Under the pieces are notes generated by a model. The model saw only the letters and a list, made by a program, of their open reading frames with translations. It did not search any database and was not told the origin of the DNA. Below, one piece after another: positions 1 through 64,000 of a stretch of 64,000 nucleotides of DNA. Origin of the DNA: Opitutia bacterium. Its GTDB lineage: Bacteria > Verrucomicrobiota > Verrucomicrobiia > Opitutales > T3Sed10-336. Where the stretch lies: NCBI GenBank assembly GCA_050506795.1, contig JBJHCF010000007.1, positions 58,837 to 122,836 of the forward strand, read 5' to 3'. Every line of letters starts with the position of its first letter. Position 1 is the stretch's first letter. The translations under genes and the position numbers were made by a program.

Positions 1-7
1 CATCGAG

Positions 8-847
8 ATGAACGATAAGCCGCTTCAAGCCCTGAAGCGGAAAAAGGACTCGTCCATGGTCAGGGCGATCGACCTGGTGAAATCCGGTCAGGCCAAGGTG
101 CTTCTCAGCTGCGGCAACACCGGCAGCCTCATGGCGGGCGGCACGATCAAGCTGCGCGTCATGGAAGGCGTGGACCGGCCGGCCCTGGCCACGGTCATTC
201 CCAACAAGGAGTGCCACTTTGTGCTGATCGATGCCGGCGCCAACCCGGAAGCGCGACCGGAGCACCTGGTTCACAACGCGATTCTGGGCAAGATTTATTC
301 GAAGGTGGCGCTCGGCATCGAGGACCCTCGAATCGGCCTGCTCACCATCGGAACCGAAGAGGGAAAGGGCAACGAACTCACCCACCAGACTCACCTCCTG
401 CTGAAAAAGGTCTCACATCTGTTCAATTACCAGGGTCCGATCGAAGGCTTTCACCTCTTTCAGAATCATGTCGATGTGGTGGTATGCGACGGTTTTGTGG
501 GCAATATCGTGCTGAAGACCTGCGAATCGCTTTTCCACGCGCTCAAGGAATACCTTAAGGAGGAAATCACCCGCAACCCGCTCCGGAAAATGGGTGCGCT
601 GCTCTCCATGGGTGCATTCCGGGCGATGAAAACCCAACTCAACCCTGACCATTATGGCGGGGCTCCCCTGCTCGGCCTGCGAGGAAACATTCTCAAGGCC
701 CACGGATCGAGCAACCGGGAAGCGATCATGAACGCAATTCGCATCGGCACGGAAATCATCGCTCAGGACATGAACACCCATATGCTCGACGAGATCCGTG
801 AGGTCAACGAAGCCCTGCGCCAGGCTGAAGCTTCGCCAATCCTATGA
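8..847 (+). CDS. plsX: Phosphate acyltransferase PlsX (probably 5'-truncated by window edge)
   Basis: Motifs SCGNTG, RPALA, DAGAN, IGTEEGKGN, DVVVCDGFVGN, KAHGSS; directly upstream of fabH; frame open to window start. Confidence 0.95.
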   Translation: MNDKPLQALKRKKDSSMVRAIDLVKSGQAKVLLSCGNTGSLMAGGTIKLRVMEGVDRPALATVIPNKECHFVLIDAGANPEARPEHLVHNAILGKIYSKVALGIEDPRIGLLTIGTEEGKGNELTHQTHLLLKKVSHLFNYQGPIEGFHLFQNHVDVVVCDGFVGNIVLKTCESLFHALKEYLKEEITRNPLRKMGALLSMGAFRAMKTQLNPDHYGGAPLLGLRGNILKAHGSSNREAIMNAIRIGTEIIAQDMNTHMLDEIREVNEALRQAEASPIL

Positions 848-1911
848 GCGCACAACTCCCCACCGGACCCCAGGCGGACGAACTCGCCTCCTCCGCGCCG
901 GATCGTCTCGAGGGCGCGCGCCAGACCGTGGCGATCCGCGCCACCGGAGCCTACACCCCGGAGAAGGTCCTGACCAACAACGAGCTCACCCACCTGGTGG
1001 ACACGAGTGACGAGTGGATTGTCACCCGCACCGGGATCCGGGAAAGACGAATCGCCGCCCCGGATGAAACCGCTGCCGACATGGCCGTCCAGGCCGGAGC
1101 CAGGGCGATCGAGAAAGCCGGGCTGTCCCCGGCGGATATCGATCTGGTGATCGTGGCCACCATTACTCCGGACATGCCTTTCCCCTCGACCGCCTGCCTG
1201 GTGCAGACACGGCTGGGAATGCGGGACGTCTGCGCTTTCGACGTTGAAGCAGCCTGTTCCGGCTTTATTTACATCACCGAAATCGCCACCGCCATGCTGC
1301 AAAGCGGCCGCTTCCGGCACGCCCTGATCATCGGCACCGAAAAGCTCTCTTCCATCCTGGACTGGAACGACCGCTCGACCTGCGTCCTGTTCGGCGACGG
1401 CGCCGGCGCGGCGGTTTTGAGCCGGGGCGAACAACATGGCAGCGGCTCTCTGAGCGTTCTGGACACCCGGCTCGGGGCTGACGGCGCGGCCTCGAACATC
1501 CTGTACATGCCGGGCGGCGGTTCACGCATTCCGGCCAGCGCGGCCTCGCTGGCCGCCGGTCACCACTTCCTCAAAATGAACGGCCGGGAAGTATTCAAGA
1601 TCGCCATCCGCATCATGGAACAGGCGACCCGGGACATCCTGGCGCGAAACGATGTCCCCCTGGAGCGTGTGGCCTGCATAATACCCCACCAGGCCAATTC
1701 CCGCATCATTGAAATGCTGTCGGAACGGATGCAGGTGCCGATGAATCGTTTTCACGTCAATCTGGACCGCCTCGGCAACACCTCCGCGGCCTCGGTTCCG
1801 CTGGCCCTGGACGAAGTCCTGGCGCAAGGTAGAATCGCCCCGGGAGAATACGCCGTTCTGGTCGCCTTTGGCGCCGGCCTCACCTGGGGTGCGACCCTGT
1901 TGAGAGGTTGA
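844..1911 (+). CDS. fabH: 3-oxoacyl-ACP synthase III
   Basis: DTSDEWI-RTGI, AACSGF (catalytic Cys), PHQAN, GNTSAAS, FGAGLTWG; ATGA overlap with plsX. Confidence 0.97.
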   Translation: MSAQLPTGPQADELASSAPDRLEGARQTVAIRATGAYTPEKVLTNNELTHLVDTSDEWIVTRTGIRERRIAAPDETAADMAVQAGARAIEKAGLSPADIDLVIVATITPDMPFPSTACLVQTRLGMRDVCAFDVEAACSGFIYITEIATAMLQSGRFRHALIIGTEKLSSILDWNDRSTCVLFGDGAGAAVLSRGEQHGSGSLSVLDTRLGADGAASNILYMPGGGSRIPASAASLAAGHHFLKMNGREVFKIAIRIMEQATRDILARNDVPLERVACIIPHQANSRIIEMLSERMQVPMNRFHVNLDRLGNTSAASVPLALDEVLAQGRIAPGEYAVLVAFGAGLTWGATLLRG

Positions 1912-2013
1912 GCCCGTCATCGCAGCCCAACTCAATCACCGGCGTCAAGACCCGTTATCACCAACAGCGAGTCGTTCTCCGGGAAGGTGCGGCTCGGCCC
2001 TGAAGTGAACGAA

Positions 2014-2904
2014 TTATCGGTCACCCCCACCCAGAAGCCCCCACATGTTCCGCCCGAGTACCAGACGTTTTTCCTCGTCCGTCAGCCCGGCCGATTCGAT
2101 GTCGCGCAGAAACCTCCGGAAGTCCGGCGCGCTCTGTTCTCGGGGATAAAGGCGCAACGGGTAGTCCGAACCATACAGCACGCGCTCCGGTCCAATCCGA
2201 TCGATCACGGCACGAAAAATTTCCTTGTCATACAAAAGCGGGCTGGCCGCGGTATCATAATAAACATTACGGATTCGACCACCCACCCACCGGTTCAACT
2301 CGAAAAATGGCAACAGCCCCCCCCAGTGAGCTAAAATCAGCTTGAGGTTCGGGAACCGCTCGGCGAGCCCGACCAAGTCGTCGAGTGATTCCTGCAACCG
2401 TCCCGGGTGGCGACGGCCTACCGGTTCGTTGACGTGCAGGTTAACCGGCACTTCCAGCGAGACCGCCCGCTCCACCACCGCCATCCACCCGGGGTCCTCC
2501 AGGGAAAAGCCCTGAGCAGCAGGAGAAAGCTCGCCCAGCCCGCAGAGGCCGGCTTCGACCGCGCGCTGCAGTTCGTCCGCCGCGGCTGCGCCGGCCCGCG
2601 GCTGGACCGTGGCGAAAGCCCGCAGACGATCGGGATGCCGTTTTACCCACTCGAGATGCCAGTTATTTTGCTCGATGCAGGTGTCCTGATGCTCCCAGTA
2701 CCAGCCCAAAAGCACCGCCTGCTCCACGCCGGCCGCATCCATGTCGGCCAAGAGGGTATCGACATCCGGCCACCCCTGCAGGCTCGGCCCGGACAACGGC
2801 GCCGCCAGTTCGGCCCAGTGACGCTCACCCCGAGACGCCGACCACCCCCGCGGATCAACGGCCACTTCTGGCGGATAAAGGTGAACGTGGCAATCGATGA
2901 TCAT
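2014..2904 (-). CDS. Amidohydrolase-family (amidohydro_2-like) metal-dependent hydrolase
   Basis: IIDCHVH metal motif, LILAHWGG, YYDTAA, LYGSDYP. Confidence 0.85.
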   Translation of the reverse strand: MIIDCHVHLYPPEVAVDPRGWSASRGERHWAELAAPLSGPSLQGWPDVDTLLADMDAAGVEQAVLLGWYWEHQDTCIEQNNWHLEWVKRHPDRLRAFATVQPRAGAAAADELQRAVEAGLCGLGELSPAAQGFSLEDPGWMAVVERAVSLEVPVNLHVNEPVGRRHPGRLQESLDDLVGLAERFPNLKLILAHWGGLLPFFELNRWVGGRIRNVYYDTAASPLLYDKEIFRAVIDRIGPERVLYGSDYPLRLYPREQSAPDFRRFLRDIESAGLTDEEKRLVLGRNMWGLLGGGDR

Positions 2905-3080
2905 GGAGGAAGGCTGCCGTTTTCAAGGGACGTCGTCAATCCGACCGACGCCCGCCCGGTCTGACAATCTCCGCTTTCCGCTTTATTTCCGGCCGCTTTT
3001 TTCGTACAACGAATCCACGCTGCGGTTCGCCCTGACGGACGCCGATCAGCGCCATCCATTTCGGCATCCATCGTCCCTTA

Positions 3081-4556
3081 ATGAATTCAACGAAGGCTTA
3101 CATCCTCGACACCAACGTTCTGCTGCATGATCCCCACGCCCTCTACAAGTTTGAAGAACACCATGTAATCCTCCCGGTGGAAGTGCTCGAAGAACTTGAC
3201 CGGTTCAAGAGCGATCCCAGTGAAAAAGGGCGCAACGCGCGGCATGTGCACCGCGAACTCAAGAAGCGCTTCGGCGACTCCACCGCCGCATCGATGGTGG
3301 AAGGCGCCGACCTGCCCACCGGCGGCAAACTGTCGGTGTTGGTCAATAAATACCTCTTAAACACGAGCCGCAAACGACACAGCGCGGGCATGAAACGCCT
3401 GCTGACCGTCTTTCCCGACATGGCCAAGATGGATAATCGTATTCTGGCCTGCACGCTTTTCGTCACCGAGACCTCGGGAAAACCGGCCACGCTGGTGACC
3501 AAGGACATCAACATGCTGCTCAAGGCCCTGGCGGTCGATCTCCGCGCCGAGGACTACCTCAACGACAAGGTAAAAGAGCGTTTTGGAGAGAATGGAGACG
3601 ATTTTTACTCCTCGATCGAAATCAGCAGGCATGAGATGCAACGGTTCGGATCCGAGGGCGAAATCACCCTGCCGGCGACCCGGGTAAACGGCATGGCGAT
3701 CAACGAGTACGCCTTGTTGCAGACCTCGGATGGCGGTGTTTTTCCCTCTCGCTACCTCGGCGCCGCCTCCTTTCGGAGGCTCGCGTTGCCGAGTCACCTC
3801 CAGCCCCCCGGCGGCATCGCGATAAAGCCCCGCAATCTGGAGCAACAGTTCCTGATGGATGCGCTGCTCGATCCCGATATCTCTCTGGTCACTTGCTACG
3901 GCAAGGCGGGCACCGGAAAAACCATCGTGAGCACCGCCTGCGCGCTTCATTTGATGGGACAACAGCATTACGAAGGCGTCAGTATTTCCCGGCCGGTTAT
4001 TTCCATGGGCAAGGAAATCGGCTACCTGCCGGGAGATATCAATGACAAGATGACGCCTTGGCTGCAACCCTATCACGATGCCCTGAGCGTGATCTACCCG
4101 ATGCACGAGAACCGGAATCCCGGGTTCGCCGACAAACGGGTTTCCCGGCGCCCCAAAAAAAACGCCAAGAAAAAATCCTCCTCCGACAGCTCCGCCCTGA
4201 ATGGTGGATCGGCTTACCCCAAACCTTACCAGGAACTGATCGCTTCCGGCCTGCTGGAAATCGAAGCGCTGACCTTTATTCGCGGCCGTTCCATTCCGCG
4301 GCGGTTTTTCATCCTGGACGAAGCCCAACAACTGACGCCCCACGAGGTAAAGACGGTGGTCAGCCGCATGAGCGAAGGCTCAAAGATCATTCTGCTCGGC
4401 GACCCGACCCAAATCGACAATCCGTACGTCGATTCTCAGTCCAATGGCCTGGTCTACGCCAAAAACAAACTGCGCGATCAATCCCTGGCCTCTCACGTCA
4501 AACTCACTAAAGGCGAACGAAGCCCGCTGGCGGAGCTGGCGGTGACGCTGATGTGA
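3081..4556 (+). CDS. PhoH-family ATPase with N-terminal PIN domain (PhoH2/YlaK-like)
   Basis: N-terminal YILDTNVLLHDP...EELD...DNRIL...VTKD PIN motifs; Walker A GKAGTGKT; IRGRS, LDEAQ, GDPTQID, RSPLA. Confidence 0.92.
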   Translation: MNSTKAYILDTNVLLHDPHALYKFEEHHVILPVEVLEELDRFKSDPSEKGRNARHVHRELKKRFGDSTAASMVEGADLPTGGKLSVLVNKYLLNTSRKRHSAGMKRLLTVFPDMAKMDNRILACTLFVTETSGKPATLVTKDINMLLKALAVDLRAEDYLNDKVKERFGENGDDFYSSIEISRHEMQRFGSEGEITLPATRVNGMAINEYALLQTSDGGVFPSRYLGAASFRRLALPSHLQPPGGIAIKPRNLEQQFLMDALLDPDISLVTCYGKAGTGKTIVSTACALHLMGQQHYEGVSISRPVISMGKEIGYLPGDINDKMTPWLQPYHDALSVIYPMHENRNPGFADKRVSRRPKKNAKKKSSSDSSALNGGSAYPKPYQELIASGLLEIEALTFIRGRSIPRRFFILDEAQQLTPHEVKTVVSRMSEGSKIILLGDPTQIDNPYVDSQSNGLVYAKNKLRDQSLASHVKLTKGERSPLAELAVTLM

Positions 4557-4606
4557 TCCCACCGGGCAGCCCCTTATCACCCGGGGGGACAGAAAATAGC
4601 ATCTTT

Positions 4607-4623
4607 TTTAGAATAATTCTTGA
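4607..4623 (+). promoter_or_regulatory. Candidate Fur-family (Irr/PerR-type) operator
   Basis: TTTAGAA-TAA-TTCTTGA, an AT-rich near-palindrome 33 bp upstream of the Fur-family gene; 2 mismatches to the Irr ICE consensus TTTAGAA-N3-TTCTAAA. Confidence 0.55.
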
Positions 4624-4656
4624 TATTAATCCAAAAACACCGATAGGTACAGGATC

Positions 4657-5103
4657 GTGAACCGAATCAATAATCAACGGCAGACTGTCCTGGACCGCAC
4701 GCTGTCCCGGAGCGGATTGCGTATGACCCGACAAAGACAGACGGTTTACGACACTCTCATGGACCAGCGGGACCACCCGACCGCCGACGAGGTGTTCAGC
4801 CGGGTGAAACGAACCATGCCCACCATTTCGCTTGCCACCGTTTACAATTGCCTGGAAAAACTGGTGGATTGCGGTTTGGTGCGACAGGTCAACCGCGACC
4901 GCGAGTCCACCCGCTACTGCGCCAATCTTAAGGAGCACGGCCATTTCTATTGCCGCCAATGCGGTTCGGTGCACGACATCGACCTGCCTTCCGGACAGCC
5001 CGCCGATCTGGGGCTCGCGCTTCCCGAGGGATTTCGGGTCGACCACCTGGACGTGAATCTTCGCGGAGTCTGTCCGGAGTGCGGAGCCAAACAACAATCC
5101 TGA
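4657..5103 (+). CDS. Fur-family transcriptional regulator (PerR-like)
   Basis: RMTRQR, HPTADEV, ISLATVYN, HGHFYCRQCG, C-terminal GVCPEC. Confidence 0.92.
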   Translation: MNRINNQRQTVLDRTLSRSGLRMTRQRQTVYDTLMDQRDHPTADEVFSRVKRTMPTISLATVYNCLEKLVDCGLVRQVNRDRESTRYCANLKEHGHFYCRQCGSVHDIDLPSGQPADLGLALPEGFRVDHLDVNLRGVCPECGAKQQS

Positions 5104-5121
5104 AAAGGACTATTTCAAATC

Positions 5122-5892
5122 ATGAGCAAACAACTGGAAATCAAAAACCTGAGCGTCAACGTCGAGGGGACCCAAATCATCAGGAACCTCAGCCTAACCG
5201 TTCCGCGCGGAGAAGTGCATGCCCTTATGGGACCGAACGGAACCGGAAAGAGCACACTGGCGAAAGTACTTGCCGGCCACCCGGACTACGAAGTCACTTC
5301 CGGAGAGGTGCTCCTGGACGGGGAGAACATTCTCGATATGGAGGTGGATGAGCGCGCGCGCAGCGGCCTTTTTATGGCGTTCCAATACCCCAGCGAGATT
5401 CCCGGGGTGAGCATCGCCAATTTCCTGCGCGCCGCCAGACAGGCCCGCCTCGAAGAGGGCGAGGAACTCGACGCCGTCTCGTTTTACAAAACGCTTTACG
5501 AAAAGATGGACCTGCTGCAGATCGACCGGAAGTTTACGTCGCGGGCGGTCAACGAAGGCTTTTCCGGCGGCGAAAAGAAACGGAATGAGATCCTGCAAAT
5601 GGCGATGCTGGAGCCCAGTTACGCCATTATGGACGAGACCGACAGCGGCCTCGACATCGACGCCCTGCGGATTGTTTCCGAAGGGGTCAACCGGCTGCGA
5701 GGTCCGAACCTGGGAGTCCTCCTCATCACCCATTACCAGCGAATCCTGGACTACATCGTACCCGACCACGTCCATGTCATGTGGAACGGCACCATCGTCA
5801 AAAGCGGCGGCAAAGAACTCGCCCGCGAGCTGGAGGAAAAAGGCTACGACTGGATCAAAGAAGCTTTCGCCGAGCCCGCCGGCAAGGCCTGA
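5122..5892 (+). CDS. sufC: Fe-S cluster assembly ATPase SufC
   Basis: [48 protein letters not shown]. Confidence 0.97.
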
Positions 5893-5931
5893 GCGAGGGC
5901 GCTAACACCAATTACAAGAAGAGGCATTTCC

Positions 5932-7344
5932 ATGAGCACCACCAACACTCCCGAACTCGACATCAAAACCGATATCGGGGATTTCGTTTATCCGGAAAAG
6001 CACAAGTACGACGCCGGTGTCGGTCTGTCTGAAGACACCATCAACTACATGTGCGAGGTCAAGGACGAGCCGGACTGGATCCGCGAGTTTCGTATGAAGG
6101 CCCTGAAAACCTTCCGCGAAAAACCGCTGCCCACGAACTGGGCCTCGAGGGACCTGGAGGCGATCGACTTCGACAAAATCCGCTACTACCTGGCGGGCGA
6201 CCGGAAGCCGAGTCGCAGTTGGGACGAAGTGCCGGACGATGTCAAAGCAACCTTTGAGCGTTTGGGGATCCCGGAAAACGAACGCAAGTTCCTCGCCGGC
6301 GTGGAGGCGCAATTCGACAGCGAGGCGGCCTACTCCAACATCAAGGAAATCGCCGCCAAGCAAGGAGTGATCTTTGTCGGCAGCACGGAGGGACTGAAGG
6401 AACACCCTGAGATCTTCCGCAAGTGGTTCGGCAAGGTGATTCCGACCGGAGACAACAAGTTCAGCGCCCTTAACAGCGCTGTCTTCAGCGGCGGCAGCTT
6501 CATCTACGTCCCGCCCGGAGTGAAAGTCAGTCACCCGCTCCAAGCCTACTTCCGTATCAATGCTCAGAATTTCGGTCAGTTCGAGCGAACTCTGATCATC
6601 GCCGACGAGGGCTCCGAGGTCACCTACATGGAGGGCTGCACGGCGCCCAAATTCGACACCGCAACCCTTCATAGCGCGGTGGTGGAGTTGGTCGCGCTCA
6701 AGGGAGCCAAAATCCAATACATCACGGTCCAGAACTGGTCCGACAATGTCTTCAACCTCGTTACCAAACGCGGACTGGCCGAGGAGGACGCAGAAATCCG
6801 CTGGATTGATTGCAACATCGGCTCACGCCTGACCATGAAATACCCCGGGGTGATTCTCAAGGGTCGCCGGGCACGGGGTGAGGTTCTCAGCATCGCCCTG
6901 GCCAATGACGGGCAGCACCAGGATACCGGAGCCAAGATGATTCACGCGGCGGATGAAACCACTAGTAACATCATCTCGAAAAGCATCAGTGTCGGGCAAG
7001 GGCGCGCCACCTACCGAGGTTTGGTAAACATGCCCAAACACCTGAAGGGCTGCAAGAACAACACCGAGTGCGATGCCTTGCTGATTAACACCAATTCCCG
7101 CACGGACACCTATCCGGCGATCACCACGCGGGGCGACCACAACTCCGTCCAGCACGAGGCCAGCGTCAGCAAGGTGAGTGCCGACCAGATCTTTTATATG
7201 CAGCAACGCGGCATGACCGAAGGGCAGGCCATGAGCCTCAGCGTCAATGGCTTCATCAATGATCTGGCTCAGCATTTCCCCATGGAATACAGCGTTGAAC
7301 TGAAACGCCTCATCGACCTTGAGATGGAAGGCTCGGTCGGCTGA
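5932..7344 (+). CDS. sufB: Fe-S cluster assembly protein SufB
   Basis: [40 protein letters not shown], ends EGSVG. Confidence 0.97.
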
Positions 7345-7427
7345 CCGGCCACAACCGGAACCGCGGCCATCCGAAACCGTCCCGGTTGTGCCGCGCACGC
7401 GATTCACCTAAAACCGATTTACACGCC

Positions 7428-8771
7428 TTGAACACAAACACATTGTCTCGCACCAAAGAACTGAACATTGCCAGCCAGGAAGCCTTCGACGCCCATCTGG
7501 CTTCAAGGGTCGACCTGCCGCAATGGTGGCTGGACCTGAAAAAAGAAAACTGGCAGCGTTTCCAGGAACTTCCGGCGCCACACCGCAAAGACGAAAACTG
7601 GCGTTTTGCCAGCCTCGGAGGGCTCGACCTGGACGGCTATTCGTTCAGTGAAACCCGACCGGACAAAACCACGGCCGATTCGTTCGTCGATCGATCCGAT
7701 CAGATCCGCCATCGCTCCGGGCGAATTGTTTTTGCCAACGACCACATGATCCGTCACGACGCGATCGCGTCAGAACTCGCCGAACTCGGTGTGATCTGGA
7801 TGCCCATCGAGCAGGCCGTGCGCGAACACGGGGACCTCCTGCGACGCCACTTCATGGCCCAACCGATTAAGCTCGGTTCGGAAAAGTTTTCCGCCCTCCA
7901 CGGAGCGTTTTGCTCAGCCGGAACCTTCCTCCACGTTCCCAAAGGTGTCGAAATCGAAGCCCCCCTTGTCGCCTCCCACTGGACCGCGGCCGACGGCGTT
8001 GCCGTTTTCCCTCACACGCTCCTGATCGCGGACGAGCACAGCAAGGTCACTCTGGTCGACTATTTTTCCGCCCAGGATTCCTCCGCACGCAACTACATCT
8101 GTGGAGTCAACGACCTCTATGCCGGTCCGGGAGCGAAGGTAACCTACATTTCGGCGCAGGATTGGGGTCGCCAGAGCCTGGCGTTTCACCTGAACTCAAC
8201 CCAAGCCTTCAGAGACGCCTTCATCACCTCGCTGAATGTCAATACGGGAGGCCGGCAGGCGCGCACCGAAAGCCACAGTCAGGTAATGGGCGAAGGCGCT
8301 CACACGGAAATGCAGTCATTAACGGTCGCCACCGGAAAACAGGAATTCGACCAGCGGACCCTGCAAACCCACTTTAAAGGGCATTCGGTTTCGGACCTGC
8401 TCTACAAGAACGCGCTGTTCGACGACGCTCGAACCATCTTCTCCGGCTTGATTAAGGTGGAAGAGGATGCGCAACAAACCGATGCCTACCAGACAAATCG
8501 CAATCTCCTACTCAGCACCTCGGCCGAAGCCAACGCCCTGCCCGGTTTGGAAATTCTGGCAAATGACGTCAAATGCAGTCATGGCGCCACCTCCGGTCAA
8601 ATAGACGACAATCAGCTTTACTACCTCAAGGCACGTGGAATTTCCGACAAGGTCGCCAAGGAGCTTTTGGTTTTTGGTTTCTTCGACGATGTTCTCGGAA
8701 AACTGAAAAACGAAGAAATTGCCGAAAATCTTAGAACCGTAATCCGTGAACATGTCTCCCGGATTCCCTGA
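7428..8771 (+). CDS. sufD: Fe-S cluster assembly protein SufD
   Basis: [31 protein letters not shown]; start uncertain (TTG 7428 chosen within ORF 7386-8771). Confidence 0.93.
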
Positions 8772-8781
8772 AAGACGGACC

Positions 8782-9333
8782 ATGGAAGATCAGAATCGCC
8801 GAATCTTAAGTCGAGACTGCGAAGCGGTACTTATTCCCGGCGGGGAATCCGTATCCCTTCCCAAGGAAACCACCGTTATCATCAGCCAGGTGCTTGGAGG
8901 GAGTTACACCGTGATGACTCCTCACGGCCTTGCGCGCATCAGCGGTGAGAACGCCGACGCTCTCGGCGAGGAGCCACAGCCGTTTATGGCTGCTCCGGCC
9001 GCAACCGAGCACGATGGACCACCGAGCGAAGAGGCGCTCTGGGAGCAACTTCGAAACGTCTATGACCCGGAAATTCCGGTAAACATTGTGGACCTCGGTT
9101 TGGTGTATTCCTGTGAAGTTAGCGAAACCGGTCCCGATTTCCATCGGGTTGACGTTAAAATGACCCTCACTGCGCCCGGTTGCGGAATGGGCCCGGCAAT
9201 CGCCGCCGACGCCAAGGCCAAGGTATTGAGCGTGCCCGGCGTGAAAGACGCGGAAGTCGAAATCGTCTGGGATCCTCCCTGGAATCAGGAAATGATTACC
9301 GAAGAAGGGAAAATGAAGCTCGGACTGATCTAA
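8782..9333 (+). CDS. sufT: Putative Fe-S cluster assembly protein SufT (DUF59 domain)
   Basis: [33 protein letters not shown]; N-terminal [19 protein letters not shown] typical of SufT. Confidence 0.9.
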
Positions 9334-9545
9334 CCCGGATTCCGGCGACCGCCTATCGGCATTCCCAATGGCACTGTGAAGCCTAAAAGGCCCTACCTGG
9401 CAATATCCGTTGGGGTCAAGATGTCCTGAGGTTCCCCGATAAAGCCGATCAGCCAAACGGTCTTTGTGAAATCAGCAATAGATCTATCTTTTCCTCTTGC
9501 CTGCATTGATTCCGCCCATTTTAATTATCCTTTTTCCCGAGACAC

Positions 9546-9746
9546 ATGGAGAACGAAACCAATCACAATCAGCAATCCAGCCGCAGCCCGTCGGAGATCC
9601 CTTTCACCGACCGTGAGGCACTGGCTCAATATGTTACCGATACCGGCAAGATCCTTCCTCGCCGTATCACTCAGCTTTCCGCCAAGGAACAGCGCCAGGT
9701 TACCCGCATGATTAAAAGGGCACGCAACGCCCTGCTCATGAAGTAG
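9546..9746 (+). CDS. rpsR: 30S ribosomal protein S18
   Basis: [10 protein letters not shown]...[14 protein letters not shown] signature. Confidence 0.92.
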
Positions 9747-9767
9747 TTTCACCTTCCTGGACTTACT

Positions 9768-9802
9768 AAAAGCGCGCGGCAATCTCCGTGCGCTTTTTTT
9801 TT
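9768..9802 (+). terminator. Rho-independent terminator after rpsR
   Basis: AAAAGCGCGCGG-caatct-CCGTGCGC followed by T9. Confidence 0.85.
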
Positions 9803-9914
9803 GGCCCCATTTATCCGATTTCAAAAGATTAAGGGACCGCCACGGACCGGTTCGCTCCACAACTCCTTTTTTCGGTAAGCCAAGGCGAAACCGGTGCCAA
9901 TCCGCAACCCAAGC

Positions 9915-9949
9915 AAAAGGGCGGGACTCTCCTAAGAATCCCGCCCTTT
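9915..9949 (-). terminator. Terminator after wzc (possibly bidirectional)
   Basis: AAAAGGGCGGGA...TCCCGCCCTTT inverted repeat. Confidence 0.75.
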
Positions 9950-9989
9950 GCAGATTAACTGTCCGGATCGCGCGAGGGCGAAGTGGAGC

Positions 9990-12245
9990 TTACGACTTCT
10001 CCGCCGGAGCCGTCATCGCACCCGGATTCGGCTTTCTCACGCCGTCTTTGACGAAGTAATAATCCCGATAGGACTTATCGTAGTACTGAGCGTAGTAGTA
10101 GCCCCCGACCGAAATATTGAGATGATTCAATACCGCACCGAACACCGGAGTCTCGGAGGACATCAGGCGGCGGACGTTGTACTTGGCCGCACGTCTCCGA
10201 ACTTTGTTGAATTTCAAGGTAAACAACGCTCCATCAGTGTGCTGGAGAATGATCAGAGCATCACTTACCGCAGCCAAAGGAGGTGTATCGATGATGACCC
10301 TCGTATAGCGCTTGCGCAGCTCGGCAATCATGTTTTCGAAAGCCACGCTATTGATGGTTTGCGTCGGATTCTTTGCCTTACCTCCGGTGGAGAGGATGTC
10401 GAAGTTCGGATGGACGTCTTTGTGTATGATGTCGTCCAGGCTCAAGTTCTCATGACAATAGGAAATAACTCCCTTGTCATTCTTCAACTTATGAGATTTG
10501 TGAACGCTCGGCATACGAAGGTCACAGTCCACCAAAATAGTCTTCTCTCCATTGACCGCATAGGTCAGTGCCAGGTTGGAACTCACGAAGGATTTACCTT
10601 CACCCGGAATGCTACTGGTGATCATGACACACTGAGCCAGGTTGCTTTGCTTCCCTAGCTTCAGGCTCGAATGGAGAGATCGGAATGATTCGACCACATG
10701 TCGATCAGTGCCCGTGAACGCGATCTTCACTTTATCCTCGGGCTTGAGCTTCTTCACTTCAGGCATGATGCCGAGAAGCGGCAGACCGATGATCGACTCG
10801 ATATCAAACGCACTCTTCACTCGGTCATCGAGGAAGGCCACTACAAACGCCACCCCAATTCCCAAACCGAGTCCACCAAGCAAGCCAAACCCCAGATTAA
10901 GGGGGATGTTCGGCGTAACCGGACGTAGGGATGCGGACGCTTCATCCAGGGGGCGGGCCGTAACCGAGTCGATCGAACTGCTCAAGGTGGTTTCACGCAT
11001 CCGGCGCACCAGGTACTGATACAGGAACTCATCCACCTCGGTCTCCCGCGAGATTGAATCATACTCGACCCGGAGATCGCTCAGGCGCTTAATCTCATCT
11101 GTTTGTTCCGCCAGTTGGTCCTGAATATCCTCAAAGGAACGACGAGCGGCAATGTAATCCGATTCGATCTTGGCGACCGCCATCTCGACAGCCTCGTTTA
11201 AGGCCATTTCGGTCTGATTCAGCGATTCCATCAAATCCCGCATGGTCGGATGTAACTCGCGGTACCGCCCCGCCAAGCGCCGCTGCTGAATCTGCAGTTG
11301 GGTGTAATCCGACAAAAGCCCGCTGACTTGTGGCTGGTCGGCAATAAATCGTATGTTCGTGAGGGGACGCTCTTCCTCGCGGTAACGCTGAATCAATTCC
11401 CAGCGAGTCTGGGCCAGACGCAAGTCTTGACGCGCATCAACTTCGCGCATGTTCAAAGCGGTCAATTTCTGCAACGCGATATCCGCACGGCGATCCACCG
11501 ACACCGAGCCCGTTTCCGCAATGTACTGCTGGCGAACACGTTGGCTTTGCTCAAGGCGATTTCGCTGCTCATCCGCCCGAATCCTCAGTTCATCCACCGC
11601 CAGCATCGACTCATCCATCCTCACGCCAAGATTGTAGGAGATGTATTCCTGCACAAAATAGTTGGCGATCAACATGGCGACGTCCCGGTCGGGATGCCGA
11701 AAACGGATCTCCACCACAAGGTTCATCCGTCCCGGCACAATCTGCCGATTCTCGAACAACAACTGCTCCAGCCCGACAAACCGTCCCGTCGCTTCCGGTT
11801 CTTCGAACGGCTGCATGAAGCGGTTGTGCTCGGCGTCGTTCATTCGCAGCCGGCTGGCCACTCCCTTGATGAGGGTTGCGCTTTCCAGAATACGGATCTG
11901 GGTATTAAAATCCTCCTGGGAACGAATCTCCTGGGGCATGACCTGCTCAACCTGCATCACGGTGGCATCCTGCCGGAGCAGCTGAACGGTCGCCCGGGCT
12001 TCGTAGATTTCCGTGCGGGTGAGCGTGTAAATCAGCACACCGGAGAAAAACAGCAGGAAAACCACCAGAATGTACCAGAACCGCTCGCGAAAGATCAGGA
12101 GATAGTCCTTGAGACCACGCTGCGGGCTCTCGTCCTGGTGCTCGCCATAGTAGGAGGTGTTGTCGGGATAATAACCATACCCATAGCCGTAACCGGCAGT
12201 GGGCTTGTTATGTTGGTGATCTCTGGGAGTTGGATTCTCGGACAT
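9990..12245 (-). CDS. wzc: Polysaccharide co-polymerase / tyrosine autokinase (Wzc-like)
   Basis: Two TM helices flanking a coiled-coil region, ESFRSL, Walker A SIPGEGKS, LVDCDLR, IIDTPP, C-terminal Tyr cluster. Confidence 0.92.
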   Translation of the reverse strand: MSENPTPRDHQHNKPTAGYGYGYGYYPDNTSYYGEHQDESPQRGLKDYLLIFRERFWYILVVFLLFFSGVLIYTLTRTEIYEARATVQLLRQDATVMQVEQVMPQEIRSQEDFNTQIRILESATLIKGVASRLRMNDAEHNRFMQPFEEPEATGRFVGLEQLLFENRQIVPGRMNLVVEIRFRHPDRDVAMLIANYFVQEYISYNLGVRMDESMLAVDELRIRADEQRNRLEQSQRVRQQYIAETGSVSVDRRADIALQKLTALNMREVDARQDLRLAQTRWELIQRYREEERPLTNIRFIADQPQVSGLLSDYTQLQIQQRRLAGRYRELHPTMRDLMESLNQTEMALNEAVEMAVAKIESDYIAARRSFEDIQDQLAEQTDEIKRLSDLRVEYDSISRETEVDEFLYQYLVRRMRETTLSSSIDSVTARPLDEASASLRPVTPNIPLNLGFGLLGGLGLGIGVAFVVAFLDDRVKSAFDIESIIGLPLLGIMPEVKKLKPEDKVKIAFTGTDRHVVESFRSLHSSLKLGKQSNLAQCVMITSSIPGEGKSFVSSNLALTYAVNGEKTILVDCDLRMPSVHKSHKLKNDKGVISYCHENLSLDDIIHKDVHPNFDILSTGGKAKNPTQTINSVAFENMIAELRKRYTRVIIDTPPLAAVSDALIILQHTDGALFTLKFNKVRRRAAKYNVRRLMSSETPVFGAVLNHLNISVGGYYYAQYYDKSYRDYYFVKDGVRKPNPGAMTAPAEKS

Positions 12246-12256
12246 CGTGATAAACT

Positions 12257-12877
12257 TTAAAAAACTCGTTGAGGCACGTGAATCACGTCGTCGCGCTGTA
12301 GCTCCCAGACGTAACTCGTATTCCCTTGTATAATTTCTTCCGCATCAATAGTATAACGATCGCGGGTTCCGTCTGGATTCGTGCGAGTGAGAATCACTCG
12401 ACGCGTGTTGGCGCCACGCTGGAAACCGCCGGCTCCGGATATGGCATCAATCAAAGTCATGGATTCCTCCGGTGGAAAGACCACAAAACCCTCCCGGTTG
12501 ACATGACCCAGAACGCTGACACGCCGCTGAGAGTATTCCAGCACCGAAAGGTTAATCTGTGGATTAACCAGATAATCCCGGTCGTAGAGCTCCGTCAGGA
12601 GTTGCTGGGCCTCGGAAACGGTCTTGCCTTTGACCTCCACAGATCCAACCAGGGGCAGTCTAATGCTTCCCGCCTGTGAAACTCTGACCTCTCGGTTAAG
12701 GTCGTCCTCACGAAAGACCTGAAAACGCAACAGGTCTGACGGTGCGATGACGTAATCCTGCAGGTTAACCGGCGCCGACTCGGACGCGGAAACCGCCGGA
12801 AGGCTATCCTCGGCGGTTAACGACAGGCTCAAAGCCATAGTGAAGATTGATACGAAGCCAACAATACGTTTGATCAT
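12257..12877 (-). CDS. wza: Polysaccharide export protein (Wza/OPX; Poly_export + SLBB)
   Basis: Signal peptide, YVIAPSDLL..VF.EDDL, GSIRLPLVG, VSVLGHV, AISGAGGF, DVIHVP. Confidence 0.88.
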   Translation of the reverse strand: MIKRIVGFVSIFTMALSLSLTAEDSLPAVSASESAPVNLQDYVIAPSDLLRFQVFREDDLNREVRVSQAGSIRLPLVGSVEVKGKTVSEAQQLLTELYDRDYLVNPQINLSVLEYSQRRVSVLGHVNREGFVVFPPEESMTLIDAISGAGGFQRGANTRRVILTRTNPDGTRDRYTIDAEEIIQGNTSYVWELQRDDVIHVPQRVF

Positions 12878-12970
12878 GAGTACGGAACCTTGACCTAAGG
12901 TGAACGGAAATTAAATCTGCGCCGCCACCCCACGGGAGCGGGGCACCGGCGCTAACAAACACCCCAAATT

Positions 12971-14134
12971 TTAATATCTAAGGGACGCGGTCAACTGAAA
13001 AATGTTCCGATCCAAATCAACCGACTGAATATTGGAGTCGTTGTTGGTATAGATATAAGCCGCCGAGAGATCAACATACTCGTTGGGGGCATAACTCACG
13101 CCGAGATCGCCGGTAAAGGTCTTGTCGTGCCGGGCGCTGTCGCGGTAGCGCGAATCCTCGTAAAAGAGGCCGGCCGATCCGGTAACCAGGTCCGTCAGGA
13201 GATACGTTACGCGCGGTCCGCCGCCAGTGCTTTCAATGGTGTGGCCGCGAGCACTGTACCGCAGATCACGAGATCCGGTAATGCTCACATTGAGGCGCTC
13301 GGTAGCATCCCAAACGGCTTGTCCCTGAGCGGCGAAACCGCTCCGCGAATCGAGACCGCTCTGTTTGAAATTCCGCTCCTGGTAACCAAGCCGAACAGAG
13401 CCGGAAACGTTGGGCGTCACCTCGCCGCGGGCTCCGACGTTGATGAAATGATCCTGTGAATCGCGGCCGGTACCGGTGGTATTGTTGTCGCGAAAACGGT
13501 ATCCGAGGCTGAGATCAACCCGGGGCGTCCAATTGTAATAAAGGTCGAGAGGTACCGCGATCGTTTCCACATCGCGGAACTGGCGGTTCTTGAAATTGGT
13601 TTCCTGGTAGGAAATCCCAGCCCCGACATCAAAGAGCTCGGTCAGATCATACTCTCCGTTCAGCGCGACTCGGTACACGTCGCGCTCCACCACGACACCG
13701 TCCTGCGACACAAAATCAAACGCATTCTGGGTCAGGCGGCGATAGGAAGCGTCGAAATCGGCTACCAGGCGGTTGTAGGCGTAGGCCGCATTCAGGAAAA
13801 CGTTGGACCCGTTCGTGTTAAGCTCACTCGCATCGGTGTAGCGATAAATGTCCTCGCGGTAATAAGCACTGAAATTCCAGATGGCATCGGCACCGCCGTA
13901 GGTGAATTCAACGCCGGGCGAAAAAATGAACAAAATATCCGACTCTTCGTTGTTGGCGTTGAGGTAAACGTTGTCGTCGTAACGAGCCGTGACACTGCCG
14001 TTAAAGTAAAGCGATGCACGTTCGCCGATCGTAATCAACGGTGCCGCGCTGGCCGAAACTCCTACGAGGAGAGTGGCCGCCGCAGCCGCAATTGCAGTTC
14101 GGGACGGACATAGCGAGCGGGAAGTGGACTTCAT
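12971..14134 (-). CDS. Outer-membrane beta-barrel protein associated with EPS export
   Basis: Signal peptide, RYDDNVY motif, alternating aromatic strands, C-terminal beta-signal (..LTASLRY); next to wza/wzc; alternative TTG start at 14152. Confidence 0.82.
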   Translation of the reverse strand: MKSTSRSLCPSRTAIAAAAATLLVGVSASAAPLITIGERASLYFNGSVTARYDDNVYLNANNEESDILFIFSPGVEFTYGGADAIWNFSAYYREDIYRYTDASELNTNGSNVFLNAAYAYNRLVADFDASYRRLTQNAFDFVSQDGVVVERDVYRVALNGEYDLTELFDVGAGISYQETNFKNRQFRDVETIAVPLDLYYNWTPRVDLSLGYRFRDNNTTGTGRDSQDHFINVGARGEVTPNVSGSVRLGYQERNFKQSGLDSRSGFAAQGQAVWDATERLNVSITGSRDLRYSARGHTIESTGGGPRVTYLLTDLVTGSAGLFYEDSRYRDSARHDKTFTGDLGVSYAPNEYVDLSAAYIYTNNDSNIQSVDLDRNIFQLTASLRY

Positions 14135-14188
14135 GGATCTGATAGTTCTCAAAAGGTTAGATCTCTTAGCGGGTTAGGTTTGGGTCGC

Positions 14189-14228
14189 AAAAACCCGGAG
14201 GAGCCTCGTGGAACGGTACTCCTCCGGG
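14189..14228 (-). terminator. Terminator between the Ala-rich protein gene and the beta-barrel gene
   Basis: Minus strand CCCGGAGGAG...CTCCTCCGGG-TTTTT. Confidence 0.75.
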
Positions 14229-14244
14229 AATCAATCCTAAAGCC

Positions 14245-14733
14245 TCACTGGGCCGGGCTGATGATGGAAGCGTCAATCGCCACTCCGGGAGTCGGAGCGT
14301 AGGGCGCGGCCCGCGGAGGAACGCCAGGTCTACGCACCGGAGCGGTAAGTCCATCCTGAGCGCCGGCTTCGATAGCGGCCACCTGATCGGGAGCCGCTGC
14401 ACTCGCGGCGCTTATGATGCTGTCTACGGCACCGGGGTTCGCGGCCACCGCGAGACGAACGATCTCACGCACGTTGGCGGCGGATTTGTCTTCAAGACCG
14501 GCGATGGCGCTACCGGCGATCCTATCAGCCTCTTCCGGGAAAGCGGCGAGGGCCGCCTCGACGATTTCATTGGCCTGTTCGGGATTGTCCGCCACGGCCA
14601 TAGCCACGATGGACTCCAAATCGTCCGGATTGGCTTCGATTTCCGCCACTAGATCGGCAGTGTCGACCTGGGCAAATGCCACTGAACAAGCGGCAACTGC
14701 GATTAAAGTAATCAGGGACTTAAGGTAGTGCAT
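14245..14733 (-). CDS. Secreted Ala-rich helical-repeat protein, unknown function
   Basis: GGAGG RBS before ATG 14733, signal peptide (..SVAFA), repeated A-N/A-P-E/D helical units, Pro-rich tail ending ASIISPAQ. Confidence 0.8.
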   Translation of the reverse strand: MHYLKSLITLIAVAACSVAFAQVDTADLVAEIEANPDDLESIVAMAVADNPEQANEIVEAALAAFPEEADRIAGSAIAGLEDKSAANVREIVRLAVAANPGAVDSIISAASAAAPDQVAAIEAGAQDGLTAPVRRPGVPPRAAPYAPTPGVAIDASIISPAQ

Positions 14734-14910
14734 AATTTCCTCCGGTGTTTTCAGTTTAAAAGAGATTTGGCAGCATCGTAAGTTGCTTAGAGCAAAGCGC
14801 AAGGGAAAAAAATTGTGCTGATCATTTTTTTTAGCGGCTTCTTTCCTTGCCTCAACGATGGGGATCATGCTTATTTATTGCTTTGGCTGTCAACCTTTTT
14901 TCCATCCTCC

Positions 14911-16533
14911 ATGAAAAAACATTTTCGCAAGGGAAACGCCTTCCTCGGTTTCGTCAATATCGGCCGAAACAAGAACGATCAATTCGGGGTACACCCGGTG
15001 TGGGGGAGAATTTTCATGTTGCTCTGCGCCCTGGGCCTTATGGGATGGGTTTCTGTGGCGTTCGCTGGTTTCCTTTTTTTAAAACACACGCGCGACGTTG
15101 AAACCGGCCGATTTGCCGATCTCCTTCTGCTACGTTGGGATGATTTTCGTTATGCCTGGGGTGAAGACTATATCCGCATGGGTACGGAAATGATCGAGAG
15201 CGGAGAGGTGGCTGAGGGTTTTCATTACCTGCGTATCGGGCTGATTCGTTCTCCCGACAATATCGAAGGCCGCATGCTTCTCTCCAATATCTTCCTGGCC
15301 CAGAACCGTACCGATCGGGCCGCTCAACTTCTGGTGGAAGGTATGCCCTACGGTATCCACGACACCGACTACGTCACCACCACCATGCGGATACTGCTGC
15401 ATGCGGAAAAGGACCAGGAGATTCGCGATTTGGCCGAACGGTTTCTTCCGGCCGAACCGGTTCAAGAGGATCGTTACCTTATTATCGCATTCGCGGCCGC
15501 CAGAGCCGGCTTCCATCGCGGCGAATTCGACGAAGCCATCGATCTGATCAACGATTTCCAGCTTGGATCCAGCAACAGCGGTCAGATCCTGCTGGCCCGC
15601 ATCGACTGGGAACGGGGCCACCGCGAAGAGTCCCTGACACGCCTGCGGGATCTCGTTCGCCGTCGCCCGGATCACAACGAAGCTTACATTTACCTCACCC
15701 GGTACCATCACGAGTTGGGCCAGTTGGACGCGGCGGAACGTTACGCGGTGGTCCGGCAACTCAACGATCCGCTGACCGCCGCCCCCAGAGTCGATCTTCT
15801 GTACATCTACAACGAGAAAGGCGACACCGCCCGACTCAATCGGGAGATCGACACTTTGCTGCGCGATTTTCGAAATGACTCGGACGCCATCGAATACCTG
15901 GCGCAGTTCGCGCTGGACACCACGGACCCTGCCCTGGCCCAACGAGTCTTCGAACACGCCCAGCTCCGCAATCTCAACCTCTCGGTCACCGGCATCGTTT
16001 ATGTCCACACCTTGATGAAAGCCGGCCAATACGACCGGGCCACAGCCCTGGCGGAACGTCTCGGACGCGAGGTTGACGGCTTCGACGACGAGTTTGGCGC
16101 TCAGATTCTCGCGATCAACGCCATCGCCGATTACGCCCGGGGGGATCGGGCGAACGCTGAAATGCAACTGGGCCAGTTCCTCTCCCGCGGCAACCTGCGC
16201 CCTTCGAACTACATCTCCTATGCCGACAAACTCATCGAGCTCGGCCTGCACGAGCCGGCGCGGCGAATCCTCAACCAGGCGCACCGGGCCAACCCGCGCA
16301 GCCAAAGCCTCCTCAACGCCCTGATTCGGCTCGATATCCTGCGGGGCGACGACAGCGCGCTGATCGCCAACGTCCCCAAACTGATGGAAATGCGCCTGCC
16401 GTCCATTGAGGTTCTCAATGAAGCCTATCAATTCCTCAGCAGCGACCGGTTTCTTTTTACCGCCGGGCGCCATGAAATCCTGGAACGCATCGAAGACACG
16501 CTCCGCAGTCATCCCCAGATTTCACTCGGGTAG
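14911..16533 (+). CDS. Membrane-anchored TPR-repeat protein
   Basis: Single N-terminal TM (IFMLLCALGLMGWVSVAFAGFLFL), repeated TPR-like helices (SPDNIEGRMLL, RPDHNEAY, NPRSQSLL). Confidence 0.75.
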   Translation: MKKHFRKGNAFLGFVNIGRNKNDQFGVHPVWGRIFMLLCALGLMGWVSVAFAGFLFLKHTRDVETGRFADLLLLRWDDFRYAWGEDYIRMGTEMIESGEVAEGFHYLRIGLIRSPDNIEGRMLLSNIFLAQNRTDRAAQLLVEGMPYGIHDTDYVTTTMRILLHAEKDQEIRDLAERFLPAEPVQEDRYLIIAFAAARAGFHRGEFDEAIDLINDFQLGSSNSGQILLARIDWERGHREESLTRLRDLVRRRPDHNEAYIYLTRYHHELGQLDAAERYAVVRQLNDPLTAAPRVDLLYIYNEKGDTARLNREIDTLLRDFRNDSDAIEYLAQFALDTTDPALAQRVFEHAQLRNLNLSVTGIVYVHTLMKAGQYDRATALAERLGREVDGFDDEFGAQILAINAIADYARGDRANAEMQLGQFLSRGNLRPSNYISYADKLIELGLHEPARRILNQAHRANPRSQSLLNALIRLDILRGDDSALIANVPKLMEMRLPSIEVLNEAYQFLSSDRFLFTAGRHEILERIEDTLRSHPQISLG

Positions 16534-16589
16534 CCGGATGACCGCATAACACCCTGAATCCGCCATCCTTCTTCGATCTTTCGCCTGCC

Positions 16590-17039
16590 ATGAATGACTC
16601 CGAGCTCGGTCCCACCGGGGAGATCCTCCGTGACCTGCCCTCACCCTACCAGCCACATCCCTGCGGACTCCTCCACCTGCCTCGTTTCATCGCCAAGATT
16701 CGCAAGCATCTGCAGGGGGCTCTTCCCAAATCGTATCAACGAAACTTTACCAAAGGCTTCGACGGTTTCCTCTGTCTTCACCTGGGGATCGATCCCGAGG
16801 ACATGATCGAAATCGTCAGGCGCAGCGAGACTGAAGATGCGCTGGAAAGAAATCTTAGAGAATTGTTTCCCAATGACTTAAAGATCGAAGTCTGGAATCG
16901 TAAACTGGTCCAGATGGGCATGAGCCCCATGGGACGGGAGGCCTTGCGGGACGTGAAACGAAAGATGAACGCCGAACATCGCGACGACCTCATTTCCTTT
17001 GCCGACATGATCGATTTCGACGAAGGCCGCATCGACTAG
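16590..17039 (+). CDS. DUF5069-like protein
   Basis: LPSPY...GLLHLPRFIAKIR...D..LC.HLGI, C-terminal FADMIDFDEGR. Confidence 0.7.
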   Translation: MNDSELGPTGEILRDLPSPYQPHPCGLLHLPRFIAKIRKHLQGALPKSYQRNFTKGFDGFLCLHLGIDPEDMIEIVRRSETEDALERNLRELFPNDLKIEVWNRKLVQMGMSPMGREALRDVKRKMNAEHRDDLISFADMIDFDEGRID

Positions 17040-17181
17040 TACGCCCGCGCTCCGGACCTCCGTTGGGCCGGGTTGCCGGGGGGAGGAGATTTAAGGGAAA
17101 TGAACGGCGGGAAACACGGCACACACGATTCGCGCAATCCGTTTGCCTCCGGACCCGATTCATGAACCATAATCCTCCGAA

Positions 17182-18147
17182 ATGGAAAACGAAAACCAGG
17201 TTGTCCTTCTTTACTACCGGTACGTCCGGATTGAAGAACCGCACCGCTTCGCAGCGGACCACCGTCGGTTGGCTCTCAGCCTGGGGCTCACCGGACGAAT
17301 CATCGTCGCCGAGGAGGGCATCAACGGCACCGTGGCGGGATCCGTCGTGGCCGCCCGCGCCTACCGCGAAGCGCTCCGCCAGGACCCGCGGTTCGCCGAA
17401 ATGCCCTGCAAGGAAAGCGCGGGCGACGTCGACACCTTTCCCAAACTGTCGATCAAGGTTCGATCGGAAATCGTCACGTTAGGCCTTCCGCTTCCCTTCG
17501 ATCCGGCACGTGACTCCGCCCCTCACCTTCCTCCCGCCGATTGGAAGCGCCTGGCGGAATCCGATCCCGATGCCGTGCTTTTCGACGCCCGTAACGACTA
17601 TGAGTCGGCGGTCGGCCGGTTTCGGGGCGCCATCACGCCGCCGATTGGAAATTTCCGCGAGCTTCCCGAGGCGATCGACGCCTACAAACACCTCAAGGAC
17701 AAAAAGATCCTGATGTACTGCACCGGCGGCATCCGCTGCGAGAAAGCTTCCGCCCTGCTTCGTCAAAACGGCTTCCGCGAGGTCTACCAGCTCGATGGGG
17801 GCATCATGAATTATGCGCGCGAACTGGGAAACGAGGACGAATTATGGGAGGGAGATTGCTTCGTTTTCGACAACCGTCTGGTCCTGCCCATCGCCACCGC
17901 CGGAGGCCGGCCGCCCGCCGGCAGATGCGCGCACAGCGGACGGCCCACCAGCCACTACCGAAACTGCCTGCACAATCCGTGCAACCGCCTTTTCCTCGTT
18001 GAGGAGCGCTTTCTGGACGACAATCCACAGGCTCAGCTCTGTCCGCAATGCCTGCAAAGCGGCCTGACCCTGGATTCAGCGGTGAACAAGTCGCGGCGCC
18101 CCCACCTCACGCCGTTGTCGCGACAATCCCCCACCCCGGCTTCATGA
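17182..18147 (+). CDS. trhO: Rhodanese-related tRNA U34 hydroxylase TrhO (YceA family)
   Basis: LLYYRY, GRIIVAEEGINGT, DARNDYE..GRF, MYCTGGIRCEKAS, YQLDGGI, FVFDNR. Confidence 0.88.
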   Translation: MENENQVVLLYYRYVRIEEPHRFAADHRRLALSLGLTGRIIVAEEGINGTVAGSVVAARAYREALRQDPRFAEMPCKESAGDVDTFPKLSIKVRSEIVTLGLPLPFDPARDSAPHLPPADWKRLAESDPDAVLFDARNDYESAVGRFRGAITPPIGNFRELPEAIDAYKHLKDKKILMYCTGGIRCEKASALLRQNGFREVYQLDGGIMNYARELGNEDELWEGDCFVFDNRLVLPIATAGGRPPAGRCAHSGRPTSHYRNCLHNPCNRLFLVEERFLDDNPQAQLCPQCLQSGLTLDSAVNKSRRPHLTPLSRQSPTPAS

Positions 18148-18542
18148 AGACCGCCACCCCAGAGCAGAGGGAACGCCTCCGCCGGCTTCGCCTGGAGCCC
18201 GACGAATTCTCCGAGTCCTTTGTACAATCCTCCGGACGCGGCGGGCAAAACGTCAACAAGGTGGCCACCTGCGTGCAGCTCACCCATATTCCGACCGGAT
18301 TCTCCGTCAAATGCATGAGCCACCGCACCCAGGCCCAGAACCGGCAGGAAGCGCTGGAACGGCTCCTGGACAAAATCGAGAACCATCGCCGTGACGTGCA
18401 GCGCGAACGCCGGCAAGCGCAGGAAAAGCGAAAACGCGCCGCCCGCAAACGCCCGGCCGGGGTCAAGCGGCGCATCCTGGCCGACAAAAGGCGCCAATCG
18501 GAAAAGAAGGATCGGCGACGTAAAGTGGACGGCGGCGAATAG
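18144..18542 (+). CDS. arfB: Peptidyl-tRNA hydrolase / ribosome rescue factor (ArfB/YaeJ-like)
   Basis: SSGRGGQNVNKVAT, RTQAQNR, long Arg/Lys-rich tail; ATGA overlap with trhO. Confidence 0.8.
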   Translation: MKTATPEQRERLRRLRLEPDEFSESFVQSSGRGGQNVNKVATCVQLTHIPTGFSVKCMSHRTQAQNRQEALERLLDKIENHRRDVQRERRQAQEKRKRAARKRPAGVKRRILADKRRQSEKKDRRRKVDGGE

Positions 18543-18609
18543 CCCGAATTAAGACGGAATAATAGATTTGTTTCCCAACTCCAATCCCTGCAATCTCCAA
18601 TCATTTCCC

Positions 18610-19278
18610 ATGCCGCACGGAAACCACTTTATCATTGTGACCATCGACGGGGGCGCCGCCGCCGGGAAATCCTCCACCGCGGGAGCACTCAGTGAGCGCC
18701 ACCATCTCCTGCACGTCGACACCGGTTCCTTTTACCGCGCCGTCACCCTCTACCTGCTGAAACGGGGTCTCACTCCGGAGGACGAGGACAAGATCAGGGA
18801 GGCTCTGCAAAACCCCGCCATAACAACCCGGCTCCGAGGCCGGATGGCCCGTATCGCCATCGACGACGAAGTGCCTGGCGAAGAACTGCGCTCGCCGCAG
18901 GTCAACGAACAGGTATCACGTTTCGCTTCCCTGAGGGCGGTCCGGGAATTTCTCCTGGACTTCCAACGGGGGCACTCCAGTTTCGCTCGCGAAAACGGGT
19001 TCGATGGTCTGGTCATGGAGGGACGGGACATCGGCTCGGTGATTTTTCCCGAGGCTGATTTTCGCTTTTTCCTGGAAGCCGATCCCGACGCCCGCAACCA
19101 GCGGCGGGTCAAACAGGGCGAGCAGGACAGCATCGAAGAACGCGACCGTCTCGACACTCAACGGAAAACCGCCCCGCTCGTCTGTCCGGAAGGCGCCATC
19201 AGGATTGATACCACTCGTATGTCGCTGGAAGAGGTGATCGCCAAAGTGAGCGACATCATCGAAGGCGAAGCGCGATGA
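18610..19278 (+). CDS. cmk: Cytidylate kinase
   Basis: IDGGAAAGKSS, DTGSFYRA, VMEGRDIGSVIFP, ERDRLD. Confidence 0.95.
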   Translation: MPHGNHFIIVTIDGGAAAGKSSTAGALSERHHLLHVDTGSFYRAVTLYLLKRGLTPEDEDKIREALQNPAITTRLRGRMARIAIDDEVPGEELRSPQVNEQVSRFASLRAVREFLLDFQRGHSSFARENGFDGLVMEGRDIGSVIFPEADFRFFLEADPDARNQRRVKQGEQDSIEERDRLDTQRKTAPLVCPEGAIRIDTTRMSLEEVIAKVSDIIEGEAR

Positions 19279-19910
19279 ACGCGCTGTACGAAATCGGCAA
19301 ACTTCTCTCCCACTGCACGTTCGACGGGATTTACCCGGGAGACGTCGCCGGAGTGGAAAATGTGCCTCGCCGCGGACCGTTCATCCTGGCCTGCAACCAC
19401 GCGAGTTTTTTCGACCCGCCCGCGATCGGCCGCATCGTCCCGAGGGAAATCGCCTATTTCGCCCGCAAGACCTTATTCAAACCGGGCCTGATCGATCGCG
19501 TGCTGACGCGGGTCAACGCCATTCCGGTGGATCGCGACGGCGAGTCCGACATCCAGGCCATAAAAAGGGTGTTGCAGGCGCTTAAGCAGGGCCAGGGGGT
19601 CCTCTTCTTTCCGGAAGGAACCCGTTCCCCCGACGGCTCCCTGCAAGCTCCCAAGCAGGGTCTCGGGATGATCGCCTGCCGGGCGGGCGTGCCGGTGGTG
19701 CCGGCCCGGGTGTTTGGCACCTATGAAGCTTTCGGCCGGGACAGGAAAACTCCCGCCGCCGGCGGCCGGATCAGTGTCGCTTTCGCCCCGCCCCTCCGTA
19801 CGGAAACGATCGATCCCGGTCCCGGCGTCAGAAACCGGTACGAAGTGGCCTCCCGCCGCATCATGGACGCCATCGCCGCCATTCCACCGCCTCACGATCC
19901 GGGAATTTAA
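19275..19910 (+). CDS. plsC: 1-acyl-sn-glycerol-3-phosphate acyltransferase
   Basis: NHASFFD (HX4D), FARKTLF, FPEGTRS, VPVVP. Confidence 0.88.
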   Translation: MNALYEIGKLLSHCTFDGIYPGDVAGVENVPRRGPFILACNHASFFDPPAIGRIVPREIAYFARKTLFKPGLIDRVLTRVNAIPVDRDGESDIQAIKRVLQALKQGQGVLFFPEGTRSPDGSLQAPKQGLGMIACRAGVPVVPARVFGTYEAFGRDRKTPAAGGRISVAFAPPLRTETIDPGPGVRNRYEVASRRIMDAIAAIPPPHDPGI

Positions 19911-19963
19911 GGCCCGTTTTTCAGGCTCGATTCAGTTGGAATCGTCGTAAGATAATAATCCGC

Positions 19964-21313
19964 ATGAAGATTCTGATCGTCGGCGCCGGAGAGGTGGGTC
20001 GTTACCTGTGTGAAATCCTCAGCGAGGAATACCACGACGTCACCGTCATCGAAAACGATCAGGCGCTGGGCGACCAGGTCGACGAGGAGCTGAACGTTCG
20101 GGTGATCAAGGGCAACGGCAGCTCTGCCGAAGTCCTGCGGCAAGCCGGCGCGGATCAGTGCGATTATTTTCTGGCAATGACCAGCGACGACAAAACCAAT
20201 CTCATCTCCTGTTCGCTGGCCAAAGCCCTCGGCGCCGCCACCACCATCGCCCGTATTCACGACCAGACCTACTCGGACAACTCCATCATCAATTATCAGA
20301 GCCACTTCGGAATCGATTACCTGCTCAATCCCGAAGCGCTGGCCGCCGTCGAGCTGGCCAAAAAAATCCGCAATCCCGGCCGTGTGGCGGTGGAAAATCT
20401 GGCCCGCGGTCAGATCGAGGTCCAACAGTTCCGCGTGAAAGCCAAAGCACGGGTCCTGGGCAAAAAGCTGGCCGAACTCAAACTCGATCCCCGCGTCCGC
20501 ATCGGATACGTTCAGCGAGGCGACGAACAGCAGGTGGCCAACGCCCAAACCATCCTGGAGGAAAACGATTACGTGACCCTCTTCGGCCCCTCCCAAACGC
20601 TTTTCGAAATCAAGCCCCTCTTCGACCCGGACTCCGTTTCCGAAACCGTGCGCATCGTCCTTTATGGCGGCGGCGAAGCCTCCATCGCCCTGATCCGGCT
20701 CCTCACCCATCCCCGCTTCAAGATCCGTATCCTGGAGGAGAACAAAGCGCAGTGCCGGTTCCTGGCGGAGAAATTCCCCAAAGTCACAGTCATCCAGGGC
20801 GACGCCACCTCGCTTCGCCTCCTGGAGGAGGAGCAAATCGGCAGCGCCGACTACTTCATCGCCCTGACCAAAGAGGACGAAGACAACGTCATGACCTGTC
20901 TCCAGGCCTCCAAACTGGGCGCCCAACACACCATGCTCCTGGTTAACCGCGCCGATTACATCGAAGTCCTGGAGAGACTCAAGGGAACCCTCGGAGTCGA
21001 AATGGTGGTTTCACCGCGAATCGCCACCGCCAATGAGGTGCTGCGTTACAGCAGCCGCGAGCCCTATATCGAACTGGCCAAGCTGGCCAACGATTGCGGG
21101 CGCATCGTGGAAATCAAGGTGGGCCCCAAAAGCCCCTGTGTGGGCAAAAAGCTCAGGGAGATTGAATGGCCCGGAGACTGCGTGATCGTCGCTTTCATTC
21201 ACAAATCGGAAACCAAAGTGCCCGGAGCCGACGACGCCATCCTGGCCGGCGCCCGCATCGTCGCCATCGTTCGCAAGGAGAATATCCGCAGCCTGGTCAA
21301 GATGCTCAAATAA
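19964..21313 (+). CDS. trkA: Trk potassium uptake NAD-binding subunit TrkA
   Basis: MKILIVGAGEVG, two RCK_N/RCK_C pairs, GDATS..LEEEQI, EDN. Confidence 0.95.
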   Translation: MKILIVGAGEVGRYLCEILSEEYHDVTVIENDQALGDQVDEELNVRVIKGNGSSAEVLRQAGADQCDYFLAMTSDDKTNLISCSLAKALGAATTIARIHDQTYSDNSIINYQSHFGIDYLLNPEALAAVELAKKIRNPGRVAVENLARGQIEVQQFRVKAKARVLGKKLAELKLDPRVRIGYVQRGDEQQVANAQTILEENDYVTLFGPSQTLFEIKPLFDPDSVSETVRIVLYGGGEASIALIRLLTHPRFKIRILEENKAQCRFLAEKFPKVTVIQGDATSLRLLEEEQIGSADYFIALTKEDEDNVMTCLQASKLGAQHTMLLVNRADYIEVLERLKGTLGVEMVVSPRIATANEVLRYSSREPYIELAKLANDCGRIVEIKVGPKSPCVGKKLREIEWPGDCVIVAFIHKSETKVPGADDAILAGARIVAIVRKENIRSLVKMLK

Positions 21314-21328
21314 GGCCGCCGTCACACC

Positions 21329-22804
21329 ATGAATTACCGTTTCGTCTACCGGCTTCTCAGCTTCATCCTCGGCGCCCTGGGGATCGCGTTCCTGGCTTGT
21401 CTTGGAGTGGCGTTCCTCCACCGCGGAGAACCCCTGGAGGAAACCGCCATCACCGGTTTCCAGATCAGTGCCGTCATCGCTTTCGTCGCCGGAGCCTTGT
21501 TCTATCTCGCCAGCCGGGGCGCCCCCAGTCGCATTTTCCGCAAGGAAGCCCTGTGTCTGGTGGGGATAGGATGGATACTCGCCTCCCTCATCGGCGCCCT
21601 GCCATATTATGTCATCCTGGAGGACTGCACCGTCACCGACGCCATTTTCGAATCGACTTCGGGCATGACCACCACCGGTGCATCCACCTTCACCAACCTG
21701 GAGGAAATGCCACGCAGCCTCCTGTTCTGGCGACAGCTCAGTCAATGGATCGGGGGCATTGGAATCGTCGTTTTCTTCGTGGCCATCCTGGGCTACCTCG
21801 GAGCGGGTGGGAAAATCCTCTTCAGTAACGAATCCACCGCCAAGACCGCGGACTTCGACCAGGGGCGGGTGCAGAGCGGAGTCATCCGTCTGTTCCTTTT
21901 GTACCTGACCCTTTCCGCAGCCTGCTGTATCTGCCTGCGGGCGGCGGGCATGGACTGGTTCGACGCCGTCTGCCACACCTTCAGCACCGTGGCCACCGGC
22001 GGGTTCAGCACCCGGTCCGACAGTATCGCCGCCTTCGACTCCGCCGCTATCGAGTGGGTGATGATCGTGTTCATGATTCTCGGCAGCGTCAGCTTTTTCT
22101 TCTTTCTCACGTTGCTGCGACGCGACTGGAGGCAAGCCATGCGCAATACCGAAGTCTTCGCCTACCTGACTATCCTCATGGTTTCCGCCGCCGCTTTGAG
22201 CGCAGTGCTCCTAATCGACGGGTCCGAAGAAAACGTTCACGGAACCTTGCGGGCCGCAGCTTTTCAAGTCGTTTCCATTGCCAGCACCAGCGGGTTCACC
22301 ACCGCCGACTACAACCAATGGCCGGTTTTCGGACGCGCTTTGTTGCTTGCCCTGATGCTTATCGGCGGCTGCGCCTCCTCAACCGCCGGCGGCGCCAAAG
22401 TCATACGGGTCGTCGTCGCGCTGCGCATTTGTCTAACCAGCGTCGAAAAAGCATTCCGCACCCGGGTGGTGCGCACGGTCATGGCCAACGGAAAACCGAT
22501 CGATCAAGGCACCCGCGAGAATATTCTCCTCTATATGACCTTGCTGGTCTTGCTCCTGCTGGGAGCCATTCCCGTCTTCGCGCTGTTCGAACCCGGCCAC
22601 ACTCTGGAAGGTTGCATCTCCGTGGTCATTTCCTGCCTGTTCAATGTCGGTCCCGGCTTCGCCGAGATCGGCCCCACCGAAACCTACGGAGAAGTCGGAG
22701 GGCCCGCCAAAATCCTGCTGTCGCTCCTCATGATCATGGGCCGTATCGAACTCTTCGCCATCCTGGTGCTGTTCTCTCCGGCACTGTGGAGGAAACTCTC
22801 CTGA
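21329..22804 (+). CDS. trkH: Trk potassium uptake membrane subunit TrkH
   Basis: FESTSGMTTTGA, QWIGGIG, TVATGGFS, GGCASSTAGG, NVGPG, MGRIE. Confidence 0.95.
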   Translation: MNYRFVYRLLSFILGALGIAFLACLGVAFLHRGEPLEETAITGFQISAVIAFVAGALFYLASRGAPSRIFRKEALCLVGIGWILASLIGALPYYVILEDCTVTDAIFESTSGMTTTGASTFTNLEEMPRSLLFWRQLSQWIGGIGIVVFFVAILGYLGAGGKILFSNESTAKTADFDQGRVQSGVIRLFLLYLTLSAACCICLRAAGMDWFDAVCHTFSTVATGGFSTRSDSIAAFDSAAIEWVMIVFMILGSVSFFFFLTLLRRDWRQAMRNTEVFAYLTILMVSAAALSAVLLIDGSEENVHGTLRAAAFQVVSIASTSGFTTADYNQWPVFGRALLLALMLIGGCASSTAGGAKVIRVVVALRICLTSVEKAFRTRVVRTVMANGKPIDQGTRENILLYMTLLVLLLLGAIPVFALFEPGHTLEGCISVVISCLFNVGPGFAEIGPTETYGEVGGPAKILLSLLMIMGRIELFAILVLFSPALWRKLS

Positions 22805-22950
22805 CGGCGATGCGTTCCCGTCACCGGCGACCGGCGCTGGACCTATAAGACGAATTAAATGCGATATATCCCGAACTTAACCGGGTCTTATCGATTAAGC
22901 AATTCCTGCGCACCATTGGGCAACCGACGCCAAGCTGGTCAGCTCCAAAA

Positions 22951-25900
22951 ATGGGATCATACGACGAAGCAGTCGCCATGATTCATAAACCAGAACTTCC
23001 CACGACCCCCGAGCGGGTCACTCTCGACGCCAATGATGCGGTCGCATCGGTCGCCTACCGGCTGAACGACGCTTTCGCTATTTACCCGATTACGCCTTCG
23101 ACGCCCATGGCGGAAGCCGCGGATCAATGGACGGCCCAGGACCGTCGCAACATCTGGGGGCAGATTCCCCAAGTGGTTGAAATGCAGTCCGAAGGCGGCG
23201 CCGCCGGCGCCTTGCACGGTTTGCTTCAATCGGGCGCCCTGGCATCCTCCTTCACCTCTTCCCAGGGGCTGCTGCTGATGATCCCCAATCTCTACAAGAT
23301 CGCCGGCGAACTCACTCCTTTCTGTCTGCACGTGGCCGCCCGCAGCCTCGCCACCCACGCCCTGTCTATCTTCGGCGACCATTCCGACGTCATGGCCTGC
23401 CGTCAGACCGGGTTCGCCCTGCTCTCCGCCGGTTCTCCCCAGGAAGCCCAGGACTTCGCCTGCATCGCCCAGACAGCCACTCTGAAAAGCCGCGTGCCTT
23501 TCCTTCATTTCTTCGACGGTTTCCGCACTTCGCACGAGGTCAACGCGGTGACACCGCTGAGCGACGACAACCTGCGCGCCATGATCGACTTTGCCGACGT
23601 GCTGGCGCACCGGAGCCGCGCGCTGACGCCGGACCGGCCCGTTTTGCGCGGCACCGCACAAAACCCCGATGTCTTTTTCCAGGCACGTGAAGCGGCCAAC
23701 CTTTACTACGACCAAACCGCGGAAATCGTCCAGCAAACCATGGAACGCTTCTCCGGTCTCACCGGACGCACCTACCGGCTTTTCGATTATGAGGGCGATC
23801 CCGAGGCGGAGAAAGTCGTCATCATCATGGGTTCGGGCGGGGAAACCGTTGCCGAGACCGTGGCCTGGATGCGAGAAAAGGGCGAGAAGGTCGGCGTCCT
23901 GCGGGTCCGCCTGTTCCGGCCGTTCTCGATCGAACATTTCATCCACGCCTTGCCGGAATCCGTCCGCGCCATCGCCGTGCTCGACCGCACCAAGGAACCG
24001 GGAGCGATCGGCGAGCCGCTCTATCAGGATGTGGTCACCGCCCTGCGCGAAGGCGCCGCCGACAGCCCTCTGGCCAAAGCCACCGTCATCGGCGGCCGGT
24101 ACGGACTCGGCTCCAAGGAGTTCACTCCGGCCATGGTCAAGGCCGTATTCGACCAACTCGACCAGGAATCGCCAAAAAACCACTTCTCGTTGGGCATTGT
24201 CGACGACGTCACGCATCGGTCACTGCCCTGGGACACCGAACTCGATATCGAATCTCCCGACGTCAACCGGGCGCTCTTCTACGGACTCGGCTCCGACGGC
24301 ACCGTGGGCGCCAACAAGAACACGGTGAAGATCATCGGAGAGGAAACCGACAACTACGCCCAGGGATATTTCGTCTACGACTCGAAAAAGTCGGGCGCAA
24401 TGACGATTTCCCACCTGAGATTCAGTCCTCGTCCCATCCGCGCGCCGTACCTGATCCGTACGGCGGACTTCGTCGCCTGTCACCATTTCCCCTTCCTGCG
24501 GCAATTCGACATCCTGCAGAGCGCGGCGCCCGGCGCCACCTTCCTGCTCAACGCACCGGGTGACCCGGACAAGGTCTGGGACCGGCTGCCCCGGGAGGTC
24601 CAGGAATCCATCGTCGAAAAAAAGCTCCGCCTGTACGCCATCGACGCCTACAAGGTTGCGCGCGAAGCCGGCATGGGCGGCCGCACAAACATCATCATGC
24701 AGGTTTGCTTCTTCGCCCTTTCCGGCGTCCTTCCCAGGGAAACCGCGCTGGAGAAGATCAAGGAGAGCATTGTCAAAACCTACGGATCCAAGGGCCAGAA
24801 GGTCGTGGAAAAGAATCTCGTCGCGGTGGATTCCACCCTGGCTTCCCTGCGTGAGATTTCCATTCCCGACGACCGGATCCAGGGGAAAAAGAGGCCGCCG
24901 GCCATTGCCGAGGAAGCACCCGAATTCCTCCAGCGGGTCACCGCGGTTATGATGGCCAACCGCGGGGACCTCCTCCCGGTAAGCGTATTTCCGGTCGACG
25001 GCACCTGGCCGACCGCCACCTCCAAGTGGGAGCGGCGCAACCTGGCGACCCACATCCCGGTGTGGGATACGGACCTCTGCATCCAGTGCAACAAATGCGT
25101 CATGGCCTGCCCCCACGCCACCATCCGGGCCAAGTTCTTTCCGGAGTCCGAACTCGAGGGGGCTCCGGCCACCTTCAAGTCCACCGCCTTCCGGTCCCGC
25201 GACTTCCCCGACCACCTTTACAGTCTCCAGGTGGCGCCCGAAGACTGCACCGGTTGTGAGCTCTGCGTCCATGTTTGCCCGGCCAAAGACAAGGCCGATC
25301 CAAGCCGAAAAGCCATCAACATGGAGCCCCAGCCGGAACTGGTGGCGGCGGAACGTGAAAACTACGACTTCTTCCTGCAGATTAAGTCCCCCGACCGCAC
25401 CAAGGTGCCGGGCGACGTCAAACACAGCCAGTTTCTGGATCCGCTTTTCGAGTACTCCGGCGCCTGCGCCGGTTGCGGCGAAACACCCTACATCAAGCTG
25501 CTCACCCAGCTCTTCGGCGACCGCTCGGTCATCACCAACGCCACAGGCTGCTCCTCGATTTACGGCGGCAATCTTCCGACCACACCTTACACGGTCGATG
25601 GCGCCGGTCGCGGTCCGGCCTGGTCCAATTCCCTCTTCGAGGACAATGCCGAATTCGGCCTCGGTATAAGGGTGGGCATCGATCAAAGAGTTGCCGAGAT
25701 CCGCGACTTGTTACCGGATGTGGCCTCAGCCTTGGGAGACGACCTGGTAAAGGCGCTCCTCGATGCCGACCAAAGCACCGAAAGCGGCATCGCCAACCAG
25801 CGCGAACGGGTTGCCCAGGCCCGGGAACGGCTACGCGGAATCCCCGATGAAAAACGCGGTCGCATCGATCCGCTGCTGGACTACCTGGTGCGGAAAAACG

Positions 25901-26586
25901 TCTGGATTCTCGGCGGCGACGGATGGGCTTACGATATCGGCTACGGCGGACTCGACCACGTGTTGTCCACCGGCCGCGACGTCAATATCCTGGTGATGGA
26001 TACCGAGGTTTACTCCAACACCGGAGGCCAATGCTCCAAGTCCACCCCCATGGGCGCGGCCGCCAAGTTCTTCGTCAAGGGCAAACCGCTGCCCAAAAAG
26101 GATCTCGGACTCATCGCCATGACATACGGCTCGGTCTACGTCGCCCGCATCGCCATGGGGGCCAAAGACAGTCAGACCTTGCAGGCCTTGAAGGAGGCCG
26201 AATCCTTCCCGGGCCCGTCCCTGATTATCGCCTACAGTCACTGTATCGCCCACGGGTACAGCCTGTTCAATGGCATGGAACAGCAAAAACTCGCGGTCCA
26301 ATCTGGCGCCTGGCCGATCTTCCGGTACGACCCGCGCCGGAGCGATGCCGGACGGCACCCGCTCCAGCTCGACTCGCGCGCTCCGTCGATTCCGTTGACC
26401 GACTACACCGGGAACGAACTTCGATTCCGGGCCGCCGGCCGGAGCGATCCGGAACGGGCCGAACGGATGACCCAGGCGGCGCAGGCGCACGTCAAAGCGC
26501 ACTTCCGCCTCTACGAACAGCTGGCTGAATCCTCCTTCGGCATAATCCAGGAAAACCAGGGGAATGGTCAGGGCAAAACCACCTGA
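22951..26586 (+). CDS. nifJ: Pyruvate:ferredoxin/flavodoxin oxidoreductase
   Basis: YPITPS, MQSEGGAAG, DGFRTSHE, GGRYGL, two 4Fe-4S motifs (CIQCNKC..CP, CTGCELC..CP), GACAGCGE, GGDGWAYDIG; start may be 22978. Confidence 0.97.
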   Translation: MGSYDEAVAMIHKPELPTTPERVTLDANDAVASVAYRLNDAFAIYPITPSTPMAEAADQWTAQDRRNIWGQIPQVVEMQSEGGAAGALHGLLQSGALASSFTSSQGLLLMIPNLYKIAGELTPFCLHVAARSLATHALSIFGDHSDVMACRQTGFALLSAGSPQEAQDFACIAQTATLKSRVPFLHFFDGFRTSHEVNAVTPLSDDNLRAMIDFADVLAHRSRALTPDRPVLRGTAQNPDVFFQAREAANLYYDQTAEIVQQTMERFSGLTGRTYRLFDYEGDPEAEKVVIIMGSGGETVAETVAWMREKGEKVGVLRVRLFRPFSIEHFIHALPESVRAIAVLDRTKEPGAIGEPLYQDVVTALREGAADSPLAKATVIGGRYGLGSKEFTPAMVKAVFDQLDQESPKNHFSLGIVDDVTHRSLPWDTELDIESPDVNRALFYGLGSDGTVGANKNTVKIIGEETDNYAQGYFVYDSKKSGAMTISHLRFSPRPIRAPYLIRTADFVACHHFPFLRQFDILQSAAPGATFLLNAPGDPDKVWDRLPREVQESIVEKKLRLYAIDAYKVAREAGMGGRTNIIMQVCFFALSGVLPRETALEKIKESIVKTYGSKGQKVVEKNLVAVDSTLASLREISIPDDRIQGKKRPPAIAEEAPEFLQRVTAVMMANRGDLLPVSVFPVDGTWPTATSKWERRNLATHIPVWDTDLCIQCNKCVMACPHATIRAKFFPESELEGAPATFKSTAFRSRDFPDHLYSLQVAPEDCTGCELCVHVCPAKDKADPSRKAINMEPQPELVAAERENYDFFLQIKSPDRTKVPGDVKHSQFLDPLFEYSGACAGCGETPYIKLLTQLFGDRSVITNATGCSSIYGGNLPTTPYTVDGAGRGPAWSNSLFEDNAEFGLGIRVGIDQRVAEIRDLLPDVASALGDDLVKALLDADQSTESGIANQRERVAQARERLRGIPDEKRGRIDPLLDYLVRKNVWILGGDGWAYDIGYGGLDHVLSTGRDVNILVMDTEVYSNTGGQCSKSTPMGAAAKFFVKGKPLPKKDLGLIAMTYGSVYVARIAMGAKDSQTLQALKEAESFPGPSLIIAYSHCIAHGYSLFNGMEQQKLAVQSGAWPIFRYDPRRSDAGRHPLQLDSRAPSIPLTDYTGNELRFRAAGRSDPERAERMTQAAQAHVKAHFRLYEQLAESSFGIIQENQGNGQGKTT

Positions 26587-26641
26587 TCGCGCCCGCACGA
26601 ACGAACCAATAACTGAAATCAACCAAAAAAATCTTCGGAAA

Positions 26642-27634
26642 ATGAATCTTGAAACCGACTATCTCGGACTGAAACTGGCCCACCCGATTCTTCCCGGCGC
26701 CTCACCCCTGGTGGATAAAATCGACCGGGTGCGCCGTCTGGAAGATGCCGGAGCCCCGGCCATTGTCATGCACTCGCTCTTCGAGGAGCAGATCGAGTTC
26801 GACCAGAACGCTCGCCATTTCCACCGCGACCGTCACGAGGAATCGTTCGGTGAGGCGACGTCCTACTTTCCGGACGACGACGAATTCGCCCTCGGTCCCG
26901 ATGAATATCTCAAACAGATAGAACGGATCCGCGACGCCGTCTCGGTGCCGGTGATCGGTTCCCTCAACGGGGTACGCCTCGGCGGTTGGGTGGATTACGC
27001 CAACATGATTCAGAAGGCCGGCGCCGCCGCCCTGGAATTGAACATGTACTTTCTTCCGACCGACCCGTCCGAGTCGGCGGCGGATATCGAACGTCGCATG
27101 CTGGAGATCGTGCGAGCGGTGAAAGGCAATATCGACATTCCCCTGGCGGTAAAACTCTCGCCCTTTTTCTCGTCATTGCCCCACTTCGTTCAGGAACTGG
27201 AGGTCATCGGTGTGGACGGGATCGTTCTCTTCAACCGATTCTACCAACCCGACATCGACATCAACAGCCTGGAAGTCACTCCCAGCCTGGAACTGTCCCA
27301 CTCCTCCGAATTGCGGCAGCGCCTGCGATGGCTGGCCATCCTCTTCGGACAAACCAAAGCCACGTTGATCGCCAGCGGCGGGGTCCACAAAACCCAGGAC
27401 GTTATCAAAGCCATCATGGCCGGCGCCGGCGGGGTGCAGGTGGTCTCGTCCCTGCTGAAATTCGGTCCGGAACACTTGCAGACCCTGATCAAGGGATTCA
27501 CCTCCTGGATGGAGCAACGGGAATACGACTCCCTCCAGCGCCTGCGCGGCAGCATGAGCCTTCATCGCGCGCCCAACCCCGAAGCCCTGGAGCGGGCCAA
27601 TTACCTGCGCATGCTGCAGGTCTGGAGAACCTAG
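26642..27634 (+). CDS. Dihydroorotate dehydrogenase-like flavoprotein (nifJ-associated)
   Basis: L.T.YLGLKL..P, SLFEEQI, ALELN, VKLSPFF, LFNRFYQPDID, ASGGVH, ERANY. Confidence 0.88.
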   Translation: MNLETDYLGLKLAHPILPGASPLVDKIDRVRRLEDAGAPAIVMHSLFEEQIEFDQNARHFHRDRHEESFGEATSYFPDDDEFALGPDEYLKQIERIRDAVSVPVIGSLNGVRLGGWVDYANMIQKAGAAALELNMYFLPTDPSESAADIERRMLEIVRAVKGNIDIPLAVKLSPFFSSLPHFVQELEVIGVDGIVLFNRFYQPDIDINSLEVTPSLELSHSSELRQRLRWLAILFGQTKATLIASGGVHKTQDVIKAIMAGAGGVQVVSSLLKFGPEHLQTLIKGFTSWMEQREYDSLQRLRGSMSLHRAPNPEALERANYLRMLQVWRT

Positions 27635-27783
27635 CAACTTCCCATCAGGACCTACCATCCAACGACCGGACTTCCCGCGCGCGGCATGCCGGGAGGTCCG
27701 GTTCGCTTTGAATTTCTCTTACCCCCGTCCTTTTTCATTGATTCCCAGTCCTGCGATGGTTACACAAAATCAAACCGCGCAGC

Positions 27784-28434
27784 ATGCTTTCACCCGAAAA
27801 CAAAAAACGGTACATCCTGCAAATCCTCGCCGGAGAACGGTCTCAGAGCGACGTGGCCCGGGCCACCGGTTTCTCGCGGCAAGCGGTCTCCCAGTGGATC
27901 AAGCAGTACCGGTCCGAAGGTGAGGGAGGCATCCGCAAACGGCGCGGACGCCCCAAAATACGACGCTTGCCGGAAAACGATTCCGAACGCCTCAAAGCTA
28001 TCGTCACCTCCCAAACCCCCGCCGAAACCGGACTCGATAAAGCCTTCTCCGAATGGTCCTACGAAGCGGTAAGACGCCTGATCATTCGCGAAACCGGGGT
28101 CAAACTGACCTACCGGTTTGTGGCCGAGTACCTCGAAGAATGGGGAATGGACCACCCGATGGCCGGGAAGATTCCGGCTCAGTCACGAATCCGTCCGACG
28201 GACAAACCCGTTTCGTCACCACCCCCGAAAGTCGATTCCTCCCCACGAGTCGCGGAAGAGGACGAGGAATCCTTCTCCCTGGCCGAGTACGAATCGGGCA
28301 TCGCAGAGGCCCGAAAAAATCTCACCTCCCGCGTCTTCCCGGCTCACGGCCACCGCACCGGACGCCACGCGCGGCAGCGCTCCGCCCCCACCCGAAAGAA
28401 GCGCAAAGGAAAATCAAATCGTAAACGGCGTTGA
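27784..28434 (+). CDS. HTH + winged-helix protein resembling the IS630 transposase N-terminus, no DDE domain
   Basis: SQSDVARATGFSRQAVSQWIKQY..EG..G...GRP, then TP...G....W....V..LI.RETGV.L....V..YL.EWG; basic C-terminal tail. Confidence 0.7.
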   Translation: MLSPENKKRYILQILAGERSQSDVARATGFSRQAVSQWIKQYRSEGEGGIRKRRGRPKIRRLPENDSERLKAIVTSQTPAETGLDKAFSEWSYEAVRRLIIRETGVKLTYRFVAEYLEEWGMDHPMAGKIPAQSRIRPTDKPVSSPPPKVDSSPRVAEEDEESFSLAEYESGIAEARKNLTSRVFPAHGHRTGRHARQRSAPTRKKRKGKSNRKRR

Positions 28435-28453
28435 TGGGCCCCATTCCCCCAAT

Positions 28454-28819
28454 CTATTCCGGCCGCAGCACTCCGGCTTCTTCCCGGTGACGCGCCAGAA
28501 GGCTTCGACAGACCAATTCGCAAAGTTCAAAGACGCTGGGGTCTAAAATCCGATAATACACGAAATTCCCCTCTTTTCTCCGCGCCAGCAGCCCCGCCTG
28601 CACCAGTCCCTGCAGGTGACGCGAAGTGTTGGCCTGGTTCAAACCGCTTTCCGCCACCAAGGTTCCAACCGACTTCTCGCCTTCCATCAGGCACTGCACC
28701 AACCGCAGGCGCGCGGGTTCGCCCAATACCTTGAACCGCTCCGCCACCCGCTCCAGGAACCCGGACGGTAACGGCGCACTTTCCTTACGATCGCTTAGTG
28801 GCATGAGCTCGGTATCCAT
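28454..28819 (-). CDS. ArsR/SmtB-family transcriptional regulator
   Basis: FKVLGEPARLRLV, EKSVG, QANTSRHL, RRKEGNFVYY, LCELVC. Confidence 0.9.
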   Translation of the reverse strand: MDTELMPLSDRKESAPLPSGFLERVAERFKVLGEPARLRLVQCLMEGEKSVGTLVAESGLNQANTSRHLQGLVQAGLLARRKEGNFVYYRILDPSVFELCELVCRSLLARHREEAGVLRPE

Positions 28820-28870
28820 AAAACAGTATATGAGCATTCAGGAATTTTTCAATTTGGCAAGCCTTCCAAT

Positions 28871-30619
28871 TCAACTGACGACCTTAAACCCGCGAAGGCG
28901 GTTCAGTGCCGCGGCGATTTCATATCGCCTCGGTCGAGCCAAATTGCCGGGGTGCGCCTCGGGTCCGAAACGGGTCAGCCCGTCAACGGTTCGCTCCTCC
29001 AGCAGATCCTCCAGCCGGTCGAGCAGGCGCGGCAAATCGGGTCGATCCTCCGACAGCTCCCGCGCGGCCAGATGCAGGGCATGACCGATCGCCCGGAGCT
29101 GGCTCGGATCGGCCACCTGCTCGACGGCCCGCATGTCGATGGTGTCGCCGCCGAAGCGAATGCCGTCCACCCCTTCCGCGTCAATTTTGACCTTGCCGCG
29201 GCCCTTCAGGGGATTGATGGATCGCGGGTCGGGAACCCGCCCCCGCGGCAACCGAAAGGGTTCCGGCGCCCCGTAACCGCGCCGGCTGGGCAAGGCGCGC
29301 GCAATCTCTCTGGCCTCCCCGGTCACTTCCTCCGGCCGGTAATCGCGCATGCGTATCACGGTATCGGCTACTTCGAAATAGTCCCCGCACCCCCCCATCA
29401 CCAGGATGACCGACACGCCTTCCCGTTCGTACAGTTCCCGAATCCGGTCCAGGAGCGGGGTGATCGGCTCGCTTTCCCGGTTGACCAGACGCTGCATGCG
29501 GGCGTCGCGCAACATCAGGTTGGTGGCCGCCGTGTCCTCATCCACCAGCAGCAATCGGGATCCCGCTTCGAGGGCTTCCAGGATCGCCGCCGCCTGGCTG
29601 GTGCTGCCGGACGCCTCGTCGGTGGAAAAATCCACCGTCGACCGGCCGTTGGGCAATTCCCCGATCAACGACGAGAGGTCCACCTTTTCGATTCGCCTCC
29701 GGTCCTCCGCACGGATCTTTACCGCGTCGCCGCGAGCCACCACGTACTCCCGCCCGTCTCCGGGAATGTGCGGAAACACTCCAAATTCAATAGCCCGCAA
29801 CAGAGTCGATTTCCCGTGATACCCCCCGCCCACAATGAGAGTCACCCCTTCCGGGATTCCCATACCGGTGATCATTCCGTCCTCGCCCGTGTATCGGGAA
29901 TCCGGATTCGGCAATTCGAATTGAACACGCATCGATTCCGGCGAACGAAACCCGACCGCTTCCTCCGCCGCCATCGGCCGGTCGCTCACCCCGCTGGCCC
30001 GCGGCAGCACGGAGCCGTCGGCCACGAAGGCCGTCAGACCGCGTCTCGCCAGTTCCCCGCGAATACATTCCTGATTCTCGACGCAATAAACAAACGCGGC
30101 GCCTTCCTCAGCAAAATCCGGCCGCCAAACCAACGCCTCCCGTACCGCATCCAACAGGTCCCGGGTCAGCATCGTTTCCGCCTCGCGGCCGAGGATTCGC
30201 CGCCCGGCAGCGGGCAGCCCGACCTCCACACGGGCCTCCACCCAATCGGAACACACCCGCACCGCCGCGCGCTCCAGCACTTCCTGACGTCCGGCGTCGA
30301 CCTGCATCAGCCCGCTCTTGCCGATGCCACGATTCCCGCCACCGCAACGCCGCAACGCCGAACGGGCGCGCCGCGCGAGAAAATCCTCCAACGCGACGCG
30401 CCTGACCCGCGACGCGAACAGCTCCGGCGGCAGGGTCGCCGTCTCCGCCCCCAATCGAACGCGCATCTTGGACGGCGAAGCAAAGGGATCGCCCTGCACG
30501 TAATCCACAAAGAGTTCGCCGCCCTCAAACACGTAACGCCCTTGAAGGTCTTTGTAAGCCTTGTAACCGCGCCCGTCGATACGGCGCAACGTCGTTGCCA
30601 ATTGCTGAAGATCGCTCAT
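28871..30619 (-). CDS. ABC-ATPase-domain protein (predicted ATPase of ABC class)
   Basis: YKAYKDL, VQGDPFASPS, GGGYHGKSTLL, HIPGDGRE, ASGSTSQAA, DEDTAATN, RRYEIAAALNR. Confidence 0.88.
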   Translation of the reverse strand: MSDLQQLATTLRRIDGRGYKAYKDLQGRYVFEGGELFVDYVQGDPFASPSKMRVRLGAETATLPPELFASRVRRVALEDFLARRARSALRRCGGGNRGIGKSGLMQVDAGRQEVLERAAVRVCSDWVEARVEVGLPAAGRRILGREAETMLTRDLLDAVREALVWRPDFAEEGAAFVYCVENQECIRGELARRGLTAFVADGSVLPRASGVSDRPMAAEEAVGFRSPESMRVQFELPNPDSRYTGEDGMITGMGIPEGVTLIVGGGYHGKSTLLRAIEFGVFPHIPGDGREYVVARGDAVKIRAEDRRRIEKVDLSSLIGELPNGRSTVDFSTDEASGSTSQAAAILEALEAGSRLLLVDEDTAATNLMLRDARMQRLVNRESEPITPLLDRIRELYEREGVSVILVMGGCGDYFEVADTVIRMRDYRPEEVTGEAREIARALPSRRGYGAPEPFRLPRGRVPDPRSINPLKGRGKVKIDAEGVDGIRFGGDTIDMRAVEQVADPSQLRAIGHALHLAARELSEDRPDLPRLLDRLEDLLEERTVDGLTRFGPEAHPGNLARPRRYEIAAALNRLRGFKVVS

Positions 30620-30688
30620 GAAGAGCCCCACTGTCACGCGACCCCCGGCCCGCTGTCAATTTCCCGACCCGCAAGCGCCCCCCCCCAT

Positions 30689-30760
30689 GGCCTTTTCATT
30701 CGACGGCTGTCAGCCGCATGAAAAGGCATTTGAAATCGAAAATTTGAGATTTGAAATAAA
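30689..30760 (+). repeat. Dispersed hairpin+heptamer repeat, copy 1
   Basis: GGCCTTTTCAT-18nt-ATGAAAAGGC followed by ATTTGAA ATCGAAA ATTTGAG ATTTGAA; aligns without gaps to 45341-45409 and rc 58235-58306. Confidence 0.85.
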
Positions 30761-30812
30761 CGAATGAACTTGAACGAGATATGCGCTAGAGCATTGCTGG
30801 ACTGTGAAGGTT

Positions 30813-30900
30813 CTCACACGGAGCTTACGGAGCCGGGTCCAGTAGAAATCTCCGTGTCTCTCGCCGGCCTGAGCTCGTCGAGGGCATGCCTCCGTGTGAG
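30813..30900. repeat. Nonamer-unit inverted repeat with an interrupted right arm
   Basis: CTCACACGGAG CTTACGGAG ... CTCCGTG-[~30 nt]-CTCCGTGTGAG; the outer 11 bp are perfectly inverted. Confidence 0.7.
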
Positions 30901-31009
30901 CCCAATTTTCGCTGTATTTTTTGTTTCTTCAAACGATGAACCTCCTTAACCGTGCCATTCAGGTTACCCAAAACTTGCCCTTTCGTCCGGCTCGTATAAA
31001 AAGGCCCCG

Positions 31010-31426
31010 ATGAAATCGTATCGCAAAGAACTCTGGTTTCAGGCGGCACAACGGCGGGAACTGATCAATATCACCGGTCAAGTGGAAGACTGCCTGCGCG
31101 AAAGCGGTATCCGGGAGGGTCTCGCCCTGGTGAACGCGATGCACATCTCCGCCAGTGTTTTTGTCAATGACAACGAATCCGGCCTGCACGCCGACTTCGA
31201 ACGCTGGCTGGAAAAACTCGCCCCGGAAAAACCCCATTCCCAATACGCCCACAACAAAGGGGAAGACAACGCCGACGCCCACCTCAAACGCACCATCATG
31301 GGCCGGGAAGTCGTGGTCGCGGTGACCAAAGGCCAACTCGACTTCGGTCCCTGGGAGCAGATTTTCTATGGCGAATTCGACGGTATGCGCCGGAAGCGTG
31401 TATTGGTAAAAATCATCGGAGAGTGA
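31010..31426 (+). CDS. yjbQ: YjbQ/UPF0047 family protein
   Basis: INIT, HISAS...[28 protein letters not shown]. Confidence 0.9.
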
Positions 31427-31457
31427 CCTTCCCGATCCTGTAAAACCCGCAATCAAT

Positions 31458-31955
31458 ATGTACCAATCAATTCTTATCGCACTGCTCAGCATCAGCCTGA
31501 TGGCCTGCAATCACCGGGATTCCGGTCCCTCGGACGACAACTCTGCCGAATCGTCACCTCCCGAACCCGATGCCTCGGAGGGGGTGGTGGAGGCGGAGGA
31601 CGAACCCATCGCCGCCGAACTGCGGGCCGAGCCTGGGGAAATCGACTCCTCCGACCGGATCGAGGTGCGCGTGGTCAATCACGGCGAACGAACGCTGAAC
31701 TACGGGCGTCCCGTTCGGGTGGAGCGCTGGGACGGGGAAGCCTGGCGGGAAACCGAGGAATCGCTCAACGCCGCCTGGACCATGGAACTCCTCATCCTTG
31801 CGCCGGGTGAAACCGGGGTGGCACAGCCCTGGCCCTTTCTCGCCCAACAAAACGCCGAACCCGGGTGGTACCGCTTCACCAAGGAAGTCTACGCCGAAAC
31901 CTCCTCCGGCGACGCCACCCGACTGCTGGTCCGTGCCCGGGTCCGGGTCAAGTGA
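31458..31955 (+). CDS. Lipoprotein with probable Ig-like domain
   Basis: Lipobox LMAC after a hydrophobic stretch, acidic linker, beta-rich domain (V.N.G...YG...VERW.G..W...LAPGE...PGWYRF.KEV). Confidence 0.75.
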   Translation: MYQSILIALLSISLMACNHRDSGPSDDNSAESSPPEPDASEGVVEAEDEPIAAELRAEPGEIDSSDRIEVRVVNHGERTLNYGRPVRVERWDGEAWRETEESLNAAWTMELLILAPGETGVAQPWPFLAQQNAEPGWYRFTKEVYAETSSGDATRLLVRARVRVK

Positions 31956-32005
31956 GTCTGGAGTCAAAAAACGAAAAATTGTTGTAGTTGAGGCAAGTTT
32001 TTTGG

Positions 32006-32079
32006 CACCGCAGAGGTTGGAGGGTCACAGAGAAATCATTCGGAATGTCCTTCTCTGCGGTCTTCCGCTCTCTGCGGTG
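32006..32079. repeat. Nonamer-unit inverted repeat (gene-less hairpin) between convergent genes
   Basis: CACCGCAGAGGTTGGAGGGTCACAGAGAA / TTCTCTGCGGTCTTCCGCTCTCTGCGGTG; 22/29 Watson-Crick plus 5 G-U pairs. Confidence 0.75.
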
Positions 32080-32128
32080 TCCTTATTCCTGGCCTGAGGC
32101 TTCGCCTCGTTGCTGTCTGTCGGCGATC

Positions 32129-32545
32129 TTACGGATAGCGAAGCTCGACGATTTTCACTCCGGCCGGCTCGAAATCTTTTCGGTTGGTCGTGGCCACCGC
32201 AAGGCCGTAGTGGCGCGCCGTAGCAGCGAGCAGGCTGTCTTCGCAGGAAATGGTGCGATTGTTTCGTTTCAACTCGGAGAGCAAATGTTTCCATTCCACC
32301 AGAACGGTTTCGCTCAGGGGTAGAATCGCTTGCGCGAGAGAAACGCGAAGGTCGGACAACCACGTCTCCAACTTAATTCTGAGAGCCGGATCCTCCACGG
32401 TCTCAATGCCAAAAGAAAGCTCCGCCAGTGTGACTACCGATACAAAGCTTCGATCCTCGTGGGTACGCAGCCAACGAAGCATGGCCGCGGGTGGCCGGCG
32501 TTTACTTGACGCCGAAAGAACCCCCGTGTCCAACAGGTACTTCAT
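32129..32545 (-). CDS. vapC: VapC-type PIN-domain toxin
   Basis: MKYLLDTGVLS, SVVTLAEL..G, DSLLAATA, TTNRKDF; ATGA overlap with upstream antitoxin. Confidence 0.9.
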   Translation of the reverse strand: MKYLLDTGVLSASSKRRPPAAMLRWLRTHEDRSFVSVVTLAELSFGIETVEDPALRIKLETWLSDLRVSLAQAILPLSETVLVEWKHLLSELKRNNRTISCEDSLLAATARHYGLAVATTNRKDFEPAGVKIVELRYP

Positions 32546-32790
32546 CGAAAGGGAAGATGATGACGCTCCGGGGGAGGGATCTCGCCCGGACACTTTTTGA
32601 GGATCGCAGTCAACCCTTTCGCCCCCGTTTCCAGCTCGCGGATCGGCGTCAGTAACAAACTCTGCTCACCGTCGTCCACCTCAACCAAACGGACAGCCCC
32701 GCCCTTTCGCAAACCGGCTCGTTCACGCCAGGCTTTCGGCAACTGCGCCTGCCCTTTCACCGTCACGCTCATCACGTCCACCTTCTTCAT
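32542..32790 (-). CDS. AbrB/MazE-like antitoxin
   Basis: VTVKGQAQLPKAWRERAGL..G..V swapped-hairpin motif; directly upstream of the PIN toxin. Confidence 0.82.
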   Translation of the reverse strand: MKKVDVMSVTVKGQAQLPKAWRERAGLRKGGAVRLVEVDDGEQSLLLTPIRELETGAKGLTAILKKCPGEIPPPERHHLPFR

Positions 32791-33004
32791 AATAGTAATG
32801 AATCATTACTTCGGCCTCCTTGCAAGTGGAATTGCCGGCAGATCCTCCCGCGCCAGCGAGCGTGTTGCCTCAGGCATCTGATGAGGATTATGCGAAGTCC
32901 CGTGCCTGCCGGGAGAAGCCTAATCTACATTGATCTAGCGCCTTAACCGCCGTTCGGCTTAAACCAGCAAAAAACCCCACATAACCATGAGGGTCTCGGG
33001 GCGG

Positions 33005-33076
33005 TGCGGGCGGAGGGAGTCGAACCCTCGTCTCAAGCTTGGGAAGCTCACATAATAGCCGTTATACGACGCCCGC
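33005..33076 (-). tRNA. tRNA-Gly (CCC), CCA not encoded
   Basis: GCGGGCG acceptor stem, GTAT-AACGGCTA-TTAT D-arm, TGAGC-TT-CCC-AA-GCTTG anticodon arm, GAGGG-TTCGACT-CCCTC T-arm. Confidence 0.93.
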
Positions 33077-33236
33077 GGAAACCGAAATGCCCGGTCTTGA
33101 TCCCGATTAAAGCCAGGGACGCGGTGGAAGCAAGCAAGGATCGGTTTCTCCTCGCTCATTTTTTTTCTTTCCTTGTTCCCGGGAGTCCTTTTAGAAATCA
33201 GGAACCACCCTGAAAGCCAACCCCGATCCGCCCCAG

Positions 33237-36104
33237 GTGTCATCTCCGCGAACACTTTCCCCTACCTTCGTTCTCAGCGTTTTCCTGATTCTCCTCGCTG
33301 CGCTATCCGCCGGCACCGCAATGGCCGGCCTGAGGCTGGAATCGCTGGAATCCCTTCTGCACCGGGCCACGGAGGCCTTCGCTTCCGCGGACTATGAACG
33401 GGCCGCGCAGGAGTTTCGCAACATCGAGGCCGAATACGGAGAGGAACCGGTCACCCGGGAACCGCGTTTTCTCCGCCGAGTCCTGCCTCTGCGGGGCTAC
33501 GCGGAGCTGCGCGGCGGCGATCCCGCCAGGGCGGTGCTTCACTTCAAAAGTTATCTCGATACCTTCCACTCCGATCCCCGGCCCAACGCCTTCGTTCTCT
33601 ACCATCTGGCACTGGCCAAACGTAAAACCGGTCAACCGGAGGAAGCCCTGCATCGCTTCGGAGAATACATCGAATCCTACCCGAACCGGCCCGAAGCGGC
33701 GTTCGCCCTGATGCAACAGGTGGACATCCTCAATGAAAGCGGACGAGCCGAGGAGGCCCGGGAGCGGTTGGAGAGCTTCGGAGAAAGCGACGCCCCCGCA
33801 TCCCTGCGCGCCCAGGCCCGCCTCATGGCAATTCGCCAGGCCCGCGACGCGGGGGATATCGATACCGCCGCGACTTTCCTTTTGGACCATTCCTGGGATC
33901 CGGACGTCATCCCGGAAATCGCCTCGTTTACCGCCTTGGCCATGGAGATCGGAGATCACCTCCTTGAAACCGGCGAGGCCCGCGACGCCCTGCGCGTCTA
34001 CCAATTGGTGCTTCCCCGGCGCCGGCTCCTGGAACAACAACGCCGCCGACTGGAGGCCCTGCAGGATACCTCCGTATCCGTTGGTCCGATGCAACGTCGC
34101 CACCGCGACCGTCTGAGCCGTGGTCTGCAGGCCCTGGAGAACGCCCCGGATCACACCCCCTCCTGGACCTTTCGCCGAGGCCGGGCCTTCCTGCTGGCGA
34201 AACGTCCGCGCGAGGCCTGGTTGATTTTCGAAAGCCTGGCCCTCGATGAATCCCTGGAGCCCGGCCTCCGCGAACAGGCGCACTTCCACTGGATCCTGGC
34301 CGCTCACGAACTGCGCGATTGGGAGGAGGCCCTGACCATCGCCAGGAACTTCACCCGACGTTACGACGACGCCAACCTCGCGCCGCGCGCCTTCTATCTC
34401 ATCGCCGAAGCCCATAGCGAGCAGCGACGGCATCCCGAAGCCATCGAGGTCCTGACCGACCTGATCGAACGGTTTCCGGAACACTCCCTGGCCCCGCGTT
34501 GGGTTTTTACCCGCGGATTCAACCGGGCGGTACTTGAGCGCTTTTCCGCGGCACGGGGAGATTTCAGGATGGTCCGTGATACCTATCCGGAAAGCGGTCT
34601 CACCGCCCGCGCCGACCTCTGGCATGCCCTGACTTTTCTTTTCGAGCAGGACTACGAGCGGGCTTTGCGAGAATTCAACGATCTCGCACTCACCTACTCA
34701 GACCACGAGATCACCGGAGAAATCCTGTACCGGAGAGCCGCCACACTCCACTCCATGAACAATCTGACCGACGCCCTGGCCGAGGTGACCGCCTTCGTAT
34801 CCGATTTTCCCCTGCACGAACGGCACAGCGAAGCGTTGGCCCTGAAAGGGGATATCCTGATGACCGAAGGTCAACCCGATCGCGCCATTGCCGCCTTCTC
34901 CAACGTCCCGCCGGACGCCGGCGCCATGTACCCGTACGCGGTCTTTCAAATCGGACGGATCCACCGCGCACGCGGGGACTATAATATCCTGGCCAATCAT
35001 TTTCGCGCCTACCTCGAACGATCCGACGACGAGGCGCCGCCCCGCGTCAGCGAGGCCCTCTACTGGATCGGATGGGCTCACACCCGGCTCAACCGTCCCG
35101 AGATCGCCCTGCCTCTTTTCCTGGAAACCCTCGATCTCTTCGGTAATGACCGCGAAGCCGCGGAGATCGGAACCGTGCTCAACGCTTTGGCCGATCTCCA
35201 CCAGAGTCTCCCCTCTGAAGCGACCCTGCCGGAACGCCTGCCCGTCGGCGGACGAGTCCTGCTGGCGGCTTCCGATTTCTCCGATTGGCTCCGGATCGAG
35301 CGCCGAAACGCGTTGCGCGACGACAAGCCCACCTGGTACGCCCGACTGACCCTGGCCCTATCCGATGCCGAACGTTCCGCCGGACGACCCCATGCCGCGG
35401 ACCTGCTGCTGTTCGAACTCGCAACCGAGATCCCTCCTCAAGACCTTGACGCCACCGCGCTGGGCCGTGCCGGTCATCATCTCCGCGAGCGCGGTCTCGC
35501 GACCGGGGAGACACTCCTGCTTCACCTGTTGGAGGATTTTCCCGATGCTCCGGAGTCCGCATACGCTCATTACGGACTCGCACGCATCGCCCACCAGGCG
35601 GGAGACATGGAGAACGCCCTCCTCCACTTGCGACGTTTTCGCTCCCGATTTCCCGGACACTCTCTCGCGGTGGACGCCACCCTCCTTCACGCGGATCTGC
35701 AGGCGCTTTCAGGCGACACCCTTGCCGCGCGGGCGGCCTACGAGGAAGTGCTGCGCGACCGCCGCGCCAGGGGACGGCGCCACGCCAGGGCGCTTCGAGC
35801 GTTGGCTAAAATTTACCGCGACCAGGAAGAACCGGAAAAGGCGATCGCATACTACCAGCGCATCTACACCCTGTACCAGGCCTACCCGGAACTGGTCGTC
35901 GAAGCCTATCACGAAAGCGCCCTCCTCTTTGAACGCCTGGGCGATCTGCAAGCCGCCCGGGCCACTTTCCGGGAAATGTTTACCCACGAGACCAACGAGG
36001 GAGATCCGGAACGCTGGGCGGCCGCCCGGCAGGACCTGGAGCGACTTCAACGTGAACTCCCCCCGGATTCGGCGGGCACTTTGGAAAACGAATCCACGCC
36101 ATGA
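33237..36104 (+). CDS. Large secreted TPR-repeat protein (CpoB/BamD-like repeats)
   Basis: Signal peptide; many helical repeats ending YP/FP (YPNRPEA, FPEHSLA, YPESGL, FPLHER, FPDAPE, FPGHSL). Confidence 0.8.
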   Translation: MSSPRTLSPTFVLSVFLILLAALSAGTAMAGLRLESLESLLHRATEAFASADYERAAQEFRNIEAEYGEEPVTREPRFLRRVLPLRGYAELRGGDPARAVLHFKSYLDTFHSDPRPNAFVLYHLALAKRKTGQPEEALHRFGEYIESYPNRPEAAFALMQQVDILNESGRAEEARERLESFGESDAPASLRAQARLMAIRQARDAGDIDTAATFLLDHSWDPDVIPEIASFTALAMEIGDHLLETGEARDALRVYQLVLPRRRLLEQQRRRLEALQDTSVSVGPMQRRHRDRLSRGLQALENAPDHTPSWTFRRGRAFLLAKRPREAWLIFESLALDESLEPGLREQAHFHWILAAHELRDWEEALTIARNFTRRYDDANLAPRAFYLIAEAHSEQRRHPEAIEVLTDLIERFPEHSLAPRWVFTRGFNRAVLERFSAARGDFRMVRDTYPESGLTARADLWHALTFLFEQDYERALREFNDLALTYSDHEITGEILYRRAATLHSMNNLTDALAEVTAFVSDFPLHERHSEALALKGDILMTEGQPDRAIAAFSNVPPDAGAMYPYAVFQIGRIHRARGDYNILANHFRAYLERSDDEAPPRVSEALYWIGWAHTRLNRPEIALPLFLETLDLFGNDREAAEIGTVLNALADLHQSLPSEATLPERLPVGGRVLLAASDFSDWLRIERRNALRDDKPTWYARLTLALSDAERSAGRPHAADLLLFELATEIPPQDLDATALGRAGHHLRERGLATGETLLLHLLEDFPDAPESAYAHYGLARIAHQAGDMENALLHLRRFRSRFPGHSLAVDATLLHADLQALSGDTLAARAAYEEVLRDRRARGRRHARALRALAKIYRDQEEPEKAIAYYQRIYTLYQAYPELVVEAYHESALLFERLGDLQAARATFREMFTHETNEGDPERWAAARQDLERLQRELPPDSAGTLENESTP

Positions 36105-37105
36105 AACCCACCCCCAAACTTATTGATACCTCCACGGCGCTCCTGGTTTTATTTCTCCTGGTCGCACCAGCCCTTCCGGTCGTCTCCCGGTATCAAGAGC
36201 CGGCGACCGTAACCCTCGAAAACGGCCGGCAGTACACCGGAATCCTCGCCGGTCTGGCCGACGAGCGTCTGGCCTTGATTGTGCCGGACGGAGCAGGTGA
36301 AGCCGAATACCTCCTGCCAATCGAGCAGATCACGAAGGTGGATCTGCCCGATGAAGACCTCGCAACAAACGCACTGCTTCTGTACCAGGAAAACAACTAC
36401 GAGCAGGCAATTCCTCTGCTGGAAACAATCTATCGGAATCGCCTTCCCTACCTTGCACTTTTGGCCCCGAACCAGGAGACACCACTCGTCGCCCTGGTAA
36501 AACTATATTCGGCGACGGGAGCCCGACTCGACGCGGTCATCACCGCGCGTCGACTCAGTCGCGATATACGGAATCCGGCCCATCGCGAAGAACTGGCGGC
36601 CATCAAACTGACCGGATACCTTGACCTCGACTTGATTGAACGCGCCGTCTCCGACGGACGCGCCTGGTGTGCCCGGCAGGACCGGCATCCCGATTCCGCG
36701 CTGGGATGGTATGTGCTGGCTGAAGTCGCTTTGCGGGAGGAACGGCTCGAAGATGCCCTGTGGATTGCCCTGCAACCGATTGCGTTCTCATCGGCTTCCC
36801 CCATGTCGTACCTGGAAGCGGCCTATGCGGCAGCCCTCCGCGCCTACCAAAAGACGGGCGAAACGGACCTGGGAATCGAGCTCTACCGGGAAATGAGGGA
36901 CCGCGATTTGCCTCTTTCCGAACTCAGCCCCTCCGCCGGCGAAACGATCGCCTACTTCGCCGAGCTTTGGGAGGCGGAGAGACAGGCGTCCCCGAATGAG
37001 GAGGAAACCGGCCCGCTCCTTGATCCTCGTCCGCCGCGAGCGGACCTCAATCTGCCTCTGCGCGAAGTCCGCCGACTACTCCTCGCCTTGCCGGAGTTCG
37101 AATAA
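36101..37105 (+). CDS. Secreted hypothetical protein with TPR-like helices
   Basis: Hydrophobic N-terminus, small beta domain (VTLENGRQYTG), helical repeats; ATGA-coupled to the TPR gene. Confidence 0.65.
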   Translation: MKPTPKLIDTSTALLVLFLLVAPALPVVSRYQEPATVTLENGRQYTGILAGLADERLALIVPDGAGEAEYLLPIEQITKVDLPDEDLATNALLLYQENNYEQAIPLLETIYRNRLPYLALLAPNQETPLVALVKLYSATGARLDAVITARRLSRDIRNPAHREELAAIKLTGYLDLDLIERAVSDGRAWCARQDRHPDSALGWYVLAEVALREERLEDALWIALQPIAFSSASPMSYLEAAYAAALRAYQKTGETDLGIELYREMRDRDLPLSELSPSAGETIAYFAELWEAERQASPNEEETGPLLDPRPPRADLNLPLREVRRLLLALPEFE

Positions 37106-37146
37106 AACCCATCCAACAATCGACCCTTGCATCAACGCCAACCGCT

Positions 37147-37917
37147 ATGAAACCTACCTCGATTCGATTCCCCTTCCTGGCAACCCTCTTCCTCTCGGCA
37201 AGTTTACCGCTGCAGGCGGCCGACGCCGCGGCGACCGGCGGGCAGCTCAGTCTATGGAGCCTGCTGCAACAGGGAGGCTGGGCCATGTATCCTCTGGCGG
37301 CCTGTTCGATTGCCATGTTTTTCCTGATCTTTCACTGCGTCCGGGAAACCGCGCCGGCAAGGTTCATACCACCCAATGCCCTTCCCCACCTGGCATCGCT
37401 GCTGGAGTCGCGTCGCATCGAGGAAACCATGGCCCACCTGGATGCCACACCCGGCGCACTGTCCCGAGCGCTCCGTCCGGCATTGCAGAAAGCACGTCCC
37501 GACCTCGCCGATGCCGGCAAGGAACAGGTGGAATTCGCGCTGGCCGAAGCGCTCGAGCACGAGGAGAACGGAATCTCGCAATGGATCACCTACCTGAACG
37601 TGGTCGCCAGTGTCGCCCCCATGATCGGCCTGCTCGGCACGGTCAGCGGAATGATAGGGGCCTTTCAAACCATATCGCTTGGCGGCATGGGGCGTCCGGA
37701 GTTGCTCGCCGGCGACATCGGCCAGGCCCTGGTCACCACCGCCACCGGACTGACCATCGGTATTCCCGCGATGATCGCCTATTTCGTCCTGCGCAACCGC
37801 CTGGAAAACCGCATGCTCGAAACCACCCGCGGCGCCACCGAACTCATCGACACCCTGGCCGCCGGATACGCCTTCGAAGGAGAAGCCGAGGCACAGGAAG
37901 AAATCGAGCGGATTTGA
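37147..37917 (+). CDS. MotA/TolQ/ExbB proton-channel family protein
   Basis: QGGWAMYPL, APMIGLLGTVSGMIGAF, IGQALVTTATGL.IGIPA. Confidence 0.93.
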   Translation: MKPTSIRFPFLATLFLSASLPLQAADAAATGGQLSLWSLLQQGGWAMYPLAACSIAMFFLIFHCVRETAPARFIPPNALPHLASLLESRRIEETMAHLDATPGALSRALRPALQKARPDLADAGKEQVEFALAEALEHEENGISQWITYLNVVASVAPMIGLLGTVSGMIGAFQTISLGGMGRPELLAGDIGQALVTTATGLTIGIPAMIAYFVLRNRLENRMLETTRGATELIDTLAAGYAFEGEAEAQEEIERI

Positions 37918-37935
37918 TCCGAACGCCTAAAAAGA

Positions 37936-38343
37936 ATGAATCACCACGAAGAGCACAAAGTGCACGAAGAAATACAATTCGAAGCGCTTTCACACCGTGT
38001 GATCGGTTGCGCAATTGAAGTGCATCGCGTTCTTGGACCTGGCCTGCTGGAATCGTCCTACCAAAGATGCCTGAGTCATGAATTGGAACTAAAAGGGATC
38101 GAGCATCTGTGCGAAACACCACTTCCCATCGAATACAAAGAAACTTCCCTGGAATGCGGTTATCGCGTTGATTTATTGGTTGCCAATGCTCTGATCATCG
38201 AGCTGAAAAGCGTAAGGAAAATCGACCCCATTCACGAAGCCCAGATTCTGACCTACATGAAGTTATCCGGCGTTCGGACAGGACTTATTTTGAACTTCAA
38301 TGTATCGAAACTCAAAGAGGGAATAAAACGCTACGTCCTCTAA
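37936..38343 (+). CDS. GxxExxY protein (PD-(D/E)XK nuclease-like)
   Basis: LGPGLLESSYQ (GxxExxY), YRVDLLV..IIELKSV, HEAQILTY, GLILNF. Confidence 0.93.
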   Translation: MNHHEEHKVHEEIQFEALSHRVIGCAIEVHRVLGPGLLESSYQRCLSHELELKGIEHLCETPLPIEYKETSLECGYRVDLLVANALIIELKSVRKIDPIHEAQILTYMKLSGVRTGLILNFNVSKLKEGIKRYVL

Positions 38344-38381
38344 TCCCCTACTCTTCGTGCCCTTCGCGCTCTTCGTGGTGA
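37941..38381. mobile_element. Putative inverted-repeat-bounded GxxExxY element
   Basis: Arms 37941-37970 and 38352-38381 are 27/30 inverted-identical and made of 9-nt CACGAAGAG-like units. Confidence 0.55.
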
Positions 38382-38405
38382 AAACGAATCTGGGACCAGC
38401 CGGTC

Positions 38406-41400
38406 CTATCCGCGTTCGCCGGCCAGCTCAGGGACGCCGGTGTGTTCCGGCTCGGTTCGCTGCCGTTCGGAATTGAAGCGCATGGACACCACTTTGGACA
38501 CACCCTTCTCCTCCATAGTCACTCCGAAAATCGCCTGAGCTTCCGAGATGGTGCGTTTGTTGTGGGTGATGATCAGGAACTGCGATTCCTGAGTGAACTC
38601 TCTGAGCATTCCGGTGAAACGACCGATATTCGCCTCGTCCAGGGGAGCGTCCAACTCGTCCAGCACACAGAACGGACTGGGCTTGACCATGTAAATGGCA
38701 AAAAGAAGGGCCACCGCGGTCATGGTTTTTTGTCCGCCGGAAAGCAGCACGATCCCCTTGAGCTTGGTGCCCGGGGGCTGAGCGATAATATCGATTCCGG
38801 CCTCCAGGGGGTCCTCCGACTCCAGGAGTTCGAGGTTGGCCTTGCCGCCGCCAAAAAGACTTTGGAAGGTGTAGGTGAAGTTCTTGGTGATCTGCTCGAA
38901 TATCTCTTTAAACTGCGCCGTCGAGCGCTCGTTGATATCGTCGATCGCGCGCAGCAACTCGTCGCGGGATTCCACCAGGTCGGAGTGTTGCGTATTGAGG
39001 AATTCATGACGTTCCTTCAGTTCCACGTACTCCTCGATCGCGACCAGGTTTACCGGTCCCATGGAGTGAATGCGCGACCGCAGGGTGTCGATTTCCGCTT
39101 TCACCGCCGACCAGTCCGTATCGTCCATGGCGGCGCGGTCTTCATCGGTCATGTCGGGGCGCGGCCCCGCGGTCTTGCGTTTGCGCTTGGGCGTGTCCTC
39201 GTCGTCGTCCAGATCCAGCGGGTGCGGTCCGGCGGGCTCGTCTTCCGCCCGCCAAAGGCATTCCCGCCAATCGACTTCGGGCAATGAAAGCTCGTATTCG
39301 CGCTCGATTTCCTCCAGCAGATAATCGCGCCGCGATTTTCGCTCCGCCTGCCTGACCTGAAGTGCATTGAGCTCGCTGCGACGCTTGTCCAGTTCGGTCC
39401 GACGGTCATGCACCGCTTTTTCCGCGGCGGTAATTTCCTCCTCCACGGACGAGTACTGCCGACGAACCTTCTCGACGTTTTCCTGGGCGGACTTGAGTTC
39501 GGTCTCCGCCGCCGCGGCGTTCTCCTTCTGTTGAATGTTTTCCTTGCGAAGGGATTCAATCTGCTCACCCAGACGCTCGATTTCCTGGCGCCGGTGTTCG
39601 ATTCCGCGTTGAAGCTCCGCGGTTTTGGTTTCCATTTCGCTGAGCCCGCGATCCAGCATTTCCAGACGCTGTTTTTTCTGCGCCAGATCGAACCGGGCCT
39701 CGGAAAGCTTCTCCCGCTCCTGCTCCAATTCTGTCCGAGTAGACCGGATGCGCTCCTCGCAGGTCGCGATCGCCGCCTTGTGGTCATCGAGCGCCTTTTC
39801 GGCTTCCGCCAGTTTCCGCCGCAGCGTGTCGGATTCCTCATGGGCGGCGGCCCGGCGGGCCTGAAGCTTTTCCCGGTCCGACACCAGGCGCGCGGATCGG
39901 CTCAAGGTTTCCTCCCGCGCCTTTTCCGCGCTGCGGAGCTCGGTTTCCAGGGAAGTCCGTTTGCCGGAGGCATCTCTCACGTTCACGTGAGCGGTTTCGA
40001 CACCCTTTTCCGCCTCCTCCAGGCTCGTTTGCAACGCTTCGGCTTCCTCCTTGAGTGCCGTAAGACGCTTCTGCTCGGCGGCGATCTCCTTTTTCAGATC
40101 ACGAATTTCCGACTCCCGCTGCAGGATCGAATTTCCCTTGCCTTTGTGATACCCGCCAAACACCAGACCGCGCCGATCGATCAACTCGCCTTTGGCCGTG
40201 ACAACATGCTGGAAGTCGAAATCGGGCCGAGTTTTCCAGAATTCGAAAAAGGCAGCCGCATCCGCGGCAAAATAACTGCGAGCCAGCAGATCGCCCAGGG
40301 GATGCCCGGCATCGTCACCGTCGCCCTCGACGGTGAACAACTCGGCCGCGGGTTTAATGGTCGGAGGCAGATCGGACGACCGATCGGAACGCCCGTTTCC
40401 CTCCGGGAAAAAAGAAAGGCAAGCCTTGCCCATCTTGCGTTCGTCGAGAACATGCAGCACCCGGAGAGCCACCTCCGGGTCCTTGACCGCCACGGAATCG
40501 ATAGCCGATCCGAGGAGGGTCTCCAGGGCCGGAGCACAGTCCGGTTTAGCCTGGATATTGCGTGTGAGCGGGAAATATTCCGTACCCTCGGGCAGGACTT
40601 CATCCAGTTTCCCCTGCAGGAGCGCTTTGGCGCCCTCGCTAAACCCTTCCAGCTTTTCCTGCAACTGCTGCAGAACCCGCAAACGGGCGTTATTCTGCGC
40701 CACCGCCCGGTCGGACACCTGGATTTCCGCCTGTTTGGCGCGATAAGCATCACGGCCGCCGACCACCCTGGCGCGAGCCTCCTCCAGGGCCTGTTGAGCG
40801 GCCGCCTGGTCTTCCTCGGCCGCTTTCATGGCATCCGCAAACCGGGCGAGACTTTCGTCGGCGGCGACCTTTTCCTTCTCCAGCGACGCGATCTCCTCAT
40901 CCAACCCGGCGGCGCGAACCTCATCCGATTTGAGACTGAGATCGAACTCCGTATTCCTGGAACGCAGGCGGACCGCCTCGTTCTCCGCCTTCAGCAGATT
41001 CTGTTTCTCGGCGCCCAGGGCCTTTTCCTCCTCGGCGAGGCGCGCCTGCAACGCCCGCACCTCCTGATCGCGGGTTTGAAAGAAGCGATCGGAGTTCGCC
41101 ACCACCTCGTGCTGCTCCTTTTTGGTTTGGGCACTGCCGACCACCTCCTCGCTGGTTGCGGAGAGCTCCTTCTCCATCCGCTCGATTTCTTTGGTGGCGT
41201 CGGCCAGACGGCCGGAATAATCCTCGCCCCGCGCTTCGGCGAGGCGGGCGGCGTTTTCCGCCTGTTCCTTGCGGGAACGCAGGTCGAAAACCGCCTGCTG
41301 CGCTTCCTGCAATCGCGAGTTAAGGGCGCTCCGCTCCGCTTTTCTTTCCTCAATGGCCGATTCACGGCTCTCCAGATCGGCGGTTTCGCGCGCGACATCG

Positions 41401-42158
41401 GTCTGCAAAGCGGTCAGCTTTTCCTCAAGGCCGCCGAGTTCCTCCTCAAGAATACTGTACTGGTGGCCGTTATAGGCCAGATCCAGCTTTTCCAGGCGGT
41501 GCCGAATCTTCTTGTAGCGAAGGGCCTTGCTGGCCTGACGGCGCAAAGTGTTGATCTGGCGACGAACCTCGTCGAGCACATCGGTCAACCTCGCCAGGTT
41601 GCCTTCCACCAGTTTCAGCTTGTTCAGCGCCTCGCGCCGCTGGCTTTTGTATTTGGTGATTCCGGCGGCCTCCTCGAAGATCGCCCGCCGTTCCACCGGG
41701 TTGGAGGAAAGAATCTGGTCGATCTGGCCCTGGGCCATAATGGAATAGGACGAGCGACCAATTCCGGTATCCATAAAAATGCGCTGGATATCCTTGAGGC
41801 GGCAGGCCTTGCCGTTGAGGAAATAATCGCTCTGTCCGTCGCGGGAAACCCGGCGGGTGATTTCCACCTCGTGAAATCCGTCGCCCAGGAGCGGTTCACA
41901 TTCGGTGAAAACCAATGAGACTTCGCAGAGTTGAACCGGTTTGCGCTGATCGGTACCCTCGAAAATAACATCCTGCATCTTGCCGCCGCGCAACGCCTTG
42001 GCGCTTTGCTCTCCGAGAACCCAGCGAATCGCATCCGCGATATTGCTCTTGCCGCAGCCGTTGGGGCCGACGATGGCGGTAACTCCGGTGTCGAAGGTCA
42101 GCTTGGTCGGATCGGCGAAGCTTTTGAAGCCGTTTACTCTGAGTTCGCGAAGGTACAT
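38406..42158 (-). CDS. smc: Chromosome segregation protein SMC
   Basis: GFKSF, GPNGCGKSN, QGQID, EEAAGI, hinge GG, LSGGQK, LDELDAPLD, ITHN. Confidence 0.97.
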   Translation of the reverse strand: MYLRELRVNGFKSFADPTKLTFDTGVTAIVGPNGCGKSNIADAIRWVLGEQSAKALRGGKMQDVIFEGTDQRKPVQLCEVSLVFTECEPLLGDGFHEVEITRRVSRDGQSDYFLNGKACRLKDIQRIFMDTGIGRSSYSIMAQGQIDQILSSNPVERRAIFEEAAGITKYKSQRREALNKLKLVEGNLARLTDVLDEVRRQINTLRRQASKALRYKKIRHRLEKLDLAYNGHQYSILEEELGGLEEKLTALQTDVARETADLESRESAIEERKAERSALNSRLQEAQQAVFDLRSRKEQAENAARLAEARGEDYSGRLADATKEIERMEKELSATSEEVVGSAQTKKEQHEVVANSDRFFQTRDQEVRALQARLAEEEKALGAEKQNLLKAENEAVRLRSRNTEFDLSLKSDEVRAAGLDEEIASLEKEKVAADESLARFADAMKAAEEDQAAAQQALEEARARVVGGRDAYRAKQAEIQVSDRAVAQNNARLRVLQQLQEKLEGFSEGAKALLQGKLDEVLPEGTEYFPLTRNIQAKPDCAPALETLLGSAIDSVAVKDPEVALRVLHVLDERKMGKACLSFFPEGNGRSDRSSDLPPTIKPAAELFTVEGDGDDAGHPLGDLLARSYFAADAAAFFEFWKTRPDFDFQHVVTAKGELIDRRGLVFGGYHKGKGNSILQRESEIRDLKKEIAAEQKRLTALKEEAEALQTSLEEAEKGVETAHVNVRDASGKRTSLETELRSAEKAREETLSRSARLVSDREKLQARRAAAHEESDTLRRKLAEAEKALDDHKAAIATCEERIRSTRTELEQEREKLSEARFDLAQKKQRLEMLDRGLSEMETKTAELQRGIEHRRQEIERLGEQIESLRKENIQQKENAAAAETELKSAQENVEKVRRQYSSVEEEITAAEKAVHDRRTELDKRRSELNALQVRQAERKSRRDYLLEEIEREYELSLPEVDWRECLWRAEDEPAGPHPLDLDDDEDTPKRKRKTAGPRPDMTDEDRAAMDDTDWSAVKAEIDTLRSRIHSMGPVNLVAIEEYVELKERHEFLNTQHSDLVESRDELLRAIDDINERSTAQFKEIFEQITKNFTYTFQSLFGGGKANLELLESEDPLEAGIDIIAQPPGTKLKGIVLLSGGQKTMTAVALLFAIYMVKPSPFCVLDELDAPLDEANIGRFTGMLREFTQESQFLIITHNKRTISEAQAIFGVTMEEKGVSKVVSMRFNSERQRTEPEHTGVPELAGERG

Positions 42159-42181
42159 GCAGGAGGGGAAAGTCGAATGGT

Positions 42182-43195
42182 TTAAAAAAAGAAGGCTTCC
42201 GCCAGTTCCCGATCGAGGGACAGCAGTCGCACCGAAAACGGCAGCACGGATTCGCCACGGTCGAGCCGGGCGCGAATTTCACCCTTGTTGGCCTCAAAAT
42301 CGGCCTGCCAGCAAAAGAAGCGTCCGTCACTGTAGTCGCAAAGCAACACAAAAGGAAACTCGTCCTCGTCGGCCGGTGTGAGCTGGGCGGCGGGGATCTG
42401 GTCAATGCCTCCCGGGCCCGCACAGGCTTTCAGACGTTCCCTGAACCACGCGGCCAGGACGCGCGCTTCGGCCTTCCATCGGGGGGCGTGTCGCAGTTCG
42501 AGGTGCCGCAAATCGCTCCCTAATCGAACGGGATCGAAGCTGCTGAGAAACTGTCCGATGGACTGCCTGACGGGCAACAACCGGGCGTCCACAAGATCGC
42601 GTACCCGGCCCGGGTGAGGCCACTCGATGGAGGCGACTTCCGGAGTTTCCAGGCCGGAATCGTAGACAATACGCTTACAGACCTTGTGGAAGGACAAATA
42701 CTGACCGGCGTTGCGGCCGGAGGCGAAACGATGAAACCAGTAATAGGTCGGCAAATCGTTTTCCAGGAGGATGGAGACCTGATTCTCCAGGAAATCGTTT
42801 CCACCCCCCGGATAGGAAAGAATCAACGCTTCGCAACAGGAGCGGTCGCGTCGCGTTTTGCCGACATAACATTCGGCGAACACCTTGAGGGTCATCAGGG
42901 TTTCGCTGCGCCGTTGGTATTCCGGGCACAAAACGATGATGCGGCAGGGATAACGCCGAGCGAAGCGCAGCGCGCCGGAAAAGGCGTTAAGCGCATCGTC
43001 CGCCGTGGTTTCGCGCCCCAGGTGTATGATGAGATTCATCTGGGAGGCGCGGAATTCGGCCGGTTCCTGGCCCGGACCGGACGGGGCCTCCCACATCCCC
43101 GCCAGAGCGGATTGCACGTCGGCCACCGGAATCTCCAGCCCGGGAAGAGCGGAAAAAATATTCTCAGGGATCGAGCTCATCGTTTGCGCAGCCAT
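42182..43195 (-). CDS. opcA: Glucose-6-phosphate dehydrogenase assembly protein OpcA
   Basis: RASQMNL, YPCRIIVL, CCEALIL, DLPTYYW, VYDS; directly downstream of zwf; start 43195 or 43180. Confidence 0.78.
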   Translation of the reverse strand: MAAQTMSSIPENIFSALPGLEIPVADVQSALAGMWEAPSGPGQEPAEFRASQMNLIIHLGRETTADDALNAFSGALRFARRYPCRIIVLCPEYQRRSETLMTLKVFAECYVGKTRRDRSCCEALILSYPGGGNDFLENQVSILLENDLPTYYWFHRFASGRNAGQYLSFHKVCKRIVYDSGLETPEVASIEWPHPGRVRDLVDARLLPVRQSIGQFLSSFDPVRLGSDLRHLELRHAPRWKAEARVLAAWFRERLKACAGPGGIDQIPAAQLTPADEDEFPFVLLCDYSDGRFFCWQADFEANKGEIRARLDRGESVLPFSVRLLSLDRELAEAFFF

Positions 43196-43214
43196 GAAAG
43201 AGAAAGGTTTTGCT

Positions 43215-44768
43215 TCAGGGACCGGCGCGCCGCCATTCGTGACGGTTGTCCCAGAGGAGACGCTCGGCCGCCAGAGGCCCCCAGGAACCGGCGACATAGC
43301 CTTCCATGCCGCGCCGCCCGAGGCTACGCCAAGATTCGAGAATTGGAGTAATCAGGCGCCAGGAAGCTTCGGTTTCGTCGCCCCGGATAAAGAGAGTGCT
43401 GTCCCCGACCATGGCGTCAAGAATCAGCCGCTCGTAGGCTTCCGGTGTGTTCGACCCGTAAGTGGTCCGGTACCGGAAGTGCATTTTGACCGGCTGGGTA
43501 CGGGTTTCCAGGCCGGGAATCTTGGAATTCAACAGAAGGGTCGTCCCTTCGTCGGGCTGGATCTGGATCACCATGGTGTTGGAAGCCAGGTCGAAACGTT
43601 CGGCATCGCTGAACAGGATGCCGGGAGGCCGTTTAAACTGAACCGCGATCTCGCTGACCCGCCGGGCCATCCGTTTACCGGAACGCATGTAGAAGGGCAC
43701 CCCGGCCCAGCGCCAGTTGTTAATGTTGAGCCGCAGAGCGGTGTAGGTTTCGGTGGAGGAATCGTCGGCCACGCCTTCCTCGTCGACATAGCCCGGAACC
43801 TTGCGCCCTGCGACCAGCCCCTCGGTGTACTGCGCGCGGACCACGTCGGGTTTGGTTTCGTCCACGCTGACGGGCTGAATGGCTTTCAGGAGCTTGACCT
43901 TCTCGTCGCGAATCGCCTCGGGATCGAGGGACACGGGGGGTTCCATGGCGATCAGACTGAGGAGCTGCATGGTGTGGTTCTGGACCATGTCCCGCATGGC
44001 CCCGCTCTGTTCGTAATACCCGCCGCGCGAACCGACTCCGAGATCCTCCGCCACCGTGATCTGTACGCATTCGACGTAGCGGCGGTTCCAGAGCGGTTCG
44101 AAAATCGTGTTGGCGAAACGCTGCACCAGCAGATCCTGAACCGTTTCCTTACCCAGGTAATGGTCGATCCGATAAACCTGACGCTCTTCGAACTGCTGGG
44201 TGATGACCCGGTTCAGGTCACGGGCGGAATCCAGATCGCTGCCAAACGGCTTTTCGATCACCACCTTGGAGGCGAACGGTGTGTGCTGGTGCCTTCGGGC
44301 CAGACCGCTGGCGCCAAGATTTTCGAGAATCGGCTTAAAAACGGACGGCGGAGTGGAAATGTAGAACAACGCCTGCACCTCTCTCCCAAGATCCTTTTCA
44401 ATCACTTCGATCCGTTCACGCAGGCGGTCGAACGCCGGCCGCTCGTCGTACCCCCCTTGATGGTACACCGTGTTGCGGCCCACCCGTTCCCAGATGTCGG
44501 AATTGAAGTCGCGCCGGGAAAAGGTGCCGACCGACTCCGCCACCGTGCGCCGAAAAGCCTCGTCGGCCATTTCCTTGCGACCATAGCCGATCAGGTGAAA
44601 CTCGGGCGGAAGGAGATTGTCGAGACTCAGATTGTAGATCGCCGGCGCCAATTTGCGGGCGGTCAGGTCGCCGGAAGCACCGAAAATGACCACCACCGTC
44701 GGAGGCGCGCCCCGGTGTTTGCTCAAACCCTGGAGGAAGGGATGTCTTTGCTTCTCGTCGGTCAGCAT
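43215..44768 (-). CDS. zwf: Glucose-6-phosphate 1-dehydrogenase
   Basis: IFGASGDL, EKPFG, RIDHYLGKETV, DMVQNH, RWAGVPF, YERL, GSWGP. Confidence 0.97.
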   Translation of the reverse strand: MLTDEKQRHPFLQGLSKHRGAPPTVVVIFGASGDLTARKLAPAIYNLSLDNLLPPEFHLIGYGRKEMADEAFRRTVAESVGTFSRRDFNSDIWERVGRNTVYHQGGYDERPAFDRLRERIEVIEKDLGREVQALFYISTPPSVFKPILENLGASGLARRHQHTPFASKVVIEKPFGSDLDSARDLNRVITQQFEERQVYRIDHYLGKETVQDLLVQRFANTIFEPLWNRRYVECVQITVAEDLGVGSRGGYYEQSGAMRDMVQNHTMQLLSLIAMEPPVSLDPEAIRDEKVKLLKAIQPVSVDETKPDVVRAQYTEGLVAGRKVPGYVDEEGVADDSSTETYTALRLNINNWRWAGVPFYMRSGKRMARRVSEIAVQFKRPPGILFSDAERFDLASNTMVIQIQPDEGTTLLLNSKIPGLETRTQPVKMHFRYRTTYGSNTPEAYERLILDAMVGDSTLFIRGDETEASWRLITPILESWRSLGRRGMEGYVAGSWGPLAAERLLWDNRHEWRRAGP

Positions 44769-44851
44769 AAAGGCCCCAACTGACAATCAAAAATCCCGGA
44801 ACACAAGCCTTAATCCGGGGACGCCCCCCGCCATGCGGGAGTCTCCAAAGC

Positions 44852-45313
44852 CTAACGCGCCCGGAAGCTTTTGGCAAACAGCGGGATGTTCTCGAAGTGG
44901 AGAATTCGCCGATCCGGAGGAGCTTGCAGATTGACCTCGACGACATCGAAACGGAAGGCGTTCGGTTTGTCGCGCAACCGGCGCAGGTAGGTCCGAATCG
45001 CCCGGCGCAGTGCGTCCTTCTTGCGCCGGTCCACAGCCGCGTAATAACCGGGCACCAACCCCTCCGAACGGCGCGTCTTGACCTCGACAAACACGAGCAC
45101 CCCGTCGTGGCTGGCCACCAGATCGATTTCCTCCCGCCCGTCACGCCAATTGCGTGCCAGCACCCGGAACCCGCCGACCCGCACCAGATATTCCTCGGCC
45201 AGGCGCTCGCCTTCACAACCGGTAAGTCGGGCATCGAAATCACGGTCATCCCGCGGCCGGGGTCTGCCAAAGGGTAGTTTCACCAACCCAGCCAAAACCA
45301 CCCCCCCAACCAC
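44852..45313 (-). CDS. yraN: YraN/UPF0102 family protein
   Basis: GE.LA..YL, RNWR...EIDLV, LVFVEVKTR, RFDVV; start uncertain. Confidence 0.88.
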   Translation of the reverse strand: MVGGVVLAGLVKLPFGRPRPRDDRDFDARLTGCEGERLAEEYLVRVGGFRVLARNWRDGREEIDLVASHDGVLVFVEVKTRRSEGLVPGYYAAVDRRKKDALRRAIRTYLRRLRDKPNAFRFDVVEVNLQAPPDRRILHFENIPLFAKSFRAR

Positions 45314-45340
45314 GGCAAGGGGAATTTTGGTCCGCCTCAG

Positions 45341-45409
45341 GGCATTTTCATTTGGCCTCTGAAGGCCGCATGAAAAAGCATTTCAGATCAAAAATTTGAA
45401 ATTTGAGAT
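45341..45409 (+). repeat. Dispersed hairpin+heptamer repeat, copy 2
   Basis: GGCATTTTCAT-TTGGCCTCTGAAGGCCGC-ATGAAAAAGC-ATTTCAG ATCAAAA ATTTGAA ATTTGAG. Confidence 0.85.
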
Positions 45410-45481
45410 TCTTCGCCAGGGAATCCGGATCAAAGCCCGCAAATAAAATGGCCGCGGTGTCCGCCTTCGCTCTTCGCAAGA

Positions 45482-45745
45482 TCAGAAATGCCTGCGAGCG
45501 AATTCTCGTCCGGAACCGGACTTCATGTAACGCTCGAATTCACGTGCTTTTCGGTAACATCGAAATCGGACCACCGTTTCGAACTCCCATGGCCGGTATT
45601 TCGCCGTATGCGACACCGCGCCGTGGTTGTGACGTCGAAGGCGCTCATTCAGATTTACCGTATAACCCGTATAACGTCGTTCTCTGTCGCTCAAACTGAT
45701 CAAAATGTAGACGTAATAACAGGGGCTCGTCGCGGGGTCAGCCAT
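45482..45745 (-). CDS. Small GIY-YIG nuclease family protein
   Basis: YVYIL...YTGYT.NL..RL..HN.G...T..YRPW......A...E.Y.KSG.GR. Confidence 0.88.
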   Translation of the reverse strand: MADPATSPCYYVYILISLSDRERRYTGYTVNLNERLRRHNHGAVSHTAKYRPWEFETVVRFRCYRKAREFERYMKSGSGREFARRHF

Positions 45746-45908
45746 TGGTCGAGGAGTTCTTGTTTTTCTGCTTGGAGAGGGGTGATTTTCGGCTGGCTGG
45801 CCAAGCCGTAGCCTCGCAGCTTTCGGCAGCAGGGGTCCGCCTGCGCTCCGCTGACGCGGAGTCTCCGGCGTGACAGCCTTCGCTCTTCGCGTTGCTGCGA
45901 GCGAAGGC

Positions 45909-45984
45909 TGGTGGAGCCGATCGGGATCGAACCGACGACCTCGTCATTGCGAACGACGCGCTCTTCCAACTGAGCTACGGCCCC
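45909..45984 (-). tRNA. tRNA-Ala (CGC), CCA encoded
   Basis: GGGGCCG..CGGCTCC-A-CCA with G3:U70, TAGCTCAGTTGGAAGAGC D-arm, anticodon CGC, GGTTCGATCC T-loop. Confidence 0.95.
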
Positions 45985-46183
45985 AATTGCCTAAACCCGC
46001 AGATTGAGAGAAATCGGGAAGCGAGTAAATCACGAATTTCGCCACTCCGCCCCGAAACCGCCACCAGCGCCGATTTTTCCATCGGAAACCGCTTAATGGT
46101 CTTGTGTTTGGCGGGAGTTTCCGCTTTTCTCCTGCTTGGAGACGTACTCCCATCACTGATTCCAGCAAATCGACTCAACTCGT

Positions 46184-46735
46184 ATGGCAAAGAAGAGCAC
46201 TCGAAGCACCACAAAATCGACCACCGAGAGCAGCAGCAAAGACGCGGCGGCCAAAAAAACCGCTCCGGTGAAAAAGAAGGTTGCAACCGCCAAGAAGGCC
46301 ACCCGGAAGACAGTTCCGGCCAAGGCTCCTGTTACGGCGCCGACTCCGGCCGCCAAGACCGTTCGTTCCCAGCCCAAACAGGCAACCGCTTCGACACCGG
46401 CGGCCCAAGTCGCTCCCGCTCAACCCAAACAGGCGACTCCATCGGCTTCGCCGTCCCTGGCCGCTCCCGCCGAACCGAAAGCGGCGACCACCCTCAGTGC
46501 CAAGGTGGACATCGGCTTCGGCAACATGCTCTACATTCGCGGCGAGGGTCCCGGTCTCAACTGGAACCGGGGTGTGCCGATGGACTGTGTGGCGGCTGAC
46601 GAGTGGGTTTGGAGCACCAAATCCGCCAGATCCTCCTTTTCCTGCAAGGTCCTGATCAACGACGAAATCTGGTCCACCGGCGACGACTTTGTGGTTCCTC
46701 CCGGCGAGCGACTGGTGTGTTACCCGTCGTTCTGA
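46184..46735 (+). CDS. Histone H1-like Lys/Ala/Thr-rich N-terminus fused to a small beta-domain
   Basis: AKKT/KKAT/PAKA low-complexity region, then KVDIGFGNMLYIRGEGPGLNW..G.PM....W.W.....KVLIND..W..G. Confidence 0.75.
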   Translation: MAKKSTRSTTKSTTESSSKDAAAKKTAPVKKKVATAKKATRKTVPAKAPVTAPTPAAKTVRSQPKQATASTPAAQVAPAQPKQATPSASPSLAAPAEPKAATTLSAKVDIGFGNMLYIRGEGPGLNWNRGVPMDCVAADEWVWSTKSARSSFSCKVLINDEIWSTGDDFVVPPGERLVCYPSF

Positions 46736-46939
46736 TTTTGAGCGAAAGCGCCGGGCATTACCGCAATCGACCCCCGGCGGTGCGGCAATTCAGCGTCCCT
46801 CGGGCAGTCGTGTCCGGCCATGATTCCGTGCGGGTATATCCCGGGATGCCCCCGTCGTTCAAACGCGCCGTTCCGGACTCTCGGTATTCGGCTATTCTTC
46901 GCCCATTTTTGCTTTACCTGGGATTTTGATTTCCGCCTA

Positions 46940-47485
46940 ATGGCCAGCATGCCGCCAGCCACGACCATCGGATCCCGCGAGATCAGTGAAGCAATCGAAA
47001 AAATGGCTGACGCCATCGCCCAGGCGCACCGGGAAACTGAGAAATTGGGTATCCTCGGACTGGCCGACGGCGGCATCGCTCTCAGTCGCAGGCTGGCCGA
47101 TCGCTTGGCCAAAAAACTCGGCCGGGACGTGCCTTGCGGGGTCATCGACATTTCCTTTCACCGCGACGATATTTCGACCAACCCTATCCCCAAAGCGTCC
47201 AATCCCACCTCGATTCCCTTCGATATCGAAGAAGCGACCGTGATTCTCGCCGACGACGTGTTGTCCACCGGACGCAGCCTGCGCGCTGCCATCAACGAAA
47301 TCTTCGACCAGGGACGACCGGCTCGCCTGCAGTCGGCGGCGCTTTTTGACCGGGGCGGGCGTCTGCTGCCGCTGCGGGCGGACTTTGCCGGTTTCGTGAA
47401 AGAGGTACCCGCATCGAGAAAAGTTGATGTGCGCCTTTCGGCAGACGAACCCTCCGCGGATGAAATCCGGATCGCGGAGCTTTGA
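46940..47485 (+). CDS. pyrR: PyrR pyrimidine regulator / uracil phosphoribosyltransferase
   Basis: DISFHRDD, ILADDVLSTGRSLRAA, GRP, DRG.R.LP.RADF.G; first gene before pyrB. Confidence 0.88.
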   Translation: MASMPPATTIGSREISEAIEKMADAIAQAHRETEKLGILGLADGGIALSRRLADRLAKKLGRDVPCGVIDISFHRDDISTNPIPKASNPTSIPFDIEEATVILADDVLSTGRSLRAAINEIFDQGRPARLQSAALFDRGGRLLPLRADFAGFVKEVPASRKVDVRLSADEPSADEIRIAEL

Positions 47486-47496
47486 CACCACAGAGC

Positions 47497-48447
47497 ATGA
47501 CCTGGACGAAAACACATCTTGTCGGCATTGAGGACCTGACGAAGGAGGAACTGGAAACCATTTTCCGCGTGACCGCCGCCTTCAAGGGCATCCTTGGCCG
47601 GTCGGTCAAGAAGGTCCCCGCCCTGCGCGGGAAAACCGTCGTCAATCTCTTCCTCGAACCGAGCACCCGCACGCGGGTGGCGTTCGAGGTCGCCGCCAAG
47701 CGGCTGAGCGCCGACGTGGTCACAATCACCGGATCCGCCAGCAGCGTGATCAAAGGCGAAACCCTGCGCGACACCGCACTCAACATCCAGGCGCTAAATG
47801 CCGACATTCTGGTGATCCGTCACACCGCCGCCGGGTCGCCGGCCTACCTTTCCCGCCTGACCCGTATTCCGGTCATCAACGCCGGAGACGGCGCGCATGA
47901 GCATCCCACCCAGGCGCTCCTGGACTGTTTCACCATGCGGGAACACCTGGGAGATCTGAAAGGCAAAAAGGTCACCATCCTGGGAGACATTCTCTTCAGC
48001 CGCGTGGCCCGCTCAAACATCTGGGCGCTGACCAAACTGGGGGCGGATGTCACCGTGGCGGGCCCGTCCACGCTCGTCCCGGAAACCTTCGCCCGCTTCG
48101 GGGTCACTGTCTCGCACGACCTTCGATCCGCTCTGGCGGAAGCCGACGTTGTCATGTTGCTGCGGATACAGCATGAACGGCAGTCGAGCACGCACTTTCC
48201 GTCACTGGGAGAATACACCAGCATGTTCGGGTTGAATAAAACCCGGGCGTCGTGGTTGAAACCGGAGGCGATCATCATGCACCCCGGCCCCATCAATCGC
48301 GGAGTGGAAATCGATTCCGAACTGGCCGACTCCGGCCGTTCGGTGATCCTGCAGCAGGTCACCAACGGAATCGCGGCACGAATGGCGGTCTTATACCTTT
48401 GCTCCGGCGGCTCGCCGGAAGTGCTCGGAGAAAACGAAGATGGATAA
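47497..48447 (+). CDS. pyrB: Aspartate carbamoyltransferase catalytic subunit
   Basis: EPSTRT, KGETL.DT, NAGDG.HEHPTQ, SRVARSN, LRIQHER, HPGPINRGVE. Confidence 0.97.
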   Translation: MTWTKTHLVGIEDLTKEELETIFRVTAAFKGILGRSVKKVPALRGKTVVNLFLEPSTRTRVAFEVAAKRLSADVVTITGSASSVIKGETLRDTALNIQALNADILVIRHTAAGSPAYLSRLTRIPVINAGDGAHEHPTQALLDCFTMREHLGDLKGKKVTILGDILFSRVARSNIWALTKLGADVTVAGPSTLVPETFARFGVTVSHDLRSALAEADVVMLLRIQHERQSSTHFPSLGEYTSMFGLNKTRASWLKPEAIIMHPGPINRGVEIDSELADSGRSVILQQVTNGIAARMAVLYLCSGGSPEVLGENEDG

Positions 48448-49744
48448 ACGGGCGATCTGGATCAGGAACGGGCGGGTGATCGATCCGGCTTCCGGACGGG
48501 ACGAAGTCGGCGATGTGTTTGTCGCCGGCGGAATCATCCGGGACCGTTTGACACCGGCGCAACAAAAAGACGTGCACGAAATTGATGCCTCGGGTCTCGT
48601 GGTTTGCCCGGGGCTGGTCGATATTCACGTACATCTGCGCGAACCGGGGCAGACCCACAAGGAGACCATCGGCACCGGCAGCCGGGCGGCGGCGGCCGGG
48701 GGTTTCACCACCATTGTCTGCATGCCCAACACCTCGCCGCCCGCCGACAATGCGGGGACGATTCAGTACATCCTGGACACCATTCGCCGCGACGCGGTGG
48801 TGAACGTTTTCCCCACCGGCTGCATCACCGAAAAAATGGAAGGCCAAAACCTGGCCCCGATCGGTTCCCTGAAGCGCGCGGGCGTAGTGGCGATCACGGA
48901 TGATGGTCTTTGTGTGCAGGACAATGAAATCATGCGCCGGGCGGTGGAGTACGCCGACATGTTCGGATTGCTGGTGATGGACCATTGCCAGGACGGCGCC
49001 CTCACCCGCAACGCGGTGATGAACGAAGGCTACTGGTCGATGCACCTGGGATTGAAGGGCTGGCCCGGAGCAGCGGAGGATGTCATTGTCTCGCGCAACG
49101 TCATCCTTTCGACCCTGACCGGCGCACGAATCCATTGCCAGCACATCAGCTCGGCGAACGCGGTGGATATCATTCGTCGGGCCAAGCAGCGCGGCGTCTC
49201 GATCACCGCGGAAGCCTGTCCCCACCATCTTGCACTCACCGACGCCGAACTGAAAAGCTACGACACCCATTTCAAAATGAACCCGCCGCTGCGAACCGAG
49301 GAGGACCGCAAGGCGCTCATCGAAGGCATCAAAGACGGCACCCTGGATTGCGTGGCCACCGACCACGCGCCCCACACCGATTACGAGAAAGACCAGGAGT
49401 TCGACTACGCGCCGTTTGGCATCATCGGCCTGGAAACCGCACTGGCGGTCACCCTGGAGTCCCTGTACCACAGCGGCGAACTCTCGCTGCCAAACACGCT
49501 CGACCTGCTGACCCGCAAACCGGCGAACATCGTTCGGCTGGAAAAAGGCACCCTGGCCAAAGGAGCCGACGCGGACATCACCCTTTTCGACCCCGACGAA
49601 ACGTGGGAGGTGGACCCGACCCGCTTTTTCAGCAAATCCGCCAATTCTCCCTGGAACTACCGGTCTCTGAAGGGACGGGTGAAGACCACGATCGTCGGAG
49701 GAAAAATCGTCTACCACAACGGGAAAATCCCTGACGATGGCTGA
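48440..49744 (+). CDS. pyrC: Dihydroorotase
   Basis: DIHVHLREPG, MPNT.P, CPHHL, KMNPPLR, ATDHAPH, PFGIIGLE. Confidence 0.96.
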   Translation: MDKRAIWIRNGRVIDPASGRDEVGDVFVAGGIIRDRLTPAQQKDVHEIDASGLVVCPGLVDIHVHLREPGQTHKETIGTGSRAAAAGGFTTIVCMPNTSPPADNAGTIQYILDTIRRDAVVNVFPTGCITEKMEGQNLAPIGSLKRAGVVAITDDGLCVQDNEIMRRAVEYADMFGLLVMDHCQDGALTRNAVMNEGYWSMHLGLKGWPGAAEDVIVSRNVILSTLTGARIHCQHISSANAVDIIRRAKQRGVSITAEACPHHLALTDAELKSYDTHFKMNPPLRTEEDRKALIEGIKDGTLDCVATDHAPHTDYEKDQEFDYAPFGIIGLETALAVTLESLYHSGELSLPNTLDLLTRKPANIVRLEKGTLAKGADADITLFDPDETWEVDPTRFFSKSANSPWNYRSLKGRVKTTIVGGKIVYHNGKIPDDG

Positions 49745-50570
49745 AGATCCGCCGTTCATCGTCGGCGTTTACGCGACTTTTCTGCTCCTCGGAGGTCTTG
49801 TCGCGTTGCTGCATTGCATGCACCGCCGCCTTTTTCTGCTTGCGGAAACCCGGGTGCCGATCTGGAGAATCTCCCCTGGTGATTTCAGCGCCTTCGTCGG
49901 GGCACTGATCCTGGTTTTTGTGTTGGTGCAATTGATCCTGGCAGCCATGTTGCCGGAGACCGCCGCGGAGGAACGGCTTCCGCCCCACCAAATGCTGATC
50001 GCCGGCGCCCTCAGCCAACTTACCTTCCTGGCGGTCTGGGCATTTTTCCGGTTAAATTTCCCCGAGCGCTTTCGTGGGTCGCTCAGTTCGCAATCACTGA
50101 CCTGGAGTCGGGCGGCTGTTCTTGGGGTATATGCGTTCTTCGCTTTCATACCGGTGTTCATGGCGATCAACATCGCCTGGACCGAAGCACTGCAATTGGT
50201 GCTACCCGAAGCGCTTCGACAACAGGAAATGGTTGTCATCCTGCGGGAGAGTCAATCGGTTGCGTTGCTGACCGGACTCTTTTTTCTGCTCGTCATTCTG
50301 GCGCCGGTCGCCGAAGAAATTATCTTTCGCGGCTGCCTCTACCGTTTCCTTAAAGGCACCATGTCGATGACCGGCGCCGTTCTGCTTTCGTCGCTCCTGT
50401 TCGGCGCCATTCACCTGCACCTGGCCGGCCTGCCGGTTCTGATCGCCTTCGGCGCCGTCCTCTGCCTGGTTTACGAACGCACCGGCAGCCTCAAGGCGCC
50501 CATTTTGCTGCACTCGTTTTTCAATCTTAATACCTTCGTGATCACGGTCATGCAATCGACCTTCCAGTAG
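49737..50570 (+). CDS. CPBP (CAAX/Abi) family intramembrane metalloprotease
   Basis: APVAEEIIFRG, FGAIH, H...N motifs, multiple TM helices. Confidence 0.9.
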   Translation: MAEDPPFIVGVYATFLLLGGLVALLHCMHRRLFLLAETRVPIWRISPGDFSAFVGALILVFVLVQLILAAMLPETAAEERLPPHQMLIAGALSQLTFLAVWAFFRLNFPERFRGSLSSQSLTWSRAAVLGVYAFFAFIPVFMAINIAWTEALQLVLPEALRQQEMVVILRESQSVALLTGLFFLLVILAPVAEEIIFRGCLYRFLKGTMSMTGAVLLSSLLFGAIHLHLAGLPVLIAFGAVLCLVYERTGSLKAPILLHSFFNLNTFVITVMQSTFQ

Positions 50571-50682
50571 CGTGCCGTCCGCGTCCAAACGGGTATGAAG
50601 AAAATCCTCATTGAACGGCCGTCCGATCCCGCAATGATGTGGGGGGTGATCGCCCGGACAAACCTGGCGCGACCGCTGGCAC

Positions 50683-51693
50683 ATGACATTTACGGAACTG
50701 GCATTCTCCACCGATGGACGGATTGATCGGGCCACCTTCTGGAAAACCCTGGTGGTTCTGATTCTAATCGGCTGGATCGGCTACCTGCTTGCTTTTCAAG
50801 CCGGCGGCTGGGCGCAACCGATCGGATTCCTGGTACTCGCCGCTTTGATAGGGCCGATCGTGACCGTCTGCGCCAAACGCTGGCACGATCTCGGCCGCTC
50901 CGCCTGGTGGGTATTGCTTTTGCTGGCGCCCGGGATCGGACTGCTGATCACCCTGGCGATCCTCGGCTTCCGGGCGGGTGAAAACGGTCCCAATGATTTC
51001 GGCTACCCGATGGCCGCCGAGGATCGACATCCCGGCCGGAGGACGGGCGGAACCACATGGCGTCCGGAAACCCGCCTCCTTTCGGAAGGGGAGGCGGACC
51101 TGATGGCCATGCTGGCCAAGCTGGCCAAATGCGACGGCCCGATCACCCCGGCGGAAATCGGCACGGTAAATCGTTTTCTGCATGAGGACCTCGCCCTGGG
51201 AAACGAAGCGTGCCAGGAAGCGATCCGCACCTTCCGCATGGCCCGGGATTCCCACGCCACTTTCGAAATCCACCTCCGTCGCTATCAAAGGCGACACGCC
51301 GAAGACCCCCACCTCCTGGCCAGGGCGGTGGATCTGCTTTCCCTGCTTGCCGTGTCCGACGGCAGGTTGACGCGGCGCGAAGCGCTTTTTCTGGATCTGG
51401 CGGTGGCGGTTTTCGGGGTCAGCAGCGCCCGGTATTTCGAATGCAAGTACGGCGAACCCGGGCCGCGCGTCGACGCCACCACAGTCCCGGAGGAAAAGGA
51501 ATTCGCCCGCACCCTCGGACTGAGCGGCCGGGTCTCGCGCGGAGAAATTCGCAAAGCCTACCGGGGTCTCGTCGGTCAATATCATCCGGACAAGGTCTCC
51601 CACCTCGGACCCCGGTTGAAAGAAGTCGCCGACCAGGAGATCAAAAAGATCAACCAGGCCTACGAGTATTTCCGGAAAAAATACGACCTGTAA
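50683..51693 (+). CDS. DUF805 - TerB-like - DnaJ-domain fusion (DjlA-like)
   Basis: GRIDRATFW..KRWHDLGRS..N.FG (DUF805); LAKCDG.I...E and LAVSDG...E (TerB); KAYR....YHPDK...INQAYE (J domain). Confidence 0.82.
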   Translation: MTFTELAFSTDGRIDRATFWKTLVVLILIGWIGYLLAFQAGGWAQPIGFLVLAALIGPIVTVCAKRWHDLGRSAWWVLLLLAPGIGLLITLAILGFRAGENGPNDFGYPMAAEDRHPGRRTGGTTWRPETRLLSEGEADLMAMLAKLAKCDGPITPAEIGTVNRFLHEDLALGNEACQEAIRTFRMARDSHATFEIHLRRYQRRHAEDPHLLARAVDLLSLLAVSDGRLTRREALFLDLAVAVFGVSSARYFECKYGEPGPRVDATTVPEEKEFARTLGLSGRVSRGEIRKAYRGLVGQYHPDKVSHLGPRLKEVADQEIKKINQAYEYFRKKYDL

Positions 51694-51755
51694 GATTGGT
51701 GTGGGATGCAGGCGGGGCCAACGGACCGCCGGGTTCGCCCTCCGCGCCGCGGTCC

Positions 51756-51792
51756 AAAAAAATGCCGCCCGGCGCCGAATGGGCCGGGCGGC
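51756..51792 (-). terminator. Terminator after the Hsp20 pair
   Basis: Minus strand GCCGCCCGGC-loop-GCCGGGCGGC-ATTTTTTT. Confidence 0.75.
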
Positions 51793-51857
51793 TCGTCACT
51801 TCTCTCTTCCTTTGTCCCCCGAAGCAGCCTGCCTTCAGGGGACGGTTACGGATTGCA

Positions 51858-52262
51858 TTATTCGATCTTGATCTTGCGGCGCTGAGCCTGTTTGCCCTTC
51901 GGAAGGGTCAGGCGCAGCACGCCGTCCTTCAACTGGGCATGGACCTTTTCGGTTTCCAGCCCTTCCGGCAGACTCAGGTGCAGCCTGTAGTCCACGTCCG
52001 CGGTTTCAGACCAAACGGGAGTCCAATCGTCGGGTTTTTTCCAGGAACGAGCTGCGGTCAGCACCAGTTCCCGCCCCTCCACCGAGAGATTCAGGTCATC
52101 CCTGCGCACGCCGGGCAGGAGAATTTCCAGCCCGAACGCGTCGTCTGATTCCTTAATCTCATAATCGGGAGCAATCACCAGACGCTCGGTCACGCCGCGA
52201 TTCACTGGACGGGCTGCCAACTGTTCGTCCGGACGCGGTATCAGCTTTTTTCCAAAGGCCAT
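51858..52262 (-). CDS. Hsp20/alpha-crystallin small heat-shock protein
   Basis: LPGV, A.LKDGVLRLTLPK, RKIKI; GGAGG RBS. Confidence 0.9.
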   Translation of the reverse strand: MAFGKKLIPRPDEQLAARPVNRGVTERLVIAPDYEIKESDDAFGLEILLPGVRRDDLNLSVEGRELVLTAARSWKKPDDWTPVWSETADVDYRLHLSLPEGLETEKVHAQLKDGVLRLTLPKGKQAQRRKIKIE

Positions 52263-52297
52263 AACGTTTCCCTCCTTTCGAAGTTGGATGTTTTGCT

Positions 52298-52777
52298 TTA
52301 TTTGCCTTCTTCAATCATCACCCGCCGGGCTCGAGCTTCCTCTCGCTTGGGCAGAGTGACGGTCAAGACGCCGTCCTCGTACGCGGCCTTCACATGGTCT
52401 TCCGCAATCGCTTCCGGCAGACGCACGCTGCGGCGGACTTCGAAGGAACGCTCTTCCTCGCCGTCATCACCAAAACCCCGGCGAGATCCGGAGACCGTTA
52501 GGATGCCACGTTCCATTTCGACATTGATGGCGTCCTTTTCCATGCCCGGAAGATCCATCCGCACATAGAAGTTTTCACCGTCCTCGTAAAGGTCGGTGGC
52601 CGGGCGCCCCGACAGCAAACGATCACTCCGATAGCCGAAGAAATCGTCGTCGAAAGCAGAATTAAACAACCGGTCGAAATTCCGGGCCCAATCGCTCAAC
52701 CGCGGCCAACCGCTGTGAAAGAACGGGTCGCGATGGGAAAACAAGGCTCCGGGCAGATTGCTCTCAATCAGTCTCAT
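52298..52777 (-). CDS. Hsp20/alpha-crystallin small heat-shock protein
   Basis: PATDLYE, DLPG, RSVRLP, AAYEDGVLTVTLPK; AAAGGAGG RBS. Confidence 0.92.
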   Translation of the reverse strand: MRLIESNLPGALFSHRDPFFHSGWPRLSDWARNFDRLFNSAFDDDFFGYRSDRLLSGRPATDLYEDGENFYVRMDLPGMEKDAINVEMERGILTVSGSRRGFGDDGEEERSFEVRRSVRLPEAIAEDHVKAAYEDGVLTVTLPKREEARARRVMIEEGK

Positions 52778-52854
52778 AAACAAACACCTCCTTTCGCATG
52801 AGTTTAATGGTCTGATTCGGGCTCACCACCAATTGGCAAACCCACTTAATAAAA

Positions 52855-52871
52855 AGCTTATGGCATGCCAG
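52855..52871 (-). promoter_or_regulatory. Candidate sigma-54 (-24/-12) promoter for the Hsp20 genes
   Basis: Minus strand CTGGCATGCCATAAGCT has GG-N10-GC spacing, ~78 bp upstream of the ATG; AAGC instead of TTGC at -12. Confidence 0.5.
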
Positions 52872-52974
52872 AGAACTGATTTCACAGGTGACTGAGATTC
52901 GCCAACTTGCGAAACCGGTCCAGGCGCGCCTTGGAGCGGTTTGACACACCAAATCCCATACGCAGTGTCAAGAT

Positions 52975-53030
52975 GACTCAAAGGACTCAGGTCGGACGGG
53001 TCGGTCGGATCGGTCCGATCCGACCGATCC
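52975..53030. repeat. Short-period repeat with a perfect 13-bp palindrome
   Basis: GACTCA-AAG-GACTCA then TCGGTCGGATCGG-T-CCGATCCGACCGA (53001-53027). Confidence 0.7.
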
Positions 53031-53087
53031 CTCTTCCCCCCTGCGAGCTTGACGCCCGGCGTCGATTGGGGATTGGATAACCCGCTT

Positions 53088-54599
53088 ATGGCAAGCCAGT
53101 CCGCATCCGCTTCGTCTCCCACCATGGAAACCATCGTGGCTCTGTGCCGCCGGCGAGGTTTCATTTTCCAATCGTCGGAAATCTACGGAGGGGCGAACGG
53201 TTTTTTTGATTACGGACCGCTGGGCGCGGAGCTGCGGCGCAACATCAAAGAAGCCTGGTGGAAGGACTTCGTGCAGCGGCGCGACGACATCGTCGGCCTC
53301 GACTCCTCCATCATTCACCATCCAAAAACCTGGGAAGCTTCCGGCCACGTGGACAACTTCACCGACCCCCTGGTCGACTGCAAGGCCTCCAAGCAGCGCT
53401 TTCGGGCGGACCAGTTGTTCTTCGCGCCGGTGGTGGTGAACGGGGAAATCATCGGCTACGTCTCCGGCCTGGAAAGCGACCGCACGGAAAGCGAGTTGCA
53501 GGCGGCGGCGGAGAAACTGAAACGCAAGAAGGCCGTGCAGGGAGAGCTGGAACCCCTGCGCTTACGGGACTTTACCGAGGCGACTCCCGAGGAGATTCCA
53601 CTGGTTCCTTCGCCCGCCACCGGCGAGCCCGGGAGCCTGACGCCCCCGCGATCGTTCAACATGATGTTCGAGACCCACATCGGGGCGTTGCGGGACGGCT
53701 CCTCCGTGGCCTACCTGCGTCCGGAAACGGCCCAGGGCATCTTCATCAATTTCCGCAACGTGGTGGATTCCGGCCGGGTCAAAATTCCCTTCGGCATCGC
53801 CCAGATCGGCAAAGCCTTCCGCAACGAAATCAATCCGCGAAACTTCATCTTCCGGTCGCGGGAATTCGAGCAGATGGAAATCGAGTATTTCATCGCTCCG
53901 GACGACAACTGGCAGGCACGCCACCGCGAGTGGATTGACGCCGGCGTCGAATGGCTCGAGTCCATCGGCATCCCCCGGCAGGCCATCAGCGAATACGAGC
54001 ACCCCAGGGAGAAACTTTCCCACTATTCCAAAGGGACGGTGGACCTCATGTTCGCGTTTCCCTTCGGCGTGCAGGAACTTTGGGGGTTCGCCGCCCGGGG
54101 AGACTACGATTTAACCCAGCATCAGAAATTCAGCGGCAAACCGATGGAGATCTTCGACGAGGCCTCGAAGAGCAAATTCATCCCTCACGTCATCGAACCC
54201 AGCGTCGGTGTCGACCGCATTCTCCTCGCCGCCCTTTGCTCCGCCTACGCCGAGGAGGAAGTTGAAGGCGAGAAACGAACCGTGCTGCGTCTCAGTCCCC
54301 GCATCGCCCCGGTGAAAATCGCGGTGTTCCCGTTGGTGAAGAACAAGCCTGAACTGGTGGCTGCCGCGGAAAACCTTTATCGTTCGTTGCAGAGAAAGTA
54401 CGCCGCGTTCTGGGATACCTCCGGCGCCATCGGAAGGCGCTACCGGCGTATGGATGAAATTGGGACGCCGTTCTGCGTGACCGTCGATTTCCAGACCCTG
54501 GAGGACGGAACCTTCACTCTGCGCGACCGGGACAGCATGGAGCAGAAACGCATTCGCAACGAGGAGCTTTTCCCGCTATTGGAGGACGCGGTGGATTGA
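53088..54599 (+). CDS. glyQS: Glycine--tRNA ligase, alpha2 (eukaryote/archaea-type)
   Basis: [62 protein letters not shown]. Confidence 0.95.
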
Positions 54600-54907
54600 A
54601 TTCCCGGAACCGGAATTCAGTCCTTCACCGGTCGGTGTGACAAATTCACATTATTTTTAACCCGCGCCTTCCGGCGCCGTTCGGGCCCTCCAAGGCTGGA
54701 AGGCGCTTAATCAAAGGGACGTGAGACACACGACCCCGCTGAACCGAACGTAATCGCGGCCCGCCGGGATCCCGCTTTCCACTTGACCGGAAAGCAAGTG
54801 TTCGTGAAGCTTTTGACCTGTATCGGGATCCCGAACACCCGTTGCTTCGAGCTGCGGGAGTCTTTGTCGGCCCACGATTCCGGGCAGAGATATTTCTACA
54901 CTCTCAG

Positions 54908-55798
54908 ATGGCGCGTAAAATCAGCTTCCTCAATTATAAGGGCGGGGTGGGGAAAACCTCCCTGATTGTCAATCTCGCCTCTTGTCTGGCAATGCAGGGC
55001 AAGCGGGTCCTTCTTTGCGATTTGGACACCCAATCCAACGCCAGCATTTGGCTCTTGCGCCTCGATCGCTGGAACAAAATCAACAGTTCCGGAGAAGGGG
55101 CGGTTTATTCCATCTTCAATCCGGGCAACGCTACCCTGGCCGACTGCCTGGTTCGCGACGTGGCGGAGGACAAAAACGGCGACAAGCTCATTCCGGGGCT
55201 CGATCTGATTCCGACCACTTTCAACCTGGTGGATCTGGAAAGCGACCTGGAAAGCGGGAACCCTGAGCAACCCCCGTACTCGATTTTCCACGAGCAACTT
55301 CAAGCGCTGGAAGACCATTACGATTACATACTCTTCGACTGCCCGCCGAATATTCTGCGCGCATCCCAATGCGGTGTCTACAGCAGCAACGAAATCTACG
55401 TGCCCGCAAACCCCGACGCCCTGAGCCTGGTCGGATTCACTCTTCTGGTGGAAAAGTTACAGAAATTCCACCGCGCTTCCGCCAGCTTTCGCACCAGCGG
55501 CATGGGAGTCCCGGCCGAGATCCGCGGGATTATCTTCAATTCGATCAAGGGCAACGTGGATATCGAAGTCCCCAAAATCCGAATGCAACTTCGGTTGAAC
55601 CAGTTCCGAGCCCAGAAGAAGGTATCCGCCCAGGCCAAGATTTTCAGCGCCCAGGTTCGCGACGCCAACATCGTCCGGCGCGCCGTCACCCTGGGCCTTC
55701 CGGTGGCGCTGGTCGGCGAACAACGCACCGACGCCGAAAGCGTCGTCACTGATTATCAGGAAGTCGCCCAGGAACTCATCCGGCACGAACCCAATTAA
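54908..55798 (+). CDS. ParA/Soj-family ATPase (orphan)
   Basis: Deviant Walker A NYKGGVGKT, DLD.Q.NAS, YDYILFDCPP; no parB adjacent. Confidence 0.9.
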   Translation: MARKISFLNYKGGVGKTSLIVNLASCLAMQGKRVLLCDLDTQSNASIWLLRLDRWNKINSSGEGAVYSIFNPGNATLADCLVRDVAEDKNGDKLIPGLDLIPTTFNLVDLESDLESGNPEQPPYSIFHEQLQALEDHYDYILFDCPPNILRASQCGVYSSNEIYVPANPDALSLVGFTLLVEKLQKFHRASASFRTSGMGVPAEIRGIIFNSIKGNVDIEVPKIRMQLRLNQFRAQKKVSAQAKIFSAQVRDANIVRRAVTLGLPVALVGEQRTDAESVVTDYQEVAQELIRHEPN

Positions 55799-55819
55799 CC
55801 CGCCACGCCCAAACGTACC

Positions 55820-56827
55820 ATGTCTGAATTCGACGACGACAAGATCGAAAAACACCCGTCTCTTCACTGGGACAAGTTGCGCGCGAGCTTCCAGAGTTCG
55901 ATGCTGGTCGACACTCGCCTTTCCAGCCTGGCGGAAAGTCTGGACACGGAAAACTGGCCGATCAAAGGCAAAGAGGAAACCCCCGCGAAGTACGTTGATC
56001 TTACCTTCGACGAACTGCGGGAAACTCCTGAAATGCAGGCCAACCCCGAGCGGATACGGCTATTGATGGACATTCTGGAGGGCACTCTGGCGTTCGACGA
56101 TCCTTTCGGGGAAATGGTCCAGGCCGAGGAAGCCAACGCCTCCGGCGACAACGAAGTGCTGAAAAACCTCGGCCGCCTGCAAATCGCTCCCGAGTTTCCC
56201 CTGGCGCTGATTAATCTCTCCCCGGAATCAAAATCACTCTGCGCCAATCAGAAACTGAATACGCTGGAGGAATTCGCTGCGTTTTCGCAGAACATGGCGC
56301 AACACATTGTGCTGGCGGGTGATTTTCGCCGTCTGCTCAACGCGCTGATCCATGTCGACGAAAAAACGATCGCCGGTTACCTTCCCTTCCGGCCGGGAAA
56401 CAAGGGCCTGCACTTGCCGGAAGCGATCGCCCTGCTGATCGATCCGCTTTCCACGGAAGAGCGCCTGGGCTTATACCGCCGTTACGGTGGCCAATTGGGA
56501 ATCGAGGAACAGGGCCTGGCCGAAAAGGCCGGACGCCAACGCCTGAACGACGTCGAAGCCGACCTGCGCGAGCAATTGCAGCCGGTTTTTGCCTGGTTTA
56601 CCCAGGAACGGGACGATCTGCGTTCCGCCCTGGATTACGGTCAGCCCATCGACCGGTTTTTCGTCCCGATCAACGACCCGGTGAAGGAAACCATCGCGGT
56701 CCGCCTGGTTTCCGACACCCTGAAACGCGCGCCCGCACGCGGCGGCCTTTCCTCCGTTGAAACCGCCACCTCCACCCCGCGTCCCGGGGGCCTCGGCGCC
56801 CTGTGGAGAAAATTGCGCGGCAAGTAG
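55820..56827 (+). CDS. Hypothetical protein, possible alphaCTD/HhH-like segments and C-terminal amphipathic helix
   Basis: Long ORF 21 bp after parA; resemblance to RpoA-CTD and sigma region 4 judged by eye only. Confidence 0.7.
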   Translation: MSEFDDDKIEKHPSLHWDKLRASFQSSMLVDTRLSSLAESLDTENWPIKGKEETPAKYVDLTFDELRETPEMQANPERIRLLMDILEGTLAFDDPFGEMVQAEEANASGDNEVLKNLGRLQIAPEFPLALINLSPESKSLCANQKLNTLEEFAAFSQNMAQHIVLAGDFRRLLNALIHVDEKTIAGYLPFRPGNKGLHLPEAIALLIDPLSTEERLGLYRRYGGQLGIEEQGLAEKAGRQRLNDVEADLREQLQPVFAWFTQERDDLRSALDYGQPIDRFFVPINDPVKETIAVRLVSDTLKRAPARGGLSSVETATSTPRPGGLGALWRKLRGK

Positions 56828-56872
56828 CGACCGGATTATTCCCGGCCGTACACCTTTCATTCACACTGATTA

Positions 56873-57508
56873 TTGGCTGAAATCCTGATGGTGCCCATTG
56901 AGCAGAGACCGCTTCCACCGCTCCGACGAAGGCTCAGTCTGACCGGTTTGTCGGACTACTCGCGCGAACTCTCGACCGAATCACAAAGGTCGGTGGAACT
57001 GATTCGCTCGCTCACCCGTTCCCCCTGGGAAGAAGCACGGGCCCTGAGCAAACGCGAGCTCGAAGCCCTCGACGCCTCGTTGCGGGAACTGGAAGCGACC
57101 CTTAACGAACGCGAAGAAGCCTTGCGGGCCTCCGAATCCAAGCTGCAGGAAAAGGAACGTGACCTTTGGGAAACCGAAGCACTGCTGAAGGCCCGCGAAG
57201 CAATCCTCAAAACCACACAGCACAACACGGCGCAACCGCCTCCGGGCGAACCCTCGAGCGAAGCCAGAAAGGCGCTGGAGACCTGGAAACAGGAACTGGA
57301 AAAGCAGGAGCGTTCCCTGCATGAAGCCCGGTCCGCCCTCCGGGAACGCGAAGAATTTCTCGACTCAAGCGAAAATACTCTCTTCGAGAAATTTCAGGAA
57401 CAGCAGGAGCAGGAAACCATTATCGAACAGCGCCAGGAGGAACTCGATGCCCGGGAGAAGGCAATCGAACGCCGCGAAAAGGAGCTCGAATCGAAACAAG
57501 GAGAATAA
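56873..57508 (+). CDS. Coiled-coil protein (Glu/Arg/Lys-rich)
   Basis: Heptad pattern LRELEATLNEREEALRASE, two coiled-coil blocks separated by QPPPGEP; start uncertain. Confidence 0.72.
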   Translation: MAEILMVPIEQRPLPPLRRRLSLTGLSDYSRELSTESQRSVELIRSLTRSPWEEARALSKRELEALDASLRELEATLNEREEALRASESKLQEKERDLWETEALLKAREAILKTTQHNTAQPPPGEPSSEARKALETWKQELEKQERSLHEARSALREREEFLDSSENTLFEKFQEQQEQETIIEQRQEELDAREKAIERREKELESKQGE

Positions 57509-57554
57509 CCCCCTCCCCCACGCCCCTCTCACCTCGCCCCACGCACCACCCCCG

Positions 57555-58235
57555 TCACCTCTTAACCTTCTCATACTCGGGCGGCTTGATGACCCAAGGG
57601 CCGGGGTTCGCCGCCGGGCGGGTCAGGGTTCCCTGGAAAAACCAGGGCGCGGCGGCGGAAAGATCGTAATCGAGGGGCCGGGTTTCCACCGGCGCCGGCC
57701 GCAACGGACCGGCCTCCTCCGGGCGCCACAAAGGGATTTCACAAGCGGCGAGTTCCTCCTCGCTCAACCGGCGCGGGGCTTGAATTTCACCGCCGGAGGT
57801 GACCTCCACAAAATTCCAATGCCCGCGCCGGGCGTCGGAACAAAGGGCGAACGGCGGCGTCTCGCCTGCATCCAGAAGCCGATGAGCCAGCAGGTCGAGG
57901 TTGCGGTACACCCGGCAGGGCAAATCCTCCCCTCCCGGCCGGCGCCGCCAGGTACGCAGGGCCATGGCCGCGATGCGTGATCCGAGGATCGAGCCCGGCC
58001 CCTCGCAGTAGAAAAACCCGCTCAGCGCGTCAAGCCGGACGCCCGAACGGCGCAAAGCGGTTTCGACCGCCGGAAACAAGGTCTCCGCCGCGGGTCCGTC
58101 ACGGCGCTCCAAAGCCAGCCAGGCGTCGCGGCACAGGACTCCCGCGTACACCGACGGCAGGGCGGCGTCGAGCAGGAGCCACGCCGGTTCCCCGGCTCTC
58201 CATTTCGAATCGGTAACTTGTTCGATCTCGTCCAT
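57555..58235 (-). CDS. tsaB: TsaB-like tRNA t6A biosynthesis protein (divergent)
   Basis: LLLDA, E.LFP.VE, CEGPGS..G.RI, DARR, C-terminal P.Y. Confidence 0.72.
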   Translation of the reverse strand: MDEIEQVTDSKWRAGEPAWLLLDAALPSVYAGVLCRDAWLALERRDGPAAETLFPAVETALRRSGVRLDALSGFFYCEGPGSILGSRIAAMALRTWRRRPGGEDLPCRVYRNLDLLAHRLLDAGETPPFALCSDARRGHWNFVEVTSGGEIQAPRRLSEEELAACEIPLWRPEEAGPLRPAPVETRPLDYDLSAAAPWFFQGTLTRPAANPGPWVIKPPEYEKVKR

Positions 58236-58306
58236 TTATCTCAGATCTGAAATTGTCGATTTGGAACGTCCTTTCATCGGGCTTACAGCCGGCAGATGAA
58301 AAGGCC
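58235..58306 (-). repeat. Dispersed hairpin+heptamer repeat, copy 3
   Basis: rc = GGCCTTTTCAT-CTGCCGGCTGTAAGCCCG-ATGAAAGGAC-GTTCCAA ATCGACA ATTTCAG ATCTGAG ATAAA. Confidence 0.82.
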
Positions 58307-58393
58307 GCGCCCTCCCGGAGCCTCCCGGGATTATGTCATTGACCGCCCCGCCTTCCCTCATTTGTGATGGACCGTTTAACCAAACACGGAACT

Positions 58394-59704
58394 GTGAATA
58401 TTAAAACCGACGACATCAACGCGACAAGAAAAGCGCTCGTGGTCACCGTCAGCGCCGACGAAATCGAAAAAGAGCACGACACCATTCTCGGTGATTTCGC
58501 CAAGGAAGCCCGCCTGCCGGGATTCCGTCCCGGACGCGCCCCCAAACCGATGGTCGCCAAACGCTTCGCCCGGGAAATCGGGGAGGAGTTGAAAAAGCGG
58601 GTCGTCTCCAACGCCTACCGCCAGGCGGTGAAAGAATCCGGAGTGGAAGTCTTTCAGCCGGTCGACCTCAAAGGCGATGAAATCGAGCGCGGACGCGACA
58701 ACGAACTCAATTTTGTGGTCGATATCAACCCGGAGTTCAATCTTCCGGAATACAAAGGCATTCCGCTGGCCAAGACCGAAACCGAGGTCAAGGACGATGA
58801 GGTGGAGCGCACTATCGACACCCTGCGCCAACAGCGGGCGGATTATACCGTGGTGGAACGCGAAGCGCAAAAGGGCGACTACGTCAAACTGTCCTACGAA
58901 GGCAAACTCGACGGCCGGCCCATCGCGGAGATCGTCGAAGATCGCCCCATTTTCGGAACCCAGACCGGCACCTGGGAGGAAGTCGGTTCCGAAGACGCCG
59001 GCATTCCCGGTTTCGCCGACCAACTCGCGGGATTGAAAGCCGGAGACAAGAATGAGATCGAGGTCAGCTTTCCGGCCGATTTCGCACATGAGGCGCTGGC
59101 GGGGAAGGACGCGGTTTATTCGGTGGAAATGCTCGAAGTCCGGGAGAAGAAACTGCCCGAAATCGATGACGAGTTTCTCAAGGGACTGAACGTCGATAAT
59201 CTCGATCAACTCAAAGAGCAGATCGTAAAGGAGCTGGAGAGCCGCAAGGAAATGGACGGCCGGGCCCGGCAACGGCAGCAACTGGGCGACACGCTGTTGG
59301 AGCGCATTGAATTCGCCGTTCCCGAAAGCGCGATCGAGATGGAAACCGACGGGCTTTTCCGGCAAATCATCGAACGCAACATACGCCAGGGAGTATCCGA
59401 AGAGGAACTGGAAAAACACAAGGAGCAGATTTTCGAAGAAGCCCGTAAATCGGCGGTAAAACGGATCAAACTGCGGATGATTCTGATGAAAATCGCCGAA
59501 GCCGAAAACATCAAACTGGAAAACGAGGACGTTCAGCGCCACCTCATGCAGGAAGCCATGCAACGGGGTACGCGACCCGACGATCTGGTGAAACAAATGC
59601 GCAAGGACGAGCACCTGGTCCAGGCCATGCGACAAAACATCCTTTTCGACAAGACACTTGATTTCCTCCTGGGGGAGGCTAACATTTCAGAGAGCGAAAC
59701 ATGA
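58394..59704 (+). CDS. tig: Trigger factor
   Basis: [14 protein letters not shown]-like domain (GDYV..Y.G, IPGF, G.KAG, FP.DF..LAGK); upstream of clpPX. Confidence 0.95.
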
Positions 59705-60345
59705 AGCAAAGAGAAGCAGATCCTGTCGGCAGCAGCTATTACGTTCCGGTAATTACCGAGAACACCGCCCGCGGCGAACGGAGCATGGATATTTACAGCC
59801 GGCTCCTCAAAGACCGTATCGTTTTTATCAGTACGCCGATCGACGACGGTGTGGCCAATGTCGTCATCGCCCAGCTGCTCTTTCTGCAGATGGAGGACGC
59901 GAAAAAGGACATCAACCTCTACATCAACTCTCCCGGAGGCGTGGTCACCGGCGGGATGGCCATTTACGATACCATCAATTTCATGCACTGCGACGTGGTC
60001 ACCTACTGCATCGGCCAGGCCGCCAGCATGGCCACCCTGCTCCTCGCCGCCGGCACCAAGGGCAAACGATTCGCGTTGCCCAACAGCCGGGTCATGATCC
60101 ACCAGCCCTCCGGCTACGCCACCGGCCAAACGGCCGACATCGCCATCCAGGCCCGCGAGGTCATCCGGTGGAAACGCACCTTGAACGAAGTGCTTTCGCG
60201 TCACACCGGCAAATCGGTGGAACAGATCGAAAAAGATTCCGACCGCGATTATTTCATGACTGCCGAGGAAGCAAAGGATTACGGGATCGTGGATAACGTT
60301 GTGGCGGACAAGAACGAGGCCCAGGAATTGAAAGCCGCCGTTTAA
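59701..60345 (+). CDS. clpP: ATP-dependent Clp protease proteolytic subunit
   Basis: [35 protein letters not shown]. Confidence 0.97.
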
Positions 60346-60358
60346 ACCCGCGCCGATT

Positions 60359-61651
60359 ATGGCTAAATCATCCAAACTGACGCTCTGCTCCTTTTGCGGC
60401 AAATCGCAGAATGAAGTGAAGAAACTGATCGCCGGACCGGCGGTTTACATCTGCGACTCCTGCGTCTCGGTGTGTAAAACCATAATCGATCGCGAAACCC
60501 AGCCACGCGCGGAAACCCAGAGCCAGACGCCTTTCAAGCTGCTGAAGCCCCTGGAAATAAAAGAGGTGCTGGATGATTTCATCATCGGGCAGGAACAGGC
60601 CAAAAAGGTGCTGTCGGTCGCGGTCTACAACCACTACAAACGCCTGGCCTTCGTCGACCGGTCGGGCTCGAAAAGCGGCTCCGCCCTTTCGGCGGAGTTC
60701 TCCGACGTGGAAGTGGAAAAAAGCAATATTCTTCTGATCGGCCCCACCGGCTCAGGGAAGACGCTGCTCGCCCGGACCCTGGCCAACACCCTCGATGTGC
60801 CCTTCGCCATCGCCGACGCCACCACCCTGACCGAATCCGGCTACGTCGGAGAGGATGTGGAAAACATCGTCCTGCGCCTCCTCCAGGCGGCGAACTTCGA
60901 TGTAAAAAAGGCGGAATCCGGCATCATCTATGTCGATGAAATCGACAAGATCGGCCGCAAAACCGACAACGTTTCCATCACTCGCGACGTCTCCGGAGAA
61001 GGGGTGCAACAGGCGCTGCTCAAAATCCTGGAAGGCACCACCTGCAACGTCCCGCCTCAGGGGGGCCGGAAACACCCGAACCAGGAATACATCCAGGTCG
61101 ACACCTCCAACATTCTCTTTATCTGCGGCGGCGCCTTTGTGGGACTCGACGACATCATACGGCGCCGCGACGGCGCCCGAGTCCTCGGCTACGGTTCCAA
61201 ACCCACCGGCGGTGACGGTCTCCATGGTGAATTGATCATGAAAAAGATCGCTCCCGAAGACCTGGTGCGGTTTGGCATGATCCCGGAGTTCATCGGACGC
61301 CTTCCGGTGATTTCCGTCCTGGACGAACTCTCTCTGGGCGATCTGGAAAAAATTCTCCGACAGACGAAAAACTCGCTGGTCAAACAGTACGGCAAACTAT
61401 TCGCCATGGACGGCGTTTCCCTGCGCATCACCCGCGACGCCATCCAGGCCATCGCCCAGAAGGCCAAAGAACTCAAAACCGGCGCCCGGGCTCTGCGCTC
61501 AATCATGGAAAAGCTCATGCTGGAAAGCATGTACGAACTCCCGCATCGGAACGATATCTCCGAGATCATCATCGATCGTTCAGTGGTTGAGGGCAAACGA
61601 AAGCCCCGGCTCAAAAAAGGCTCCAAGTCCGGCAAGAAAAACGCCGCCTGA
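60359..61651 (+). CDS. clpX: Clp protease ATP-binding subunit ClpX
   Basis: CSFCGK..ICD.C zinc finger, [38 protein letters not shown]. Confidence 0.97.
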
Positions 61652-61664
61652 CCGGCTCAATACC

Positions 61665-62030
61665 GTGACCTACTGGGGCTACCACCTGATTTTTACCATT
61701 CCTCTCCTGGTGGCCCTTGCCTGCCTGGTCCTGCGCCGGTATCGACTGCGGCTCGGTCACGTGGCCAGTACTCTGGTCATGCTGACCATTGTCATGCTTT
61801 TCACCACTCCCTGGGACAACTACGCCGCTTATCTCGGCATCTGGGGATTCGGAGAAAACGTCTCACTGGGGTACCCCTTTCGTCACCTGGCGGAAACCAC
61901 CCCCTTTCTCGGACACATCCCGTTCGAGGAATACGCCTTCTTCATCCTGCAAAGCCTGCTGGCCATTTTGATCACGATACTCTTCCTGCCCAATCCGCAA
62001 GCCAAAGGAACGCCAGTCCGAAACGATTAA
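61665..62030 (+). CDS. Lycopene cyclase domain membrane protein (CrtYc/Yd-like)
   Basis: TY..YHL.F..P, TTPWDNY....IW, IPFEEYAFF. Confidence 0.78.
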   Translation: MTYWGYHLIFTIPLLVALACLVLRRYRLRLGHVASTLVMLTIVMLFTTPWDNYAAYLGIWGFGENVSLGYPFRHLAETTPFLGHIPFEEYAFFILQSLLAILITILFLPNPQAKGTPVRND

Positions 62031-62311
62031 CCCTCGCCGGTTCCCGCCTGCCGGGACGATCCGATTTACGCACGCGAAATTCCGCCACCCCTGACGCTGC
62101 GCACGCTCCGGTCCTGAAGCCGCCCGCCATTTCGTTGTTAGCCCTGCTTTTTCGCTTGCCCTCGCCGCTCCGGAGTGAGTGACTGGACCTTGCGTTAGAA
62201 ACCCGACCACAAATGGTCGCGTTTCCATGATACTCCGGCCGGGCCGGAGTTCAACGGTGGCACCGGCACGATCGCTGGAGCCACAGGACTCAGACGAGAT
62301 CCTCAAAAATC

Positions 62312-62590
62312 ATGAAATCGAAAACACTGATGGCAGAGAATAAGAACGAGATAATCAAGGAATACCAGATCAACGAAAAAGACACCGGGTCCAGCGAAGT
62401 GCAAGTCGCCATCCTGACCTCCCGGATCGTCTCCCTGACCGAGCACCTGCGGACTCACCGCAAAGACTACCACTCCCGACGCGGTCTGATCGCCATGACC
62501 AGCCGGCGACGCAAGCTGCTCGACTACATGAAAAGAAAAGACCTGAATCGTTATAACGAACTGATTCAGCGTCTGAAGATTCGCAGATAA
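62312..62590 (+). CDS. rpsO: 30S ribosomal protein S15
   Basis: [29 protein letters not shown]; start 62312 or 62330. Confidence 0.97.
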
Positions 62591-62640
62591 CCCATGCGGG
62601 CTTCGTCGGCCCATCATGGATTGCGGTATGCAGCCCTTTC

Positions 62641-62681
62641 AAACCGGAAAGCCCGCTTAGTCCGGCCTTTCCGGTTTTTTC
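62641..62681 (+). terminator. Terminator between rpsO and pnp
   Basis: AAACCGGAAAG...CTTTCCGGTTTTTTT. Confidence 0.75.
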
Positions 62682-62743
62682 ACTTCTTGAGCGGTTGAGG
62701 GCTGTGATGGATAAAATGATAAACACTGGAAGTAACTAGACCT

Positions 62744-64000
62744 ATGAAGCAGAAACACACCACCCTCATCGAAGAAATGGGCATCACGCTAGGCACCGGC
62801 ACCATGGCGAAACAAGCCAACGGCTCGGTCACCATCGCCCTGGGAGAAACCACCGTTTTCGTCGCGGCCACCGTCGCCAACTCCCTCCGACCGGGCCAGG
62901 ACTTTTTCCCCCTGACCGTGGACTATCGCGAGAAGTTTGCCGCCGCCGGCCGTTTTCCCGGAGGCTACTTCAAGCGCGAAGGTCGCCCTTCGGAAAAGGA
63001 GATTCTCACCTGCCGCCTGACGGACCGTCCTTTGCGTCCGCTCTTTCCCAAAGGCTTCCTCAATGAGGTCCAGGTCGCCGGCATGCTGCTGTCCACGGAC
63101 GGCGAGAACGAGCCCGACATCCTTATGATCAACGGCGCCTCGGCCGCCCTCGCGATTTCCGACATTCCCTGGGACGGCCCCATCGCCGCCCTTCGTCTGG
63201 GTGAGATCAATGGCGAGTTCGTGGTCAATCCCACCATCGAGCAACAGTACGATTCCAATCTCGACCTGATTTACGTCGGCACCGAAAACGAAATGCTCAT
63301 GATCGAGGGCAGCGCCGATCAGTTGCCCGAAGAGCGCTTCGTGGAAGCCCTGGAGTACGCCCAGGAGGCCATTCAGCCGATGATCCGCGCCATCAAGGAC
63401 CTGGCCGCCACCGCCGGCCGGCCCAAACGGGAATTCGACCTGGTCGCGGCCAAGCCTGAAGTCCTGGATATCGTTCGTCGCGAGGCTCCGGCCAAACTGG
63501 CGGAAGCCGTCTTTCACGACAACCGCCGGGAACGCGAGCAGGCCGTTTCGGTGGTCATCGAGGAAACCACCGCCACCATCGTCAAGGAGCTGGGTGAGGA
63601 CGGTTTCGAAGAGCACGACATCGCCATCGCCTTCGAAGAGATCCAGGAAGAAGTCTATCGCAGCAATATTCTCGAGCACGGCAAAAGAGTCGACGGACGC
63701 GGCCCGCTCGATCTTCGCGCCATCAGTGCCGACGTCGGCCTGCTGCCCCGCGTTCACGGTTCGGCCCTGTTCAATCGCGGAGAAACCCAGGCCCTCTGCA
63801 TCACGACCCTGGCCGCGGCGCGCGAGTCACAAAGCCTCGACGCCCTTACCGGCGGCGCGAGCACCAAGTCCTTCATCCTGCACTACAACTTCCCCCACTA
63901 TTCGGTTGGTGAGACCGGGCGGATGATGGGTCCGGGTCGACGTGAGATCGGGCACGGCGCCCTGGCCGAGCGCTCTTTGCTCGCGGTTATTCCGGCGGAA
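62744..64000 (+). CDS. pnp: Polyribonucleotide nucleotidyltransferase (3'-truncated by window end)
   Basis: Not in the ORF track because it runs off the end; reads [77 protein letters not shown]. Confidence 0.96.

Follow-up and report, generated by a model that had tools for sequence, protein, structure and literature searches.

The analysed stretch of DNA, here called the window, comprises 64,000 nucleotides of an Opitutia bacterium genome (G000) and contains three copies of a dispersed repeat (Table 1). The pattern TTTTCAT-N16-20-ATGAAA occurs in the window at these three loci only, with five matches in total (two loci match on both strands) and 0.00 expected from 100 shuffles. The copies lie where the first-pass annotation had placed them and align gap-free over about 75 columns, with the 18-nt insert, the inner stems and the four heptamers that it described. 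Its estimate of a ~70-bp unit was too short: the true unit is 119 bp, a length observed in 23 of the 36 copies with both termini, and the others measure 116–122 bp.

Table 1. Repeat copies and adjoining features in the window.
Feature	Coordinates	Strand	Remarks
-35-like TTGACA of divergent ABC-ATPase-like gene	30654..30659	-	27 nt (not 30) outward from copy 1 left end
Copy 1	30686..30790	+	subfamily B; left inverted repeat, hairpin, four heptamers, part of B-type right half
Copy 2 left TSD	45328..45337	+	8/10 identical to 45457-45466
Copy 2	45338..45456	+	complete 119-bp subfamily-A MITE; both termini found
Copy 2 right TSD	45457..45466	+	flanking decamer
Longest tsaB ORF	57555..58235	-	226 aa; start inside copy 3
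Copy 3	58191..58309	-	complete 119-bp subfamily-B MITE between tsaB and tig; 82.9 bits
ATG opening longest tsaB frame	58233..58235	-	within copy 3; first 15 codons element-derived
Target decamer, promoter side of copy 3 left end	58310..58319	+	
tig -35-like TTGACC	58339..58344	+	starts exactly 30 nt outward from copy 3 left end (10-nt decamer + 19 nt)
tig -10-like hexamer (predicted)	58362..58367	+	17 nt after -35; tig-frame start codon at most ~30 nt on

Copy 1 (100.4 bits against model R1) lacks the right terminus. It is cut off near 30790, an approximate end, by a second repeat family, and the sequence that follows matches the end of the CTCACACGGAG-type repeat, in line with the other repeat type noted earlier beside this copy. 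A C9 run lies between its left end and the TTGACA of the ABC-ATPase-like gene, whose ATG start is found 11 nt past a TGACAG -10-like hexamer. Copy 2 is the best match to the family model (144.4 bits against R1). Its reported position next to a small GIY-YIG gene is correct, the stop codon of that gene being 26 nt away, but this is one case among 32 copies. Copy 3 had been described as abutting the tsaB start; the adjacency holds, but the longest tsaB reading frame begins within the element, and the element-internal ATG may be the start codon actually used. The flanking decamers of copy 3 are no longer alike, and it is therefore an old insertion.

The repeat has inverted ends of about 12–18 nt that read inward as CACGG(T)CTTTTT..ATTTG from both sides, with CACGG or CAGGG at the tips. 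The 12-nt pairing of these ends holds in 69% of cells (21 copies) versus 35–43% with the partners slid. The target-site duplication (TSD) is 10 bp long: the flanking decamers are identical at 10/10 positions in 11 of 36 copies and at 7/10 or more in 22, against a null of 1.1% from flanks paired across copies, three of the 36 rows being duplicate records. There is no conserved open reading frame; some copies have only a 7-codon frame ending in the stop codon of the parent element. The copies fall into subfamilies A and B, and the differences between inner stems, which are shifted in register, mark the subfamily. Small non-coding size, inverted termini, a TSD of constant length and dispersed copies with filled and empty sites are the features of a MITE, and the 119-bp repeat is such a non-autonomous DNA transposon.

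In the window's genome 32 copies were found at E<1e-4. The repeat is present in 7 of the 12 genomes available for its Opitutales family and in 7 of the 21 relatives searched, and six relatives have between 2 and 25 copies. It is mobile, because its copies are flanked by TSDs and filled alleles face empty ones: an insertion in G001 corresponds to a single decamer in G000 (contig C8), and one in G009 to a site in G000 (C49) that lacks the element. The earlier suggestion of a mobile, genome-wide multi-copy family is thereby confirmed. Copy 3 is shared by G000 and G001 and absent at the same site in G002; it was not seen in G009 and G006, where the spacers have diverged. Only two flank clusters are common to G000 and G001. 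Median identity among copies is 66% in G000, whose copies are old relics, and 95% in a sister genus, which has undergone a recent burst.

A full-length relative is found in a sister genus, where genome G004 carries an ISAs1-type insertion sequence (IS). The right end of the MITE agrees with the end of this IS at 19 of 19 nt, including the transposase stop codon, and the left ends are about 65% alike by manual count. Within the IS are encoded a DDE_Tnp_1_assoc domain (PF13808) at 48 bits, above its cut-off of 32.3, and the two halves of NF033564 ISAs1 at 53.7 and 57.6 bits; because the gene is split, neither half reaches the 70-bit NCBIfam cut-off. This sole full-length relative is frameshifted, and its flanking decamers do not match. 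In ISfinder the ISAs1 family is characterized by duplications of 8–10 bp and CAGGG-like tips, and the 10-bp TSD and CA(C/G)GG tips of the repeat fit this description. An ISAs1 IS codes for its transposase, which combines PF13808 with PF01609, whereas the MITE has none of its own and its genome none of the ISAs1 family, a search with the NF033564 profile giving zero matches there. No NF033564-type element with the ends of the MITE was found in G000, G001 or G009, and among the ISAs1 fragments of G002 and G011, a search of the G011 locus and of two of the three G002 loci yielded no end match. Three PF01609 matches occur in G000, and the MITE end motifs were not matched there. A PF01609 element on C6 was rejected as the source; it has different inverted repeats, and its protein is IS1182-like by our own reading. 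From the shared ends, the MITE is best read as an ISAs1-family IS that has lost its interior.

The first-pass annotation had placed the hairpin end near a -35-like hexamer of a divergent gene, which is correct and is the key point. Outward from the element end, the order is the 10-bp TSD, 19 unconserved nucleotides, and a TTG at exactly +30. This TTG is present in 26/72 flanks on the left and 11/60 on the right (per-position background 2.0% and 1.9%; binomial p 7e-26 and 1e-8, respectively), and in 25/70 and 11/59 after orthologous flanks are collapsed. The hexamer reads TTG(A/C)C and is followed 17 nt beyond by a -10-like TAnnnT, with T, A and T enriched at +53, +54 and +58. Among the 37 flanks with TTG at +30, TAnnnT is found in 11 and a match of at least 4/6 to TATAAT (spacer 16–18) in 19; the corresponding figures for intergenic TTG[AC]C sites genome-wide (n=3327) are 4.0% and 9.0%. 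By a permissive test, an open reading frame starts 3–190 nt past the -10 in all 37. The promoters here are predictions from sequence.

The spacing is best kept next to young copies. With a TSD of at least 9/10, 15 of 18 copies have the TTG at +30 (9 of 11 in G009), compared with 10 of 31 older ones; the three young misses are at +31, +23 and +20. About half of all copies have no TTG at +30. Young copies meet promoters with either end, five with each in G009, and the full-length IS of G004 fits the same rule at its left end. Within the window the fit is exact in copy 3 only, and the TTGACC of tig is also found in the empty G002 allele, in G009 and in G006. Copy 1 deviates by 3 nt (+27), which slippage in the C-run may account for, and a clear promoter at +30 was sought on both sides of copy 2 and found on neither. 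An empty G000 allele retains the decamer, 19 nt, TTGTTC, 17 nt and CATATT. Empty alleles thus already have the promoter, and insertion therefore appears to be aimed at promoters. Taken together, the flanks show that insertion is non-random, with the target decamer 19 bp upstream of the TTG of predicted -35 elements of sigma-70 type. We assign a probability of about 0.85 to the reading as a whole, that is, a 119-bp MITE from an ISAs1-family IS that inserts at a fixed spot upstream of promoters.

How the distance is read allows for a rather unlikely alternative: the transposase itself, for instance through a helix-turn-helix domain, recognizes a TTGAC-like word at a set distance with no role for RNA polymerase, and intragenic insertions are lost. 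TTG(A/C)C alone is strongly conserved in the flank, and either element end may face it, as expected of a word read on the target DNA. However, a -10-like signal accompanies the targeted hexamers at 5–7 times its frequency at intergenic TTG[AC]C words of the genome overall, already in a sample made up mostly of young copies, and no copy with a well-kept TSD lies inside a called gene in G000. Purifying selection against insertions in genes could be an additional source of the -10 enrichment.

The position could also reflect function after random insertion, the element being an activator site or an insulator that is retained only where its spacing to a promoter is suitable. Within the genus of the window, the hairpin end does face the promoter far more often (17/47 left versus 4/40 right, p=0.005), and the hairpin-side gene diverges from the element in 29 of the 32 G000 copies, with 1 of 32 between convergent genes, as counted from the crude gene calls of this analysis. 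Both suggest differential retention, and symmetric targeting does not account for the left-end bias. At about -65, where the element tip lies, class I activators are able to act. Such a regulatory role is nevertheless improbable as the cause of the spacing, since the G009 copies, with perfect TSDs and 95% identity, are already at the exact base and present either end to the promoter. The full-length IS has the same spacing, and for random insertion to end in such precision to the base, a very large number of insertions would have to have been lost.

The first-pass annotation had also considered a structured non-coding RNA; such an RNA, or a cis-regulatory leader, with the hairpin and heptamers as its functional core we regard as very improbable. 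Forward-strand folding of 16 copies gave a stable hairpin in every one. In an alignment of 81 distinct copies fitted to the model the hairpin pairs in 86.8% of cells, a value that none of 500 shuffles reaches, and U-G wobbles occur on one strand only (58/81 at one pair). However, related sequences beat shuffles even without structure, and double changes are almost all in one pair (UA 48, CG 15) and follow the subfamilies. The covariation claimed for the stem is accordingly weak, although the hairpin does pair in 82.6% of cells in the set of 21 copies, the double changes there being likewise concentrated in one pair. The TSDs and the presence-absence polymorphism of the copies also speak against an RNA, as do neighbour genes that are unrelated to one another, the location of the element upstream of promoters and outside the transcript of the neighbour, and young copies that face promoters with either end. 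The comparison with Rfam that had been suggested gave no match for the repeat: at gathering thresholds the window contains only two tRNAs, and an E-value search with copy 2 returned chance-level matches (15 bits versus a cut-off of 50, and 11 versus 145). A REP/REPIN palindrome moved by a RAYT (Y1) transposase, also proposed at first, can be practically dismissed: the element holds a palindrome and G000 has 16 Y1_Tnp matches, but by coordinate comparison none of the 16 is near a copy, the HUH/Y1 enzymes that move REPs are not known to make target duplications, and the repeat has 10-bp duplications, inverted termini, a length of 119 bp and a right end in common with an ISAs1-type IS.

Under the preferred reading of a promoter-directed MITE, the repeat would have kept both inverted ends of an ISAs1 element, along with the subterminal hairpin and A/T-rich heptamers of the left side and, from the transposase gene, the final codons and the stop. 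An independent RNA function for the hairpin and heptamers is improbable; most likely they are end sequences inherited from the parent, with a part in transposase binding, in bending or in controlling the gene of the transposase. An enzyme acting in trans would cut the target with a 10-bp stagger, giving the 10-bp duplication. The element tip comes to lie 29 bp away from the -35, which puts it near -65 and barely beyond the footprint of RNA polymerase; the promoter predates the insertion and is left whole, with an upstream decamer of its own. The distance may be measured from the promoter by the transposase or by a protein partner: RNA polymerase bound there could be contacted, a mechanism put forward for TnGBS, or the -35 sequence itself could be read. 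The outcome would be a safe landing site at which neither genes nor core promoters are broken. A DruA/Mom-like N-terminal domain was seen in the G004 element. We speculate, at odds somewhat below even, that the ISAs1 family has a promoter homing of its own, independent of the Mutator-like TnGBS/ISLre2 elements, in which docking on promoter-bound RNA polymerase, perhaps via this domain, sets a 10-bp staggered target centred near -60, so that the MITEs mark native promoters to the base.

Fixed-distance insertion upstream of the -35 of sigma-A/sigma-70 promoters, with the promoter left intact, has been described for TnGBS, ISLre2 and ISKra4, Mutator-like DDE elements of groups p-MULT 3 and 4 (Guerillot et al. 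2014, PMC3942029). Both orientations occur among those whose inverted repeats are nearly symmetric, and contact with the RNA polymerase initiation complex was proposed by analogy with Ty3; the paper calls promoter homing unusual among prokaryotic transposases and does not name ISAs1 (PMC3942029). These Mutator-like elements are the only published precedent found for promoter homing. The repeat shares with them a fixed distance upstream of the -35, which is 29 bp (10 + 19) in the repeat and 13–17 bp from the junction in the Mutator-like elements. The transposases belong to unrelated superfamilies, Mutator-like in the published cases and ISAs1-type (DDE_Tnp_1_assoc with an IS4-like DDE domain) for the repeat. 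The repeat works like these elements but, by the ISAs1-type protein of its full-length relative, is not a member of their group. In a survey (PMC9208149), ISAs1 is listed only among families with a non-uniform distribution and over-represented convergent contexts. A literature search found no paper on promoter-directed ISAs1 insertion.

Safe-haven integration is also a mode of eukaryotic retroelements at RNA polymerase III genes, among them TRE5-A of Dictyostelium. Yeast Ty3 integrates in this way at a set distance upstream of the transcription unit via the initiation machinery (cited in PMC3942029). Correia elements of Neisseria and MITEAba12 (PMC6382973) resemble the repeat in being small and non-coding, with inverted ends, duplications and many copies mostly just upstream of genes. 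In the account of a review, the position of Correia elements is explained by the promoters that they carry (PMC10969869). In contrast to Correia elements, which have the promoter inside, the repeat has it in the flank, where it predates the insertion. Correia elements duplicate TA and the repeat 10 bp. The IS1202 family (ISAjo2 and relatives) inserts at a fixed 5 bp and in one orientation on the XerC side of dif/pdif sites (PMC10132070). The likeness here is a fixed small distance from a protein-binding site; the landmark, a recombination site, and the transposase family are different.

Transposons that avoid harm by targeting a safe position beside promoters are familiar from yeast; the published bacterial cases all come from a single superfamily of transposases. 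Another family, unrelated to it and with a 29-bp ruler in place of 13–17 bp, would, if true, mean that promoter homing evolved more than once, and would allow two systems to be compared for the part of the transcription machinery that they read. For annotation, a conspicuous 'structured repeat' is explained without a new RNA, and tsaB provides one case in which a gene now appears to start within the element. Each well-kept copy would also point to a native promoter in Verrucomicrobiota/Opitutales, a phylum without experimental start-site data. The 37 flanks already yield a TTG(A/C)C-N17-TAnnnT consensus and suggest that many genes may be leaderless or near-leaderless.

The observed repeat is real: it is an ISAs1-derived MITE, a non-autonomous element of ordinary anatomy whose notable feature is its base-exact placement upstream of promoters. 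The three similar stretches named in the first-pass annotation are present, and their hairpin and heptamer parts align without gaps. Within the window, TTTTCAT-N16-20-ATGAAA is confined to these three loci, 0 matches being expected from shuffled sequences, and every exact-pattern match in public genomes comes from a MAG of Opitutales, Opitutia or Puniceicoccaceae. A profile built from seven exact-hairpin copies (threshold E<1e-4) identified 32 copies in the 4.94-Mb draft genome that contains the window as positions 58837-122836 of contig C7 (G000; 58.9% G+C), as anticipated for a multi-copy family. The anticipated length of about 70 bp was too short, since the alignment of the 32 copies extends well past 70 nt, to a unit of 119 bp.

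The limits of the unit are CACGGCTTTTTCA on the left, or hairpin, side and AAAAGACCGTG on the right, which are mutually inverted copies. The length is exactly 119 bp in 23 of 36 copies having both ends. The ten bases outside both ends form direct repeats that are identical at 10/10 positions in 11 of these 36 copies and at 7/10 or more in 22; the latter degree of match has a frequency of 1.1% when flanks are paired across different copies. A CCGG-rich motif beyond the ends, at first taken for a longer inverted repeat, is this target-site duplication. Two subfamilies have the left 85 nt in common but diverge to the right of it, and the rarer of them, type B, includes window copies 1 and 3. The centre of the element may resemble an IHF-like core.

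The proposal that the repeat is a structured RNA or a REP-like sequence did not find support. All folded copies form a stable hairpin, which is mostly kept across copies. Its variation, however, tracks the subfamilies, no Rfam match was found by gathering thresholds on the whole window or by an E-value search with copy 2, and RNAalifold yielded no consensus structure for 21 copies, base pairs therefore being counted on structures set by hand. We infer that the hairpin is an end sequence inherited from the parent element. The suggested link to the GIY-YIG gene, which encodes a small stand-alone protein just beyond copy 2, also fails: its sole relative in the genome (C6:93353) is distant, broken and not near any copy.

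Features of the window and of the related G004 element (copies 1-3 are copies of the MITE)
Feature	Location	Strand	Remarks
MITE copy 1	window 30686 to about 30790	+	
Second repeat family, ~190 bp	window about 30791-30985	+	long palindrome CTCACACGGAG ... CTCCGTGTGAG, conserved outer arms
MITE copy 2	window 45338-45456	+	
Small stand-alone GIY-YIG protein gene, 87 aa	window 45482-45745	-	just beyond copy 2
tRNA gene	window 45912-45984	-	beyond copy 2
MITE copy 3	window 58191-58309	-	
First 15 codons of longest tsaB frame	window 58191-58235	-	element-derived; opening ATG inside copy 3
ISAs1-type transposase	L131 (G004:C184) 1423-2832	-	DruA/Mom-like N-terminal domain PF14236, 64 bits

A full-length relative of the element was found in a sister genus. 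A search of the window's genome detected no ISAs1-type transposase (NF033564); strict end motifs revealed no parent element there, and loose motifs were too noisy. The genome has three PF01609 matches, none of them with a match to the end motifs of the MITE. One candidate parent, on contig C6, was rejected because its inverted repeats differ and its protein is IS1182-like by reading; partial copies considered as traces of a parent are decayed MITEs beside ordinary genes. The NF033564 search of relatives turned up a G004 element about 1.9 kb long, whose right end equals that of the MITE over 19 nt, with the transposase stop codon inside this stretch. Its left end opens with CACGGTCATTTTATTT and is about 65% like that of the MITE (own count). 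The gene is frameshifted, and its three encoded parts comprise a DruA/Mom-like N-terminal domain, DDE_Tnp_1_assoc and two halves of the ISAs1 model. Given the shared right end and the ISAs1-type gene, the MITE derives by deletion from an insertion sequence of the ISAs1 type. Neither metagenome nor viral contigs yielded the exact parent: a metagenome scan with the 20-nt left end returned four stretches (three MITE copies and one chance match) and no autonomous element, and none of the 13 stretches obtained from viral contigs with a 17-nt end motif fits the family model.

A covariance model matches 31 sites in the genome that holds the window. Two further genomes of its genus have 25 and 12 matches, those of a second genus have 17, 2 and 2, and a single genome of a third genus has 2; five other genomes of the family and nine other families of the order have no match. 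The existence of filled and empty alleles confirms that the element is mobile. A copy with a perfect duplication in the related genome G001 corresponds to a single decamer in G000, and a copy in G009, from a sister genus, corresponds to an element-free site in G000. Both G000 and G001 carry copy 3 in the tsaB-tig spacer, the region being 93% identical, and G002, where tsaB and tig are adjacent, lacks it there. The median identity is 95.4% among thirteen 119-bp copies in G009, and the identity is 66.4% among eight such copies in G000; judged by this divergence, the window copies are old relics and the G009 copies the product of a recent burst. Two near-identical variants on contig C25 of G000 (19213-19298 and 31275-31367) have the left end and half of the hairpin swapped for an unrelated 25-nt stretch. 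The likeness extends into their right flanks, which suggests duplication of a larger segment; the same contig has a run of N near 33.6 kb.

Copy 1 ends abruptly near 30790 at a copy of the second, more abundant repeat family, of which the genome has no fewer than 50 further copies (C1:57433, C3:1071 and C7:50381 among them) and whose end motif has 116 matches on both strands. Besides the copy that truncates copy 1, others adjoin decayed MITEs located at C3:104958 and C3:131812. The genome has 16 matches to Y1_Tnp (IS200/RAYT-like; C35, C36, C62, C27, C68 and others), many within frames of ~320 aa and none near a MITE copy; these genes might belong with the palindromic second family. Since the ATG that opens the longest tsaB frame lies inside copy 3, the first 15 codons of this frame are element-derived, and G002, where the site is empty, must start tsaB elsewhere. 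On its reading frame, tsaB is a possible case of a transposon-supplied gene start.

By our own crude gene calls in G000, 29 of 32 copies have an outward-pointing gene on the hairpin side, and only 1 of 32 lies between convergent genes. The neighbouring genes are unrelated (tig, purH, accD, trmD, tatA, glycosidases, PEP-CTERM proteins and others). We read the flanks of 93 non-redundant copies, pooled from G000 and its relatives, outward from the element ends. Of the 72 left flanks, 26 have a TTG that starts exactly at position 30, as do 11 of the 60 right flanks, the background being 2% and the count at any other position at most 5; with orthologous flanks merged, the values are 25/70 and 11/59. 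The duplication (positions 1-10) is followed by an unconserved stretch (11-29) and TTG(A/C)C (30-34), with further enrichment of T at position 53, A at 54 and T at 58. This layout corresponds to a predicted sigma-70-type promoter with a 17-bp spacer. In a permissive test, an ORF starts 3-190 nt past the -10 hexamer in all 37 predicted promoters from G000 and relatives, and only 3-13 nt past it in 13 of them, which suggests that leaderless or near-leaderless mRNAs may be common in these Opitutales. The copy at G000:C44:22771-22897 is flanked by TTG at +30 on either side, having inserted between two back-to-back promoters; 48 bp separated their -35 hexamers beforehand.

The +30 spacing is found in 15 of 18 copies with nearly perfect duplications, the three young exceptions having TTG at +31, +23 and +20, and in 9 of 11 young copies of G009. 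The lower rate in older copies (10/31) fits a spacing blurred by small indels. In the empty G000 allele of the G001 insertion, the decamer is already followed by 19 nt, TTGTTC, 17 nt and CATATT, and the -35-like hexamer of tig is present in genomes without copy 3. In the full-length G004 element, too, TTG stands at +30 counted from the left end, followed by a -10-like hexamer after 17 nt and by an ATG after a further 12 nt. Taken together, the precision of young copies, the empty alleles and the placement of the G004 element show that placement is decided at the time of insertion and that the element does not bring the promoter with it.

In the window's genus the left end is promoter-facing in 17/47 cases versus 4/40 for the right end (p=0.005), whereas the other genus has no left-end bias (7/21 and 6/18); in G009, counting all copies, five left and five right ends face promoters. 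Published work on promoter-homing elements ties orientation to how asymmetric the pair of inverted repeats is (PMC3942029). Such asymmetry, or differential loss over time, possibly explains the bias in the window's genus.

Promoter homing by bacterial DDE elements is described for TnGBS, the ISLre2 family and the ISKra4 group, all Mutator-like, in which 13-17 bp separate the repeat junction from the -35 hexamer (PMC3942029). The MITE is alike in its promoter homing and differs in its transposase family (ISAs1-type) and in the distance. Our literature search found no published description of promoter-directed insertion for ISAs1, and a survey mentions ISAs1 only in other respects (PMC9208149). 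For TnGBS, contact with promoter-bound RNA polymerase has been proposed (PMC3942029), and the insertion machinery of the MITE may make a similar contact. This proposal fits the -10-like signal, which is 5-7 times commoner at targeted hexamers than across the genome's full set of intergenic TTG[AC]C words; a live alternative is that the transposase reads the -35 word itself. The DruA/Mom-like domain of the G004 transposase is a candidate for the part that would choose the target. With its tip near -65, the inserted element leaves both the core promoter and that promoter's upstream decamer undisturbed.

Follow-up and report, generated by a model that had tools for sequence, protein, structure and literature searches.

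The window analysed here, a contiguous stretch of 64,000 nucleotides, holds a small gene of the GxxExxY family between exbB and smc, enclosed by an inverted repeat that is built of short tandem units. The locus raises the question of whether gene and repeat form one mobile unit and, if so, what the encoded protein, a predicted nuclease, would do with its ends. The explanation preferred here, to which we give an even chance, is a selfish hairpin-bounded cassette, similar in design to the REP/RAYT system and to the intervening sequences (IVS) of 23S rRNA, and equipped with a PD-(D/E)XK nuclease. The unit at positions 37941–38381 would be one copy of a widespread cassette, in which a GxxExxY PD-(D/E)XK nuclease gene is bounded by inverted arms. 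No account of an association between GxxExxY genes and hairpin arms was found in the literature searched, which lay outside subscription journals and supplements.

The cassette and its encoded protein

The GxxExxY (PDDEXK_3) ORF, at 37936–38343 on the forward strand, encodes 135 amino acids. Upstream, a MotA/ExbB-family gene (MotA_ExbB, 37147–37917, forward strand) ends 18 nt before the ATG of the cassette, and downstream the convergent smc gene (38406–42158, reverse strand) ends 24 nt after the right arm; both neighbours lie outside the element. The left arm (37941–37970, forward strand) and the right arm (38352–38381, forward strand) are 30 nt long each, 90% complementary (27/30) and separated by 381 nt, as given by the repeat search. 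Each arm is composed of three 9-nt units, CACGAAGAG, CACAAAGTG and CACGAAGA, which in the left arm stand in tandem behind a terminal TCAC. Because the annotated ORF begins MNHHEEHKVHEE, it contains the left arm, which overlaps codons 3–12; the right arm starts 8 nt past the TAA stop. The complete unit measures 441 bp. A degenerate pattern of the arms matched only two places in the 64-kb window, the two arms themselves, and none of 100 dinucleotide-preserving shuffles matched it.

The cassette is compositionally foreign. The GC of 300-nt windows was 0.47–0.51 where they are centred on the cassette (38000–38449) and 0.50 at 37850–38149, versus 0.55–0.64 in the flanking windows, and the genome GC, 0.589, is also above that of the cassette. 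These results agree with an earlier sequence-only reading of the locus, which had described arms matching at 27 of 30 positions and made of about three 9-nt units, the left one within the ORF and the right one 8 nt past the stop, in a cassette richer in AT than its flanks and placed between the convergent ends of exbB and smc. An Rfam search with a cut-off of E ≤ 1 gave no match for the locus. No sigma-70-like promoter was detected between 37000 and 38800 by the promoter scan, whose two terminator-like matches in this interval equal the shuffle expectation.

The protein had been read as a GxxExxY protein of PD-(D/E)XK fold, and both parts of this assignment were confirmed. PF13366 (PDDEXK_3), its sole Pfam match, was obtained at E 2.2e-41 and 141.3 bits (curated cut-off 22) over residues 17–132, and TIGR04256 at E 9e-43 and 145.3 bits (curated cut-off 35) over residues 18–134; the family domain spans residues 17–134. 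Across 28 sequences, including the window protein, G20, E23, Y26, D63 and K75 were invariant and E73 was at least 90% conserved, the putative catalytic E..D..ExK being conserved. The predicted structure, with a pLDDT of 96.4, has a PD-(D/E)XK fold. Judging from these residues and from the model, the enzyme, a predicted nuclease, looks active.

The fold matches of the model are restriction-endonuclease-like (Cas4, Z 8.3; BpuSI, Z 8.1; Hjc, Z 6.7; TM about 0.45) and, as far as the predicted structure goes, generic, with junction resolvases not singled out. T7 endonuclease I is a junction-resolving enzyme; the window protein resembles it and archaeal Hjc in size and in E..D..ExK catalytic spacing, but the two match no better than Cas4 or restriction enzymes, and the best PDB sequence matches were weak, T7 endonuclease I giving a profile match at E 0.23. 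Foldseek returned no PDB match for the model at E ≤ 1e-3; for the protein, PHROGs gave no match and PADLOC nothing beyond a weak match to Cas4 (E 0.005). The homodimer prediction scored 0.00 and 0.00 and was counted neither for nor against.

A recurring gene-plus-arms design

The design is general across phyla and no local oddity. A tight enclosing inverted repeat was present in 15/30 loci of the same order (30 genomes), compared with 0/114 shifted windows and 0/30 controls with the right flank reversed. The cross-phylum sample, of at least 17 phyla, gave 56/79 loci against 4/288 shifted windows and 3/79 reversed controls, these 79 loci having been found from an 8-sequence alignment and being biased toward the clade with the LGPGLLE and AQLLTYLK motifs. 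This enrichment upholds the claim that the gene and its two arms are a discrete unit. Among the strains with a name that carry a cassette are Stieleria tagensis, Colwellia piezophila ATCC BAA-637 and Thioalkalivibrio sp. ALJ16. At least one array of units lay within 450 nt in 75 of the 79 loci, with the layout arm–gene–arm in 40 loci and hairpin–gene–hairpin in 10. The upstream neighbour was co-directional in 48 of the 63 loci having one. The loci of 20 relatives gave no match to Rfam, and none of these 20 lies in an rRNA gene.

All six PF13366 genes of this genome adjoin repeat-built hairpins. The six GxxExxY paralogs, each with its own arm sequence, are only 28–72% identical, a divergence that gives no hint of gene-bearing units having been copied recently in this genome. 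A cassette was also present in an Opitutales MAG, with 78% protein identity, near-identical arms and a different gene context.

Arms consist of two to four tandem CAC-RR-AG (CACRRAG) units repeated every 8–9 nt, and their outer end, TTnAC|CAC, is conserved. Unit spacing was 9 nt in 87 cases and 8 nt in 48. The two bases before the first core were left unconstrained by the arm search; they were A and C in 32/32 period-8 arms, and in 44/46 and 40/46 period-9 arms, respectively. Co-variation of the arms, which the sequence-only reading had put forward as a check, was detected: identity of the left arm with the reverse complement of the right was 0.88 within loci and 0.80 in type-preserving shuffles, of which 0/2000 reached 0.88. 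The arms of one locus stay complementary beyond the shared motif. On the protein tree, 22 changes of unit type were counted versus 33.5 ± 2.0 in shuffles (0/1000 as low), and 37 changes of host phylum (72 rows). Arm subtype follows the protein tree and not the host phylum, and gene and arm type are inherited and transferred together.

Allele states, gene-less hairpins and known systems of similar design

Three states were met when empty alleles were sought at exbB–smc: the cassette is intact here, internally deleted in a same-genus genome and absent from a metagenome contig. In the same-genus genome, G001, which represents a sister species, both arms are retained and the gene between them has lost 279 nt in frame, the deletion lying between CACAAAG in the left arm and CACGAAG within the gene. 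In the contig of run X2, at about 85% identity, exbB is joined to smc and 95 unaligned letters replace 549 nt. The cassette adjoins exbB in metagenome contigs of run X3, and it has been kept vertically at exbB–smc since before the G000/G001 split. In other genera exbB is followed by different genes, for example an IMP-dehydrogenase-like ORF, and the exbB–smc synteny is lost. Joints from 37969 to 38353/38354 in runs X1 and X2 were considered as excision products and rejected; their sides are only 28–31 nt long, and they are read as gene-less hairpins with similar arms elsewhere in those metagenomes.

A target-site duplication was searched for in 38 loci, and none of 3 nt or more occurred above expectation (k = 3, one match versus 0.85 expected; k ≥ 4, none). 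For the inferred IS/REP-like mobility, the discrete recurring unit and its patchy presence at exbB–smc speak in favour, and the missing target duplication and the age of the paralogs speak against.

Both gene-less hairpins pointed out earlier in the window are real, intergenic and of the same unit class as the arms. The hairpin at 30813–30900 (arms 30813–30823 and 30890–30900) has nested CACGGAG units, belongs to a family of about 23 copies in the genome and forms part of a repeated element that is larger, about 300 nt. The hairpin at 32006–32079 (arms 32006–32034 and 32051–32079) has 29-nt arms of CGCAGAG/CACAGAG units, 76% complementary, around a loop of 16 nt, and copies like it occur on other contigs. 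The short-hairpin family that is most abundant in this genome is contained in a larger repeated element, which has terminal repeats of its own, and for this reason the spread of the family may have another cause. The loops of a second gene-less family (about 100–120 nt) bore, by eye, no resemblance to GxxExxY remnants.

The array count in this genome was 135, versus 2–4 in shuffles. Arrays can greatly outnumber GxxExxY genes, 104 versus 6 in this genome and 295 versus 2 in genome G111, and they are mostly extragenic, only 19/104 lying within ORFs of at least 200 aa, though such ORFs make up 89% of the genome. Near-identical copies within the genome were found for gene-less hairpin families only and not for gene-bearing copies.

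Triple-unit arrays were detected in 54/151 genomes searched, and 51 of those 54 carry a GxxExxY gene. In this phylum sample a further 24 genomes had the gene only, 3 the arrays only and 73 neither, strict triple arrays being absent from 24/75 gene-bearing genomes; the order sample of 61 genomes comprised 17 with arrays and gene, 14 with the gene only, 4 with arrays only and 26 with neither, and in both samples the counts ignore shared ancestry and genome size. A possible partnership of the gene-less hairpins with the cassette is favoured by the common unit class and by a presence in genomes that tracks the gene.

The REP/RAYT system (REPINs) was used for comparison with the properties reportedly described by Nunvar 2010 and by Bertels and Rainey 2011. 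Both systems have one or few enzyme genes flanked by an inverted repeat and many extragenic gene-less hairpins; in both, the repeats occur together with the gene from genome to genome, different paralogs come with different repeat variants and target duplication is absent. They differ in the enzyme, a PD-(D/E)XK hydrolase in the cassette and an HUH/Y1 (IS200-like) tyrosine transposase in REP/RAYT, in the arms, which are tandem 8–9-nt units in place of the single palindrome of REP, and in the single hairpin that encloses the GxxExxY gene in most loci. Three Y1_Tnp genes are located elsewhere in this genome, with their own unrelated GC-rich REP hairpins. The analogy to RAYT/REPIN with a different enzyme, drawn in the sequence-only reading, is a fair description of the anatomy, because the unit recurs, the arms co-vary, the gene-less hairpins track the gene, and presence, decay and absence are all seen at exbB–smc.

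Elements of the IS200/IS605 type and MITE-like elements are likewise short, with sub-terminal hairpins, no target duplication and non-autonomous derivatives by internal deletion (compare G001). Unlike them, the cassette is without an HUH or DDE transposase, its ends are a perfect-style inverted repeat of tandem units, and near-identical gene-bearing copies within the genome are lacking. It departs from classical transposons and IS with terminal inverted repeats in that no target-site duplication was met in the 38 loci and gene-bearing copies are 28–72% identical. With free-standing homing endonuclease genes, including those of PD-(D/E)XK type, it shares a small, putatively selfish nuclease gene, a gene tree discordant with the hosts and what may be an intact/decayed/absent series at exbB–smc, the absence being that of one X2 contig with 95 letters unaligned. 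Homing genes are not known to us to have inverted arms of repeat units at their ends, nor to occur alongside families of gene-less hairpins.

The ORF-bearing IVS of 23S rRNA (S23p/PF05635) are another system of similar layout. According to PMC4990558, RNase III excises the IVS of one bacterium at its stem, and the 5' part of the stem region has the heptamer GACAGAT three times in tandem, immediately before the S23p (four-helix-bundle) ORF. Like the cassette, such IVS have a small ORF enclosed in a long stem of inverted repeats, with short tandem repeats on the 5' side of the stem beside the start codon; a sporadic distribution, ORF decay and a long-suspected mobility are further points in common (PMC4990558). 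The GxxExxY cassette differs in lying between exbB and smc and not in rRNA, in its ORF family and in arm units with a conserved motif and terminus.

Outside rRNA, PF05635 genes of this order have the same stem-enclosed design. They are enclosed by tandem-unit arms of like kind in 20/30 loci, versus 0/110 shifted windows, and these arms have no common sequence motif. One DUF2442 gene of this genome is enclosed by tandem-unit arms as well. Since PF05635 and DUF2442 genes have such arms, the hairpin design can do without the GxxExxY nuclease, which weighs against the preferred explanation.

Weighing of the explanations

The recurrence of the gene-plus-arms design across many phyla suggests an enzyme that probably acts on its own hairpin ends and a selfish horizontal movement. 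As a selfish hairpin-bounded cassette, the element would move as a unit between genomes and sites. The encoded metal-dependent nuclease may recognise the arms as cis sites, both by the repeated CACRRAG motif and by the paired or hairpin form. The nuclease would nick or cut at the arms, most plausibly on single-stranded or extruded DNA, and host repair or replication would complete the copying after the cut. Gene-less hairpins could be non-autonomous derivatives, an internal deletion like that of the sister species G001 being one way to produce them, and could be maintained or spread in trans. To our knowledge, a lone PD-(D/E)XK hydrolase is insufficient as a transposase; as such a hydrolytic nuclease cannot by itself join DNA, the copying step of the cassette is left unexplained.

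A live alternative, though a rather doubtful one, is that the arms act in RNA and that the role of the nuclease is unrelated to them. In a read-through exbB transcript the arms would pair over about 30 bp, and host RNase III would cut the stem that encloses the ORF; given that the left arm covers the start codon, cutting could separate, stabilise or silence the cassette mRNA, and the hairpin would be the packaging of a promoter-less gene behind host genes. The lack of a sigma-70-like promoter in the interval scanned fits this alternative, as does the frequency of co-directional upstream neighbours; that frequency, 76%, is close to the usual bacterial background and in this respect counts against it. 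An RNA stem over the gene start had been suggested from the letters of the locus, and a long-range arm stem is indeed part of the predicted minimum-energy RNA fold of 37918–38400. The fold of the whole region, however, is not unusually stable (z = −1.25; 13/100 shuffles fold equally well), and a G:U signature was not found, G:U-compatible mismatches numbering 56 in the sense and 51 in the antisense direction (p = 0.70; 198 mismatches, 56 loci). The parallel with the 23S IVS, where RNase III excision and tandem heptamers by the S23p ORF are described (PMC4990558), favours an action in RNA, and so do the tandem-unit arms around PF05635 genes; against it, 0/20 loci tested are in an rRNA gene. A plain RNase III stem would moreover have no need of a unit motif and a TTnAC|CAC end conserved across phyla, nor would it account for gene-less hairpins that are numerous and tied to the presence of the gene.

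It is unlikely that the arms are operator-like sites, whose CACRRAG units are bound by a host factor or by the GxxExxY protein itself in a self-regulation without mobility, the gene-less hairpins being regulatory or terminator sites of a regulon. Tandem short units with a conserved core and a period of about one helical turn, a left arm at the start codon, and intergenic arrays that co-occur with the GxxExxY gene would all suit such sites. The protein nevertheless retains the full catalytic set of a nuclease, the cassette is foreign in composition and patchy at exbB–smc, arm type goes with the gene, whose tree disagrees with the host phyla, and the complementarity of the arms exceeds the motif, which would be superfluous for two independent operators. 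Very improbable, finally, is an ordinary small gene of vertical descent whose flanking repeat is a by-product unrelated to the protein, such as slippage repeats or a bidirectional terminator of convergent genes. The shared position of the cassette in two species of the genus, the absent target duplication and the age of the paralogs are in line with it, but the architecture and motif found in 56/79 loci, in many phyla and gene contexts, against 4/288 controls, and the arrays that track the gene across 151 genomes, are not; this by-product reading is already contradicted by the recurring architecture, the conserved motif and the association of arrays with the gene.

A wider proposal than the selfish hairpin-bounded cassette is offered tentatively and is somewhat doubtful. 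GxxExxY proteins would belong to a second system, a counterpart of REP/RAYT that is based on PD-(D/E)XK, and would act as hairpin- and motif-specific DNA endonucleases that maintain and spread CACRRAG hairpins and their own cassette in most bacterial phyla, and the S23p/Avd-like four-helix-bundle cassettes, including the 23S rRNA IVS, would belong to the same broader repeat-armed class. If this were true, the long-unexplained ORF-bearing IVS elements would have a common origin. The four-helix-bundle parallel makes the 30-year-old question of the ORF-bearing 23S rRNA intervening sequences tractable by comparative genomics and simple biochemistry.

Should the enzyme act on hairpins, it would represent a new enzyme class for a REP-like system of genome-shaping repeats, and perhaps also a practically useful nuclease, compact and specific for both sequence and structure. 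The conserved cis-element wrapped around the gene is the first concrete and testable lead to the substrate of the very large GxxExxY/PDDEXK_3 family, the predicted substrate being a CACRRAG-repeat hairpin with a fixed terminus. With the window protein alone, the number of clusters found at 50% identity is 20,706 for E ≤ 1e-3 and 6,677 for E ≤ 1e-10, and members of the family were found in 75/151 genomes of the phylum sample and in at least 17 phyla.

The GxxExxY cassette and the exbB-smc site

The GxxExxY gene in the region 37936–38381 of the window was enclosed by an inverted repeat, as the sequence-only reading had described. In an inverted-repeat search the two 30-nt arms (37941–37970 and 38352–38381) were complementary at 27 of 30 positions, with a spacer of 381 nt, and were each composed of three 9-nt units (CACGAAGAG / CACAAAGTG / CACGAAGA). 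The degenerate arm pattern was unique to these two places in the window, with no third match, and was absent from 100 shuffles. The ORF (37936–38343, start MNHHEEHKVHEE...) was a full-length PF13366/TIGR04256 GxxExxY protein according to the family profiles; its codons 3–12 were overlapped by the left arm, and the right arm started 8 nt past the stop codon. It was separated by 18 nt from the end of the MotA/ExbB gene and by 62 nt from the end of the convergent smc gene, and the unit was more AT-rich than its flanks, as also anticipated, with a GC content of ~0.47–0.51 versus 0.55–0.64 in flanking windows and 0.589 in the whole genome. The feature is real and is a member of a conserved, horizontally transferred cassette class, of which no description was found in the openly searchable literature.

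Residues G20, E23, Y26, D63, K75, Y91, N104, F105, and R116 of the protein were invariant in 28 aligned sequences, and E73, H84, and Q87 near-invariant; they include the E...D...ExK residues typical of metal-dependent PD-(D/E)XK nucleases. The predicted structure, of high confidence (pLDDT 96.4), gave fold matches with Cas4 SSO0001 (Z 8.3), BpuSI (8.1), 3ijm (7.9), and Hjc (6.7), which reflect a generic restriction-endonuclease-like core only, and Foldseek with this model returned no match at E ≤ 1e-3. Weak matches to T7 endonuclease I across the D...ExK region were obtained in a PDB sequence profile search (E 0.23), a likeness that may be taken as a lead and not as a result. The family was very large in a protein representative search, and ~30 of the best 150 relatives (about a fifth, including P0001–P0020) had 160–295 aa and two tandem GxxExxY matches, natural fusions which hint that the domain functions as a pair.

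In G001, a genome of the same genus, exbB (89% identical) and smc (95%) were arranged as in the genome of the window, G000, and the interval retained the two arms but no more of the gene than its final 36 codons, which read in frame with MNHHEEHK (L002, G001:C20 1070–1282). The in-frame internal deletion, of 279 nt, ended at CACAAAG in the left arm and at CACGAAG in the gene, the latter being where the HxAQ motif has its conserved H-E-A codons, and left a hairpin with a ~105-nt loop; internal deletion is thus one route to gene-less hairpins. The neighbours of exbB differed in other genera. In metagenome run X3, which belongs to another study, contigs connected the end of exbB with the left arm, and the 3' portion of the gene with the right arm. 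A contig of run X2 (960 nt, ~85% identity) ran from exbB (to 37923) to smc (from 38473); 95 letters that did not align stood there instead of 549 nt, a difference of 454 nt, near the 441-nt arm-to-arm unit. At this site the cassette was thus observed as intact, decayed, and apparently absent; the shorter exbB-smc junction is a candidate empty allele, and its 95 letters may hold a solo hairpin. Depth over the arms was 43 and 53 versus 14.6 in the likely source run, indicating that the arms are repeated in that metagenome.

Recurrence and joint inheritance of gene and arms

The GxxExxY family was present in 31 of 61 sampled genomes of the order. With one locus per genome (n = 30), an ungapped enclosing repeat (score ≥ 14, ≤ 120 nt upstream and ≤ 140 nt downstream) was detected in 15 of 30 loci, versus 0/114 shifted windows and 0/30 controls with the right flank reversed; judged by eye, most loci under the threshold carried arms of this style that were degenerate or interrupted by gaps, or else had a complete hairpin on either side. 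A cross-phylum set of 79 loci, retrieved with an 8-sequence alignment and biased to one part of the family, included hosts of Planctomycetota, Pseudomonadota, Acidobacteriota, Thermodesulfobacteriota, Chloroflexota, Bacteroidota, Verrucomicrobiota, Omnitrophota, one Methanothrix MAG, and others. When the left flank was aligned locally, with gaps, to the reverse-complemented right flank (score ≥ 14), an enclosing repeat was recovered in 56 of them, versus 4/288 shifted windows and 3/79 reversed flanks, so that the periodic repeats looked for around these genes were enriched in both sets. The layout was arm-gene-arm in 40 of the 79 loci, hairpin-gene-hairpin in 10, and another partial array arrangement in 25, with 4 lacking an array inside 450 nt.

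Arm polarity was constant, with the purine-rich CACRRAG strand on the 5' arm and TTnAC|CAC at the outer end, and cores were spaced by 9 nt in 87 cases and by 8 nt in 48. Although unconstrained by the search, A and C preceded the first core in 32/32 period-8 arms, and A in 44/46 and C in 40/46 of period 9. These bases, together with spacing and terminus, indicate that the arms conserve sequence besides structure. The arms also co-varied: within a locus the left arm was 0.88 identical to the reverse-complemented right arm, compared with 0.80 for arms taken from different loci that agreed in unit type and period, and none of 2000 type-preserving shuffles reached 0.88.

The protein tree comprised 76 of the 79 sequences (L074 was dropped for a split match, L055 and L063 for stops), 67 of them labelled by unit type (GA, AG, GG, AA, or mixed); as it rests on a short alignment of 118 columns and the majority of its forks have weak support, only label counts were used. 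The dominant unit type changed 22 times, versus 33.5 ± 2.0 in 1000 shuffles, none as low, and host phylum 37 times among 72 rows, many phyla being mixed in both the mainly CACGAAG and the mainly CACAGAG clade. Gene and arm type therefore move together across hosts. In agreement with this, the cassette of an Opitutales MAG (L051), whose protein shared 78% identity and whose arms were near-identical, was followed by a DUF4160/DUF2442 pair and an IS3-like transposase ORF, exbB and smc not being adjacent.

Gene-less hairpins and other hairpin genes

Genome G000 (4.94 Mb, 82 contigs, the window being part of C7) contained six PF13366 genes with 28–72% protein identity; the best named relative of the window cassette was from an Opitutales MAG. 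Five of the genes were flanked by inverted repeats of 9-nt CAC-containing units differing from gene to gene, and the sixth (C56) on both sides by hairpins of CAGCGAAG-like units. A genome-wide inverted-repeat scan revealed many hairpins with arms of tandem 7–9-nt units. Strict CAC[AG][AG]AG units 1–3 nt apart formed 135 arrays of ≥ 2 units, 104 of them of ≥ 3, versus 2–4 in block-shuffled genomes; 19 of the 104 lay within ORFs ≥ 200 aa, though such ORFs span 89% of the genome. At least 40 forward-reverse pairs formed hairpins, mostly gene-less, with loops of ~18 nt or 100–120 nt. The hairpins at 30813 and 32006, previously noticed as gene-less, are intergenic members of these families.

The short CACGGAG hairpins (18-nt loop) were the core of a conserved repeated element of ~300 nt, located at 30700–30960 of the window and at some 22 further positions of G000; it is bounded by a separate terminal inverted repeat (GAATGGCACTCGGTTAAGG...) and thus looks MITE-like or small-RNA-like, carrying the hairpin.

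Arrays of three consecutive strict units were scanned together with the gene in each genome (raw counts, ignoring relatedness and genome size). In the order sample (n = 61), with arrays in 21 genomes, 17 had gene and arrays, 14 the gene only, 4 arrays only, and 26 neither; in the phylum sample (n = 151, all ≥ 90% complete) the counts were 51, 24, 3, and 73. The four arrays-only order genomes had single microsatellites (two) or single matches (two), and the three of the phylum sample 1–3 matches each. Several large genomes without the gene had no arrays, and a backward-read control pattern gave 0 in almost all sampled genomes. In gene-only genomes variant units were common (e.g. CGCAAAG, CACGGAT, ACAGGAT, GGAACTCA). 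Arrays versus genes numbered 104 vs 6 in G000 and, at the extremes of the phylum sample, 295 vs 2 (G111) and 126 vs 6 (G076).

Long-spacer hairpins of G000 enclosed, besides GxxExxY genes, one DUF2442 gene and six Pfam-confirmed genes of PF05635, the four-helix-bundle, Avd-like family of the 23S rRNA intervening sequence (IVS) protein, at or within inverted repeats at C2:156806-157186, C12:78118-78474, C21:17143-17586, C25:57007-57402, C27:20473-20865, and C1:72320-72733. Their arms were tandem 7-nt units, mutually unrelated (e.g. GGAGTCA, GGGGCGA, GTTAAAAG, CCGCCAT, GATAGGC). Across the order, tandem-unit arms without a common motif enclosed 20 of 30 PF05635 loci outside rRNA, versus 0/110 shifted windows. 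Both families occurred in 26 of the 61 order genomes, one only in 5 and 5, and neither in 25 (raw counts, ignoring genome size and ancestry). Clusters of GxxExxY and/or PF05635 genes within a few kb, as if cassettes were accumulating in islands, were observed at G066:C3:3485592-3489994, G048:C1:1828560-1836704, G042:C1:18141-30572, and G031:C27:22100-29299. The DUF2442 gene (C61:7614-8477), 1.5 kb away from a GxxExxY cassette, lay within an inverted repeat of 34 nt made up of AAGAACC-like heptamers.

Possible roles of the cassette

Our favoured reading, with an about even chance, is a selfish hairpin-bounded cassette whose nuclease would act on the CACRRAG hairpins at its ends, the gene-less hairpins being dependants; anatomy, conservation, co-variation, co-occurrence, and the states of the site are what was observed, and the enzyme substrate and any movement are what we infer here. 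The comparison with a RAYT/REPIN-like mobile unit held for the anatomy, which is alike in REP/RAYT, and for the gene-less hairpins, which track the gene. At the cassette ends of 38 loci, target duplications ≥ 3 nt were not found above chance. This argues against simple transposition, as do the old paralogs of G000 and the inability of a hydrolase by itself to join DNA. An operator-like role of the arms appears improbable. An RNA-processing role like that of IVS, which the cassette resembles in design, is unlikely, though less so. In its favour, the cassette RNA is predicted to fold with the long-range stem, though the region is not unusually stable (z = −1.25). PMC4990558 describes a 23S rRNA IVS of strikingly similar design, with an inverted-repeat stem and three tandem heptamers just before the S23p (PF05635) ORF, for which excision by RNase III was demonstrated, and mentions an old hypothesis that the IVS ORF served mobility. 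The armed PF05635 genes outside rRNA and their sharing of genomes with GxxExxY genes also favour this role. A purely RNA role is opposed by arm mismatches without sense-strand G:U preference (56 vs 51, p = 0.70), by a motif and terminus conserved in sequence across phyla, and by gene-less hairpins that multiply and track the gene. The three readings are not mutually exclusive.

Three IS200-like Y1 transposase (RAYT-like) genes were also located in G000 (C36:49869-50467, C27:32884-33462, and C16:89273-90102), flanked by classical GC-rich REP-type hairpins unlike those of CACRRAG type; ordinary REP/RAYT systems thus coexist with the CACRRAG hairpins in this genome.
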